Positions 1 through 64,000 of a stretch of 64,000 nucleotides of DNA are shown piece by piece. The position numbers and the translations under genes were made by a program. The first letter of the stretch is position 1; the number at the start of each line of letters is the position of its first letter. The notes beneath the pieces are model-generated. The model did not search any database and had not been told where the DNA came from. It saw only the letters and a program-made list of their open reading frames with translations. The DNA is from Amoebophrya sp. A120 (taxonomy: Eukaryota; Protista; Dinoflagellata), in contig CAJINV010000005.1 of NCBI GenBank assembly GCA_905178155.1, positions 377,319-441,318 on the forward strand, in the 5' to 3' direction.

Positions 1-847
1 GGATGCCCCTCGGCGCATCATTTTCGAGTAAGTGACGGAAAGGACTAGACTTATATGGAAAGGGCTAGCAGATCCCTGGTAAGCTAATGCAAGGCGGCAC
101 GACTGGACCCGCATTCGAGGCGGGGGTCGTGCCATGGAAAATTTCTTTCGATCCCACCCACCCACCCGGTGCGCTGTTTCCTCGCGCCCACGCGGCTTTC
201 GTGGTGACAGAGGATTCATTTTGGGAGGGGCCTTGAGGCATCCCAGTAGGCTGTCTCAGCGGTGAGGGACCGAGACGCCCTTGCCCTCTCTCCTCCGATC
301 ACGCCATAGGGCGTGTCGGGTGGTTGGTTCAGATTGATAGGACGATAGGAACGGAGCGAAATCGAACTTAAAACCCGGACCGTAATCAAAATTTTCACAG
401 GAAAATAGTACTTAACTGCCGCGCGTCGGAGGAGGGCGTAGTGCCGAGCCGGGCTCGAAAGCATCAGCGTCATCACTACTTTGCTTTATTTACGACGACC
501 AAAATTGTTGACTCTGATACCACTTCTCTCACCATTGATTATTCATTTTTCAAATCGATTTTCAATACCACTCACACTTTTATTTTCTTTTGTAGCTGAA
601 AAGGAACATTTCCGTCTTCGATTTTACGGGCATTCTTTCATTTTACACTAGCGAATATAAGCAAGTATCCACACACGCGCTGCGCCCATTTCTAGCTAGG
701 GACTAAAGTAGTCGTCTTCTTCTTCATTTTCAACCCGCACGTGCTTGCAGAATTATTCTCAGTCCGCTATGTTACAGTGCTAAGTTTCAAACTTCCCTTT
801 GTGATTTTAGTTTTTTTATTTTTAATACTCAAACAGGCTTCCTGAGT

Positions 848-3043
848 ATGCTGAAACAGATGAAAAGCTTCCTAGTCGCCTGCGGGCGAAAGTTTTTCAT
901 CTTTTTCGAAAAGGACAAAAGCGAAACGGTCTTCTATCAGCAGAATTTCCAAGACGATCCGCAAGAAGCGGGAAGATCTCTAGGGTTCCTCTTTGACGGC
1001 ACTTGGTCACATGAGGCAATGTCGAAGAAGATAGTGCAGGACATGACAAGAGAAGCAAATGTTTGCTTAGGCTTGAAAACGTTGCGCACTACCAAGAAGG
1101 TAGACGTGTTCGAGAGCCTCTGCTATTCCGCCCTTTCCAGTACGGGCTCGCCGCAGTACCCGTACTTTTCCAAAAAAGCAAAAGTCAAAATAGAACATAC
1201 GATAGCTGACAAGCTCAAGATCTTGCTAGGACTTCCAAAACGCGCGCCCTCAACAGCTTTGTTCGAATCCACGGGGTTACTACGACCGCACTTGATGTTT
1301 TTGCGGGAATGTCTGATGATTTTTTATAAAGGTCTAGCTAAGAACTTGTGGGAAGAAGAAGGGGAAATTCTGGAGCAAGAAGAATATGGACTAGCATCAC
1401 AAGTAATGTTCAATCCCCTAGCGGGGGAGCCAATACGGGAAAAATGGACTTCAATTATGCGAACTATCAGTCAAAAAAGACTACCAGATTTGCATAAAGC
1501 ATTGGTGGAGAAACCAATGAAAATAACACGGAGATGCTGGAGAGGGGTGCGAATGACGGTAGCTACAATGGACGACGTTGGGCGACAGTGGGGCTATGAC
1601 AGCCTCACAAAAATAACAAGCGAGGACGAGATCAACAGGACAAGGCGGAGGATTTCCTGGAGACAGGACAAGGAAATACGGGCGAAGCTGCAGGACGCCA
1701 GCCAGCTAGTCATCGCAACAGATGGCAGCGCCAAAGCAGGAGAAGGGCAACGAGGAGGATGCGGGGGCGCTACTTGGTGGGCAAGCAATCTGCATTGCGA
1801 CCATGAGATCAACGAGGACTTTGCGGACTGGTACCCAGTGGAGCCGATCTGCACCAGCACGGCGGTGGTCGAAACACCAATAAAAGACGCACAAGTAGAT
1901 AGTTTTGATGCTGAAACATTCGCCCTGATAAATCAGATAAAAAGCACAGAAGAGCACCTGAAAAAGCACAACACACAGCACCTTATTAAGAAAGTTTCCT
2001 TCTATCTAGATCCTAACAGTGTGCTAGAAGGGCTGGCTAACATGCATGAAAAATCGAACATTATGTTTTTCCGCATAATGAATGCCCTTGAGAGTCTGCG
2101 CGACACATGCATGAAACCGCACTGCAAATTTGGTCACGACGATGCCAACATGCCTGCAATAGCTCCTGAGTCCGAAATTGAGTTTGAATTTATATGGAAT
2201 GCAGGACATAGTGGGCTCTTTTTCAACGACATGGTTGACAGCCTCGCGAATGAGGCAGAAAATAGGCATGAGAAAGCAAAGGCATTAGGGGCGCACACAG
2301 AAGTATACTGCAAGGAGATCACGGCATCAATTCTACGACGGGTACTGACAAAACGCATACAGTACTGGATCGGCGTTACGGAACTTGAGCCAACAAGTGC
2401 GCCGCAGCTGGTGGAGAGAGCACGGGAATTCGGGGCTTTCCGACCAAAAGCAGGAACTTTTCCTACGCGATACCTCGAGCTGTTGCACTTTTATTTGTAC
2501 TCGGGTGTAGTGCCAAGTGGCATACTAGCAGCGGGAGAAGCTAGACACGAGGATGATGATGATAATCCAGAAGTGAAGAAATACTTCCAAAAGTGCTTGC
2601 TTTGTGATGAAGAAACGGAAGGACATGCCACGCATCTGGTCATGGAGTGTCAGTGTCCTGTTGCCGTGGAAGCTAGGCATGAAATTTTTGGCAGTGGGGA
2701 ATTAGCGCTCGATATGCAAAATCAGAAAGACATCTTCAACAAACCACAAAAGATTTTTAAATTTCTACACATAACAAAGAAGAAAAAAAGATTCCTCAAA
2801 AGCTTTGCATGTGAACAAATTGAAACACACCTGGAAAGCATACGACCCAGCATGCAGGGAGACACAAAAACGAAGGCGAAAGTGGACAACACATATGAGG
2901 AACTAGGGTGGAAGTATAGAAGTATTTGTAAGGAAATGCTAGAAGAAACAAACAACAACACTGATACACCAGTAGAAGACGAAATAGATGTACGATACAG
3001 ATTATGTCTAGAAGCTGCAGCTGCAATACATAACAAAAACTAA
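848..3043 (+). mobile_element. Non-LTR retrotransposon (LINE) ORF2 3' part: distal RT/thumb + RNase H + CCHC knuckle; RT catalytic core not seen
   Basis: 731-aa ORF. Distal RT-like segments EKDKSETVF, RSLGFLFDG and LLGLPKRAPSTALFESTGL. RNase H motifs VIATDGS, DAETFAL, FYLDPNSVL and FIWNAGHSGLFFNDMVDSLA. Knuckle CLLCDEETEGHATHLVMEC. No [Y/F]xDD RT motif in the N-terminal part. Confidence 0.8.
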
Positions 3044-4946
3044 ATGCATAGATACAGAGCTTCACATAGAGACTTTCAATAAAAATTTATTTTTTCTTGC
3101 GCGGATAACAATCAACACAGGTGCTCACCAAGTCTGCAGCAACAATACAGAGTTGCGTTTTAATTAAAAAGAACGACCCAGCTGCAAGATGAATATGTTT
3201 AAATGATTAAACCGACGCACTTCGATAATGTGCAAAATAGCATGACAGATTTCATGACCACATCAAAAATTAATCACAGAAAGCGCACTTTTATCCCTAT
3301 TGCAGTACTGACGCTGTTACTTCTCCTGTCTGTTGTGCAACTGAACTTTGCGCAAGGCCGGAAGGAAAGCAAGATCAGAAGGATGGGCCGAGACATCCAC
3401 GCTAAGCTTGAACGGACACAAGCTAACAGCGAGCAGATACGCTAGTACGGATGGTACGCAAAAAGGACTGGAGTACACGGCAGGGGAGATAGCGAGTGCC
3501 TGGAATGCGATAGGAGAGCAGCTGCAGCAAAATGAATATCACGAAGCAGCATCTTCTTAGCTTTTTGAAGGAAAATAACAAATCGTATATTGTAATGCTG
3601 TTGGTTCTCTTTATGATCTCTTTCTCTTTCTCATGATACTGATATGAGTAGTTCTGTCATGCAGCTCGCTGTTTTCAGTTTCCTTTATTTTCGGAATAAC
3701 ATTCTTATGGTGCTCGGGCTATGAGCTTGCGGTAGTTTCATGTATAATTGCGCTATCACTCGAAAATAAGATATAGCTGACTCACATTGGCATTTTTTCC
3801 ATACTCGACGGCTAACATGAATCAAACAAAGAAAGAAAAAACAAGTCAAAAATAAAAACTAAGAGGGTGCTTTTCTGTGTTGGAATACAAGGAGCCGGAG
3901 AGGAGAAAAAGATCACCGCCAGATCATCAACAAGGTGGAGACAGATCCGGGGGGCAACAAGATCAAACTAACAACGCCAGCTGTAGCAGTATGATCAAGA
4001 CTTCTTTTTCAAAATAAGAACAGTCTTCTTTAAAGCAACTCTACAACAATAAAAAGCTTTTTATTTTAAAATAACTACTTGAAGGCTCTCTCAAAGGATC
4101 AAAAGTTGAATTCCGCACGCAAAGCAGGACTTTGAGTCCAACAATTTTGCATGACAGCTCTCGAGCAGAGCATTTTCTGAGACGAGTTTTTGTCTGCACT
4201 TTGTTTTTGGCTTAGCACTAAAGAAGGACATCAAAACCATGCGCCAAGACCTGGATGTGGTTGTGCGTATGGCATCTGCGCATAACCGAACAGGATGGAA
4301 TGGAGTGCGTAGTTTCCTTTTTTTTTAAAGTATCGAAGGAAGGAGGTAGAACAGTGAAGGCTAAACAGTGGAAAAGGTAGAGCGACATTGCCGAAAAACT
4401 TCAACCAGCACCGATGGTCTTAACGAGCTGACTGTTGGCGCTGATTTGCTGTCTCCAATCCCCGTTGCAGTGGGGGGCGGAGTCAGCAGGCAGTGTCATC
4501 CCGGGCGTCCGTTCCCCCGCAGGCGTGAATGTGAGGGACGGTGTAAGGAGAAATACACATCCACACGAAGACCTGGGGGCTGTTTCTCCAGCTGCAACCA
4601 TGCAACCCAGCGAGTACGGATAAGCGGACGCGTGCTAAACGAAAACAAGAGGAGGAACGAAGTCCGAGACGGCAAGAACAGCAGCAGCCACAGCACCAGA
4701 TCTATGCCGTTTTATGACTTCTGCATGCCTTTTGTAAGTAATTTCTATAAAAAAAAAAAAAAAAAATTTTAGTTTTCAATATGTCACTTTACTCCTCTAC
4801 ACGCTTGAAGCGCTTACGCTCTCAGCGGATACATCAAAAAATCGAAGTAAGTACACCGATTTTCTTTTTGGCTTTGAAAGTATAGCACTGCGTCAGCACA
4901 TCTGAACAAGAAAAATATCTGTTTTTTTTTGTGAAGCAGAATTGAA

Positions 4947-7292
4947 ATGTTTTTTCACATGAGAATTTTTTGCGCGGTCGCCACTGGTTTTTTCAGTTTT
5001 TTTTGTGCGGCCGCGACTGTTGGCAGTTCCGGGGTTAGAACCGCACGATCTCGGTCGCGTTCTCCGCATTTCGGACCTGTCGAGCTTGGCGCCGTTCGTG
5101 CTCGTGCCCCTGGTGACGAGGCTGAAATCCCACTGCCGTTCGCTGCAACGTCGGCGACTCTTGCCCGCGGCACGTTCTCCCCGAGCCAGGACCAGAGCAC
5201 GCGATGTGGCGTTCGTTCCGACGTGGTGGTCGGGGACGATCCTCGCCCTCAGCCGTACATCTTCCGCATCCGTGTGTCGCCTATGGGCGACTGGATTGAG
5301 CGGGACAATCACAAGCGCGTGTGGGATCTGCAGGCAGCGTTTCACGAATTAACATGCGTGTGCACCTTGTCGCCTTGTGCTGCTTCGTCCGGAAGAGCAG
5401 GGGACACCACCCCGGGGGGCCGTTCCGTTGCGCCGCCTCAGCCGGGAGGACACCAAGATCCCCCGGCGCGCATGTACAAGCTGTGCTCCAGCCCGCTGGT
5501 GATTGACTGCAAACTGCGGAAGCCCCAAGACGAGTTCATTCCTCCTCCCGGGGATGTGTCGAACCTTGGTTGGAATTGCACTAAAATGTCCCAGTTGCGG
5601 CTGAATAGCACGAGCTCGTCAATTTTCCCCGGCGTTACGCTGGACCGCGTCGCCAAGCTCGGTGTGGACGAGGGAAAGAAGGTGTACACGCTACCGCCAC
5701 GACGTGAAGGTGAGGACACGGATAATGACTCGGAGCCGGCGTCTAGCCCCCAGACGCCCGATCGGGACGAGGAACAAGTAGATTCGGATGATGACCGATC
5801 AGGTTCAGGCGGGCGGCCTAGGTCCGAGCACGCGACGAGCCTGGCCCGCGCCGCAAGGAGAGCCCTGAAGCCAACGCAGGTGGCTTTTCCGCTGTTCTGT
5901 TTCAGTGACAAGTTTTTGAAGCAGAAGCCGTTCCTGGTTTCCGGGCAGCATGGGACGCGACGGATTTATCACGACCAGTTGCGGATATACAAGGAGGCAC
6001 GGTTCTACGAGAAGCACATAAAATTTGAACCTGACTGGATCAACATCAACTTCGTTTCCCGTCTGCGGTTTCCGGATACAACTACAAGCACCAGTGGACG
6101 ACAAGTGCCGTCTAGTACGACGCAAGAGCCCTGCGTGGAAACGTTTGTCGTTTGTGACGGAGATTTTCAACTGCAACGCTACCATCCGGTGGTGTCGCTC
6201 GGAGACCCACAAAGGGCACTACTTAGTACTTCGAGCCAACAAGGCGCCAGTTGTCCGGAGGAGCCGCAAGACGACGGTGCCGACATGGAGCAGCTGATTC
6301 TGCGCTGGCGGCGGTTCACCGTAGACCCGGAGGAGAAAAACGACGAACTCCGGTGGATTAAGGCGGACCTGAGGGTCTTTCTGGAGGATCTGCGTCAGCA
6401 CCAGAATGGGGAACAGAACGGCGGTGCTCCCCCCGTCGACTGCGTCCATCCCGACGCGTGCTTTTTGCACTGCAAGACCGAAACGGTCGTGTATGCCATG
6501 GACGGCTGGAAGGACCTGTACCAGTTGAAGAGCTCCGACAGCGTGGTGGGGCGAACGATCAAAAGCATCTGCCAGGAACAACGGCTAGCTTGTTCCGATG
6601 AAGAATCTGGGTCGAGGACCACGACGGCTGGGGGTTCCACTTCCTCTTCCTCGGGGATGGAGCAATCTACTTGTGAACAACAACAACGACCTGCCGCACC
6701 AGCACGCCCATCGAAGCGCCTGCGCCGTTTCCGGCCCCGGAACAATCGGCTGCACCGCATTCAGACGGAGCCGCCGAGTCCGATCATTTGGAAGAGCTGC
6801 AAGTTTTGCGAGGGGCGGTCGAAGCCCCGTACGAAGACCGCGCGGCGCAGCGCGTTGCACTGGAACGACCCCGAGTTCGTTTCAACGCGGTTTCGGGAAG
6901 AAGCCGCGATCACCGCCCAAGCCACCGCCCGGTTCGATAGTCAAAACATCCGAATGCCGCTCTTGAGGGGCGCGGCTAGTAGAAGCGTGGTGCCCCGTAC
7001 AAACGGTGGAGAAAGTGCCACTTCGTCGCCAGTGCCTGCTGCAGCTGCCCCAAGAACTGCAACTACCGACGGATTATTTGCTGGGTCCGCCGAGCTTGGG
7101 GGCGAAAGGAGCATCAGCAGCGCACCATCAAGAAGTACAACGACCTCCAATAATCGGGACCTGGCACAGCGTCTCTGTAGTATCGACGTGGCTATTATCC
7201 CTGTCGCGTGCGGGACGAGGACGGGAGAGGACCCCGTCCTGGTTTGCCTCATCCCGCTACGGAACACCCTCACGGAGGACGCGCGCGCCTGA
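4947..7292 (+). CDS. Hypothetical protein (781 aa, low-complexity rich)
   Basis: Long uninterrupted ORF with AT-rich flanks; no family recognised; start uncertain. Confidence 0.55.
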   Translation: MFFHMRIFCAVATGFFSFFCAAATVGSSGVRTARSRSRSPHFGPVELGAVRARAPGDEAEIPLPFAATSATLARGTFSPSQDQSTRCGVRSDVVVGDDPRPQPYIFRIRVSPMGDWIERDNHKRVWDLQAAFHELTCVCTLSPCAASSGRAGDTTPGGRSVAPPQPGGHQDPPARMYKLCSSPLVIDCKLRKPQDEFIPPPGDVSNLGWNCTKMSQLRLNSTSSSIFPGVTLDRVAKLGVDEGKKVYTLPPRREGEDTDNDSEPASSPQTPDRDEEQVDSDDDRSGSGGRPRSEHATSLARAARRALKPTQVAFPLFCFSDKFLKQKPFLVSGQHGTRRIYHDQLRIYKEARFYEKHIKFEPDWININFVSRLRFPDTTTSTSGRQVPSSTTQEPCVETFVVCDGDFQLQRYHPVVSLGDPQRALLSTSSQQGASCPEEPQDDGADMEQLILRWRRFTVDPEEKNDELRWIKADLRVFLEDLRQHQNGEQNGGAPPVDCVHPDACFLHCKTETVVYAMDGWKDLYQLKSSDSVVGRTIKSICQEQRLACSDEESGSRTTTAGGSTSSSSGMEQSTCEQQQRPAAPARPSKRLRRFRPRNNRLHRIQTEPPSPIIWKSCKFCEGRSKPRTKTARRSALHWNDPEFVSTRFREEAAITAQATARFDSQNIRMPLLRGAASRSVVPRTNGGESATSSPVPAAAAPRTATTDGLFAGSAELGGERSISSAPSRSTTTSNNRDLAQRLCSIDVAIIPVACGTRTGEDPVLVCLIPLRNTLTEDARA

Positions 7293-8092
7293 TGTACTGC
7301 AGGCGCTACGTCGATTGAAGAACCACTTCAGCAGTTCGCGGACCAGGGGACTGCCACAAGGACCGTTTGAGGTTGCTCCACCAAGATATTTGCGGAATCA
7401 TTTATTGCAGTTCTTGTCAAAACAGTTTTTTTTGCATGCCAAATGAGATAAAAAAAGGTTGCAATCAAAGAAAAAAGTCGGAGGAAAGAGGAACTTGTGC
7501 AAAACCATGATCTAGATGGCACATGTTTTTCGCAAAAGACAAGGAGCTGAGTTCACCTCGAAAAACAGACCTCGTGCTCATCTTTAGTTTTGATTATACC
7601 ATGTCAAAGAATAAAGAATTTGCATATTTTATCAATCACGCCTACTCGCAGAACTGATGTATTTGTGGCCTAGAATTCCTATTGAAAATATTCCCACAAT
7701 TTTCAGATATTTCGGGCAGCATGCACGTCGCAACGACGCACGTGGCTGAACCGCTACTATGGATGCCCTCAACGATGTCGGTGCCACGATGAAAAATCGA
7801 AAAAACAAAAATGTAAAAAACGGGAAAAAAAATGTTGCGGTCTTATTTTCGCGCTCGAAGGCATACCGTTGTACCTATGTATGATGTTCTGAGATTCAAA
7901 CGGTGCGTATATTTTCTGCAGCTTATTATATACCACCTCGACTCGTTTCGCTTTATCTTTTTCCAGTGGCGTGTGACTCTGCTGCCAGAAGTCAATAACC
8001 AGATTTCCTTTTGAAGTGAATAACCAGAGCTATAATTGTAATATCATATTCCAGTAGAACCAGATCCATTTTTAGCATTAGAAAAATAAACC

Positions 8093-10284
8093 ATGAGGTT
8101 CAAGGCTACCTTCGATTACAAGTGCGCCGATTACGTCGGTACCCTGATTGAGAAAACCTTTTGCGACTCCGCTGGCGCAGCGGGGCCCTCGCGGGGGGCC
8201 AACAATAAAAGAAGAAATAACAATGCAGTGGGAGGCAACATCTTCGGCAACAACGATAACACTCCCGCGGTGCAGCAGACGATCATCGTGACGTTTGATC
8301 TCCAGCGGATGATCATCGTCCTCAGCGAGCGCACTGCCAACGACATGTGGAACGTGGAGATGAAGACAGACACGCTTTTTCAAGCCTTCGGGCCGCGGGG
8401 GCAAAAGTTGTATCACTGCGAATCCATGCAGGAAAACACTATCCACCTGTCGATGCCCGTATGCATTGCAAATATTTGTCTGGGTCTGGAAGTAGACTGC
8501 CATATTGTTTGTCATACCTGTCTGACGTGACAGACTAGACGAGACTCTGTGATGGGTGGTGCGCACGAGAAAATCTTGCAGCTTGTCATGCAAAAACGTA
8601 GTTTCCGCATGCCGTGCGGACGAGTACACAACTCAAAGCAGCCCAAAAGCTTATCATGATGCTTGGCTTCGTATCATTGCAACGCGTCGTCCATCATGCG
8701 CTTTCTACCAGTACAGCTTTCGCTTTCCAGAGCCACACATGTCTGCATTTTGGATAGCCCGCAGCGCAGTTCGCGGACGCCCTCAAAAAGCCGAGCAAAG
8801 AGGACGAGATGCAGGTCGTGGAGCTGAAATTGACCAAAGACCCGGATCGGGGCAACAGCCCGGCCCTACTCGTGAAGAAAAAAACGCAGACGTGCGGGGT
8901 CGTAAACACGATGATCCCCTGTTTTGTCGTCCAGGATATCGACCGAGTGCCCACCATTCCCGACGTGGACAACGACGAACTCGTGAAGGTCCACTTTGAG
9001 GCGGTGAAGGAGCTGAACCAGTCGCTGTCCGTGTACCAGAAACTACTTACGAAGTGCGACAAAATCGATTTCTTCGTCGAGAAGGAGCGAAGTTACCAAC
9101 AATTGATCGTCACCGCAATGTATCAAATGCAAAAGTGTCTGGCTCTGGAAGGTTGCAACTTGTCATGCTAAATCTGAATCATGCAAAAGATCTGTGCTGC
9201 ATGATTACCAACAGCCGTCCCTTTTATACCAAGTCGAGCGGGAATTTCTCATGCAGGATAGGCACGATAGACATCTCACAAAATTTGTCATGCTAGGTGC
9301 TGCACTCCAGACCTCATGGGTCATAGAAAACCTGCATGACAAATCTGGCATCCTTCCAGACCCAGACACTTTTGCATTTGATACAATGACGCCGCCCGAC
9401 AGCGATGTGGAAGTGAAGTCGTATTTCAAATTTCCGGTGGTAAACAGCGAAAACCTCGAGTCCGCGCGGGCGGTCTTGTCTTTGAAACGATTCGTGCCGA
9501 TATCCTGAGTAAAAACGTACCCACACCAGAGTTGTAATGCAAATCTGCATGCCAAAAAAGTTTCTCATGCTGAGCCCCATGAAAGGCATTTTCTAATCGT
9601 GTTTTGCGATTTGTGATGCTATAATCAGCATGATATGCTAGACCTGTGATGCTGCTGAACTACCTAAACAGGATTACATTACAAAGACAAACTTGTCATG
9701 CGAAACAGCCAAAGCTGGTTGATTTGTCTAGCAGATTTCCCATCTTGACTCTGGTGTGGGTACGTTTTTGCTCAGGATAGCCGAACCTGAAGAAACTCGC
9801 CCGGGTCAGCGAGGGCTACGGCCTGGAATATTGTAAGGAAAAATCCCCCCTCCCCATATCGAGAAGGTATGTTTCCGAAAATTTGTGTTGCTGATTTGAG
9901 ACCACAAATCACGTCTGTCTTGCAAGAAGGCAAGTGTAGAGGCTTCCGCGCCATTATGGAAGCGCTTTGGCATGCTGTTGCGCCTAGGGGGCAGCCGTTT
10001 GTAATGCTAAGCAACTAGACCCAAACGCCCCGACCTAGGCCGAAGATCTGGCTGCGCTGCCTTACTGCAAGACAAATCGGATTTGTGTACGCAAATCCAG
10101 CATCCGAAGTTTCGTTTTGATATGGGGAGGGGGGATTTTTCCTGTTGATATGGAAAGCATTCTGTTCGCGGTCTGCAACCGGTTTGTCGTGGTGTATGTC
10201 ATGCTTGCCGACAATATAGGGGTGCTCACCTGCTTCAATTTAGGCTGTGCGGACGAGATGATCGGAGGGGCTGCGGGGGGATGA
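8093..10284 (+). CDS. HUS1: Hus1-like 9-1-1 checkpoint clamp subunit, 336 aa; exons 8093-8459, 8762-9120, 9389-9500, 9785-9828, 10156-10284
   Basis: Removing four TIR elements plus one direct repeat each gives a 1011-nt ORF: MRFKATF...LSMPAAQFADALKK...VELKLTKD...NTMIPCFVV...PTIPDVD...FVPNLKKLARVSEGYGLESILFAVCNRFVVVYVML...*. The M(K/R)F(R/K)A start, LKLTK, IP..V and P.IPD motifs and the size resemble Hus1 (recognised by eye). Confidence 0.7.
8460..8756. mobile_element. Introner E1 (TIR family A, degenerate), 297 bp
   Basis: Ends TATGCATTGCAAATATTTGTCTGGGTCTGGAAG ... CTTTCCAGAGCCACACATGTCTGCATTTTGGATA. GCCCG direct repeat at 8455-8459 and 8757-8761. Removal restores the frame. Confidence 0.88.
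9121..9383. mobile_element. Introner E2 (TIR family A), 263 bp
   Basis: TIR TATCAAATGCAAAAGTGTCTGG(C/G)TCTGGAAGG, 31/32 match between ends. CAATG direct repeat at 9116-9120 and 9384-9388. Removal joins LIVTAM to TPPDSD. Confidence 0.95.
9501..9779. mobile_element. Introner E3 (TIR family B), 279 bp
   Basis: TIR TATCCTGAG(T/C)AAAAACGTACCCACACCAGAGT, 31/32 match. GCCGA direct repeat at 9496-9500 and 9780-9784. Confidence 0.95.
9829..10150. mobile_element. Introner E4 (TIR family C), 322 bp
   Basis: TIR TATnnnnAGGAAAAATCCCCCCTCCCCATATC, 28/32 match. TGGAA direct repeat at 9824-9828 and 10151-10155. Confidence 0.93.
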
Positions 10285-10953
10285 TGCTGGAAGCACGGGG
10301 GCGTTTCGGGCCAAGAATAAAGGCTGTTGTGCTACCGACACAGTGTCCTTTGCCAGGAAAGCATAAAGTTAAAGTTATAAGGAGTTCTCGTTGCACTCGC
10401 TGCTCGATTCCGACAACTGTTGGCAAATCTTTCTTCATTCCGTTCGCATCTCACGAACGAGAAGCGAATATAGCATCGTCAGGAGGATCAGTATTTTTGA
10501 AGCAGAAAAAGCGTGTTCGATTGTGCTGTCCCCAGCGGAAGCTGCTGGTAGAGAGTCTGTTGCATGTCAACATGTGCAGGAGCCAGCTTCAATCTCTTAG
10601 ATCGAAAATGTGGAGTGAGCGAGTCAGTATTCGTTTTATAAATATATTGCATTGCGCGACCAGGAGCACGACAGGTAGACCTCAAGCTGAAGGAAATGAG
10701 TGCCACGTGCCTCGTTGTTTTCTTCTATCGATCGAGCGTTGCCTTTGTTTTGATGGTGTCGAGCAGTAGGTGTGCCTGCGTTGCGTCGATGAGATTCTCT
10801 TTTTGAGTGGCTCTGTCAACACATCAGTCGCAAATCGACAAAAAGTTCGTCCAGCAAGGCATTGTAGAAGTAGATCGTAGCAGGACGAGATACGATTACA
10901 ACCCACTGCGTAAGTAGTTTCTTTTCTCCAAATCAAAGCCATATTCGTTGACC

Positions 10954-12231
10954 ATGCTCTTCCGTGCCACGCATCATTATCTGGATCCGGGGGCAGACAG
11001 GGCGCACGCCGCTTCCCTCGACGCCCTGTTCGATTCTTTTCTGCCCCGGCGTGCAACCTCCACGACGTCGTTTCCATCACACAAGAGCTGTCACAGCATG
11101 AAATTTCCGACCTCAAGAACGGTTTTCGCTGCAGCTTCTGAAAAACCACAAGGCATCGACTACGATGACGACGCCGATGACGACGAGACGCTGCCTTCAA
11201 ACGAATCGCTCGACGGGGTCGTTGCCACAGGGGACAAAGACCAAGGTGAACAAAAAAGTGGTGGCATGATAAACAGCCTCGAATCCACCCTGCAGATGAA
11301 GCAGCTGTCTATGGAGGAGGTGAAAGAGCTGATCGCGAGGGAGCACAGCTCCTCGGAGAAAATCGCGAGGATACGGGAAGAAGCGATAACGGGGGACGGT
11401 GGATCTCCGCTGGCACAGAAATTGGAGAAGATCCAGCGCATGTTTCCGTCCGGCTCCGGGATGATGGACATTTTCCCCAACATCGTGAAGGAGGGCAAAC
11501 GGCAGGTCAGCAAGGCGGCGAGCGGGATGAAGAACCTGATGTCTACGGACGGGCTGGCGGAAATGCTGAACTACGTGCAACTGTTTCAAATGAAAACGCA
11601 GCAACCGGAGACGGTGAAGACAAAGATGGACTTGCTTTTGAACCCCTCCATGCAAGAAAACGATGACCGCGGCCCGCAGGACAAGCACATCCGGCCGCCG
11701 GTGCACGTCACGATGGCCCCGGCGTACGAGGACATGTCGTTCGGGGGGCAATTTGCCCGACCGCCGTCGACAGACGAGATCTACGATCTGCCTCCAGTGC
11801 AGTGGGACGTGCCGGTCTACCACTTCAACCCACTGTTGGGCCCATCCTCGACGAGCAACACGCACCCAAGACTCTCCGCAACGCGTGGCTGGCCGGGCAC
11901 ATCCGGCGGGCCGAAGGGGACGTTGATGCCACTACCCGTGGGTTTAAACACGCAAGTGGTGCAGGCGACGGACTACGAGTTGGAACGCCCGGACCCGTTT
12001 ATCCATCGGACGAACCCAAATTACCAGCTCCCGGTCCCGTGGATCGACGCCAGCATGGGGAACCGCAAGCCGGACACCTCCGCGAAGCAAATGCTGGGAG
12101 ACCAGGGCATCGCGGTGGACGGGATTTCCCAGGCGCGGAGCTTGCAAAACCGGAAAATTTACGACCCGGACTACTTTGCCACATCGTTGCTGCGGGAGGC
12201 GCCAGCACCGGAAAGGGCGGCGGAGGCGTAG
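10954..12231 (+). CDS. Hypothetical protein (~425 aa)
   Basis: Long ORF with GC-rich third positions; no family recognised; upstream exons possible. Confidence 0.6.
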   Translation: MLFRATHHYLDPGADRAHAASLDALFDSFLPRRATSTTSFPSHKSCHSMKFPTSRTVFAAASEKPQGIDYDDDADDDETLPSNESLDGVVATGDKDQGEQKSGGMINSLESTLQMKQLSMEEVKELIAREHSSSEKIARIREEAITGDGGSPLAQKLEKIQRMFPSGSGMMDIFPNIVKEGKRQVSKAASGMKNLMSTDGLAEMLNYVQLFQMKTQQPETVKTKMDLLLNPSMQENDDRGPQDKHIRPPVHVTMAPAYEDMSFGGQFARPPSTDEIYDLPPVQWDVPVYHFNPLLGPSSTSNTHPRLSATRGWPGTSGGPKGTLMPLPVGLNTQVVQATDYELERPDPFIHRTNPNYQLPVPWIDASMGNRKPDTSAKQMLGDQGIAVDGISQARSLQNRKIYDPDYFATSLLREAPAPERAAEA

Positions 12232-12810
12232 ACTGTGGATACTATCGCAGTTTTGTAGTAAGGCTCTCTGATTATAGCAGAAACAACGGACGGAGATTTT
12301 GTTGGTGGAGAGCCTGTCCATTGTGTCGTATTAAATGGTTTCATTACATGTTTCAACGAGTTTCAACAATTTCAAGAAGTGCAAACGAATGAACCCACGC
12401 TGGCATGAGGTGGTCATATGAAAAAGTATCCTGGTGCCCAGGGCACAACTGTAGCTGAGCTCCGTTTCGTTTTCGGGCGGTGCTGCGCTAATTCGGACTC
12501 GATCGATTGTTTTTTCGCCGCTCTGCACCAGCTCCGTCAATCCGATTGTCTACGTGGCCTAGTTATTTTCCAGTGCAGCTATTGAGAGGATCGGTAGAAA
12601 AGCTCTGGCGCTCGGAGCTCGTCGGCGCGGCTTCGCTTCGATCGTGTTGTCATTTTCGTGTCCATCGATAATCGATCGACGATACGACCTGAAGTCAAAT
12701 CTTGTTCCTGTCGTGTCCTCTAACGGTCAACATCGTTCTGACAGCAGCAGTTGTTGTCTATTACTTCGCAAACGTATCCTTCTGCGGGTCAAAAATAAAA
12801 AACCTTGAAC

Positions 12811-14694
12811 ATGCCAACCTACTCGGATCGCGAAATACTCGGGCGCTTAGCGTACTTACGGTCGCTATTTGGAAATGGGATCGATTCGGGAGCGGGCTTA
12901 GAGTTGGTTGCCGTGAATGACAAGTTCCCCCCGGCCGCGCAGGAGACCAAAGGAGAACCTCAAACCAGCCCTGAAGCTGCATCAGTAGATGCTGTTACCA
13001 CAACATCAGGAGCAGTACCACAGCAGGGCGAGGCCCGTGAAGACGATACTTTTCACGAAAAGAAAGCAGCTGACGCGAGGAAAGTCGGCAAACAAGCTAG
13101 TACAGCGAGAAGTTCAACATCCCGAGCGAATTTCATAGCGCCACCGCTCTTTCACAATGACCGTCCCTGTTCCGTCGTAGACTTTCGCAAGAGCCTGGAA
13201 ACCAACCTGGAGCGACTTCGTTCTCTACCTCCCTGTCCGATCCTCGATGCGGCCGAGAAGGCGTTCGGGCCTTTTGCTGGAGAAGCGAACATCAAGGGGA
13301 AGAACAGAAGTCAGCAGACGTTGCAAATTCCTGTAGTAGACCATGCAGAAGATTATAACCCTCCCACGACCTCCGGCACGGCCGACTGCATGGATGTGGA
13401 TTTTGAGGAGGCAAGCGATAATTGTGCCCAGGATCATCTCGAGGAAAACGCCAACGCGGCCGCACCTGCAGGCCAGACGGATGAAGATGAGGCCGACGTC
13501 CGGCGACAAGCACTAGCGGACGCTCGCGCTCTGTTTTTTCAACAAGAAGACGAGGATGTCGACGAGCGCAAAGAATTCGAACGTATTCAGAACGAACGGA
13601 AGATTCAGGGGAACGCGAGGGGTACCAGGAAGGAGTTTGCAGCGGCGCCGAAGACGCGAGAGAACAACTACAACCTGGGAAACAAGAAGTTGTTCTCACA
13701 TCAGCAAGGTCGTCAACATGAGCACACAGCGCTGCAAATAGCAGTTTCCCGGCAAGAACAGTCGAAAGCGAAGGCAGACGTCGCTCTGGCGCACCTGATG
13801 GCGTTTCAGATGGCGGAGCTCACCGGGAAAAAGTTTGAGATGCCGATGAAAAAGATGAAACCACTGTCGAAGAAAGAACAGGAATGTCTCATGCAGATGA
13901 ACAGCAAAAAGGACGAAGAATTATCGGAGTCATCGTTCGAAGACGAATGGGAACTGCATCTGGAGAACAAGAAGCAAAAAGCGGAAGAGGAGGAGCTAGG
14001 ACAGTTAGGTAAAGACGAGCGGAAAAAACGGAAGAAGGCAAAAAAGGAAGAGAAAAAAATGGAGAAAAAACGGCTGAAGGAAGAGAAAAAGCGGCTGAAA
14101 AAGGAGCGAAAAGAGAAGGAACGAGAGGAGAAGAGAAGAAAAAAAGAGGAAACCTACAAAAGCAACTACGAGATAAATCACGAAAACGCCACTACGGGCG
14201 AAGTTTACAACTACGAAGAAGGCGGCAAAACCGTTCTCGGCGACGTCTGTGTCGACCTTGGGCCGGAGCGGGCTCTGTTCCGAAAACAGGTCAGCGCGGA
14301 CAAAATTGCAGAGTTGTTTGCCGACAATCATCTTCTGGAAAATAAAGCCGACAACCATGATCTGCAGCAAGACCACGGCGGTGGCAGCAAGACTCCCGTT
14401 GAGTGGGCCCGGTACGGAAACAGTGTGATGCTGAATATGACCATGACCGGGACGGTACATGGGCAAGACCAAACCGCATCGGCGTTTGAGGAAGATTACA
14501 GCAAAACTCCCGTGGCCTTCGACCACGCACCGCCCGCGAAAACGAGGGAGGAAGTGGCGGAGCAGCTGCTGGAGGAGGAGGACGAAAAAGCGGCAAAAGA
14601 AAGGGGCGAGGAACCCTTCAAGGTAGAGAGTTGGGAGGAACTGCAGAAAATGGAATTTCTACCATTCGACATAGACGACTACTTCGATGACTGA
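12811..14694 (+). CDS. Hypothetical K/E-rich coiled-coil protein (~627 aa)
   Basis: Long ORF from the ATG at 12811 with a highly charged KKEEKK tract. Confidence 0.7.
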   Translation: MPTYSDREILGRLAYLRSLFGNGIDSGAGLELVAVNDKFPPAAQETKGEPQTSPEAASVDAVTTTSGAVPQQGEAREDDTFHEKKAADARKVGKQASTARSSTSRANFIAPPLFHNDRPCSVVDFRKSLETNLERLRSLPPCPILDAAEKAFGPFAGEANIKGKNRSQQTLQIPVVDHAEDYNPPTTSGTADCMDVDFEEASDNCAQDHLEENANAAAPAGQTDEDEADVRRQALADARALFFQQEDEDVDERKEFERIQNERKIQGNARGTRKEFAAAPKTRENNYNLGNKKLFSHQQGRQHEHTALQIAVSRQEQSKAKADVALAHLMAFQMAELTGKKFEMPMKKMKPLSKKEQECLMQMNSKKDEELSESSFEDEWELHLENKKQKAEEEELGQLGKDERKKRKKAKKEEKKMEKKRLKEEKKRLKKERKEKEREEKRRKKEETYKSNYEINHENATTGEVYNYEEGGKTVLGDVCVDLGPERALFRKQVSADKIAELFADNHLLENKADNHDLQQDHGGGSKTPVEWARYGNSVMLNMTMTGTVHGQDQTASAFEEDYSKTPVAFDHAPPAKTREEVAEQLLEEEDEKAAKERGEEPFKVESWEELQKMEFLPFDIDDYFDD

Positions 14695-15336
14695 TTTGCT
14701 GCAGCAACAGGTATCTACTATGTACCGCGAACCAGAAGTTGTACCGTAGACGCAGTAAGAGAAGGTAAGTAGTTGGTAGAGATGCAGTTCAAGAAGAGAT
14801 GACTTTGCTCCTCTGGCTTATCTCGGAGCATGCAGACGTGGCTGCTCGTCTGCCGGTGACCTTCTCCATTCGTTTCCATGACGGTGTTGGTCGTGTGCAT
14901 AAAATCGATCTCGTCTGTCATCGCTTTTTCTTTGTGTGGATGATCTGAAACTGTAACTTTTTTTATCCCTATCGACCCATCGTTTCTACCACTGAGGGCA
15001 CAGTGATGTTCGTTTTGTCGCAATAACTCGTCGCTCTCGTCGTCGTCGCCGTTTTTTGTTCGCCGTTCAGATCCAAAAAAAATCAACATGCCTTTTTCCA
15101 AAGCATAAATTAAAGTGATATTGACTACGCTTCAAAGGGAAAAAAGTTCCAACGACAAGGCAGAGAAACATCCGCACCGACCCAGTGCATAGAATTGATC
15201 ACCGTCATGACGGATACGCCACTTCTGCGCAACGAGAACCACCTCTCTCTTCCGCAATAGGCCAAGGAGAAACAACTTTTGCGCGGCGACCCTTGACCGG
15301 CCACTGCTCCGACCGCGAGCGCAACAGTATCGACAG

Positions 15337-16228
15337 ATGGTTGCCTCCCTAATTGAGCGCCGGGCGAAGGATGTGGAGCGGTTTCTGCGTGTTCCCCACG
15401 CGAAGGACTGCAGCAGTCGGTTGCAGCGAAGCGGGGACATTTTGCTCTCCAAGGAGGACCGAAAGGAGATCGGAAGATGGGCGTACCCGAGAATAGACAT
15501 CGCAAGATACGTCCTGCTGGAGGACTTTCAAGAGAAAAACAGAAGAAGAAAAGAGCTCCTGCAAACGGTCGAGAGGAAATTAAAGAGAAGACAGGAAATA
15601 CAAAAGGAAAGGTACAAGTAGAGATTAATCTGGTTCTTTACTTAGATAGAAGTACACCTGCGCCTGCCTACCTAGTTGGTTACTACTGCGTCACCGTTTT
15701 GTGCAGTTCTTTTTGTAGATAAACCCTCCAAGAATAAAAAAATATGCAACCCCATCTTCACCCAGGTCTCGGCAGCGTGTCCGCGGTCTGGGCGTGGAGC
15801 CGAAGCGGAACCCGCCCGAGCCGTGGGAGCCGTACTACGACATCAGCAAGCGCGACGCCTGGCTCTACGACCGAAAATTTGCGGCCATGGCTAGCACGAG
15901 GTCGCCACGAAAGCCGCAGCCGACGGTGGACTTGGATTTTCGGAAAGGCATACGGCCAAGGACGACCCCCGCGCCGAATTTACCGAGGTACACGGACTTG
16001 TCTCTCGACTGGGGTCCGGGTAGGTCAGTGTTGGAACGGATATCGCGGTCCTCTTCGCCGGACAGGTGGCAACAGAGTCCACGATACGACCACATTCCGG
16101 AGCCAAAGAAGGAGTACGAACGGGAACCGATTCCGCGGAAATTTCTGTGGACCAAGGAGCAAGCGCTGGTCGGGAGATTAGCCTCCTGGACCGCGGATGA
16201 GGCGAGAGAGTATAGACTAGCTTGTTGA
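15337..16228 (+). CDS. Hypothetical protein, 245 aa; GT-AG intron 15612-15765
   Basis: ORFs 15337 and 15794 join in frame through AG|GTACAAG...CCCAG|G, giving KERSRQRVRGLGVEPKRNPP. Confidence 0.5.
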
Positions 16229-16357
16229 GTAGAGTTCGCTGATGTTTTTCTTTTTTGATTGCTTTTCTACGGTTCCTACGTATGTTTTTTGCGTTTGCAT
16301 TTGATTCCATAAGTGTAAAACATCAGCTTCTGGCGATCTTGGGTAGACCAAAGTGCA

Positions 16358-16999
16358 ATGGCGAAGGAAGGCGTGAGCAAGGCCGGGAAGAAAGATGCGC
16401 TTGCGCGGGCGAAGGCGCAGCGGGAGAAGTACGGGGGATTGACGATAGAAAAAGCCCAGATCGTAGTGAAGTCCTTGAGTAGCAGACCAGAGGAGAAACT
16501 AAGTTCCCAGGAGATCGAGTTGCTGGGACGAGGTACAGGACATCGATTGATGTCGTGGTGGCTTGCTTTTTTTTGCTTCATTTACGCGATGAATTCACTA
16601 CAGATTCAATTCCTCTGTCGACTGGAGCTGCATGGCAACAAGTTGAAAAAACGCGAATACAATACAGCGAAACAATTCCTGTCCGACCAGAAGGGCGGTA
16701 GCTCGTTCGGGGAGGACATTGACGACGGGTTGCCGAAAGCCTGGGACGACCGGTGTTGCACGCGCGTCGCAAGTCTGGGGAACGCGGAGCGGCACAAGAG
16801 CAAACGGTCCCTGTTTCTGAACTACAGCGTCCAGCCGGAGAAATACATGGACAAGATGCTCGGGACGCTGATACGGGACGACTTGCGGTTGACGGAGGAG
16901 GAGCAGGCGGAAAAGAACGATTTTTTGAAGAAAACGGGCTTAGCAGCGGCGAAGAAAGCGGAACGGGAGGCAGCGAAGTCCGCGAATAAGGGCAAGTGA
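16358..16999 (+). CDS. Hypothetical basic protein; probable in-frame GT-AG intron 16533-16667
   Basis: 213-aa ORF with a compositionally different T-rich 135-nt segment bounded by GTACAG...ATACAG. Confidence 0.55.
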   Translation: MAKEGVSKAGKKDALARAKAQREKYGGLTIEKAQIVVKSLSSRPEEKLSSQEIELLGRGTGHRLMSWWLAFFCFIYAMNSLQIQFLCRLELHGNKLKKREYNTAKQFLSDQKGGSSFGEDIDDGLPKAWDDRCCTRVASLGNAERHKSKRSLFLNYSVQPEKYMDKMLGTLIRDDLRLTEEEQAEKNDFLKKTGLAAAKKAEREAAKSANKGK

Positions 17000-17699
17000 G
17001 GATGGTCGTGGTCAAAAACGAGCTAGGGTGCTGTAGACGACTTATCTTGATCAACAACTTACATCTGTAGAATCTGTAACCTAACGTAACCGATTTGCTT
17101 CAGAACAACTGGGTATAGAATCATATAAAATTGATGGCAGAACGCGGAGGTAGTTACTCTCGCGAAAATTTAGTTTGAGGATAATACCACCTGTAACAAT
17201 TCCCACTCCCGCTTGTACGAACGAATGAACTTCCCTTAATTGATTCCAACTTGTAGATGCACTTGTGCTGAGCTGTCTCGAACTTGGTCGGACATGTACG
17301 ATTCAGTTTCACGGGCGTAACCGTCGTAAAAGAGGTAGGTGCACAAGGGCGATTGGTACTTTTTGCCTATCCTGAAACGGGCTCACACTGTTCCGCTGCA
17401 TCAATGCGGAGACGCAAATATTCAAGGTGGAAGAGGCAACGCAATCCGCAGCGATGAGTGACGAGAGGAGTGAGCATGAATGTCTCGAGGGCTGTTTTCC
17501 GAAAGATCTGCAAATTTTTGAACTACCTTTTTCATAGATCAGATCAAAATTCACATCCAACAAAACGATTCTGCAGTTGTTTCGCCGAACTGGGCACCGT
17601 TTCTGTCCTTTCGGTCTGTTATTTCTCGTGTTTCCAAAATTTTGTTTACATGTCTTTTTTCATCTGTTTCCGTTTCTTTTTCCAAACCAGAAATCACGG

Positions 17700-19987
17700 A
17701 TGCTTCGCGACTTTTGGCGAACCCTGTGGCCGCGATTCACCAGCAGCTTTTCGCCGAGAAATTTGTTCCAGCCGCAGCAAACGTCTTCCGCGGCGAAAGT
17801 TCCAACCGCGTCCAAGACTTCGACGCCAGTGACATCTACTTCGGCAATGACCACGACCAGTCCGGAAGGATGTAACCACGCATCCGTGCTTTCCGCCGGA
17901 GCTGCCAAATCCTACAACGACAGGACAAGCTATTATCCAAGCAGACCTAGCGGTACACCTACTGGTGCAGCTGCTGGAGGTATTAGACACCAGCTCCCCA
18001 CAGCGCGAGTCCAGTACTTTGATTTTGCCGCGTATGCAGACACCGGGAGCCAAGCCTGGAAGCAAACCTTCCTTCAGCGAACGGCGAAACTGCAGGCTGC
18101 GACGGGAGGCGAGGGTTCGTCCAGTACGACAACGTCGACTTCTTCAGGCACTTCCGCTAAAAAAACTGCCGCACCAAACGAGAAAAAGCGCGTCGCTCTG
18201 CTTGTCGACGGCGACCATGCCATGCCCGCGCAGCTCGACGGCATCATCCAGCACTTCAATAGCATCGGCGCCACGGTTCCCGTCCGACGGGCGTATTTTG
18301 GGAGGGCAGACATTGCGGAGGGCAGGAAATGGGGCGAATTCGGGCACAGACACCGCTTTGAGCTCATCGTTGTGAAAAAGTATTTCAGTCGTATAATTCA
18401 TGCGTGATGTTGTAGGGACAGGAGGGAACATGTTTGTACATGACGAGGAAACAGTGAGAGCGTACAAAAATGCACCTATACAATATGCTTTTTCACTTAC
18501 ATTTTGCCTCGCAGGTTTGGCACGAGTAACGCGGAGCTGGTGGACAAGAAGCTGTCCATCGACGCTATACGATTTGGCCTCGTCGACCGCTATAATGTCG
18601 CCATTATGTCGCGCGATAAAGGGTTTGCAGAGGTATACATACATAGTCATGGTTAGACTCTTTACCATGCTGCAAAATAAGAATGTCCTGTATTAATGCC
18701 GTTTTAAAACTCAAAAAGAAAAAGAGTACGAATTCCTCCAATACATCATGCCCACAATGACCACAGGTTTTCGCCGAACTTTCCCGGAACGACGCCCCCG
18801 AGTACTACGCCGTTTCTCAGTGCGATAATACTCCGACAAGATCCCTCTTCGAGAAATACGGCGCAACTTTTGTCGCAGATCGGCCCCCCGACTACGTCGC
18901 GGGAATGACAAGCGCTTCGAGTAGTGGCCGGGTCGTGCGACGAGGGGCGGCTGGAGTTGGTTTCGGTTCTCGAGGGGGATGGTACGACAGCAATCCTAGC
19001 AGCCCAAGCTCTACAGCATCGAGCACGAGAGCGAGGAACAGCGTATCTTCAAGCACCTCGTCTACAAGTTACCGACGTTCACCAACGGAGAGAGCGACGC
19101 TAGCGGGGAATGCACAACTGCGGGGCGGGCTCCGTCCTTCACACACGGCGTTGAGAGCAGTGAGAAAACCTCCAGACGACCGGCGGCAGAGCGGGACTAG
19201 CTCGCTTCACTCCTACATCCAAGAGCGCATCGATGACGCACTGGACCGAAGACTCGGCAAGAGGAGGAACAACGGACACGAAGCGGAGAAAAGATCGCGG
19301 CCGGACCAGCGTGTTTACCGAAATTCGTATCCCTCGCGGCCGCGCCCGGACAGCAACTACCGGTCGCACCCTGCAGCTCCAGAACGCAGAACAAGGGATC
19401 AACCTCTAGTCGTCGTCCAGTCGCCTGGAGCAGAGAACTCCCTGCGGTTCCTCATGCGGCGGTACGCGCTGGACGCCGGTTGGATTGCGGGCACGCGTGA
19501 CGAGCCACCGATTGTTGCCGCGAGGCAAGTCGACTTGTTGGGTGAAGACAGTGTGATGCCAACAACGTCCTGCCGCAGCAACGACGTTTTGGCGACGGAG
19601 AAACTACCGCCAGCAGAGGATGAGTTTCTCGCAAAGGAGGTCTGCCAAGGAGAACCGAGCAGCTCCTGCGTCAAAATGGCGCTACGGCAGCGCAAAAGAA
19701 GTTCGGGCAGATCCTTTCTCGGAGCGCATACAGTGAGTAGACATGCCGCGAATACGAAACTGCACCTCACCCGCTGGCTGCGACCTGCTCTTCGAAAATC
19801 AGCCCTGCGAACGCGGCTTCCGCGGAGGGAATACGTCGCGAGGCGCAACGTCTGGGCGGTCAAATACAGGTATCAACCGGAGCCGCCGGAACCGCGAATG
19901 CGGACCACAATTGTCGGGCAAAAAAGGGACAACGCGCCGCTGTTGGATCTCCTCGCGGGCGAACCCATGCGGAAGACGCAGGTTTGA
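17700..19987 (+). CDS. NYN (PIN-fold) domain protein, 672 aa; GT-AG introns 18380-18514 and 18633-18766
   Basis: Spliced product shows NYN-type acidic motifs VALLVDGDH, VRRAYFG, LVDKKLSIDA and VAIMSRDKGF. Both junctions keep the frame and run into ORF 18905-19987. Confidence 0.7.
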
Positions 19988-20419
19988 TTCGTGAGGAGGG
20001 GTCCGGGCTTTCCCAAAAGCAAGCTTTACCCGGTCCGCGTTGGAATGATGGTGAGTGACAGGCGGAACCGTGATCGTGACAAACCCAAACACAAGTAGAA
20101 TAGCGCCACACATAGCTGTCATAGGTAGCCCACGATCGTGGGGGCTGCTCTCATTTGATGTTGTCTGTGTTTCTATAATTACTAACTTGAAGGTCGTGGG
20201 TCAGTATCTTCTGCTACACGTTTATTGTTATGGAGAAATTCAAAATCTGTTTCGCATTCGCTTTCGTTCTCTCTGTAAAATCGGCCGCTTATCAATCTAC
20301 ATCAGTTTTCCTCTTTGTGTTTGTGTAGGTAAGACGGAGGCCTGCAATCACAACACACATTTACTGGTTGCGTGAGTTTATGTGGCTTTGCGCTGACTGC
20401 CACAATGAAAATGAATAGT

Positions 20420-22090
20420 ATGTGTTCATCCCTCGTTGGCCGCTCGCATTGGAAGCTAGCACAGCGGTCGCCCAACTTCATAAAGAATGCCGGGGAAAAC
20501 GTCCCAGCAGTATGGGGCTTCCACAGCGCAGGCCCTCCGGTGGCCCCGGTAGGTTCCGGCGGAATACGACCCCGCGGGCCTTCGTGCTGCGGGCGCGCTG
20601 ATGTTAGGCGCGGGACCACGTGCCGCCGGGGGCGCGGGAGGCCTCGCCGCGGGCTGCTTCTCGACGCCCTCAAGGATGCCCGCGCTGCGATTGCAATGAC
20701 ACACACCGCCGCGAACGCCGCCCGCCGAAGATAATCCGCGACACGTGTCGCGCGCGTTGCCGCCACCTGCTCGCGTTTTGGCGGGCCAACCCGGGGGCCC
20801 GGCCATCGCGTTGCCACCGGGCCCGCTGCCGAACGGCCGCGACGAAGTGCGGCACTTGTCTCCGGCGCGGATGGCCAGCGCCAAGAAGCGGGCGGAAACC
20901 GAACAAAATGAGGCGCGTCGCGATAGGCGCCCCCGCGCATTTGGAGGGGGCAGCGTAGTGCCCCCCGCCTGGTGGCAGGCTGCTGCGCGCGCTTCTGCAT
21001 TGATAGCGGCCGGAGGTGCTCGGGCGGGTGGCGGCCCCGGTTGTCGTGGTGGCGACGGCCGGCACATTTGGCGCTTGCCCGCCCGCCTATTACCCCGCGG
21101 GGGGGGGCGGGGCGGCCGGGCGCGGGGTTTCCGTTGATTGCCATGAACGAGGACAAGTACCAAGCCCGACCCGCGAAGGCATCGCAAGGCAGCAAGCGGC
21201 TAATCCTCAACTTCCCCGAGCCTGCCGGGTGCGCGACACATAATACGGTGGAAAAGCACGAAGGCGGTGGACATACAGGAAAAAGCCGCGAAGAGCTTTC
21301 CTTTGGGAGGCGCCTTTCGCTTCTGGATATCTGAAAAAGCCGGCCGGCCGAAGGTGCCGGGCGTGCACTTCGCGACCAAGCCCAGCCCTTCCGGCGCGCT
21401 ATCCCTGACCCGCGCCGCGCGTAGGGCGGCCCGCCCCACCGCAACAGGCCCAACCTCTACCGCAAGTGGTCAGCCGAACTCGTTCTCGGCTACAGGTTTT
21501 TTCTCCCACCCGGGAAAAGGCGGGCACGCCGCTCACGAGAAAGGAATGCACTCGCGCGGTGCGAAGGGCTACCACGACAAGGAAGACTTGCCGCGTGCAA
21601 CGGATACCAACAACAACAGTGCTTCGGCATCCAAGGGCCAAGGTGTGCCGGTTGACGACGGTGCCGATAGCGCGGCGCGCGCGCTACGACCACCACGCTC
21701 CGCGGCGGCTTGTGCGCAATACATTCTGCTGCGGGTAAAAGTTCGGGACCAAGCCCAAGGAGGTGGGGTTGTGCCAGTCGGCCGCGGGTGTGTCGCTGGA
21801 TGGTGCTCTTCGGCCGGCGCGCTCGCTATTTTGGCAGCCGGGGCCAATTTGTTGGCCGGCGAACTTGCCGGACGCCTTCTCGGCTGGTTTCCCCCCCGGC
21901 CGTTGGTGGCGCGGTAGCGACGCGCGCTTTTTGGCAGCTCTTGTGGCCGATTCGCGGGGACAAAATCCCCCTCGGAGCGAATTTGCGCGCCGGCCCCTCT
22001 ACCGCGCCACATGGCGCGGCCGAGCGGTCTTTGGGCCAGCCGGCTGGCACCCCCGCCTACGGTGGGGCCCGGGCGGAGCAGCCGACTTCT
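20420..22090. other. GC-rich island without a convincing ORF (possible decayed repeat or mobile element)
   Basis: Visibly higher GC than the flanks; many overlapping R/G/P/A-rich ORFs with no recognisable domain; boundaries approximate. Confidence 0.35.
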
Positions 22091-22397
22091 TGTAGTTCAG
22101 CCGATGCAGCAATTTCCTCTTGTGCATATGCGCTTGGGGACGTGCCATCACATCGACCCGCCGTAGTTTGATGAAGTCGTCAGGCGAGGCCGGAGAAGTA
22201 TCGTTCTTCGTTGGGCCCCGCCGTGTTCGAGTTCTCGCCGCATGACTCGGAGTGGGGCAGAGGGACTAGCAGCCACCGGGACGAGTGAGGAGTGCGTCGG
22301 TGGGCCGAGTAGCACACGCGTCTCAATGTCGTTTTTTTTGAGGGAATTCTCGTCAGTGCGTGTGTGTAAGTACTGTTTTTGCGCATCTCAACAGGTC

Positions 22398-23294
22398 ATG
22401 AGTGTGCATTACCCGGCCAAGTTTACCAGTTTGCGCGCGTCCGGAAATGTAATTATGGCAAAGCACACGGCAGTCTCCTCTTCAGCATACTTTGCTGGTA
22501 GCGCTCGTTGCTCCACCTTGTGCCTCGCGGTCCCGGCAAAGCTTCGCGTGTTGGAAAGAACGTCATCTCTTTGTGTTTCGCATGATGCACCAGGACGACG
22601 CCAGATCACATCACAGACACGGATCCTCTCTTCAAGAACATTCTCGTCGGCAACAACCCCCCAACTCACTGAAGCGCTGTCGCACTTCGATCCGAATGAG
22701 CGGCAAAAAGCCCTCCTTGCACTCGGCTTCGACACGACTGCAACCTCGAGGAAAAACGCACCGCCCTCCTCCGCCGCCGACGACACCCTCCGCACCGACA
22801 CAGATCTCCTCCTTACCAAGCTGGACAAGTGTAACGACTTGCTGCAGAAGAACAAAAAACGCCGCGTCTCTCTCCGCCATTCGCCCGTCTTCAAGCAGTA
22901 CGGGTCGATGGGCACGCTGGCGACCTTTGGTGGCAGTCTCTTGTTCATCCCCGCGAGCTTTTTCAGCGGCGTTTTTCTCTTCCCGGCAGCCTACTGCTGG
23001 TACCAGAACTGGAAGCAATGGAAGAAAACTGACGAGAGAACGACGGTGACCACGACAGAAATGGAGGACTTGGAAGATTGGAGCAAAAAGTTGGAAGACC
23101 GGAAAAAGGACTTGATTAAAGCTGTAGCAGAGGAGCTGATGCAGGGAAAAAAAGCCGAGGCCGGAAAGTTTGCTGTCGATGACTCTGGTTCTGGTTCGTT
23201 TCACGACTCCTGCACCAAGAGAAGTACCCAAAGCACTGAGACCGAAAACTCCCCTGCTGCTGCTACTGCCATTGGGGCGCCTGCGACAGGCTGA
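22398..23294 (+). CDS. Hypothetical membrane protein, possibly mitochondrion-targeted
   Basis: ATG at 22398. S/R-rich N-terminus ending in RTFSS, hydrophobic segment TLATFGGSLLFIPASFFSGVFLFPAAY, then a coiled-coil-like region. Confidence 0.55.
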   Translation: MSVHYPAKFTSLRASGNVIMAKHTAVSSSAYFAGSARCSTLCLAVPAKLRVLERTSSLCVSHDAPGRRQITSQTRILSSRTFSSATTPQLTEALSHFDPNERQKALLALGFDTTATSRKNAPPSSAADDTLRTDTDLLLTKLDKCNDLLQKNKKRRVSLRHSPVFKQYGSMGTLATFGGSLLFIPASFFSGVFLFPAAYCWYQNWKQWKKTDERTTVTTTEMEDLEDWSKKLEDRKKDLIKAVAEELMQGKKAEAGKFAVDDSGSGSFHDSCTKRSTQSTETENSPAAATAIGAPATG

Positions 23295-23828
23295 CTCTAG
23301 AGTTGCCTGCTTGCTTCTCCATCATCTACAACTTACTGATACCTCCTACTTTCAGCAGCTCTCCATGCACGTAGTACGTGTTCGGCTTTTCTTTTGATGC
23401 GCAAGCTTCAGAGTACCGGACGCACCGCCACTGTTGGCCGAGAGATCCAGATTGTGGATGTTTTCCTTGATGTAGTCGCTCGGACGCTCGAAGCAAGAGC
23501 AAAAGGAGTGGACTTGGTAAGTCATTACCATTAGGTTGGGAGAGACAGAGACGAGAGAAAAAAAAATGCTAGAAAAAGAGAGATCAAGATTGATTTCTCC
23601 GATGAAGCACTTATGTTTTCTTCCTGCCAGCAGATCCTCGATACTAAGAGTCAAAACCCATCCCAGATGCGTCACTTCGGTCCAAATTTCTATGCAAGAC
23701 AGCCCTTCATGAGCGCGATGCTACCTAGTGTTTCTCCACTTGTGTTGGAATTATTGGCTCGGGCCACAAGGTGAAGAACTCTGTACCTGTAGCCACTTCG
23801 TCCTGCAGTTACATCTAATAACGCGACC

Positions 23829-25835
23829 ATGGCGCTTCCCAAGCTGTCCATCGGCGTTCCGGCGGCGTCTTTGCCGCCCATGATTTATCGCCGGCAACTC
23901 ACGCCGGCGGTGCCCGGGCAAAACAGTACCGCGGAAAGCACCTACTACGCCGGCTTCCTGTACGATTTCTTTACCGAGCTGGGAAGGCGGGCCCAGTTCG
24001 AGATCGAGTTTGTCCCGATGGGCGGAAATCCCTACGCCTCGGACTGGAACACGGTGGGAAAAGCAATGCTGCGCACCGGCCGCGTAAACTTGACCTGGAC
24101 CAACATTCCGGACGAGGGGCACGAACCCAGTTTTGCCCAGATTCCCCCCATCTTCACCAACACCGCGAGAATACTGACCCGCAAAACGGTGCGGGAGACG
24201 GGCTTCATGCAGATTTTTGCGCCCTTCTCGAACGAACTGTGGATAGCGATTTCGCTTTCAATCGTTTTTGGTGCGGTGATCATGGTGGTAATCAACGTTT
24301 TGCAGTACCAAGGGACCAATGTTCCTTCTGATAGTGCAAGAGATGGGCCTTCATCCGAGCAGGTGGACAGTCGGGGCACCAAAGCAGAAATAAAAGACCT
24401 TGGCGATGGTGGAACATCGAAAAAGCAAAGTGCAACAGGATCACCGCTGAACAATACTACGGTCGAAAATTCTGATATTGATAAACCTTTCGACAGCCCA
24501 GTGGTGTCCCAGACGGGGGACAGAAGCCCTTCCGCGGAATCGTGCCCGGTTCGCGTGCGCGTCGTAGACCAGACGGAGGAAGTATCGCTTCGACCGCCCA
24601 ACCGAAGTGCTTCACAGCTCTTCGAGCAATCCGAGGTGCTGAAACCCAGCGCAGTGGTCTCGATTGAAAGTTTGAAGGATACAGCGACCGCAACGGGCAC
24701 GAACGACGGAAGAGAAAATAAAACAGCGGCATTTTTGCTTGATGAAACGAACCTCGCCGCGAAAGATGATCCAACCCCGCCGCAAGACGACGAAGAGTCC
24801 CCGTACCGGTTCTTCGTTTTTCTTTACCACACGCTTGCCGCGATGCTGGGTGGCGACGAGTACGATTTGTACCACCTCCCGCTCTATGGGCGCATTCACC
24901 GCATCGGATTACTGTTTTTCGTGCTGATTCTGACCAACACGTACGTTGCAAACCTGGCCGCCTTCCTGACCCGCCCGAAATACGTGATTCACGGGCCGCA
25001 GACGATCGCCGACATTCAGTCCGCGAATGTGTGTTGCCGGTGGCTGGGCTCCGCCGCGAACTTTCAATACAACTACGGGTTCACGGGGAAGTTCTTGACC
25101 CCGCCCTTGAGCTACTTTTTTCAACCGGCAAGGGCCGGCGTTTCGGAGGAAGAAAACGCCGAGCGGCTGCGGACCAATGTCGACACCTGGGCGCGGGAGC
25201 AGCTGTTCGCAGGCAACTGCGATGCTATCGTGGAGATGAACGACATGGCGCAAAGCGAGAGTTTGCGGTTTTGCGACACCTTGCATCTGAACCCGGATGT
25301 GCAGTTAGGCGCGTGGTACACGACGGCCTACTACCTGGACGAGTCCAATCAAAATGAGTGGGACCGCCTGATGGCCACGGCTGCCACGGCGCAAGGGACA
25401 AACTACACCTGCAACTCGAACGAGACCGCCGCTCTGGGCTTCGAAAAGAAACGCGAGTGCTTTCCGACCCACCCATGGTTGGAATTTCCCGGCATGCTTT
25501 CGGTTTTTGTGAATAGGGAAACGAAAAAAATTCTGAATAACCAAATGTACTTTGACATGTTGCAGCGGAACATGCGGTTAGGCGAGAGCTGCGGCAACAA
25601 TGCCGACGCGGAGACCGATGACACGATCAAGCTCGCCCACCTCGCGGTTGCCTTCATTGTGTACGGCAGCTGCAGCTTCCTCGCCGTGCTGTTCACGTGG
25701 TTTGAACGATACCAACGTTCGAAACGAGGGGAAGGGACGCCCGAGCTGCAGACCGAGGTACAAAACGAGAAATTGGACAAGAAATTGAATCAGGTGCTGG
25801 AAAGAATGGAACGAATGGAAAAAAAGATCAAATAA
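23829..25835 (+). CDS. Ionotropic glutamate receptor-like ligand-gated ion channel
   Basis: S1-like GFLYDFFTEL...FEIEFV, pre-M1 IFAPFSNELWIAI, M3 gate TYVANLAAFLT (variant of SYTANLAAF), S2 region and C-terminal M4 helix. A 5' exon may be missing. Confidence 0.85.
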   Translation: MALPKLSIGVPAASLPPMIYRRQLTPAVPGQNSTAESTYYAGFLYDFFTELGRRAQFEIEFVPMGGNPYASDWNTVGKAMLRTGRVNLTWTNIPDEGHEPSFAQIPPIFTNTARILTRKTVRETGFMQIFAPFSNELWIAISLSIVFGAVIMVVINVLQYQGTNVPSDSARDGPSSEQVDSRGTKAEIKDLGDGGTSKKQSATGSPLNNTTVENSDIDKPFDSPVVSQTGDRSPSAESCPVRVRVVDQTEEVSLRPPNRSASQLFEQSEVLKPSAVVSIESLKDTATATGTNDGRENKTAAFLLDETNLAAKDDPTPPQDDEESPYRFFVFLYHTLAAMLGGDEYDLYHLPLYGRIHRIGLLFFVLILTNTYVANLAAFLTRPKYVIHGPQTIADIQSANVCCRWLGSAANFQYNYGFTGKFLTPPLSYFFQPARAGVSEEENAERLRTNVDTWAREQLFAGNCDAIVEMNDMAQSESLRFCDTLHLNPDVQLGAWYTTAYYLDESNQNEWDRLMATAATAQGTNYTCNSNETAALGFEKKRECFPTHPWLEFPGMLSVFVNRETKKILNNQMYFDMLQRNMRLGESCGNNADAETDDTIKLAHLAVAFIVYGSCSFLAVLFTWFERYQRSKRGEGTPELQTEVQNEKLDKKLNQVLERMERMEKKIK

Positions 25836-25869
25836 AGATGCATTAGAGAACATCAACATATGAGTTGCC

Positions 25870-26963
25870 ACCATTCCGTTGTCCATGATACACGAAATCA
25901 GAAGAAAAAACTAACTGAGATTTTTCCTTCGGACAATCGTTTCAAGAAAAAAGGAGATTTATTTTTTTCAGGAACCAGAATTTCGAGTCCATGACACAGA
26001 CACTACCGATAAATTTTCTCGACGATATCGATGCTTCTTCTCAACAATCATACATAAAGACATCAGATTCGGATTCGGAGACAAAAACAAAATCTACTGA
26101 AAGAGGATCTAAATAATGAATCAATCAGAATTTAGGATAAAATGCAGAATTTTTCTAAATGAATATCAAGATGTGAATCTGAAAATTGAGGAAAAAATTT
26201 CTCCATCGATCTCTGATTCTTTCCGAGATTCGAAGAAAATTTGTTGATAATTGAGAGGATGGATCGATCGATAAAATGATATCAGATTTTTGATCAGATG
26301 ATTTATCGGTTTGCAGGATATATCTGGATCGCCAGATTTTTCGATTGAAATTTTTTTTATTTTTAGGATGAATGAGGTTCGGTAATGATCATAAAGAAAG
26401 AAAATCTCGGAAAATCTTTTCTCGGGGAGAGAGAAAAAATCGAAGAAAATTTTTCAAAAATGAAAATTTATCAATTTCGGAATCAATATGATGAGAATCC
26501 GATTTCTATGAAGATTTTTTGAAAAATTTGCCGATGATTTTTATCATATGGAATTTCAAGAAATTTTTTCAAATTTAATAACGAAATTTTCCAATTAATT
26601 AAAAGAAATCCGATACATTAAATCCAAGAAATTAATCGATCGATCGATCCGATTATATATGATGTATATAGATAAAAGATATTCCAAATAATATTGAAGG
26701 ATTCCATTGGAGAGATAAGACAGAAAATTCGAGATACATGCATCGATCGAGACAGATATTTTTTTCTCTTTCCTTCATAAAAAATTCATATGATCGATAT
26801 CAGATCGAATCCATCTGAAGGATAAATATCGATATATTTTTTTTCATTTTTCAAATCAGATATCCCCATCGTTTTCATCAATGAGAATGCCATATGAAAT
26901 GAGAACAATCTCGATTAAAAAAATTGATTGACACCTCATATTCAAAATTTGAAGGAATTTATT
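25870..26963. other. AT-rich, GAT/ATC-enriched non-coding tract in the strand-switch gap
   Basis: Essentially no ORF of 60 aa or more in any frame; abrupt composition change with frequent GATC and ATCGAT. Confidence 0.6.
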
Positions 26964-28978
26964 CGGGACGGCAGTGACCTGCTGCTCTATGAAACACTAC
27001 GGGACGCCCTGGAGAAAGTAGGACCCGCGGGACACCTGTCGCTGGTGTTCACAAAGTCGCACAGGAAGGTCGTGGATGGCAACGAGGTCGCGGACAAGCT
27101 CGCGACCATGGCCAGGGAGCAAACCGACTACACCGAAGTCGGTGCGAGGGTCACGCACAGACAAGCCAAGCCAGCGGGAGGTCGCGAGGTCCCTGCGGCA
27201 GCAAAAAAAGAAGGAGCTGCAGGACAAGGGAAAACAGACAGGAGGGTCCAAGACCTGCACGACACTCCGCCAGGTGTGCAGCCAGCCCGGTCGACAGCGT
27301 GGCACACGCGACGAGGGCGGACGAAGTCGCCTACAACGCGGCAAGGATGGGCCTGCTGGTTTCGGACATAACCGGTAGAGACTACGCCTGCCCGTTTTGT
27401 CAAGGGCGGACACAAAACCCACCGGCAGCAACGACGGCGCACTTGGTACAGGAGTGCCCGGCCCTGCAACACCTCCGGGCGGTAGACCCGTCCAACCCGG
27501 GCGAATTCCGGTCCGCGGCGCTGCAGGAGGACCCGTTTTGGGGCATCGAGTTCATCAGGCTGTTGCGGCGCGCGCTACAGCCGGGTGGGGAGCTCGATGA
27601 CGATGCAGACTGGGACAGCGACACCACCGAGGACGAGACGCAGCAATACAACACCGGGGCCGAACTTTTCAGCGCAAACAAAGCGCCACCAGGACTCCGC
27701 CCACCGCTTCCTCCCCCCCAAACATACTACCGCGGGCGCGGGGCGTCGGAGGGGGCGTGGGGGGGTCCTGACCGGTATTCTAATTGTTTTGGCTACGTTT
27801 CCTTGGGCTCCGGCGCATTGACTTCCGCTCCGTTTTCAAATGAGATTGCATTCCCACACCCAAAGTTAAAGTTTCCTGCTTGCGCCTCTCAACATCACCT
27901 CGCACAGGAGCCGGCAACCACCGCTGGAGTTTCACCGTACTGGCACCGCGACCCTCGACTTGCACCGGCTTCCACCTCACCTAGCCTGTCGCTACAAGTC
28001 GATCCGCGCGACGTAGTGCCCCCGCCCCTCAACACGCACTACCTGAGCAGGCCACATTCATTCCAAACACAGCAGAGCGGTCCACGTCCGCATGCAGACC
28101 CAGAGCACCTACGCGAGAAACCGACACGGGCACCCCGGGACGGGGGGTGCCCGAACAGGTATATAAATGAATATAGATTTTGTCGATCCTTTGGTGCTCA
28201 TGGAATGCCTCCACACTCTGCTGCTCCCGTCGCTGCTCCCCCCTCAACATCCACCCAGGTGCACCCATCCGGCCCCGGGCGCAGCCACAACAGCCAGTGC
28301 GACGGCTCTTCGACACGGACTTGGTGGCCGCGCGCATCGAGGATTGCGAGCACTTGCGGCTGGCACCCCGGCGACATCCCAATGCGGGTGCCCCAGGGCG
28401 GGGGGCACCCCAACAGGTATAGTTCTACTCTTTATGCCTGTGGCGGTGCATGGCATGGAATGCAACAATATCATGCTGGTCCCGGTGCTCGTCCTCCTCA
28501 TAATTCCCAGGTCAACCGGCACTGCACGACCAGCGGACGGACCTGGTGGCTTTGGGACGACCGAGACGGCGACCAGGCAGGGCGACAAGATGGAATTAAG
28601 GAAGCGACAATCCCCATCCAGGCCTGGCGATACCACGACGACTTCTACGCGCGGGGCATTGCTGCCGACTGCCGATGGCCGGAGATCCGAAATAACCGAT
28701 TGCGCGCGATAGCGGGGCAAAGCGGTCTACACCTACGCGATCAGGGGGCGGGGGCTCCCGGGCGCGGGGGCTCCCAGAACAGGTATAATTCCATTTCGCA
28801 TGGCTGTGGTTCTTTTTGGAATGCCGAAGTCCACCACCCTCATGCTGGCGCGTTTGCTTCCCTCCCCCACAACACCCAGGTCCATTCCAACCACACGACG
28901 GGACCTAAGTCCGGACGATGGAAGACCGGACACTGGAACACGACCAGGGAACCTTACCAGGAGGCGACGTGGCGCTGA
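26964..28978 (+). mobile_element. 5'-truncated, frameshifted LINE remnant (RNase H C-terminus + CCHC knuckle + repetitive tail)
   Basis: LSLVFTKSHRKVVDGNEVADKLA matches the RNase H C-terminal motif and CPFCQGRTQNPPAATTAHLVQECP the knuckle. Pieces lie in different frames (shifts near 27170 and 27295). Sharp GC rise at about 26964. Confidence 0.75.
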
Positions 28979-30053
28979 CCGAGCAAAAAACGGAAACGAT
29001 ACGAAGAGATTATTGATCGGAGAAAAGAGAAATAGATGTTGATCCAGGAGCTAGCATTTTGCTGGCTCCAGCTGCTTTTAATCGGAAAATATGTCTTGAA
29101 ATCTAGATCCTTATTTTCGGTTGCAGGTGAAATTGAAGAACAGGAAGATGAAAATCAGAAAAAAATAATCTTGAAATCTAGATTTATTTTTGACAAGAAC
29201 TACGACTGCAGGAGCTACGAATTATATTTTTTCAATTTTCTTATTCTGAAATTGTTGTTGTATTTGACCTTAAATCCAGATTGTCATTCTACGAACTTGT
29301 TGTTGGCTTTTCCATTATTATTTTCAGAATTAGATCTTTACTAAGCTTTTCAAATTGAGTCGGTTCTGACAGGAAAGATCACCAGAGGAAAAAATTGGGA
29401 TTGCAACGGAACTTCTAGGGCCTTGAACATTTGACGCCATGCCCGGGCATGGAAAGAAAGAAAGAAAGAAAGAAGGAATTTATCAAATGGAAATCTTTCG
29501 ATTCATCATGATTTTGATTGATATCTCTTTTTCCGGTTTCTCGATGGTATCGAATGTCTAGTGTGAAGGAATAGAAGGGTGTTTTTTTATGTCGAGGATG
29601 GTTTGTGTTCGTGCGTAACTTTTCTTTTTCATTGTTTCGACTTTCGGTTCGCAAACTATTTCCATTCATCGTCAACAAAGATCTAGGGCATGAGTATCTC
29701 ACCATGTGGATGATTCCTCTTTCATCTCCCACATGTGGCGGGGCAAAAATTTCTCGTTGTGTTACGTTAATCAATCTTTTCTGTATGTAAGTAGAAACAT
29801 AGGTTGTAGATCAATACATAGTCTAAATTGAAGGCAGGCACCAAAACGAACCAAAAATGCACTTGAAGGAATCTTCAGGGTGTTTGTTCATTTCTGAAAA
29901 ACGATGTCAATTCACATCGGGAAAGAACCTTGCTTGTGGTGCATTTTTTCATTGCAAGAACGCAGCAAAAATTTGCCCGCACATTGTTCATTTGCTACAC
30001 AGTACTACACGGCTTCTTCTGTTACAAAAAAGTACCTCCAGCTACGCAACAAC

Positions 30054-33000
30054 TCATTGCAACTGCATCTGCCCGCCATGCTGTTGTTGGTTGCTCATGA
30101 CGCCTCTGCGATTCGGGATGAAAGGAGCTCTGTTTCGCGCTGCCAGTACAGCAGCAGCCCTCCTCTCCTTTTTCCGTTGCTGTTTTTGTTCGAATTGTTA
30201 TTACATCAATGAGAACTACCTCGCACGACAATGCCGGTATGGACTATGCAGAGAGAAGACGACGTAGACGAAGAAATTGTCAAAATTGGCCGATGAGATG
30301 AGCCTGATCATAGAAAACGCAGAAGAAAAAAATGAAAGTCACGTTGCTCTGTCATTACATTACCTTTTTCTCTCCAGGTGGGCACAGGTGGCAAAAAGGA
30401 CAGTCGTCCCCGTTACTGCATTCCGCGCCTTGTTTGAAAAAAAACGCGCAGGGCTTGCACATCCGATTGGCGTGGAGTTCCGATTCGAGGTTGAGGCTTC
30501 TCCGTCCTTGTTGCGGCTGCACTCCCGCAGCGGAAGAAGCAATATGAGCCGCTTGATGCTGTTTTGCGTTGGTTTGCAGTTCCGCTTCCTCAGACGTATC
30601 TTCCTCGTAGCTGGTCGGCTCTTCCTCGTCGACCTCCATGTAGTCGTTCTTGCTCTGGGTGTGAGACGGCGCCTCTATTTCCGCGCTTGTGCCTTGATGT
30701 TCCTCGTTTATTTTCGTCTTCATCCCCTTTATTCGACGTTCCATCGCATTCCTCCGCCCCTCTTCGGTCAGGTAGTCGCCCTCCATCGGCGACACCACTC
30801 CCTGCGGCGACTCGTTTGGCGGCAGCGGTTTTTCAGGCGACAGGATTGCCGGGCCGGATTCTGGCGGTGGATCGACCACGGTCAGAAAGTGGCCCTGCTG
30901 TTCCAGTCTTCGATCAATTTCCGCCTTGTTTTCGTTCGCACTCGCACCCTTCGGGAAGACGGGCCTATTTGTTTTCTTCATCAGCCGGTTGGTGAAAACG
31001 GGGCGGTTATTCGGTTGATAGTGATATTGGAAATTATGCAGAACGCTGTACCTCCCGTCGTGTGCTGGCCCACGACCTTCTTGGTCGGGCCGAGGCTGCT
31101 GTTCCTGCAAAAAGCGGTTGTGACAATCGTGCATAGCGAGCGCAGCGTCGGTCAAAGGCATCATGGGGGCGTGACTGTTGTCCACTGTGTCAGTGCTGTA
31201 GGGTGCCGGCACGACCTGGTCCGCAAAGCCGGCGTACAGATAATTCGGATTGGTGTCGTGCTGCTGCCAGTACTCCGCTGTGCAGGAGATTGGGTCTGCG
31301 AAGAGCTGCCCTCCGTAGGACGGATCTGTTGGATCAAAAGTGTGATGTTGCTCTTGGTGCTGTTGCCGCATGTCGTATAGCTGCTGCACCGTCGTGAGGG
31401 CGGGGACGCTGTTTGCGTTGTCTGCAGCAAGAGTGCCGTTTTGTACCGGGCCTGCCGCGCCATTCCCGACAAATATGCCCGGCGGAGGTGGAACTCTGTC
31501 CACTGGGGCAGCGCCAGGGGCTCCAGCACTACTCTCCACGCCGTACATTTGTTGCATGTCGCTCAAATCCGCTTGCAAAGCTCGCCCACCGCTCGCTCCC
31601 GCCGCCGTGGGCCAGGCGGAAAAAGGGAAATCGCCCGACATTGCGAGATATCAAATGTAAAAATGTCTGGGTCTGGAAGAGTCATGCTGTTTTTGCATGA
31701 CACAGAAGGTCTGGCATGGAAGCTCTAGCATCACAGGTTTATAGAGCCTTCCGCAATGCCGAATCCGCATGACAAGTCCCCTATTTTGCTGACAAAAAGT
31801 GGGAGCTTTTGCTACGTATGCATGAGAGACTTTTCTGTGTTCTGAAATACGCATTACAAGTTGCATTCTTCCAGACCCAGACACTTTTACATTTGATACG
31901 AGATTCTGCCCGGCGAGCTGCTTCGCCGCAGTCAGGTTCGTTTCCCGGATCGCTTCGGGAGCGAAGGGCAAACTGGTGAAGTCCAGCATCCCTTCATCGT
32001 TCATTGCGATAATACCGGGTTCGAAGTCGATGCAAGCGGAACTCCAGGTCGGGTCAAAGGGCACAGCGTCAGCAGACAGCTGGGTCGTACTTGTCGGTGG
32101 TTTATTGCCTGTAGTGACAAGTTCTCTCATCGAAGCGTTCTGGTTCGTAGCGGGTAGATGCGCAAATGTCGGTCTGCACTCCCGCACCTGCAATTGTGAC
32201 GGGTTATCGATGGAGGTAGGATAGTTTAAGTTTTCCGCGTCCGTCGTGCTCATGGTGGTTGTGCCAAAAATGGAAGAAGAAGTGGCACCACCTCCCGGTT
32301 GGTCGTGCTCCGCGGATTTATTTTCAGGCACCGGAATTTTTGCGGGCGGCGAATTGTCGTCCGTGTGGTCCTTGTCTTCTAGCAGCACTTTACTCGCGGA
32401 ACTGTTCGCACCTTCGGCTACTTTCTCATCTACAATCCCTGGCTGGTGCAAAAATTTACTCAACTCCAGGATTTTCCGCGGCAGTGCGGGTCCTCTGCTT
32501 GCAGCGCCTTGCTGGTTGTCGTCCTCTCTCTTCATGGCGTCTTCATCTTCCGCTTTTTCCGATGGTGTCGGGGAAAAAGCCACCGCCTTCGGGGACCAGG
32601 TCGGCGCGGGGGGCTGCCCGGGCTGAGTGTTGGTGTGCCAAAAAGATGGACTTGTGTTTGGCGGGGCTGGGAAGAAAGCAGCAGCTCCTCCTGCACTCGT
32701 ATTCGGGTCGTAGTACTCGAAGCCAAGCGGTAGGGACAGCATTTGGTCGAAGGGCGACCGAGATCCGGCTTCCACCACGGTCGGATTGCATTGACTTCTC
32801 GTCGGCGAAGGGGAGGCCGATGACGCGAGACAGGGGTCGACCCGCTGCTCTTCATCTTGCGATTTGACCAGCTTATTTTCGGTCTGCCTTAGAGAGTTGA
32901 GAGTCGCCGCACCAGAGGTGGTTTTCGTTTTCTGAATCTTGTTCATAACCTTGCCTTTCCTCTTACTTGGGCTTTTCTCTGCCTCAGCAGCAGCGTTTCG

Positions 33001-33537
33001 TGCAGCACTTGCACTTCCACCAGGGACGATGATCCCTTTGCCGAGCAGCCCGAGGCGTTTCAAAGCGTTGTCGCCCTGCAGTCGCAGCTCGTGTCGCTTG
33101 AAGGAACCAGGAGCGATGACGTTCGACTGGTCCTGTTGGTTCTCCATGTTAGCCAGCCCGAAGTCGTCCGACGCCGTTGCGGAGGCTGAGGCCGAAGCTG
33201 CAAGGAGGTCCGCTGATTGGGATGGTTGGAAAGGTGGCGGAGGTGCAGCAGGGCTATCTTGCCAAAAATACACATACTGCTGTTTGGCAGGAGGAGGTGA
33301 AGCCGCCGGTTCATCTGGTACCGCAGCGTCTTTGCTCTCCGAAGCTTCAGCTTTCTGCTCGGCAACACTTTGCGGATGTGGATCAGTGGTGAGTGCAATT
33401 TCCGCGTCTTCAGCTGGTTCTTCTGCTGCCGCGGACGACGACTTTTTGACCCAAACACCAGAGACACACACGAGCGGAACGAAAAATGAGAGCAAAAAAA
33501 GTGCGTTTCTTGCCGGGCGGACAACAAGCAGCGTCAT
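30054..33537 (-). CDS. C3H1 zinc-finger protein, ~1014 aa; exons 33537-31899, 31643-30364, 30179-30054
   Basis: C-terminal HANRMCKPCAFFFKQGAECSNGDDCPFCHLCPPGEKK|QRKK. Introner removal joins GQNL to AMSGDF. GT-AG intron 30180-30363. 5' end uncertain. Confidence 0.7.
31649..31898. mobile_element. Introner E5 (TIR family A), 250 bp
   Basis: TIR TATCAAATGTAAAA(A/G)TGTCTGGGTCTGGAAGA, 31/32 match. CGAGA direct repeat at 31644-31648 and 31899-31903. Confidence 0.95.
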
Positions 33538-34424
33538 CTTGGCTTATTTTAGCAAAAAGTGTAAATGAATTGCTTTACATTGAAGATGAAGGATCAGAAT
33601 TCAAAATTTAGTTTTCTATGTCACTCTCCACCGCGCACTAAAGTGTGGTATTTGTGAGTCGTATCAATTTCAAAAAGGGGCCAAAATAAGTTGACGAGTG
33701 GGCCGTAACTGGCGCTAGTAGTACTTGATGGAGCAAAGTGAGAGTTGTACTTTCAGTTCCTGTCGTAATCCATGGAAAAGTAGACGTAGAGGGCTCCCAC
33801 TTGAACTTACGTACTTCTCGAGAAGAGCAGCACTTCTTCACGGGTACTAGTAGCGAACATCGTAGACGCGCATTATCGCTGCTGCTGCTTCGCATTTTTC
33901 GTAATGTGTATTTCATTCATCTCTGAGCGTTGCAAAGTTGCTTGTCGTATACATAGAAAGTAAGTACACAAAAAAGAACTCTGATGTGTACCGGAGAAGG
34001 AGATCGCGGCTTGACTCAATTATTACATGCCACGAGGCAAGTTGATTTTTCGCTTTTGTCAACTTTCTTGCACAAACCTTCGAAGTGGATGGAAGCTTCG
34101 AAGTAGGTTTTTTCACATCTTCTTCTGGTGTGTCTTGCCCACGTCTACGACCAGGTCATCGTCCGACTCGATTCCAGACGAGGCTGTTGGTTTTTCGACC
34201 TCCGGAGCAGCCCCAGCTCCTTTGCGCTTTTTTCCGCTGCCTTGTGCAGCATTGAAGGTCGGGGCGTCCAGCTGAAAATCCGCTTTGGTGGCATTTTCGT
34301 CGTCCCGGCGCTGGCGTTGCTCGTGCAGATGATCCAATATGATGCCGAGCCTTTTCCGACTGGCCGCATCAACTGCGAGTTTTCCCGTTCGATGCGGTCC
34401 CAGAGACATTGTGAGGTCTCTAGA

Positions 34425-34850
34425 TCAGCCTCTCAAAACTCCAAAAGTCTGCGCGACGCGCAAACGGGGAACGGCTTTGCTTTTGCAGGTAGAGTTTTTC
34501 CGTTGGTCGTAAGAGATACCGACAGGCAACTCAACTTTGGCATTGCCGCAATGAATGAACGCACGCGCGCCGTCGCGTGTTTTTGGCTTAAAGCGGGTCT
34601 CGTGCTTGAGATGCAGCAGCCGCGTTTCCAGAGATTTGCTTCCGTCGGCCCACATTAGCGTGTAGCGATAATGCGACGGCTTCCTACGTTTCCTGACAGG
34701 CTTTACTCGCTCCGAGACTGCTGTGAGCATGGCTGTATACCACCCATCTGTTCCATCGACATGCGGCCACTTCACCCGGATTAAGGTCCCTGCGCGGTAC
34801 GCGGCCTCGGGGTCGGCGACCGTTTTTTCGTAGCGCTTGACGACGACCAT
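34425..34850 (-). CDS. Possible Tudor/SH3-like barrel protein exon; may continue into 34113-34409
   Basis: GTLIRVKWP...GWYTAML...YTLMWADG fits the Tudor-like aromatic pattern; splice structure unresolved. Confidence 0.4.
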   Translation of the reverse strand: MVVVKRYEKTVADPEAAYRAGTLIRVKWPHVDGTDGWYTAMLTAVSERVKPVRKRRKPSHYRYTLMWADGSKSLETRLLHLKHETRFKPKTRDGARAFIHCGNAKVELPVGISYDQRKNSTCKSKAVPRLRVAQTFGVLRG

Positions 34851-35366
34851 GATGATGATGATGGTGCTACTGAGTAAAGGGCTGAAATAGTGGGATTATC
34901 TCGTGCAGATGGAAATGAGGGACTAAAAAATAAACAGAAAAAAAGACCAGAGAGACGCAATGCAGCGATCGAAGGGGGCCTAAAGGCTCGCTAACGCGTT
35001 CATATGGAAATGACTTTTGTCGCTTCGGGGTTCGCTTGTCGATCAAAAAACCACACTGACTTATGGTGCCCATTCCATTTCACTGGAGGTGCTAGAATTC
35101 CGAGGGTATCTCAACAAGGACTAAGTTGTACTTTGCAGCACGAATTCAAAGACAGAAGACGAGGATCACGTTCGGAATCAATCGGTGAAGCGTTACCAGT
35201 CTTATCTTTTTTCTGCATTTCTTTTTTTTCAGATTCAGTGTGCGAAACATAGATAGAAACAAGAAAGTTTGTGCATTCGAAAGACAGCACATCTGATCAT
35301 TTACATTGTATTTTGTCTGGCCGACGGCACGACTGGTGATTCACCACCTTTGCTGTATAGAAGCCT

Positions 35367-36767
35367 TCACGTCACCTTCTCATTTGATTGCTTTTTCTCC
35401 TCTGCCACGAGAAAAGGTTCGTCCGCCGTGCTCTGTATCGTATTCTCCGGCTTTTCGGTTTGTGGATTGTGATTCTTGTTTGCACCTCCACCAGTAGCAG
35501 CCACGACACTTGCCGTGCGCTCGCCCGCCTCGTCGCTGGCCGCTCCGATCTGCTGGTTCTCATGCTCTGGTATCTTCAGTTTCACATCTTCGGCTCCTGC
35601 GTCCTTCACCACATCCAGACTCAGCAACGCCACCGCTTTCTCGCTTTCCCGTCTTTTCTCCGCGAAGACGACACTACTCAACGCCGTTTGCAGCGCCGTG
35701 CCGGCGTTTCCGGTGTCCCACAACTCTTTCAACCGGATGGTTCGGGGTCGCTGATCCTTGGCGACCGTGTGGCCGACCTTGTTGAAGTAGTTCTGCTGCT
35801 TTTCCTCGGACGGGTAAAAGACGTTGGTCTGCAGCCAGGGGTTTTCGGAAAAGCCCTGCACGAAGGTCTTGATGTCCGCGACGTCCTTGCCCAGAACCTG
35901 CGCCACCTCTGCAATGCTGCTTTTTGCGGCCGCAAACTGCTCCGGGGTTTGCGCGTAGATGCCACTCCGCACCTTGTCCCCCCGGACATCGAACTGGCCG
36001 CCGCCGTCCAGGGGGTCGACGTTGGTCCAGAAAGCGTGGAGAATATCCGGGGTGAAGGGCAGGGAAGTGCGGAACTGAACAGCCTCGGTGTACCTGTTGT
36101 TCATTACGTTGAGAGAGCTTCGCTACTTCAGCGGATGAGTGCTTTCAGCGTTAGTGTAGTACATGAAACAACAGAATGCAGCAAAACAGAGATCAACGTA
36201 AAACAGATAGAGAGCTCGGTTAATATACAGCTCTGGATCGTGGATGTGGTAATGGACGTAGCGCTCCGGTCCCGCGGTTGGTCCTCCTCCGTACTGTGAC
36301 CGGCCCGCCTGCAGTTGACCCCGCGTCGTAGCACCGGCGAACGGACCGACCAATCCGGACAAGATGGTTTTGTTCACGCAGGGGTCTTTGGGCGTCAGCA
36401 ACTCCCGGAGAGCCTCCTCCGCGCACCAAAAACATCCCATTGCAAACATCACTTTGGGGTATTTTATGCATTCGAGCGAACTACCTTCCTGCTCACCGGG
36501 GGCCCAGGCGGGCTGGTGGTACTCGGTGGCAGTACTCGTTTGTTCCTTTGCCACCTCATTGAGAAACAGTTTCTTCTGGTTCTGTGTGTGTTCTTGCGTT
36601 GTACCCCTGTCGCTGGCTTTTGATGTGGAGGCACGACTTCTTGTCCTCTCCGCGGAAGTCGAGATCTTATGCCGGTGCAGGTTCTGGACCGCCAGCTCGG
36701 AGGCAGAGGCGAAGGGGAAGGGGGAAAGCGAGATCGCTAGCGCGGCATGCGAGAGCAACCTTTCCAT
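35367..36767 (-). CDS. msrA: Peptide methionine sulfoxide reductase A paralog 1, 399 aa; GT-AG intron 36094-36294
   Basis: FAMGCFWCAE active site, YTEAVQF, FWTNVDPLDGGGQFDVRG, SGIYA and FYPSEEKQQNYF; hydrophobic N-terminus. Confidence 0.85.
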
Positions 36768-37687
36768 ACTTCTTTGCTGTAGCTTTTCTTGCGCAGTGAC
36801 GAAATTATACGATTATTCCCCTCGGCCTCGCGCTCGCTCGGACTTGATGCTTTTAGAAGTCACATGTTGCTGTGAATACTCACTGTTTTCTTGGGGACAA
36901 AGACAAAAGACGGGAGAACCAATGAATACATGATCGAACAAGCTCCCGCTCATGCTCTGCTCCACTCAACTGTCAAATCTTATGCTTGCATTTTTTAATC
37001 CCCCTTGTTATTATGTTTATCTTCGTATAAGAATCTGGTTTGGGAATCAATCGCGCTTTTCTTTTGCCTCCTCTCAATATCGTCGCCTTTGACAACTGAG
37101 AAAACATCATTCTAGGGGGTAGTCCAGAATCGCGTCGAATTCTCACCCTTTGAGATAGAAGCAAAGCTTTCTATGTCTACTTACATCCAATGGCGGGGAG
37201 GTTCTTTTCATCTGTACAAGAATAGTGCCGTAGTTTCCTTTGGTTATCCTCGTGCCCCATCTAGTTTTCTGTACATTAATTTCGATTGTTGTTGTTCGGC
37301 TGGTGGCATCGGAGTCCGATATTTCCGATGCCCTCGCAATAAGGATACCGATGCCCTCCCCCTCGCAGCAAGTATACAATGGTTCAATTTATTAAGTCTA
37401 CTACTTCGTATTCTGATGCTCTCTTCTCAAAGCATACATCAAACATAGGTGGCAGGGGGCTCCAGCATCCTGAAACTTGAACGTCAGACTTACGGTCAAA
37501 CTACCGCGCAACATATATAAGGCGTGCTGCGTCAGCGTCCTGTCAATAACAACAGAAAAGGTCAGAATGAAGTCAATATCTGGCAACTGCTACTGAAACT
37601 GAGTTCAACACGAATTTGTCGAACAAATTTTTTTTCGTTTACTCCCTCTCTTTTCGTTCCGCGTCACAAATCCCCGAAAAACCTGCT

Positions 37688-40075
37688 TCACGACATCACC
37701 ACGGTGTCGGCATGATTGGTCGAAGAGTGCTCATCTTTCGCCGCAGCTGCTGTCGCCGTCGCGGGTTTTTGTTCGGGCTTTTCCGCGCCGCTGCATCCCG
37801 GACAGGAGAGAAATGCGCTTTCCGGCGTCGCTTCCGCCACAGCATCCTCGGCCCCACGCGCCGCGCTGTCGATGTCCACAGTCGCTTCTAGTAGTGGACC
37901 ACCACCGGTGGTCTTGTTTCCGCGCAACGCAACCCCTGCAGACGTAGTGGTCATTCCCATCGCCGACTTCAGTGCGTCCGTAACCCCCTGCGTCCACAGC
38001 TCGTTCAGCCTCATCGTCCGCGGCGCCTCCTGGCCGGGCTTCTGGTCCGGGTTCTGGCCGAAGTAGTTCTGCTGCGAGGCTTATCAAGTGCAAATATGTC
38101 TGGGTCTGGAACAAGGTTTTGCAAGTTTGTCATGCATCTTTTGGATCATACAGATGCTCTGGAATGCGCGCAAGAGCAATACAAGTTTTGTTCAGGTCTC
38201 CCGATGCCTATTCTGCATGAGAAACTTCCTATTTGCATAGCGAAAAGTGGACAGCTTTTGGCTTTCATGCAACACAAATTCTTGCGTAGTCCAGAATTTG
38301 CATGCCAAGTTTGGATTCTTCCAGACCCAGACATTTTTGCAGTGCATAAGGCTTCGACCGGGTGGAACTTGTCGGTCGAGGCCATCTCGACGATGAAGGT
38401 TTTGATGTCGGCGGGTTGCTTTGAAAGCGCGGTTATGGATTGCAAATATGTCTGGAAACTTGTAATGCTAAAAGTGAATGATAGACGCACTGCAATACGC
38501 AGCTATGCATGACAAATTGTATTTTGGCTACCATGTCTTACGTATTCCGCATGGCAAACTGCGTTTTTGCATGACAGATAAGAGGGCTTTTTCGTGCCTA
38601 TGGAACACAGATTCTCGAGTCATGCCAGACAAGCATGACAAACTTGCACTCTTCCAGACCCAGGCATTTTTGCATTTGATAGCGGTCGCGACCTGGCCGA
38701 GCGAAGTTTCGGCCGCGGTTTTTTGTTCTGCTGACTGCGCGTACACGCCGCTGACGTAGGATTCGCCCTTGTTCTGGAACTGGCCGGAGCCGTCGAGGGG
38801 GTCGATGTTGGTCCAGAAAGCGTACAGGACGTCGGGCGTGTAAGGGGTGGAGGTGCGGAACTGGACCGCTTCGATGTACCTGTGATGGAAGGAGGAAACT
38901 CATCATGGCAGGGGGAGTCTTGCAGTAGGTGCGGGTGCGCTCGGATGTGACATTCAATCTTAGGCAACCCGTTATGCAACTCAAAGCATAGCTGCGAAAG
39001 CAAACACCAGCGAAAGCAAACACCAGCGAAAGCAAACACCAGTCAATATTCGCAAATAAATACTAAAATACTTTTCCGGCAGCGACAAATGGTTCGCGTA
39101 CGTAACTTCGCCCCCGCCTGCCGGCGTTGGCCCCACCAGGCCCGATTTGATGGTGGAAGCGACACACGGATCGGAGCTGAAAACTTCCCGCATTGCCTCC
39201 TCCGCACACCAAAAGCAGCCCATGGCGAAAACAACTAGCGGATTCTGGTCGCAAGAAGTGGTTGAAGCTGCCGCGGTGACGGGTTTCGTTCGTTGCCCCG
39301 TTTGCTTTTCTGAAGATGACGCTGCAAGTGAACCGGTACTGGTTCCCGCCGCGGGTGCGGCCTTCACCCATTTTTCCCCAAAACCCGTGCCGCCAATGTC
39401 CATTTCGGCACTGCCGTCGTCCTTCAGCGTCACACTCAGATCCCCGTGGGCCTGCATGCTGTGCTGTTTCGTTTCATCGGTGGGGTCGCGCTGCAAGTCG
39501 CCGGTTTGACCTTGAGTGAAAGGAGAGATTTGGTTCGATAAGCTACTCATGCCATGAGTTTGCCGGGTAGTTCACATGGAAATGGAGAACCAACATGAGC
39601 GATTTTGTTCAATTTCTTCTATACCTTTCAGCAGCTTCCCGCCATTTTCGAACGAAATTCCGTAAATTGTGTCGTGAAGCGCCCAACTGCTCCCGCCCCC
39701 GGCTCCTAGCCACACCCACATATCCTTTGTGGAATCCAGCTCTCCTGCTTTTTCCGGAAACACCGTCTTATCCGTGTTTTCTTTGCTGTTCCCCTGGGTG
39801 TCCTTGTCTGCTGCGGTGACGTAGATCGCACCGCCGCCGCTACTGTAGATCCCGTAGTAGGGCGTGCGTGGGTCGTCGGCGGTAGCTGCGGCTGCGGACG
39901 CGTGTTTCTGCGCTCGACGCTGTTGAACGGTTTTCGCAACTGCAAAAGAGGTGGTGAATGATGATAGCGAAGGACCCGAAAAGATTGGCAGCAACGCAGA
40001 AGTAGCGAAGAGCCGGGTCCTTAAAGAGCTACCGGCAGAGTGGGCCTCGTGTCGGCGGGCGAAAAGGGCCGACAT
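37688..40075 (-). CDS. msrA: MsrA paralog 2, 518 aa; exons 40075-39625, 39510-39072, 38879-38682, 38428-38349, 38076-37688
   Basis: FAMGCFWCAE, YIEAVQF, FWTNIDPLDGSGQFQNKG and FHPVEASQQNYF. Two GT-AG introns and two introners; exons total 1557 nt in frame. Confidence 0.85.
38082..38348. mobile_element. Introner E6 (TIR family A), 267 bp
   Basis: TATCAAGTGCAAATATGTCTGGGTCTGGAA ... TTCCAGACCCAGACATTTTTGCAGTGCATA. AGGCT direct repeat at 38077-38081 and 38349-38353. Confidence 0.93.
38434..38681. mobile_element. Introner E7 (TIR family A, left TIR partly deleted), 248 bp
   Basis: TATGGATTGCAAATATGTCTGGAAAC ... CTTCCAGACCCAGGCATTTTTGCATTTGATA. GCGGT direct repeat at 38429-38433 and 38682-38686. 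Confidence 0.9.
38994..39042. repeat. Perfect tandem repeat, 3 x 16 bp (GCGAAAGCAAACACCA), inside a canonical intron
   Basis: Read directly; lies within intron 38880-39071. Confidence 0.9.
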
Positions 40076-40553
40076 GGTTTCGACAGCACTGAGCGGAGTA
40101 AACGTAGTTGATTCAAAGAACAAACAGTGCTGTTGCGCACTGTCAAAGTCGGAAACTACCACGCTTCCTCCTTCTCACTGCAAGATGGAAAAAGCGTAAG
40201 CGTGACGAGGTTTTGGCACTCAGAATGCAATCATGTTTATTGCGAACAAGAAGAAAAAAGACGATGTAGACGCTGCCCACGAATAGTCCGACGACCCCGA
40301 GCCCAGTGCGACGTCAAAGCAATGTAAAATGACGAAGGTTTATTTCATCATGTATACTTACTTAGTCTTCCAACGAACAAGCGCAGCCCGATTGTATGCA
40401 AACGCCGCTGACGAGCCTGAGGCGCTGCATTTCTCATTTGAATATAATAGCGCGAGCGAAAGCGTAAGTACTTGAACGTGCGTTCCTGCTTGGGTCTCTT
40501 AGGAATTTCATTCTTGAGCTGAAGTTCTTGTATATTTGAAAGAGTCCTTTGCG

Positions 40554-41966
40554 TCAGACCTGAGATAATATTTCGTGGACTCTTCTTTCATTGGTATACT
40601 GCTCTGGACTCTGTCTCTTGCTGTTGTCCATGACAACTGCACCGAACTCTGCATTCCGGATCTCCTCAAGTGTTGGGAAACTCTGCTGCACCCCGGCTTT
40701 CGAGACTGAGAGACTTGCTGCTGCACAGGCTATGCGGAGTATCTCGGCGTCATCTTCTGGCATATCGCACCGGCAGAAAAGGAGAGCGAGAACGCCCAAG
40801 AAACAGTCTCCTGCCCCGACGGTGCTAACAAGGTTTTTAATCTTGCCGGGTACCGCACGCACCTCACCGAGGTCATCTTCTTTGCCTTCATTATTGTTAC
40901 GTTTTTGCCGTACCATGAGAGCACCCTTTTCGCCCAGCGTAGCAACTACGCATGGCCACTCGGAATTTTCGAATTTCGGCTTCAATGCAGTAAGCAAACC
41001 CACACTGCAAGCTACCGGCCGGGCCTTCCATGTTTCCCCTATGGCTTTCTTTACCTTCTGCGGCACTACTGCTTCGAACAGCTCTTCGAGTTCTACCTCG
41101 TTTACGCAGATGCAGTGCGCCAGCTTGATCGCCTTCATGATTTTCGTGTGTATCGCACCACTGCGAGCGCCGTCCGGGACGGGGGCAACATTTAGGATCG
41201 TGCGTCCCTTGATCGCAGCTCGAACTGGAATTTTGCAGTGTTGTTTCCATACATCAAGAGCTCGGCAGAAAGATGACCATAAGATGAGGATCGTATAGAA
41301 ATCAAATAATGTCTTCTACAACAATCACAACTTACATGCAGTACCAATTTCCATCGCACGAATGGTGACATCCAGCGGCGACTCGCACTGGCAAACCAGG
41401 ACCTTGCAGCGAGATAGCAATTTCTTGCAGGATTCTGACTCGATGTCGGCAATAGTCAAATCGTCGTTTGCTCCGCCGGCGACGATGATGGAATTTGTGT
41501 TTTCTGCGATCGTGATCGACGCTATACCCGACGGCTTGTCATTCGATGTGAAAACCCATTTGTCAGACACGCCGTTTTTCCGCAGATTTTCCCTCGTCGC
41601 TCTCCCTATCTCGTCGTTGCCAAGCTTCGAAATCAATGCAACTTGTAGTTTTTTTGTCGTCGCCTCGCGATTTTCGTTCGCCTGTACTTGCTCCGTTTTC
41701 TGTTTCTTTGCTCGGGGGGAGGTGGGCGACGAGGAACTCTGCTTTGCTTTCTGTTCCGGTCCTATCGACAGCAAGAGCTTCCCGGCCGCAACCGCTTGAT
41801 TCGCGCCTTTTCCGCCAAAGCACTCTTCATACTTGTGACCGAGGATTGTCTCCCCGGGCTTGGGGAATTTGTTCGCATGGACGATGAGATCCTTGTTGCA
41901 GTTTCCGAGAACAACGATCTCCGGGTAGTGCTCGTCGTGGTCAGCGGAACTGGAACTGGCTGCCAT
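40554..41966 (-). CDS. rbsK: Ribokinase (PfkB family), 430 aa; GT-AG intron 41225-41344
   Basis: IVVLGNCNKDL, PKPGETI, GGKGANQAVAA, ILNVAP, NEVE, TLGEKG and STVGAGDCF motifs. Confidence 0.9.
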
Positions 41967-42148
41967 TTTGTCTAGAATTTACGACAGTCGTGTGCATTCA
42001 ACAAAAATGCGATTTACCACGATAAGAAATAGGCTTTTGAAGATTGATCGTATAAGGAACGGCACACTACAACTGCATCACCACCCCGAGATCCTCTTAT
42101 CTTATTCAGAATTGGTTTGCTTGTGGGACGAAAAAAGAGATCTGTGTA

Positions 42149-45100
42149 TCATCTGCTTCCACCACAGCAAATCGCAACAACACCGGGACTCCTGCAACTG
42201 AAAAACTGCACAACTTTTCTTTTCCTGAATAGCTCTGTTTGTTGTTCAACATGATCGTGAAGATTCAAAGTAGATTCATCCAAACCGTTCATCTGCTTGT
42301 CCATTGCCTTGGCAAAAACTCTTTTCGCAATTTTGGTTTTCGCGTTCACGACAATTTCCTGGGTTCTTCGCATCCAACGTATCAGATAATCATCGGAGAG
42401 CTTCTTCGCCAAGTCCGTCATGTTGTGAAACTGCACGACATGCGGGCCCCAGCTGTAGAAGTCCAGCTTCGATGCCCAGTAGTAAAACGCCGGCTTGGAT
42501 TCGAACATGCGGAACGGGCTGTATTTCGCGGTCCTTGGGCAGAAGCGGTTGCAGTTTTCCGCCGGTTCTCCTCGGAGCTGTTTCGCTTCGTTTTTCTTAT
42601 GCGAGTGCACGACCTCCCCCTCATTTGTATGGCATGAACAGCAATACAAACACCAGTACAGGTGGACCCTATGCATGACAACTTCATGCGCGGCATTTAG
42701 TACTGTTTGGGATTCCGAAATTTGTCATGCACACAGTGGCACAGGGCAGCAACACAACTGGATTTGGGTTTTTGCATGACAAATGGGGGAGAGGGGAAGC
42801 TGTGCACTCTCATACTTCTGTGAAGTCGTTGTGAACACCCCGTCCTCGTCGTCGACAAACGGGACATCGAAGGGCAAAACCGTGTCTGCTTCTGTGGCTA
42901 GATGCTTCTCGTAGTTCTTGAAACCTTCTGGAACCGTTTGCTCAGCGGCGAGGATTGAGTCTTTCTCCGCTTCTGTCAGCCAGCCGAGCTCTTTGGCAGT
43001 GAGTAAGGAAGTTGTTCTTGACTCGGGCGCTTGATCGTCGGTGGCGTTCAGGAAGTCATGCGGGGAGAGTGTCGAGGTGCTTGCGTCTATTTCTGATCCC
43101 TCAGCACTGTTGTTTTTTTCTCCCTCCTCGTTATTTGCTGGAACGGAATACAGCAGCTTTCTCTTTCGCAAAATCTCTTCCATGGGTCGAAACGCCTTTC
43201 CGCTGTTGCCGTAATAGCTCGGGTGCCAGGAGTACAAGATCTCGTTTAGCATCACACTTCTCGAGTACGTGCCGAGGTACGGATCGTGGTCTTCTGGTGC
43301 TGAATTCGCTTCAGGTTCTCCTGCTCTTTCCCCAGAAGTCGCAGTACCGCCCTCCTCGGCCTTCGCCTTCCTCTCAAAAAACGCCTGTCTTTCCAACCGT
43401 CTCAGCACCACCCGCTGTAGGTGGAGGTGCCAGCGCCAGAGTAAGGCGACCGAGGGGGCGAACAACGGGATGCCCAAGGCGTGCGCCTCGTGCCAGAACA
43501 TGGGGACGGTGGAGTAGGGCATAATGACCATGGCCTTCACATCCCTCAAGACGTCCGCCCATTCGTATTTCCGGTTCGCGAAGTGACGGCCCCAGCTGCT
43601 CAGGATCACGGGGGCGTGGGAAAATTCCTCTTGCTGCGTGTCTACTTGGTCGACGGTAGACCCGCTTATTCTTTCCGCCGTTCCCGGTGCATGAGTTGAT
43701 TGTGATACAACAGCATGTTCCGTTTTGCCGTACAACAGACTCCCTTCCTTCCTGCTTTTCACCACCGCGTCCTCGTTGTAGTCTCGGCACAGCCGAAACG
43801 AATTCCGCAACCCCATCCGCTCGACGAGCAAAACTTCCCACCTGGTCGTTTTCTCCGCGCCCGTTTTCGCCGCCTCCTTCTGGATCCACTTCACAAACCG
43901 GGAGTACAGCGCGGAAAATTCCGGCCAAGGATACGGGGATTTTTCGGCGGACGCCATCATCCCGCGGTCCGGGTCCCAGAGCACGCGCCACAGGTCGGCC
44001 TGGTCGTATTTGCATAAATGTTCTGGGGGGATCGGGTCTACTGGTGGTGGAGATGATGGTGCGGGTGGTGGTGGTTGTATTGCGGTTTCCGTTTGTGCTT
44101 CCTCGCCTCCACCAGCGGCGTTTACTGCTCCATCCGAAGAAAGCCCCACATTGTCTACTTCGTGCTCCCTGTGCGTCTTCGCGTCCGACCCCACCGCGGA
44201 CAAATACAGGTAGTCTTTCACCCTTCGCTTCGTCTTTTCGTCCGCACTGGCCGGTACGAAGGTCTCGTGCTGGATTTTCACGAAGTTGTCGAGCCGGTCC
44301 GCGGTGATCCTGGCTTTGTAGATCTGCCGGAGCAGCTCCTGCACCTCCAGAATCCAATCGCCGACCTCCGTCCGCACCCACTCAACCAGCCAGGCATCAC
44401 CCGCGGACCCGCCGTGCGCACCGGGAAGCTTGCGGCCGCCGAACAGGACGTATTGGAGGTGGGGGTGGTGGTCTTCGGGCACATCGACTGCAGCTCCTTC
44501 AGGTGTCACAATTTCGCTGTCGCTGTTTGAAACTGGCGAAGTGGTAGTCATCGTCGAGGGAGCACTGCTCAATTTTACGAACCCCGATTCCTCCGCGTGG
44601 TACCTTTCCCAAGCGTCTCTCGTCGCCGGATCCGCCAGCAATGCGTCTCTCGTTGGGTAGACGATGGGGAAATCGACAAAATTTTTCCGCCCAGCTAGGT
44701 AATCCAGAAACGCCATGTCGAAGGTGCTGACGGCCACGGACACCAGATTCCGGTTTTGCAACACGTCGTCGAGAAAAAACGCTACATCTTGCTCCGTTTG
44801 CAGCCCTATCAAATGCAAAAATGTCTGGGTCTGGAAGAGTCTGAGATTTGTCATGCATGTTTTGCATGACTCGGGATGTCTGTAATGCACGACCGCTCAT
44901 CACAGACTTTGAGAGGGCTTCCTGATGCCTACTCCGCATGACAAACGCCCTCCCCGCGTAGCACAAACTAGACTCCTCTTGCTGGTCATGCAATACAGAT
45001 TTTTCTAGAGTCCAAAGCAAGCATCACAAGTTCCAATCTTCCAGACCCAGACATTTTTACAGTTGATAAGCCCCGCGAGATTCAAGTGCGGCACGTAGAC

Positions 45101-45868
45101 GGTTTTCACGTCATTCAGGAGGCACACCGCGGGCGTCTGCCGGCCGCCGTACATCACGCAAAGTTTGTACTGGGCGAAGAAGTCCCTGTAGTCATTCCGC
45201 AGCGCGTGCTCCCTTTCCGACCACCTTCCCTGGCGCAGAGCACCAATGAGGGCACCTTCAAGCGTGTTGGGGACCGGGCAGAAATAGTTCTCGGAATCGA
45301 TCCAATGAAGCTGGAGCTTGGCGAACTGCCGGTGTAATGCTCTTGTGGGGATTTGTGTCGTTCTTGGCGGAGAGTTTGTACTAGCTATGCCTGATTCACC
45401 ATCCGCAGGCGGTGGTGGTATTTCGGTGCCTGTTGGACTGGCTCCCCGTTTAGTAGTTTCTTGCTGCTCGTCGTCGGTTGTAGCATGTCCAGATGAAGCA
45501 GTTCCAGTTTCCGTGCCATCCTCGTCCAGAGCAGGAGCGACAGGCTGAGGAGTGGCAAAACCTTGGTGGCAGTAGTCGGGGAAGTATTTGAATTCTGGCG
45601 TTCTTATCGCGTACAGGTCTTCCATGAACAGCGTGACTGTCGGCTTGTTTTCCGCCGGTCCGGGGAGTTGCTGGAGGTAGTTGCGAACCTGCTCAATGCC
45701 GATCTTCACCACATAGTGCCAGTCGAGGATCAGGATTTCAGGCTGTTTTGGTGCCACGGCGGCCCCAGTGACACCAAGTGGCGTCTGTTCGCTTGCGCAA
45801 TGAACAACCGGCAATGAGGACAACAGAGAGTCCTGCACGAAGTAGAGAAAGAGGGAGAGCACAGACAT
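42149..45868 (-). CDS. Large putative secretory-pathway protein with GT-B glycosyltransferase-like motif, ~1076 aa; exons 45868-45069, 44801-42815, 42592-42149
   Basis: Three ORFs join in frame after removal of two introners (NLAGL|QTEQ and TSQK|NEAK). Signal-like N-terminus. KAMVIMPYSTVPMFWHEAHALGIPLFAPS resembles the GT-B donor-binding motif. Confidence 0.6.
42598..42814. mobile_element. Introner E8 (TIR family D), 217 bp
   Basis: TATGCGAGTGCACGACCTCCCCCTCATTTG ... CAAATGGGGGAGAGGGGAAGCTGTGCACTCTCATA. Direct repeat TTTCT/CTTCT (4/5) at 42593-42597 and 42815-42819. Removal restores the frame. Confidence 0.85.
44807..45068. mobile_element. Introner E9 (TIR family A), 262 bp
   Basis: TIR TATCAA(A/C)TG(C/T)AAAAATGTCTGGGTCTGGAAGA, 30/32 match. 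AGCCC direct repeat at 44802-44806 and 45069-45073. Confidence 0.95.
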
Positions 45869-46461
45869 GTTTGCAGCACCTCCAGAGCGCCCAAAAAAAA
45901 AAGACACACAGTAGTTCTTGCAGAGCGATGAGAAAGAGAATCACGATGAGACATGTTTGGATACTCTGTACAAAATGATGCGGCATGCGTCCTGGGAACG
46001 ACCGTGACCGAAGCGAAGATCAGATGCCAGCGGAGTTGAATTACAACACAATTACAAGGTGACGACAAATCACGTTGAGCAGGAAAAAAATGCGCTGTTG
46101 TTCTTCCACTGCAACGCTCGCACTTTTTCATGAAGTTCAAGCTGCAAGCAACTCTACGAACAGCCTGGTAAAGTCTATTGTTCTTCTATTCGCAACCGAG
46201 CCCGACTGGGGGGCTTTGGGAACCCTTACAGGGTTTTTTGGAATTTCTCGCTCGCAACATTGCTTGTTTAGGGATGTAGTCTCATTTATTTCGTAGTTCT
46301 GTGATTTTGATTTATTGATATTGCATAATTACAGAGGCCGCAGCACTCGTTCGGAAGTAGCTCACAGGAACGGTTCATTTGATATTGTTTGTTAGTACAT
46401 ACTTTTTATTTAGTGGCAATAGCGCATCAGGAAAATCTACTGCCACTGCGACAGAAACTAG

Positions 46462-48285
46462 TTATATATTTGAAGCGGTTTTTGCTGTGGTCAGCAGTTG
46501 TCTCGTCCACGAGTGAAAATACTGGCGCATAAATCGTTTTGCATGTTGCCAACTTGTCTGATACACGTCGGCATCAAAAATGTATGAGGGGCTGTGTCCC
46601 GAACCATGCTCACTTTGCTCCATAATAAAACAGGTAGGGGCGCCGAATGGACTCAATTGAAAGCGATTATCAGACAAATCGTAGGTGTCGTACGAAATGT
46701 ACTCACCGTCACTGGTGGGCGCAACGTTTCTCCTCGTTGCCTCGTTGTGTGCATCATCTGCCTGCGCGAACTTCTGGTCCAGCGCAAGTAGCAGCTCTGC
46801 CTTCTCGCCGTCAATGGTTGCGCGCATCTCCCGCGCTCCGCGCGATTCCCCGTGGGCGCCCAACATGTCAATCGCCATGAGCAGAAGCGCCTCGGGAACT
46901 CGGTCGTGAGCGTACTCGCGGATCGGTATATCGCTCGCCTTACAACTAGGAGCATTGACAACAGCCGCAATCACATCCCAGCGCTCGGAAGCGGTCCAGT
47001 CGTCGTATTCCCGCATGCACCAGAGAACCCAGAAGAAGAACTCGTAAACCTGTTTCGCCTTCAAGTCTCTCTGCGCTGCGTCTTCGTTGTCGGCGGGAAC
47101 GAAAAGCGGCGTCTTAGCGCAACTTGTCACGGCCGCGAGGAGAAACCGGCGCAGCCAACGAGCCAGTGGCTTTGCACCGAATGGCGTGCGCAAGATGGTG
47201 ATCCAGAAGTCATCAGTTGCGTACCGCCGGCTGTAGCGTTCCAACGTGATGTCTGTGAACGGAGGTACGCGGTTGTTAGCGTGACGACCTGCGCGGTTGT
47301 AGGTAGCGAAGCCCGCAAGAGTTTTTGCGAAATCGACACTATCATTACCCAATTTGTTCCAATCCGTAAGTACGTGGCACAGATCGTCTTCGTGCAGGTC
47401 GTCTTCAAGTTGCAGTTGGCATGATGCACCCTCTTCAATCATTTTCATCAGCTTCTGCCTCCGCAATGAGGACGCTGCGGGCTGGCGGCTGTGCGACGCC
47501 TTTCCGTTTCGGATAAAGAAGCGCCGCGGCTTTTCATAGTTCATTGTCAAGCCAAGCTGTGGGACCCCAAACAGCAAGACGACCGACCACCTCGGCTCCC
47601 GGCGCTGGAGGGCGCACTTGAGAAACTGCACCGGGTCGACGCCGCCCGCTTCATCTTTCTCGCAATTGTAGTAATACCAGCCCGCCCGTTCGTACTCGTC
47701 CAACGTGAAAAAGAGATCAGCGTTGGCGGCGGGAGTTTCGGCGGCGCAGAATCGCAACTCCGGGCCCTCGATTGCTACATGAAGCACATCGCCGTCCTGG
47801 AGATCATCCTCCGCAGAGAAGGCAAAACAGGGGAGAGACCCTTCTTTGCCCGGAGTGCTTTTTCCGCTGAGCTTCGAACTACCGGCGCTCCGTTGGGGTG
47901 ACGGATTTTCTTTTTCCCCGTGCATCGGACTGTCATTCATTTTCTGCCGCGGCAGGGGCTCTACCTCCTGGTCAGTCTCGCCGGAACCGTCGCTCGCATC
48001 GCGCGGCTCTGCAGGATCGTTCTCCTGAACGACCGAGTCCGCACTCGCCACATCGGCCTGCTTCTCGTCATCCTCATCCTGCAAGAACCGGTAAAATTGA
48101 ATCAGCACTGGGGGAATCTCATTGTCTTTGTCGTCGGTGGGGATTTTTGGCGCGACCTTGGTTTGCAGCTCGCGAAAGCGGTCCTTCTTGTTTTTCGACT
48201 TGTAGTTTTCGATGGAAACGGCGAAAGAGTCGTCTTCCGAGCCATCCAACGTCAACCGCCGGACGTTCACGGAAATGGTGGACAT
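46462..48285 (-). CDS. Hypothetical protein (607 aa)
   Basis: Long uninterrupted ORF; no family recognised. Confidence 0.7.
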   Translation of the reverse strand: MSTISVNVRRLTLDGSEDDSFAVSIENYKSKNKKDRFRELQTKVAPKIPTDDKDNEIPPVLIQFYRFLQDEDDEKQADVASADSVVQENDPAEPRDASDGSGETDQEVEPLPRQKMNDSPMHGEKENPSPQRSAGSSKLSGKSTPGKEGSLPCFAFSAEDDLQDGDVLHVAIEGPELRFCAAETPAANADLFFTLDEYERAGWYYYNCEKDEAGGVDPVQFLKCALQRREPRWSVVLLFGVPQLGLTMNYEKPRRFFIRNGKASHSRQPAASSLRRQKLMKMIEEGASCQLQLEDDLHEDDLCHVLTDWNKLGNDSVDFAKTLAGFATYNRAGRHANNRVPPFTDITLERYSRRYATDDFWITILRTPFGAKPLARWLRRFLLAAVTSCAKTPLFVPADNEDAAQRDLKAKQVYEFFFWVLWCMREYDDWTASERWDVIAAVVNAPSCKASDIPIREYAHDRVPEALLLMAIDMLGAHGESRGAREMRATIDGEKAELLLALDQKFAQADDAHNEATRRNVAPTSDGEYISYDTYDLSDNRFQLSPFGAPTCFIMEQSEHGSGHSPSYIFDADVYQTSWQHAKRFMRQYFHSWTRQLLTTAKTASNI

Positions 48286-48887
48286 TATTCTAGGATTTGT
48301 AAAAAAACCTGTTGCTCTACTTCAGCCGTCTTGCATGAATTTTTCTCTGCTGTTGCAATAAATTATATTTGAAAGGTTTGAATAGCCGAGAATCACGAGG
48401 ACGGACGTAGGGCAAACCAAAAGAAAATCAATTCTGAAGGACGAGGGTAAACGGATGTCGTTGCTATGTTGGTGTTTCATTTGCTTTGGAAGGATGGAAG
48501 ACATCAGACGCACCAATCAATCTTTGCAAAAACTCTCATGGCTACGACCCTTTGATAGGTGCGACAACAAAACAATAACTACCGAAGAAACGAAGGACTT
48601 ACGAATCTACGACGACGACGTTTTTTGCTCGTCTTGTCGATGCGAAGTTTCCGCCCAGCTACACTCTCTCGAGCAAGAACCCGGTAGTTTTCGGTCTCTC
48701 GCGCGAACGAAATATCGACCGAAAAGATGAAAAGGGTTGAACAAGAACACATCTGCTGCGAATTCTATTCATCCGACTCACAAGCAGGGTGTAGCTAAAG
48801 CCTATGACTTCGCAGGGCGGCAGCTACGGTCGAAACACATGCTTTTGATGGGGCTTGTGCTTGCGGAGTCGTCCGCGCTAAAAAGTG

Positions 48888-50420
48888 CTATGAATGAAAA
48901 ACGTTTCTCACAGGTACACACAGCTGTTTCACAAGGTCCCACGGCAATTTGTCCTGCGGTAGACTAACGACTTTCACTTCGAAAAGAGTATTCCACAGCT
49001 TGCCCGTGACAAACAGCCGCCCGGACTTTTTATCATACGCGATTCCATTGAAGACTTCAGCTTTTTGTCCCAGCTCGTGGTCCATGCGCAGATCGTACCC
49101 TAGGACGAAGCCTTTCACTTTCCCCGTTTCCGGATTCAGACGCGCAATGCAGTCCTTGCCGTAAATGTTGGCCCAAAGTTCACCGGGCGTCGTGGGTTGG
49201 GATTTTTGTCTTGAGCTAAAATACGACGTCCCACCAGCATCGTCTGACGTAGCTCCACTTCGAAACAACGGTGCAGAAATGAATTCAAGTTCGTTCGCCA
49301 TTTGAACAATTTTGTTGTGCTTGGCCTTGATTTTCATGCCCGTTACAGTGCGAACGCCCGTTATTCTTCGTGGCCGCCCAATGTCGGTTTGCAAACCTGC
49401 GGCAGCGTGGTCCTTCTCTACCTCAGTGCTAGAAGACGTGCGAGTCTCGTACTCGAGCTCCAGCTTGTACAGCCTGTCACCCGAATCAGTCGCGTAGAGA
49501 AAGTTCTCGTCGTTCGTCAGGCCCCAGCCATCCTTGTAATCGAAGTTTTTCAGCTCGAACGTCGCTATACGCCGGAAATTTTCGTCGTACTGGTGTATTT
49601 CAGCCTTCTGCCACACAAGTTGCCAGTAGAAGTTTCTGAAAAACGTCGCTCCCTCGCCGAACTCGTGTTGCGCCTGCTTGTATTCGAAAAAACTGGACGC
49701 GGCTGCTGCGGTCGCGGTGTCCACTTCATCTATTGCGTCGTCAGCAGAAGTAGTTGCTGTAGTGCTGCCCATGTCGATGCGTTTCAACAGTTTGCCGTCG
49801 GACAGCCGTCTTTTTTGCAACGCGCTTTCCCCGTAAATGCCAAGCGACTCGACAAAAACCAAATCATCGTCCGCGGGCCGGTCGGTGGGAGATGCTGGGC
49901 TCGCACCTGGTGCTGGTGATGTTCCGCTAATATTTTCGTCCACGAATAGCCCTTGCGTGAAACTGGTTTCCGCGTGCGGATAGGCTCTGATCACTTCCAG
50001 CTTGTGTACATAGTCTCGTTTCTTTGAAGAAGGGGCTCCTACCTTCCTCCTCGCAGTTCCCGATCGAGTTGCCGTGGCAAGTTCCTCTGCTTCCTCTTGG
50101 AAAAGGATATTTACATTCGACGGAACTTCCTCAAAGACGGGCGTTGCGGTCTTCGCGCCGAAAAACTGCTTGTTGAAAAAGTAAAAGTCCTCCAGTTTCT
50201 GTGGGTCGTGCCGGTACAGCATGTAGATAACGAAGGAAAGTAGGGAGAAAAAGAATCCGAAAAAGCTTTTCCAGGCGGTGATATGTCTGCTAAACCGGAT
50301 GGAGCCGAAAGGGGTGCGCAGAATGGTGAAGGAGAAGTAACCCTGAAACCAATTCCATCTGCGACCGCGGTGTTGCGTGCGAAACCACCGGGAAAGCGTG
50401 CGCCGAACGTGCTGCCACAT
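48888..50420 (-). CDS. Glutaminyl-peptide cyclotransferase (plant/bacterial beta-propeller type) with N-terminal membrane anchor
   Basis: YPHAETSFTQGL, ESLGIYGES, FGEGAT, GWGLT, NELEF, WANIY, VFNGIAYD and VTGKLW motifs. Confidence 0.9.
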   Translation of the reverse strand: MWQHVRRTLSRWFRTQHRGRRWNWFQGYFSFTILRTPFGSIRFSRHITAWKSFFGFFFSLLSFVIYMLYRHDPQKLEDFYFFNKQFFGAKTATPVFEEVPSNVNILFQEEAEELATATRSGTARRKVGAPSSKKRDYVHKLEVIRAYPHAETSFTQGLFVDENISGTSPAPGASPASPTDRPADDDLVFVESLGIYGESALQKRRLSDGKLLKRIDMGSTTATTSADDAIDEVDTATAAAASSFFEYKQAQHEFGEGATFFRNFYWQLVWQKAEIHQYDENFRRIATFELKNFDYKDGWGLTNDENFLYATDSGDRLYKLELEYETRTSSSTEVEKDHAAAGLQTDIGRPRRITGVRTVTGMKIKAKHNKIVQMANELEFISAPLFRSGATSDDAGGTSYFSSRQKSQPTTPGELWANIYGKDCIARLNPETGKVKGFVLGYDLRMDHELGQKAEVFNGIAYDKKSGRLFVTGKLWNTLFEVKVVSLPQDKLPWDLVKQLCVPVRNVFHS

Positions 50421-51067
50421 GATGAATGTCTTCTGTGTTGCATCTGCGTCGAGTACTTATGCGATTTCTCTACGCGACCGCGATCGGAGGCGAGGTGTAA
50501 AATTCTATTGGGAAAAATTACAAGCTCAAGCTTCTTACAGCGAGGAAACACACTGGACGAATATCTATCTTGGATCACGATATGACTAAAACTTCAGAAT
50601 CAGAAGTACTGGAGACTAAACAGGGAGCTCGCTTTACTCTGAGTGATCAACGCGTTTTGTACCTCCATGTTGACAGATCTTGTGGTGACCTTGACCGCTT
50701 TTTTGATCGCGATAGCCAGCCTGGAACACTTGTAATTCCCATGTATGCAACAAGCGGGTTGACAGCAGCAGTGCACCAGTATTGTTTATGTTGGGTTTTT
50801 GTTTCGTCAGACCATGTGGTTTTGCAAAGCGCATGCGAATGCTAAACACTTTTCCGGTTGCATTTGACAAACATGAAAAATGTGAGGGAGGCAGATTCAT
50901 CGAAGGACCCGGAGTGCCGCGGGCACCTACTTTTTCATTCATCTTACAGCCTTTTGCCCAAGAACTGTCATTGGTGTGCGCTGAAGCTCAAAGTCAAACA
51001 AGCACGTAGATCATACACAGAGCACGACTGGCAGCTATAATCACCACAACTATCGGTGTAAGTAGGT

Positions 51068-53530
51068 TCAAACCCTCGGCAAATCGTCCAGCGCTCGCTG
51101 TCGGATCCACGCCTCCAGCTCATCCTCTTCTTCCACCAACTCGGGGTGCTCGCGGAAAAACTGCCGAATCTCCTTCTGCAATTTCTGGTTCCGCCGCACC
51201 ACCTGCCCCGGAACCACCGCATTCCAGAAGCAGCCAAAACAGCCGACAAAACACCCCTCCACGACCTTCGGCTGGTACGTGATCCGGGCGTGGTTGCCCG
51301 GAATCGGGGGCCGCCCCTCGTAGACGAACTCGTCGCCGTGGATCTTCCACTTGCCGTTCTTCCTTAAATGTTCCTTCAGTGCCCATCTTTCGTAGCTGTA
51401 GGTATCTCCGAGCGCGGCGACCGGCTCCTTCATGGGTACGAGGGTTATGGGGCAGCAGAACCGGTCCGGGATGCCAACGGGGAGAAGAGAGTTTTGTGAG
51501 TCGTAGAAGTCGTCGGAAGGACTTGCGTTGGGCGGTAATTCGAGTTGGGGTGTAGAACTGGAAGGCAATGAAGCGCTTTCCTGCCCTCGTGAGACTGCAG
51601 TCACGCTTCTATCAGCCTCCCAGCTGCTCGCAGGACTGGCATCTTCTACTTCCGACGTAGTGCTATTTCCAGCGGTGGTGGAGCTGGCTGTCGACAAAGG
51701 GGAGGAGTCGTCCTGATCGACTGTGCTAGCAATATCAGTAGTGCTTCTACCTGACCCCGAGCTGCTAGAGATGTTGTTGTTCATCCACGTTCTACTCTGC
51801 CGCCGCCCCTTGACCGGTGAGCAGATTTTGTCCATTAATTTTGCGCACGCCTGACCAGTGGAACTGTTTCTCCGAAGTAATCCTGGACTAGTCCTCGTGG
51901 ACGAAGTACTTGGTTGACCAGCCGCGGTTCGCGCACTCTGCACGCTATCGAGCACGGCAAGCGGCAACGGGAATGGCGGCAGAACGCTGTGCTGGATTGC
52001 ATTTGCGGGGAAACGGTGGTTTTCGGCAGTGGAGTCGTTTTGGAGAATTCGTTCTGGCTCTTCTTGCGCGGGGCTTGTGGACGACGGGCTTGTGTACGCA
52101 GGACTGGTGGAGGACGGACTGGTCGACGACGTCGTGGGCAATGAATTGTCTATCTCCATCGGAACAACAGTACTAGAAGAACTCCCGCCTTCGCCGAGAG
52201 CAGCAGCCGCAGTCGTGTCAATCCCCATCGACCGCGCAATGGCCAGGTCGCTCCCGCCGTCATGATATCGACGAGTCTCCCGCGTGCCTGCATTTTCGCT
52301 GTCTTCTACCGCGCTTAAAAAACTCGCGGGCGGCGGAGACGAAGCTCTGCTAGTCGGAAAGGTGGAGCTGGACATTGTACTTACGGACAGCGACGCGGAA
52401 GAGGAATCAAGATGCGTATTCGCTGCACCAGGGTTCGGATGATCGATTTGGCGAGCCAGCATTCGGATGTCGAGATCGGGGTTATTCGTTTCTGGTGGTC
52501 GTTGTGGCATAATTGTGCCATTATTACGTCGAACAGCAGCATTATGCAAGAAAGAGCGCTCCAATTCCTCAAGATTTCGATTGACCAAATTGTTCGCTGC
52601 TATCAAATCGGCCATCTCCTGCTCTACAGCTGTCAGATGCCGCGAGATCGGATTGCTTCGCGCAAGAGGAATGGTGCGCCGCGGGGTCGTCGAGGCGGTT
52701 CTTGCTGGTGGTTGGGTGTGTCTCGCTCTGGAACTACTGGTCGGTAGAGCTGCTGCAGCTGCCCCTGCTGTGCTTGATCCAGCAAAAGCAGCGGCACTGC
52801 GTGGCCTTTCTTGTAAAGGAAGAACTACGGGCGCGGGCGTAGGTGTGGTCGCCGTTAAAGGTTCGCGTACTGCTGGCACATCGTCACTTGTAGGAGCTCC
52901 TGCTCCGATGGTTGGAGGTGTACCTTCCGGGCCCCTAGCAGGCAAAGCGTTGTTCTCATCTGGCAGAATGTGCCCCCGAACCAAAAATTGATACATCCAC
53001 CAGTCGCTATCTGCAAGGGCACGGAGGAGATTCGCTTCGTCAAACACTGCCCCAGTGGTGCTGTCGAAGACATCGTTTGCGGCGTTTTGGAGGCTCGTTG
53101 GAACAGGATCAACACGATTCGCAGCCGTTGCTACTTGGGACGATGGAGCAGAGGCTGCATCTGTATCTGGAACTGCGTCGAGATCAGAACTAGAAGAACC
53201 TGTTTCGACAACGCCGCTAGAGGCTGACGAGGACGGTACTGTGGTCGTAGTGGTCGCTGCAGAAGTTCTTGCAGTGCTACTCCTCGCCCCCCCAATAGCG
53301 GACGACAGTGGTCTCCAACCGTAAAGAGCTTCCAACTGTCGCAGTTGCAGCTGCCGGGAAAGCGCGGTCCGCCGGCGGAGGTAGGGCAACGCTGCTTCCG
53401 TTCCAGAGGGGAGAAAGAAGAAGTGGGGCAGGAACGATGAAAAGTGCAAAATTGAAAACAGTTGTTGTGAAACGAGAAAAAATATTTTATGGAAGTAACG
53501 CGAAGGCGAACATGGTTGACACTCAAGCAT
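51068..53530 (-). CDS. U-box domain protein with long S/T-rich region
   Basis: C-terminal IPDRFCCPITLVPMKEPVAALGDTYSYERWALKEHL...NQKLQKEIRQF; start codon uncertain. Confidence 0.8.
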   Translation of the reverse strand: MLECQPCSPSRYFHKIFFLVSQQLFSILHFSSFLPHFFFLPSGTEAALPYLRRRTALSRQLQLRQLEALYGWRPLSSAIGGARSSTARTSAATTTTTVPSSSASSGVVETGSSSSDLDAVPDTDAASAPSSQVATAANRVDPVPTSLQNAANDVFDSTTGAVFDEANLLRALADSDWWMYQFLVRGHILPDENNALPARGPEGTPPTIGAGAPTSDDVPAVREPLTATTPTPAPVVLPLQERPRSAAAFAGSSTAGAAAAALPTSSSRARHTQPPARTASTTPRRTIPLARSNPISRHLTAVEQEMADLIAANNLVNRNLEELERSFLHNAAVRRNNGTIMPQRPPETNNPDLDIRMLARQIDHPNPGAANTHLDSSSASLSVSTMSSSTFPTSRASSPPPASFLSAVEDSENAGTRETRRYHDGGSDLAIARSMGIDTTAAAALGEGGSSSSTVVPMEIDNSLPTTSSTSPSSTSPAYTSPSSTSPAQEEPERILQNDSTAENHRFPANAIQHSVLPPFPLPLAVLDSVQSARTAAGQPSTSSTRTSPGLLRRNSSTGQACAKLMDKICSPVKGRRQSRTWMNNNISSSSGSGRSTTDIASTVDQDDSSPLSTASSTTAGNSTTSEVEDASPASSWEADRSVTAVSRGQESASLPSSSTPQLELPPNASPSDDFYDSQNSLLPVGIPDRFCCPITLVPMKEPVAALGDTYSYERWALKEHLRKNGKWKIHGDEFVYEGRPPIPGNHARITYQPKVVEGCFVGCFGCFWNAVVPGQVVRRNQKLQKEIRQFFREHPELVEEEDELEAWIRQRALDDLPRV

Positions 53531-53840
53531 TTTGTAATTGATGAAATTGAAAAGCGGCAGCGGCAGGTGATCTTATGCGCGACGGCCACTTCAAAAAGAA
53601 AAGGGACAGGGCTAGTTACTACTAGTATTCTTCGGGTGTAATTACTGATCATGTTGGCAACAAAAAAGAAAAAGAAACAAGAAAAGAGGAATAGGAACTA
53701 CTGTCCGAACACTTTGACTTTTGAGTTTGCGACGTTGCAAAAAAAACCAATTTCGCAAGCACGGGTCTGTGCGTCGGTCTTCGAAGTAAAGTAATAGTCT
53801 TAGTCGCTTTATTCAAACGCTATGATGAAATTGGATGTCG

Positions 53841-55385
53841 TTACACAGCTGCGAGTGAAAACACGTAAAGCACACGGCTCACGTTTCGGTGCAAATGTTC
53901 GCACACAAGATCTCTTTCGGTACCTACGGATAGTGGGTGTGACTGGAGCGGTTTCTTGACGACAAGAAAGCCGTGGTGTTTATCATGCAGGGCACTGCAA
54001 GACAGATCCGCTTTGTCTTGCGCAACCGCCAATTGAAAATCGTTTTCCAACACGTTATCGAAAACTTCGGTCATATCGTCCATCAAGTCTTCCCGGTCGG
54101 TGCTAAGGTAGAGGTAACTTGTACTGCTGGTGTACTCGCTTGATAGTTGCACGTCGACGTCTGCTGCATCTGTTCTGTCGCTGTGTTCGCCGCCTGTATT
54201 TTCCGGCGCTGCAGGGGAGGCAGAAATAATAGCCTTCCTCATGCGCCGGTGCAGCCACGAGTTCGAGTTCGAACTTCGTTTTCTTGCGCCACTTGCTGAT
54301 GGACTAGAACGGCTTCGGTGCCGCTGCTCTTGTGCCACGAGTTCTTCTTGCTCCGCCGCGTCGTCACCTACTTCCGAAAGAACGGTGGAAGTGTCAGCAG
54401 CCGTGTCAGGCGTGAGGGTTGTTGCGGGGGAACGTAAGAACTCCCGTGTCGCGTCGTCCATCTTCGAGGAGCCTGACGATGGTGTTCTCGTTCTGAGCAT
54501 CCTCTCCAGCAACAGCTTTGCGAACTCCGGATCCACCAACCTCCGTCGCAAGTGTCGCGCTTTCGCCCAGGGGTCGGGGAATTGAATCGCGACAAAAGGG
54601 ATGTTGGTGTTCGGGTTGGCCTCAAAAAGCGTGTCCCAGTGCGCGGGGTTCTTGCAGTTCATGCTGCGGAAATGGACCTCGAGGTTGGTACCTGAGTGGC
54701 TGATGGTTTGTTCTTGTTCAGATGGCAGTACTAAGGCAGCATCAGTAGAAACATAGTTCGCTGCGTCTTCCCGCTGGTATCCCTTCGCTACTGCTTCTGC
54801 GTTCGCGGCTTGCACCAGGTCCGGCCGAAGTTCCAATCCTAGAAAACACGGGAAATTTTTTTTTGCGACTCTGTCCTTATCCCGTGTCGCGTGCTCGGCC
54901 AGGTCGAGAAGCCATCGTCCTCTGGCGCAGCCGATGTCGAGGAGGACGTCTTGCTGCGGTGTACTACTGCTTTTTTGCAAAACGAGTGGCTCCGGCGCAT
55001 CCCGCACGCTGTCCGGATTTTGCATCCGCTTGCAGCTAGCGGAAATTCGCTTCGTCGCGTCGTGCTGTATCAAGACGTCCTCAGCTGGTCCCGACGGTGA
55101 AGAAACCAACGCGCTATGTCTGGAACAGAGCCCGTCGGCGGAGACCAGCGCCGCGTTTTTACATCTGCGTTGCCCGTGGATCACGTACTTGCACTGGTTT
55201 TGGAAGGTTTCTGTTGCCACTGAAGCTAGGTATTCAGCCTGCTTCGCTGGGTCGTGAAGGAACTTGCAACTGTCGCCAAATGTGCACCGCCCTTTCTGAA
55301 ACCGCTTGCAATGCTCCGGTTTTGGCTGGACGGAGTCGGCGGAGAGGTGGCGTGCTGGCACTGGAATTTCTGCGCAGACAGCCAT
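53841..55385 (-). CDS. trmB: tRNA (guanine-N7)-methyltransferase TrmB/Trm8-like with N-terminal CCCH zinc fingers
   Basis: LLDIGCARG, FLGLELR, IQFPDPWAKARHLRRRLV, LYLSTD and TERD motifs; fingers CKRFQKGRCTFGDSCKFLH and CKYVIHGQRRC...LCSRH. Confidence 0.85.
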   Translation of the reverse strand: MAVCAEIPVPARHLSADSVQPKPEHCKRFQKGRCTFGDSCKFLHDPAKQAEYLASVATETFQNQCKYVIHGQRRCKNAALVSADGLCSRHSALVSSPSGPAEDVLIQHDATKRISASCKRMQNPDSVRDAPEPLVLQKSSSTPQQDVLLDIGCARGRWLLDLAEHATRDKDRVAKKNFPCFLGLELRPDLVQAANAEAVAKGYQREDAANYVSTDAALVLPSEQEQTISHSGTNLEVHFRSMNCKNPAHWDTLFEANPNTNIPFVAIQFPDPWAKARHLRRRLVDPEFAKLLLERMLRTRTPSSGSSKMDDATREFLRSPATTLTPDTAADTSTVLSEVGDDAAEQEELVAQEQRHRSRSSPSASGARKRSSNSNSWLHRRMRKAIISASPAAPENTGGEHSDRTDAADVDVQLSSEYTSSTSYLYLSTDREDLMDDMTEVFDNVLENDFQLAVAQDKADLSCSALHDKHHGFLVVKKPLQSHPLSVGTERDLVCEHLHRNVSRVLYVFSLAAV

Positions 55386-55953
55386 TTTGATGCCAAAGAC
55401 GTTAATACTGGTGTAGAAGAATATCCCTATTTATACAGCTGATTGTTATTCGATAATGCGCTGTTGAACATAAAAATTTGAATTTCACATCCTCACCGGA
55501 ACTACTGTAGATAAATAAACATACAAAGGAATCGACATACTCACGGTTCGCTTTGATCTCAAACTTACACCCAAGTATGATCGGAATGTTCACATTGATC
55601 AACTTCAGATCTTGTAGTTCGTGGAACGACTCGCCTTGCAAGTTCAATTTCCATAAAGATCGCCAGGACTGATTCCGGAAGACGAAGATCGTTGAAGTGT
55701 TTATCTGGTGAACCTGAGGAGCGTTTTTCTGGTGAACCTTGATCTATCGCTACTTTTCTCTTCTTTCTCCAACGCTCGAAATGAACACGTCCTGATTTTG
55801 CAAACGGAACACAGGCAAAGCGCCTCAGTCAAACTTAAAAAGGGTCAAACTTGACTTTGATATTACGTTTAGGTTTACGTGCCGCACAGAGAAGATAGAT
55901 AAGTCGTCGCGTCGTTGTCGTCAAGTGAAGGACATCAAAGATTTGTAAGTAAT

Positions 55954-58695
55954 TCAGGCGCCCGCTAACTTCGCACGCGAAGAAGTCGAGTCCGCTGTTG
56001 CAAGTGGCAATTTCTCGCTGCCTGATTGTGATTTCGCACTTGTCGTTCTCTTTGCTAGCATGATATCGTCCAGAAGGGATTTAGCATTTTCCAAACAACT
56101 GTTCTGCTTTTCCCCTTCGTCACCCTCGCGAAACATCACTTCCATTTCGAAAAACCGTTGCAACTCTGCCGCATTACCTGCCTGCACTAAAAGCACTCTT
56201 CTTTTCGGCAAATACCGGTATCCAACCTCCTTGTGCAAGTTCCCGTTCTGGATAAAGTTCGCTCGGGCTTTGACGCAGGCCTGCCAGGCGTGGTGCAGAG
56301 CTTTCTTTCCAAGGAGGATTGGTTTCTGGTTATTGATCAGCTCGAGCTTTGGAGCTCGGTGTCGGTTCTTCTGCACCGGAACTACTTCTGCATCGCAGGA
56401 TGAAGATGCCGCCCCACTACTTCCCTGTGCGGCGTACATGGCTCGGGTGAAGAGAAACGGGCCAGCTGCGCCGGATGAATTGCCGTCGCTCTTTTGTGGT
56501 GCAATTCTCCTGGTTCCTTTACCATTGCCCCGCTGAGGACCAAAATCGCTACAATGGTGGCCTGGAATCGGCTGCAAAGCGGACTTGACCGCGGGGTTTA
56601 CTTCAGTTGCGTACTTCTCCAGGATCGGGTTCCATTTGGATCGGAACTGTTCGATTTGTTCAACCACTTTCGTGAAATTTGCAGCCACCTCTTCCGCCAA
56701 GTCCATCAACTCTCCGAGATCGAGGGCGTAGATCGGTTTTTCTTTTGCCGCTTCTCGCTCATCAAGTTCATTTTTTTCGTCATCCTCATCATTTTGAGCA
56801 TCAGCTGCATCTTCTATTCTCCTTATTGATTTCATTTTCCAATTCTTCACAGTTTCGTCCATCAAGACCCCCAACTCCGTCGAGTTGTCACCGAGGAGTT
56901 TCAGTTCCTCCTGCAAGTTTTCATTTTCCACATTCCAATCGAGTAATTGCCTGATACACCCTCGCCTGCTCCACTTTGGCGTGCTGTCCCGCATGTAGCA
57001 GAGCTGGAATTCCTTTGCGAAGTCGAAAAACTCCTGTTTCCGCCGCTCCAGCAATGGTCGACAGAGGAGCAAATTGTCGATTTTCACGAAGGTCTCGACC
57101 CCGTTGATGTGAACGACCGATCCTTTCAAAAGCTCCGCAATCCGGTTCTCGTCGACGTCGTCTTGGTGATGCCCGATTATGACGAAGTTGTTCTCGGTTT
57201 TCATCTCTTCGAAACAATTCTCGTACATCTTGAACCGAATTTTTTTCGTCACTTCCTCGTACCTTTCCCGACTCAGCCCGGTCTTCAGATCTCCGTGGGG
57301 GCGCTGGAGCTCTATCGTGTACGCGTAGAGGGGGATTCCGAGGCGGTTTGCGAGTTCTCTGACCCAGAACTCCTCGTGTTTCTGCTCCTGTCTGTTGCAG
57401 TGCCGCAGATGCAGAGCGGAGACTTTGCCCTTGAATTCCGGTTTGAGAATGGACAGAAGCGCCGCGTGCACGATGGAGTCAACGCCGCCGGAAAGGGACA
57501 AAACGATCCCGGTGTTGGCACTGTTGAAGATCGACGGATGGATTTTTGTTGCGGATGATTGTTCTGTGCGGAGAACTCGTTCCAAATCTTTGACTAGGGG
57601 GTAGTTGCGGAGAGAACTTCTGGTTTTTTCGTAGCACGATGCATTCCAAGCAGGCGCGAAGGGGAAAGGGTCGCTTGCAATTTCGTCGGGTTTCTTCATA
57701 CTTTTGGCTTCAGGTACGCACTGCGGGTCGAGATATCGAAATTTGTCTCGAAGAGGACCTCCGCAGAAGTTCTTCGTGCTCGTCGCATCATTTTGCTGGT
57801 TCAATCGGGCTTCCACAACTGCCCTCTCCGCCTCGTCATCCTCGACCTCTTCGTCAGAGGACATCATGCCATCCCTTCTTGGCACGCAAACCCGCAACTT
57901 CGCCTCACTCAGAGCGTAGTCCACGTACCTTTCTGCCTCCAGCTCGAGTTCTACTTGTTCCGTTTTCTCAATGAAAGCGTCCAGGAGGGCCAGCTCCCGA
58001 TCTTCGCTTTCACTTTTTCGCAGCGAAGATCTTTCAGCAACCACTTCTCGACACGCGGTCAGAATCGTTTTCGCGAGCGCAAACCCGTTTTCACTCCGCT
58101 GGTGCCGCGCGACGAGGCTCCAGAAGCAAACCTCAAAAATGTTGTGGATTTCAGGCAGGAGGGTTTTCAGTACGTCCTTGCTAGTAGAGCTTGGAATGTC
58201 TGGTCTCTGCGGTCCTCCTTCAGTTCTGTCCCCGAAAACCGACCGTAGCAAGGCAAAAGCGGTGTAATCGGCTTGAGCCTTTGCGTCCGCGTATGTGAGT
58301 CGCGTTATGCTTGTGGACCTTGTTGTGCCGGGCCCAGGCTCGGCCTCGACGGTGGATGTTGTACCTGCGAAGTCGCCTTCCCGAACCCTTTCCCAATAGG
58401 GTTCGATGTTTCTTACCGTCTGGTCAAGAAAGACCGCGGTTCTCAGGCGGAGCAGCAATCCAGTGGTTGAGGAACTTTGTTCCAATGGCGAAGATGAATT
58501 ATCTGTCTCGGACGAGACGAGAGTCGATAGAAACCATCCCCCGAAACTCGCATGCAAGTCGTCAAACACCTTTTTCGCCGAGGGCTTCTGGGCACTGAAA
58601 CGATACGGCTCGAACTCGGGGCTGAACCAGGTGCGCGTCCAAGCTTCGACAGCCTCGGCATCGGATCGGAATTCTGTCGTGGTCGTGATAGTCAT
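55954..58695 (-). CDS. tilS: TilS-like tRNA(Ile)-lysidine synthase (PP-loop ATPase) with DUF924-like N-terminal region
   Basis: IVLSLSGGVDS, RFKMY, IIGHHQDDVDEN, RPLL and DSTPKWSRRG. The N-terminal WF...AVFLDQTVRNI resembles DUF924. Confidence 0.8.
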   Translation of the reverse strand: MTITTTTEFRSDAEAVEAWTRTWFSPEFEPYRFSAQKPSAKKVFDDLHASFGGWFLSTLVSSETDNSSSPLEQSSSTTGLLLRLRTAVFLDQTVRNIEPYWERVREGDFAGTTSTVEAEPGPGTTRSTSITRLTYADAKAQADYTAFALLRSVFGDRTEGGPQRPDIPSSTSKDVLKTLLPEIHNIFEVCFWSLVARHQRSENGFALAKTILTACREVVAERSSLRKSESEDRELALLDAFIEKTEQVELELEAERYVDYALSEAKLRVCVPRRDGMMSSDEEVEDDEAERAVVEARLNQQNDATSTKNFCGGPLRDKFRYLDPQCVPEAKSMKKPDEIASDPFPFAPAWNASCYEKTRSSLRNYPLVKDLERVLRTEQSSATKIHPSIFNSANTGIVLSLSGGVDSIVHAALLSILKPEFKGKVSALHLRHCNRQEQKHEEFWVRELANRLGIPLYAYTIELQRPHGDLKTGLSRERYEEVTKKIRFKMYENCFEEMKTENNFVIIGHHQDDVDENRIAELLKGSVVHINGVETFVKIDNLLLCRPLLERRKQEFFDFAKEFQLCYMRDSTPKWSRRGCIRQLLDWNVENENLQEELKLLGDNSTELGVLMDETVKNWKMKSIRRIEDAADAQNDEDDEKNELDEREAAKEKPIYALDLGELMDLAEEVAANFTKVVEQIEQFRSKWNPILEKYATEVNPAVKSALQPIPGHHCSDFGPQRGNGKGTRRIAPQKSDGNSSGAAGPFLFTRAMYAAQGSSGAASSSCDAEVVPVQKNRHRAPKLELINNQKPILLGKKALHHAWQACVKARANFIQNGNLHKEVGYRYLPKRRVLLVQAGNAAELQRFFEMEVMFREGDEGEKQNSCLENAKSLLDDIMLAKRTTSAKSQSGSEKLPLATADSTSSRAKLAGA

Positions 58696-59453
58696 GGTTA
58701 GGGTGTTTGTGTGTGTGTGAACGAGGACCAATATCAATATGGGGTATTGAAGGAAACAAAGAGTTTCACCTATAATAAAAATACGGAAGATCAAACGAAC
58801 TCTGATACTAACGATGGGTTCGGGAGAATTCTTGTGCGCACTTCATGTCGTTGAAAGCTAGGTGTCGCTTACTGGGGTGTCCTGTGGGTTCGTAGTTGCA
58901 TCGGATTCATTCATCTTTCTCAACTTGGCGACGGGGGACTTGATCTACTCGGGAAGAAAGTTTGATCCCATGTGCCCACTTCACGTCTTTAGTCGGATCG
59001 AAAATTGGATCGTGCCATTGTAGAAGCTGTTGATCATTTTCATTTTTCTTACACAAGAAGGGATCGACTCACTGCAATTCATCACCAACATCATATTTGA
59101 GGATCTCAGAGCTTTCGCCTCCTTTTTATGCCATCAAGATCAAGATCGGTCCGCGTTCTTTCTATGATTCGATATCGATCTCGAACAGAATGCTTGACCA
59201 CCATTTGTCGTTTCTTTATTTAACAAAAGCAGAGAGTAGCGCTTGTTTGCCTCTTGATCGATTTTGTGCCAGAGGTGTCATACTATTAAACCAGAATGGG
59301 TCGCTCCACTAGTTGCTCGCGTTTGGGATTGATATAAATTGATATAAAAAGGTGAAGGTCAAGCGAAGACCCGCTTTTGGACATGGCTGTGCTCAATTTA
59401 ATATAATTGACACTTGCACATGCAAACAACCGAAGATTTAGATTGCAGTCCAC

Positions 59454-62400
59454 TTAAATCACGGGGACTGGCCAGTTGTAGTCCCTGATAACCCTTTCTG
59501 TGCTTTCCAGCTCCAGCCTCCGCAGTCTCGCCTTCTCCGCCGTGCGCGGGCTAAGGTCGGCATCCTCCTCCGCGTCGGCGTGCTTCAGGTCCCGCAACAC
59601 TTTCACCGACCGTCGGTGCGTGAACCAAATCATGACAATGCGCACATGCTCCGCCCAGTTTTCGACCTTGCGGTTGAGAATCTCCTGTTCTTTCGTTTTC
59701 AGCGACGCGTGAACTTCCAAAGCATCGAAAGTGAACCAGTTGTGCCAAACATTTTGGACTCGCATGTGCATCTTCTCGTTTTTCTTCAATCCGTGTTTCT
59801 GACAGAGTCGGTTGCTCTTCGGATCGTCCGGAACGTACCGCACGACCATCTTCCGGTTTGCCGGGGTATCCTTCTTGACCTTCGGTTCGCGAATCCCAAG
59901 ATCGCCGTCTGCCTCGACAAAGTCGAACCTAGAGCAGGTGCGGATTTATTTATTATTCAAAAGTACAACTAGAATTACAACTAGCAAATCCGCAGAGAAC
60001 CCTTTCGTGAAGCTTAGCAAAGTAAGAGAAAGAATTGGAATTTTCCTGAGAAAATAGCAAAGAGTCGATACTTGCCGAAGGAGCAGATCGTGGACGGGGA
60101 CGTATTCAATGCGTCAATGTGTTCGCGAGTTCGGACACCGAAATTGATAATCACATTGGTAGCTCCGCAGCCTTCCGGGCGGAAATACTTCGCGCAACAC
60201 TTCACGAAGTTCGGCATCTGCATCATGGCCTTTGTTACGTGCGCCGCCCCCCCACGATTTTGGTGCAGTTGATGCCACAGTCCCAGCAGGATATTTTCGT
60301 TCGGGCTACGTGTTCTGGTGGTTCTCGCCGCACCGTTGTCGTCGTCGACGGTAATGCCGTCGCGGGTTGCGCCTTTGATATTTCCGGCGTTGAGCTCAAG
60401 AACTTTCGCAAGCACCTTGTGCGCCATGAGGTAATGCCTCGCGCTCCACTTAGCAGCTGGCAGCGGCTTCCCGTTGAAAAGTTCGTCGACCTGGTTTGTT
60501 TTGGTTTTTCGGAAACTGAGGAGATAAACATGAAGCATTCACATGATGTGTGTCTGAGATTGTAGGTGGCATTATCTATGATTATGAAGTTGAACAATGA
60601 ATTACTACTTTCTACCACCTTTATGGCGACGTAGAGAGACAAATACCTCCAACAAAAGTTCTTCGTCAATATCAGTGTAGCGCTCCTCCTTTGCGCCGTC
60701 TGGTTTGTGTCGTTTCGATTCTGGTTCTTTGTCAGGGCATTCACCGTGTGCAGACTTTTCTGTCAAATCCAGCTTGAGAAAGGTTAAGAAATTCCGAAAT
60801 CGTTCCGCAAGTAGAGTTTTGCTTCGCTTGACCGCACTGAGTATCCTTTTTCCGCCCGCCGCCTCCTCCTCTTCGGCGCCCGTCAGGTCGTCCACGAAAA
60901 GCTGAATCTCTTTGAAGAGCGCAGGCGCCTCGACGTCCTTGTCAACTTCGTCGTCTTTGATTTTCGCCCTCAGCTGCGCACAGTCATCATTCTCGCCTTC
61001 GGAGTGCCTATTGCGTCGCAGAAAATACCAACCCCCAAAACACAGGAGCGCCAGATCCAGTCGCGACAACTGGTCGTCGGTGGCGTTCTTGCACTTCTCC
61101 ACAACTGCCTCGCAATACGTGTAGAGGCTTGCTTTGGCGATCTGCCACTCTCTTTCTCCATTTCCATCGGCGGCCACGAGGTTCCAGAGATCTTCGGTTT
61201 GGTTCCGGCGGTTCTTTAGCAATGCCCGCTTTCGTGGCCTCTTGATACTCGGGCAGAGGTACTCGAAGCAAGTGAAGAAATAGGTCGTGTGGATGTCCAA
61301 CTTGAGGGTCTTGCTGCAGTCGTCGGTGTCTTGTCGCGCGGGGATGAGGAGTTCGCAAAGCGTCGTGAACTGTTTGAAGTCCATGGCCATCAGGTTGAGT
61401 TCTGCTTCTGTTGCGGCTTCCTCGACGATATCGAGCTTATTGTTGAGCTCCTTTTCTAGGTCCTCGTAAGTCTCCAACTTGTCTAATTTTTTCCGCTGGG
61501 AAGGGGTAAAAAATGAAGCATTCCACTCTTTCGCGCTTTTGTGCTTCTCTTTTGCATAGCGGAAGGGCCTGCCGTTGATCCGCGTTGCGATCGTATGGGC
61601 CACAGATTTCGCTATGTCCTTTCCGCCGCTAGTATGCTGCCTCGGCAGTTTCTTCACTGCCAGCTCCTTCGTTTCCAGGCGTCTCTCGGCTTCTGCTAGG
61701 ATGGCCTCCGAGAAGTTGAACATCAGGGGAGCAACTTGGCGATTTTCCAATTCCTGGAACCCATATTCACTGGCGTGGGCGTCGTAGAAGGCCATCGCGT
61801 TGTCAAGCAAGTAGTCTTCTATCAAAGTGCAGAAATCTTCGTCGTACTTCAAGCGCGGGGAATTTTCGTCGTCTGCAGCGACCCCTTTCTGAATCTCGGT
61901 GATGAGCGGCGAGACAAAGCCTTTGATTGTTTCTTGCATGTTTTCAGGCAGCATCTTGCGGTCCGACACAACACACATGTCTCCGAGCTTCTTCTGCCAT
62001 GGGCTTTGGTAGTCACGAGTTCCGGATGCGTCGTGCAAGCCTAGTTTGATCCAATCGGTGACGCGCTTGGTCTCCGGGCTGTCAGGCTGAAAGAGAGGGC
62101 GTGACTTCTTGTCCCTGGCAACCAAGTTTGCATCTTTGTAAACGGCGAAGACGAAGGTCATCCAGGGATTCACGATGCGCACGGTTGGGTTTTCCGGGTA
62201 CAGGTGCTTTTCGGTGACGGCGTCCCCGCCCGCAGCACACTCCAACACAAACTTCTTGATGTCTTTTGTAACACTGGCCACAGCTTCTTGCTGCTGGAGG
62301 AAGGTTCGGTTGCAGGACTCCCAGGCGGAACTGATTTTCAGCACCTGCGCTTCCATGTTGCGTTTCTTATTGTAACTGTTTTCCGACCCGAAAACGTCAT

Positions 62401-63229
62401 CGAACACTTCCCGCGTCTTAATTTTGCCTTCGAACTCCTGCAGCTGGGCAAGAGTCATCTTGTTTTCCGAGCCCAGAGTGGAGAACAAGTCCCAAAGAGC
62501 CTTGGCGGCGGTGGGAAACTTTCCGCTGTGAAACTGCCACACACGCAGATCCCTGCTTTTTCCGTCATTTCCGTTCTTGCCATTCTTAATGCCCTTCTCT
62601 GGTTCTGGCTTCTTACCATTTTTTCCAAACTCCTTGTCCTTCCCTTTGAAAACTATTTCCTTTCCATCCTTCTTTCCTTTCATTGCGCCCTTGAACTGCA
62701 AGTCCTGATCTTTTCCACCCTTCCCGTTTTTATCGTCCTTCCCGTTTTTCCCATCGCCTTTGCCGTTTTTCCCATCTCCCTTTTTCCCCTTACTGAAGCC
62801 CGGTATCAGAAAGTGACAAACGCCGTTTGTCCATTCCTCGGCAGCCTCGCGCTGCGCGTCTGACCCTTCGAAGTTGTAAAGGCAGGCCACTCGCAGCAAC
62901 TCAACCAAAGCCGCGCCCGCTTCGCCGCTTGTCAGCTTTTCTCTGCCTGCTACGCCCGTGCAGTTTTCTATCTTTGTAAGAATCTTCTCAGCCGCTTCGC
63001 TCGCATCGCGCGGGTTCACGGGGTTTATCTTGGCGCCGTCCTTGTCGCTCCAGTCCCAGACGCAGTCCCTGAAAATCTTGCAAATCGGCGGGCTGTTCGG
63101 GTTTGGCTTTTTTGGCCCGATGAGCACGCTTCTATATGTGGAATGCTCCGCGTCGTCCTCGTAGTCAATTTTCTTGAAATAGACCAACGCCGCCGCCTTT
63201 AATGCTTCCTCCTCTGTGGGTGAAGACAT
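59454..63229 (-). CDS. Hypothetical protein, ~1158 aa, with GK(N/D)GK repeats; GT-AG introns 60491-60646 and 59929-60071
   Basis: Three ORFs join in frame through canonical junctions (LLLE|VDELF and SFGK|FDFVE). Confidence 0.65.
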
Positions 63230-64000
63230 GGCGTTTGCGTTTGAAAGAATGTATTTTCTGGAGTGTTGACGATTTGCATGAGCATGAAGTAAGTTAATTA
63301 TGAAAAGAATCGAGCACTAAAACTAAGGCATTCTTCCTCAAATTACTGGCAGGAAAGTTTTTATTTTCACTGCTAGAATCGGTAACCGCAGCTGGATCTG
63401 GAGCCTGAGGTAGAAAGGCGACAATAGTGCTGATTTCTTCTAACACGGACAGCTATATCATGACCTCAACGACCTCATGGATGTGGATCCCAATAGTAGC
63501 AGCCACCGGAGAGAAGCCACGAGATCAGGATCCAATCTGTGTCGTGCTCCGCATGACAAAGATCCTTCCCGTCGTGTAGGCAACTTTGGATCAGGCGAAC
63601 TACGTACTCGTTCATCCGAAACTGAGCGGGGACCTGTTGTGGAAGGTTTTCTTTCGCTTGTTTCTTTCCTTGGACCACTGAATAATTGCAGGGTCGTGGA
63701 TTGAAAGCTGGAACGTAGGAGACTTCATCTTCGATCGCGACCATCTTCTCAATTATAATGAACTCCAGTGCCGTCGGCTTCAGGAGCAGATTCGAAAAAA
63801 ACACCGAAATTCGAAACACGTCGAACACGTTAGAAAATCGTCGAGGTCGATAGATACTCTTAACTTGCTCGGAGATAATATCCGCAGTAAAGAACAACGT
63901 TGCACATTGCTTTTGCGCAATAGACTTTGGAGAGAAACTGTTCGGCTATTTTTGATGCGAAAGTTTGTAGTTTTCTTTCCACTCGCAACTCAAGTCACTT

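What the first reader, a model, noticed from the sequence alone, without database searches (positions are those of the whole stretch)
8460..45068. Nine TIR + 5-bp target-duplication mini-transposons that behave as non-canonical introns
Seen: elements at 8460-8756, 9121-9383, 9501-9779, 9829-10150, 31649-31898, 38082-38348, 38434-38681, 42598-42814 and 44807-45068. All start TAT, end ATA and carry ~30-bp TIRs with a different 5-bp flanking direct repeat each (GCCCG, CAATG, GCCGA, TGGAA, CGAGA, AGGCT, GCGGT, T/CTTCT, AGCCC). Each breaks the host ORF, and deleting the element plus one repeat restores it in all nine. Sliding the junction through the repeat never gives GT-AG or GC-AG on the sense strand. 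Established, from memory: inverted-repeat introners with direct repeats were reported in Amoebophrya (Farhat et al. 2021), with the removal mechanism unresolved as far as I know. Inference: a precise removal pathway guided by the terminal stem, running beside the normal spliceosome.
Basis: partly seen in the sequence, partly recalled or inferred. Interest (0 to 1): 0.95.

Follow-up and report, generated by a model that had tools for sequence, protein, structure and literature searches.

The report
Known Amoebophrya transposon introns, precisely removed
These nine inserts are copies of the already published transposon-derived introns of the marine parasite Amoebophrya A120; likely-RNA assemblies lack the five tested exactly, and removal is likely guided by the element's own two ends rather than by normal GT-AG signals, by a machine that is still unidentified.

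Summary
All nine elements exist at the stated coordinates with TAT...ATA ends and a 5-bp flanking repeat (eight perfect, one mismatched). Removing element plus one repeat opens the host frame in 9 of 9, and no register gives GT-AG or GC-AG. The gene at 8093-10285, with four elements removed, gives a protein identical to an annotated Amoebrophrya-type record: Amoebophrya sp. A120 HUS1-like protein. Likely-RNA contigs of one sample skip 5 of 5 tested elements exactly, beside GT-AG introns. This class is published: Farhat 2021 (TAT-starting introners) and Gozashti 2025 (5-bp TSD, TA termini). The scan has 33 similar notes from this genome. Added here: an element with no detectable stem is still removed exactly; one cut lies 1-5 nt upstream of TAT; and in an assembly of a relative (about 90% amino-acid identity, one gene) the same families sit in both orientations with no GT-AG bias. 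The enzyme is unresolved: relaxed spliceosome about 0.5, separate nuclease-ligase about 0.35. Already known; interest 0.3.

The parts
8093..10285 (+). HUS1-like gene, five exons, 336 aa
   Evidence: In-silico product identical to P0001, Amoebophrya sp. A120; Pfam Hus1 E 3.3e-08, residues 59-225, spanning the first junction
8460..8756 (+). Element 1, repeat GCCCG, decayed arms
   Evidence: removed in the annotated protein; not tested on RNA
9121..9383 (+). Element 2, repeat CAATG
   Evidence: not tested on RNA
9501..9779 (+). Element 3, repeat GCCGA, different TIR family
   Evidence: not tested on RNA
9829..10150 (+). Element 4, repeat TGGAA, different TIR family
   Evidence: not tested on RNA
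31649..31898 (-). Element 5, repeat CGAGA, in a gene with no Pfam match in the two exons scanned
   Evidence: Contigs of X3 and X4 join 31643 to 31899, 255 nt out, 0 other letters; Pfam scans
38082..38348 (-). Element 6, repeat AGGCT, in a gene with an MsrA (PMSR) domain
   Evidence: Joint 38076-38349 in 4 of 4 runs; PMSR E 3.7e-09 in exon 38687-38875
38434..38681 (-). Element 7, repeat GCGGT, one arm truncated, no fold signal
   Evidence: Joint 38428-38682 in 4 of 4 runs; z -0.5
42598..42814 (-). Element 8, imperfect repeat (sense AGAAG/AGAAA)
   Evidence: Joint 42593-42816, 4 letters of slide, in 4 of 4 runs: the upstream G leaves with the intron
44807..45068 (-). Element 9, repeat AGCCC
   Evidence: Joint 44801-45069 in 4 of 4 runs
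38880..39071 (-). Canonical GT-AG intron in the same gene as elements 6 and 7
39511..39624 (-). Canonical GT-AG intron in the same gene as elements 6 and 7
41225..41344 (-). Canonical GT-AG intron in a PfkB-family gene (control that X3-X6 are spliced RNA)

Best explanation
These are short inverted-repeat elements with a 5-bp flanking repeat in genes of Amoebophrya A120; likely-RNA contigs lack each tested element together with exactly five repeat bases, and the cut is likely set by the element's own two ends and likely made by a spliceosome with relaxed site choice. Step 1 (inferred): a transposase supplied in trans, possibly Ginger- or integrase-like, inserts the element in either orientation and duplicates 5 bp. 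Step 2 (shown in contigs): the element is present in the DNA-like run and missing from spliced transcripts that also lose GT-AG introns. Step 3 (inferred): both ends carry the same TAT-N7-AAA motif and usually pair, so the signal exists in either orientation and does not depend on the flanking letters. Step 4 (partly shown): the 5' cut lies inside the upstream repeat, 1-5 nt before TAT. A fixed cut 1 nt before TAT and 4 nt after ATA, proposed in earlier unreviewed scan notes, fits my one informative junction. It would make each intron start N-TAT, like the GTAT/GTAC starts of the three canonical introns here. Any such insertion restores the original mRNA.
For: Exact joints in 5 of 5 tested elements (X3, X4; X3-X6). 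One X3 contig bridges two elements and two GT-AG introns (record 1). Contigs of X1 run from the flanks into the elements (table 8). The A120 annotated protein is identical to the element-free product and lacks the extra Pro that a nearby GT-AG pair at element 1 would add. In the related assembly, 137 of 166 elements found by their ends alone have a perfect 5-bp repeat and 151 of 166 have TAT...ATA. Among 204 oriented perfect-repeat elements, G at repeat position 5 equals C at position 1 (63 and 63), and GT-AG occurs in at most 8 of 204 in any register, about 7 expected by chance. Families occur in both orientations, for example 42:33, 19:18 and 12:10, and the 5' and 3' end profiles are alike. 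For the spliceosome specifically: canonical donors here start GTATTT, GTATAG and GTACTG (n=3); Farhat reports nearly all spliceosomal proteins present with U1 undetected; Fritillaria is a precedent (PMC13326754, abstract).
Against: Nothing here shows the spliceosome acting: there are no lariat, branch-point or knock-down data. The lack of any preference for G at the intron start, AG at the end, one orientation or a 3'-specific motif is unusual for a spliceosome and fits the rival pathway as well or better. One family is skewed 18:5 in orientation (p 0.011, one of seven tested). The RNA evidence is assembled contigs from one sample whose RNA status is a guess, and it cannot measure retention. 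The four plus-strand elements were not tested on RNA. Elements of the related assembly are not shown to be spliced. The register rests on one junction that allows five positions.
Confidence: 0.5

Rival explanations
1. Same elements and same RNA-level removal, but by a separate endonuclease-plus-ligase pathway that measures from the paired ends, as proposed for euglenid nonconventional introns.
For: No splice-site letter bias, both orientations used and symmetric ends; seven of nine elements fold strongly. Euglenid introns of similar anatomy leave as full-length circles without lariats (review PMC11282704, passages), and a distinct machinery is suggested for them (PMC12501133, passages).
Against: Element 38434 has no fold signal yet is removed exactly. 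No candidate enzyme was looked for, as no genome was available. N-TAT would resemble the canonical donors (n=3).
Confidence: 0.35
2. The junctions are reverse-transcriptase skips across a hairpin between direct repeats (a known library artefact, recalled), and true mRNAs retain the elements or the genes are dead.
For: A stem flanked by direct repeats is the anatomy that favours such skips; all RNA evidence here is cDNA-derived contigs.
Against: The stem-less element 38434 is skipped as cleanly. Retention would break all nine frames, including HUS1-like and MsrA-domain genes. An A120 protein aligns collinearly across such an element in the relative.
Confidence: 0.05
3. The elements are excised from DNA in the transcribing stage, as ciliate IESs are, so transcripts come from element-free templates.
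For: TA ends, TIRs and a retained single repeat recall DNA-level excision; ciliates are fellow alveolates (recalled).
Against: X1 contigs enter the elements from single-copy flanks at all five tested sites, and no element-free joint is among the 15 joints shown (446 more not shown). Element ends also occur in likely-RNA contigs with other flanks (table 7).
Confidence: 0.05
4. The elements are removed by the ordinary spliceosome at nearby GT-AG sites, adding or losing a few codons.
For: Frame-preserving GT/GC...AG pairs exist within about 35 nt of the ends of all nine (4-19 per element).
Against: All five RNA joints remove exactly element plus 5 nt with no other letters, and the annotated HUS1-like protein matches exact removal.
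Confidence: 0.02

Closest known systems
Introner elements among the non-canonical introns of Amoebophrya sp. A120 (Farhat et al. 2021, PMC7789003; read abstract, section 10 whole, passages of sections 11, 12, 16, 17, 32, 36, supplement figure legends; figures not seen)
   Same: Same strain. IR motif TAT + 7 variable nt + at least three A, 3-5 nt direct repeats (Fig. S19 legend: 5 bp), about 240 nt average non-canonical intron length, RNA-seq supported, mechanism open.
   Different: The paper gives IRs of 8-20 nt and variable repeat length and leaves the border unknown. Here arms reach about 30 nt, the repeat is uniformly 5 bp, and one cut is placed upstream of TAT.
A120 introner families of Gozashti et al. 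2025 (PMC12130899; passages, and 40 of 58 A120 rows of supplement file 8)
   Same: TIR DNA families of about 250-320 bp with about 30-bp TIRs and mostly non-canonical sites; family 38 is noted 'Ginger; 5-bp TSD, TA/TA termini'.
   Different: I did not match my elements to numbered families. Their automated TSD calls vary from 2 to 6 bp. The main text says family 38 lacks homology to known Gingers.
Euglenid nonconventional introns (PMC11282704 and PMC12501133, passages)
   Same: MITE-like, paired ends, direct repeats at junctions, coexist with GT-AG introns.
   Different: Different lineage and end motif; circles were shown there and nothing comparable is known here.
Fritillaria borealis non-canonical introns (PMC11282704 passages; PMC13326754 abstract)
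   Same: MITE-derived with TIR and TSD, no GT-AG.
   Different: They keep preferred terminal dinucleotides and are linked to divergent U2AF. The related assembly here shows no dinucleotide preference in the repeat.

Membership tests
Amoebophrya A120 introner elements | Occur in the A120 genome | tested here: met
   Spliced product identical to A120 protein CAD7949088.1
Amoebophrya A120 introner elements | IR begins TAT, seven variable nt, then an A-stretch | tested here: met
   All 18 ends start TAT; most have AAA at 11-13, while the 42598 ends and one 8460 end deviate; strong A bias at 11-14 in 241 elements of the relative
Amoebophrya A120 introner elements | 3-5 nt direct repeat at the borders | tested here: met
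   8 perfect and 1 one-mismatch 5-bp repeats
Amoebophrya A120 introner elements | Removed from transcripts without GT-AG | tested here: met
   5 of 5 tested in likely-RNA contigs of one sample; four not tested on RNA
Amoebophrya A120 introner elements | Repeated in families | tested here: met
   All nine cluster with copies in the related assembly; many X1 contigs carry the ends with other flanks
MITE (non-autonomous TIR DNA transposon) | Short, TIRs, fixed-length TSD, no transposase gene | tested here: met
   217-322 nt; 137 of 166 perfect 5-bp repeats in the relative
MITE (non-autonomous TIR DNA transposon) | Cognate autonomous transposase with the same ends | tested here: inconclusive
   No genome held; eight longer TAT...ATA pairs in the loci showed no convincing internal gene by eye and were not scanned against Pfam
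MITE (non-autonomous TIR DNA transposon) | Empty orthologous site or observed movement | not testable with these tools
   Orthologous DNA of the window's genes was not obtained
Spliceosomal (U2-type) intron | GT/GC-AG ends | tested here: not met
   No register gives them in 9 of 9; chance level in 204 others
Spliceosomal (U2-type) intron | Lariat with branch adenosine | not testable with these tools
   Contigs only
Euglenid-type nonconventional intron | Stable pairing of the two ends | tested here: inconclusive
   Strong in 7 of 9, absent in 2 of 9
Euglenid-type nonconventional intron | Excised as full-length circle | not testable with these tools
   No raw reads covering these genes (X9)

The most novel reading that the evidence does not exclude
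Amoebophrya A120 and a close relative run a second, non-spliceosomal mRNA splicing system that recognises the transposon's own symmetric ends in either orientation and cuts at a fixed offset inside the target duplication. Every new insertion is then silent, whatever the flanking sequence, and the system tolerates loss of the stem once the end motif is in place.
Probability: 0.35. Interest if true: 0.85.

Novelty: already known. Interest (0 to 1): 0.3.

Why it matters
The elements are published, so the observation adds no new kind of system. The open question is how a eukaryote removes tens of thousands of introns that lack splice-site letters. The constraints found here narrow the machine and suggest simple reporter tests: it works in both orientations, shows no flank-letter preference, cuts upstream of TAT and does not need a strong stem. 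If a separate enzyme is responsible, it would be a new nuclear splicing pathway that makes transposon insertions harmless.

Tried and rejected
No whole genome is held, so no genome-wide scan and no search for a transposase, snRNAs or ligases was possible; the record behind L011 is not held either. No RNA holder is on record: X3-X6 are guessed to be RNA, which is supported by three skipped GT-AG introns. The TIR pattern had 0 matches in viral contigs. I suspected an orientation bias because the window's four family-A copies lie the same way; the larger set rejected it. I tested for selection toward GT or AG inside the repeat and found none. I tried to read the cut register from 38 imperfect repeats by stop codons or codon usage, which was uninformative. 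No autonomous or nested element was recognised among the longer copies. Extra likely-RNA cover over element 38434 cannot be told from other copies of the family, so retention was not assessed. In some searches, TAT/ATA was imposed by the scan, so its 100% conservation there is no result. Paper searches showed no paper resolving the mechanism or fixing the register; subscription journals, the figures, 18 of 58 supplement rows and supplement files 13-14 of PMC12130899 were not seen and could bear on this.
Full report
Observation. All nine elements lie at the stated coordinates, are 217-322 nt long, begin TAT, end ATA and are flanked by a 5-bp repeat, perfect in eight and mismatched at one base in 42598. 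A relaxed scan finds exactly the eight perfect ones and no others in the window. Twenty block-shuffled windows gave none with a perfect repeat. Removing element plus 5 nt opens a long frame in 9 of 9, on + for the first four and on - for the other five; retention would frameshift five and bring stops into the other four. No sliding register gives GT-AG or GC-AG. The arms are about 30 nt in six elements and about 22 nt in 42598. They are decayed in 8460 and 38434, which fold no better than shuffles (z -1.0 and -0.5, 25 shuffles each), while the other seven score -5.0 to -10.8.

Identity. A search with the second exon of the plus-strand gene returned one protein among 190 candidates, 100% identical and named Amoebophrya sp. 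A120. Its 336 residues are identical to the product obtained by removing all four elements plus one repeat each, and it matches Pfam Hus1. The window is therefore A120 DNA, and the public annotation already treats these inserts as introns. That annotation is a gene model, not an independent RNA test.

Transcripts. No holder is on record as RNA. Runs X3-X6 (one sample, assembled contigs) skip three GT-AG introns, so they behave as spliced RNA. They join 38076-38349, 38428-38682, 42593-42816 and 44801-45069 in 4 of 4 runs, and 31643-31899 in the 2 such runs laid there. Each joint removes element plus five bases with no other letters. One X3 contig spans two elements and two canonical introns. 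Contigs of X1, which may be the window's own source, enter the elements from the flanks; no element-free joint is among the 15 joints shown, with 446 not shown. The four plus-strand elements were not tested on RNA. Two junctions are informative. Element 38434 lacks a significant stem yet is removed exactly. At 42598 the transcript keeps the last base of the downstream repeat copy, so the 5' cut lies 1-5 nt upstream of TAT and not at TAT.

A relative. A TIR pattern hit 146 loci, a partial scan; the 80 listed all come from one metagenome assembly. One of its proteins clusters with an A120 protein, which aligns at 90.5% over 686 residues and 80.8% over 78, collinearly across one element. On this one gene it is a close relative, not A120 itself. 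Of 166 elements found by end similarity alone, 151 have TAT...ATA, 137 a perfect 5-bp repeat and 15 one mismatch; the loci were selected by an exact TIR match, which favours intact copies. Of 322 elements of all families with usable flanks, 241 could be oriented with a codon model trained on window genes and 81 were dropped; 130 of 133 neighbouring calls agree. In the 204 with a perfect repeat, G at position 5 and C at position 1 are equally common (63 each), and GT-AG appears in 0, 1, 0, 1, 8 and 0 cases over the six registers, with about 7 expected by chance for the fifth. The seven largest families, window copies included, lie 42:33, 19:18, 18:5, 16:7, 12:10, 13:6 and 5:4 relative to the sense strand; only 18:5 departs from even (p 0.011). 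The 5' and 3' end profiles are alike. These elements are not shown to be spliced; they sit in frames that open on removal.

How it likely works. Inferred: a trans-acting transposase inserts the element in either orientation with a 5-bp duplication; none was found here. Shown in contigs: the element and five repeat bases leave the transcript. Inferred: the signal lies in the symmetric ends, since flanking letters and orientation show no bias, and a strong stem is not required in at least one case. Earlier unreviewed notes of this scan propose a fixed cut 1 nt before and 4 nt after the element. My one junction allows it without proving it, and my codon test could not resolve it. That register would start each intron with N-TAT, close to the GTAT/GTAC donors of the three canonical introns seen. 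With Farhat's report of a near-complete spliceosome lacking detectable U1 and the Fritillaria precedent, I put a relaxed spliceosome at 0.5. A separate nuclease-ligase route, as suggested for euglenids, fits the missing letter preferences equally and gets 0.35. A reverse-transcription artefact and DNA-level excision get 0.05 each, and nearby GT-AG use 0.02.

Comparison. Farhat 2021 describes A120 introners starting TAT, then seven variable bases and an A-stretch, with 3-5 nt direct repeats, 66,565 RNA-supported introns of which more than 60% are non-canonical, and an unknown border and mechanism. Gozashti 2025 lists 58 A120 families, many of them TIR elements of this size, and notes '5-bp TSD, TA/TA termini' for family 38. 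A 2025 genome paper reports that another Amoebophrya uses mainly GT-AG and has U1 (PMC12005148, passages). A review reports a U1-70K homologue in A25 (PMC12787238, passages), which cautions against reading the undetected U1 RNA as a loss. Four paper searches on Amoebophrya introns showed no study resolving the mechanism.

Verdict. The feature is real, correctly described apart from two decayed TIRs, and already known; this scan holds 33 similar notes from the same genome. The residual value is a set of constraints on an open mechanism and evidence that the families extend to a close relative. Interest 0.3.

Noticed in passing
run X9 laid on window 44807-45068 and 31649-31898: A raw-read RNA run with the same species label covers none of the exons but has 143 reads 90-99% like the elements, mostly the right end of 44807, continuing into a different flank: a related element is retained in an abundant RNA of that sample.
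   Followed up: no
window 42598-42814: The single repeat mismatch makes the upstream copy end in G, so the proposed 1+4 register would give a GT donor; among five position-5 mismatches in the relative only two have upstream G.
   Followed up: partly
inside the elements, e.g. 8583, 9160, 9285, 38127, 42722, 44848: A sub-terminal motif TTGT(A/C/G)ATGC recurs in both orientations across different TIR families: 20 of 23 window matches lie in the elements. It could be a shared transposase or splicing-factor site.
   Followed up: partly
window 25950-27000: A very AT-rich (30% GC) intergenic stretch rich in GATC/ATCGAT words, unlike the rest of the window.
   Followed up: no
window about 29000-30300: The longest ORFs switch from + (1-29 kb) to - (30-64 kb), two convergent co-oriented gene blocks.
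   Followed up: no
window 35370-36122 and 38687-38875: Two neighbouring genes both carry a PMSR (MsrA) domain, possibly a tandem duplication; only the second has these elements.
   Followed up: no
L058 4792-5763, L052 4001-5031, L037 3862-4492: Long versions (630-1030 nt) of the main family with intact ends and 5-bp repeats, no nested element and no obvious gene.
   Followed up: partly
oriented elements of the related assembly: 20 of 38 repeat mismatches fall on third codon positions, as expected if one copy of each position stays exonic.
   Followed up: partly
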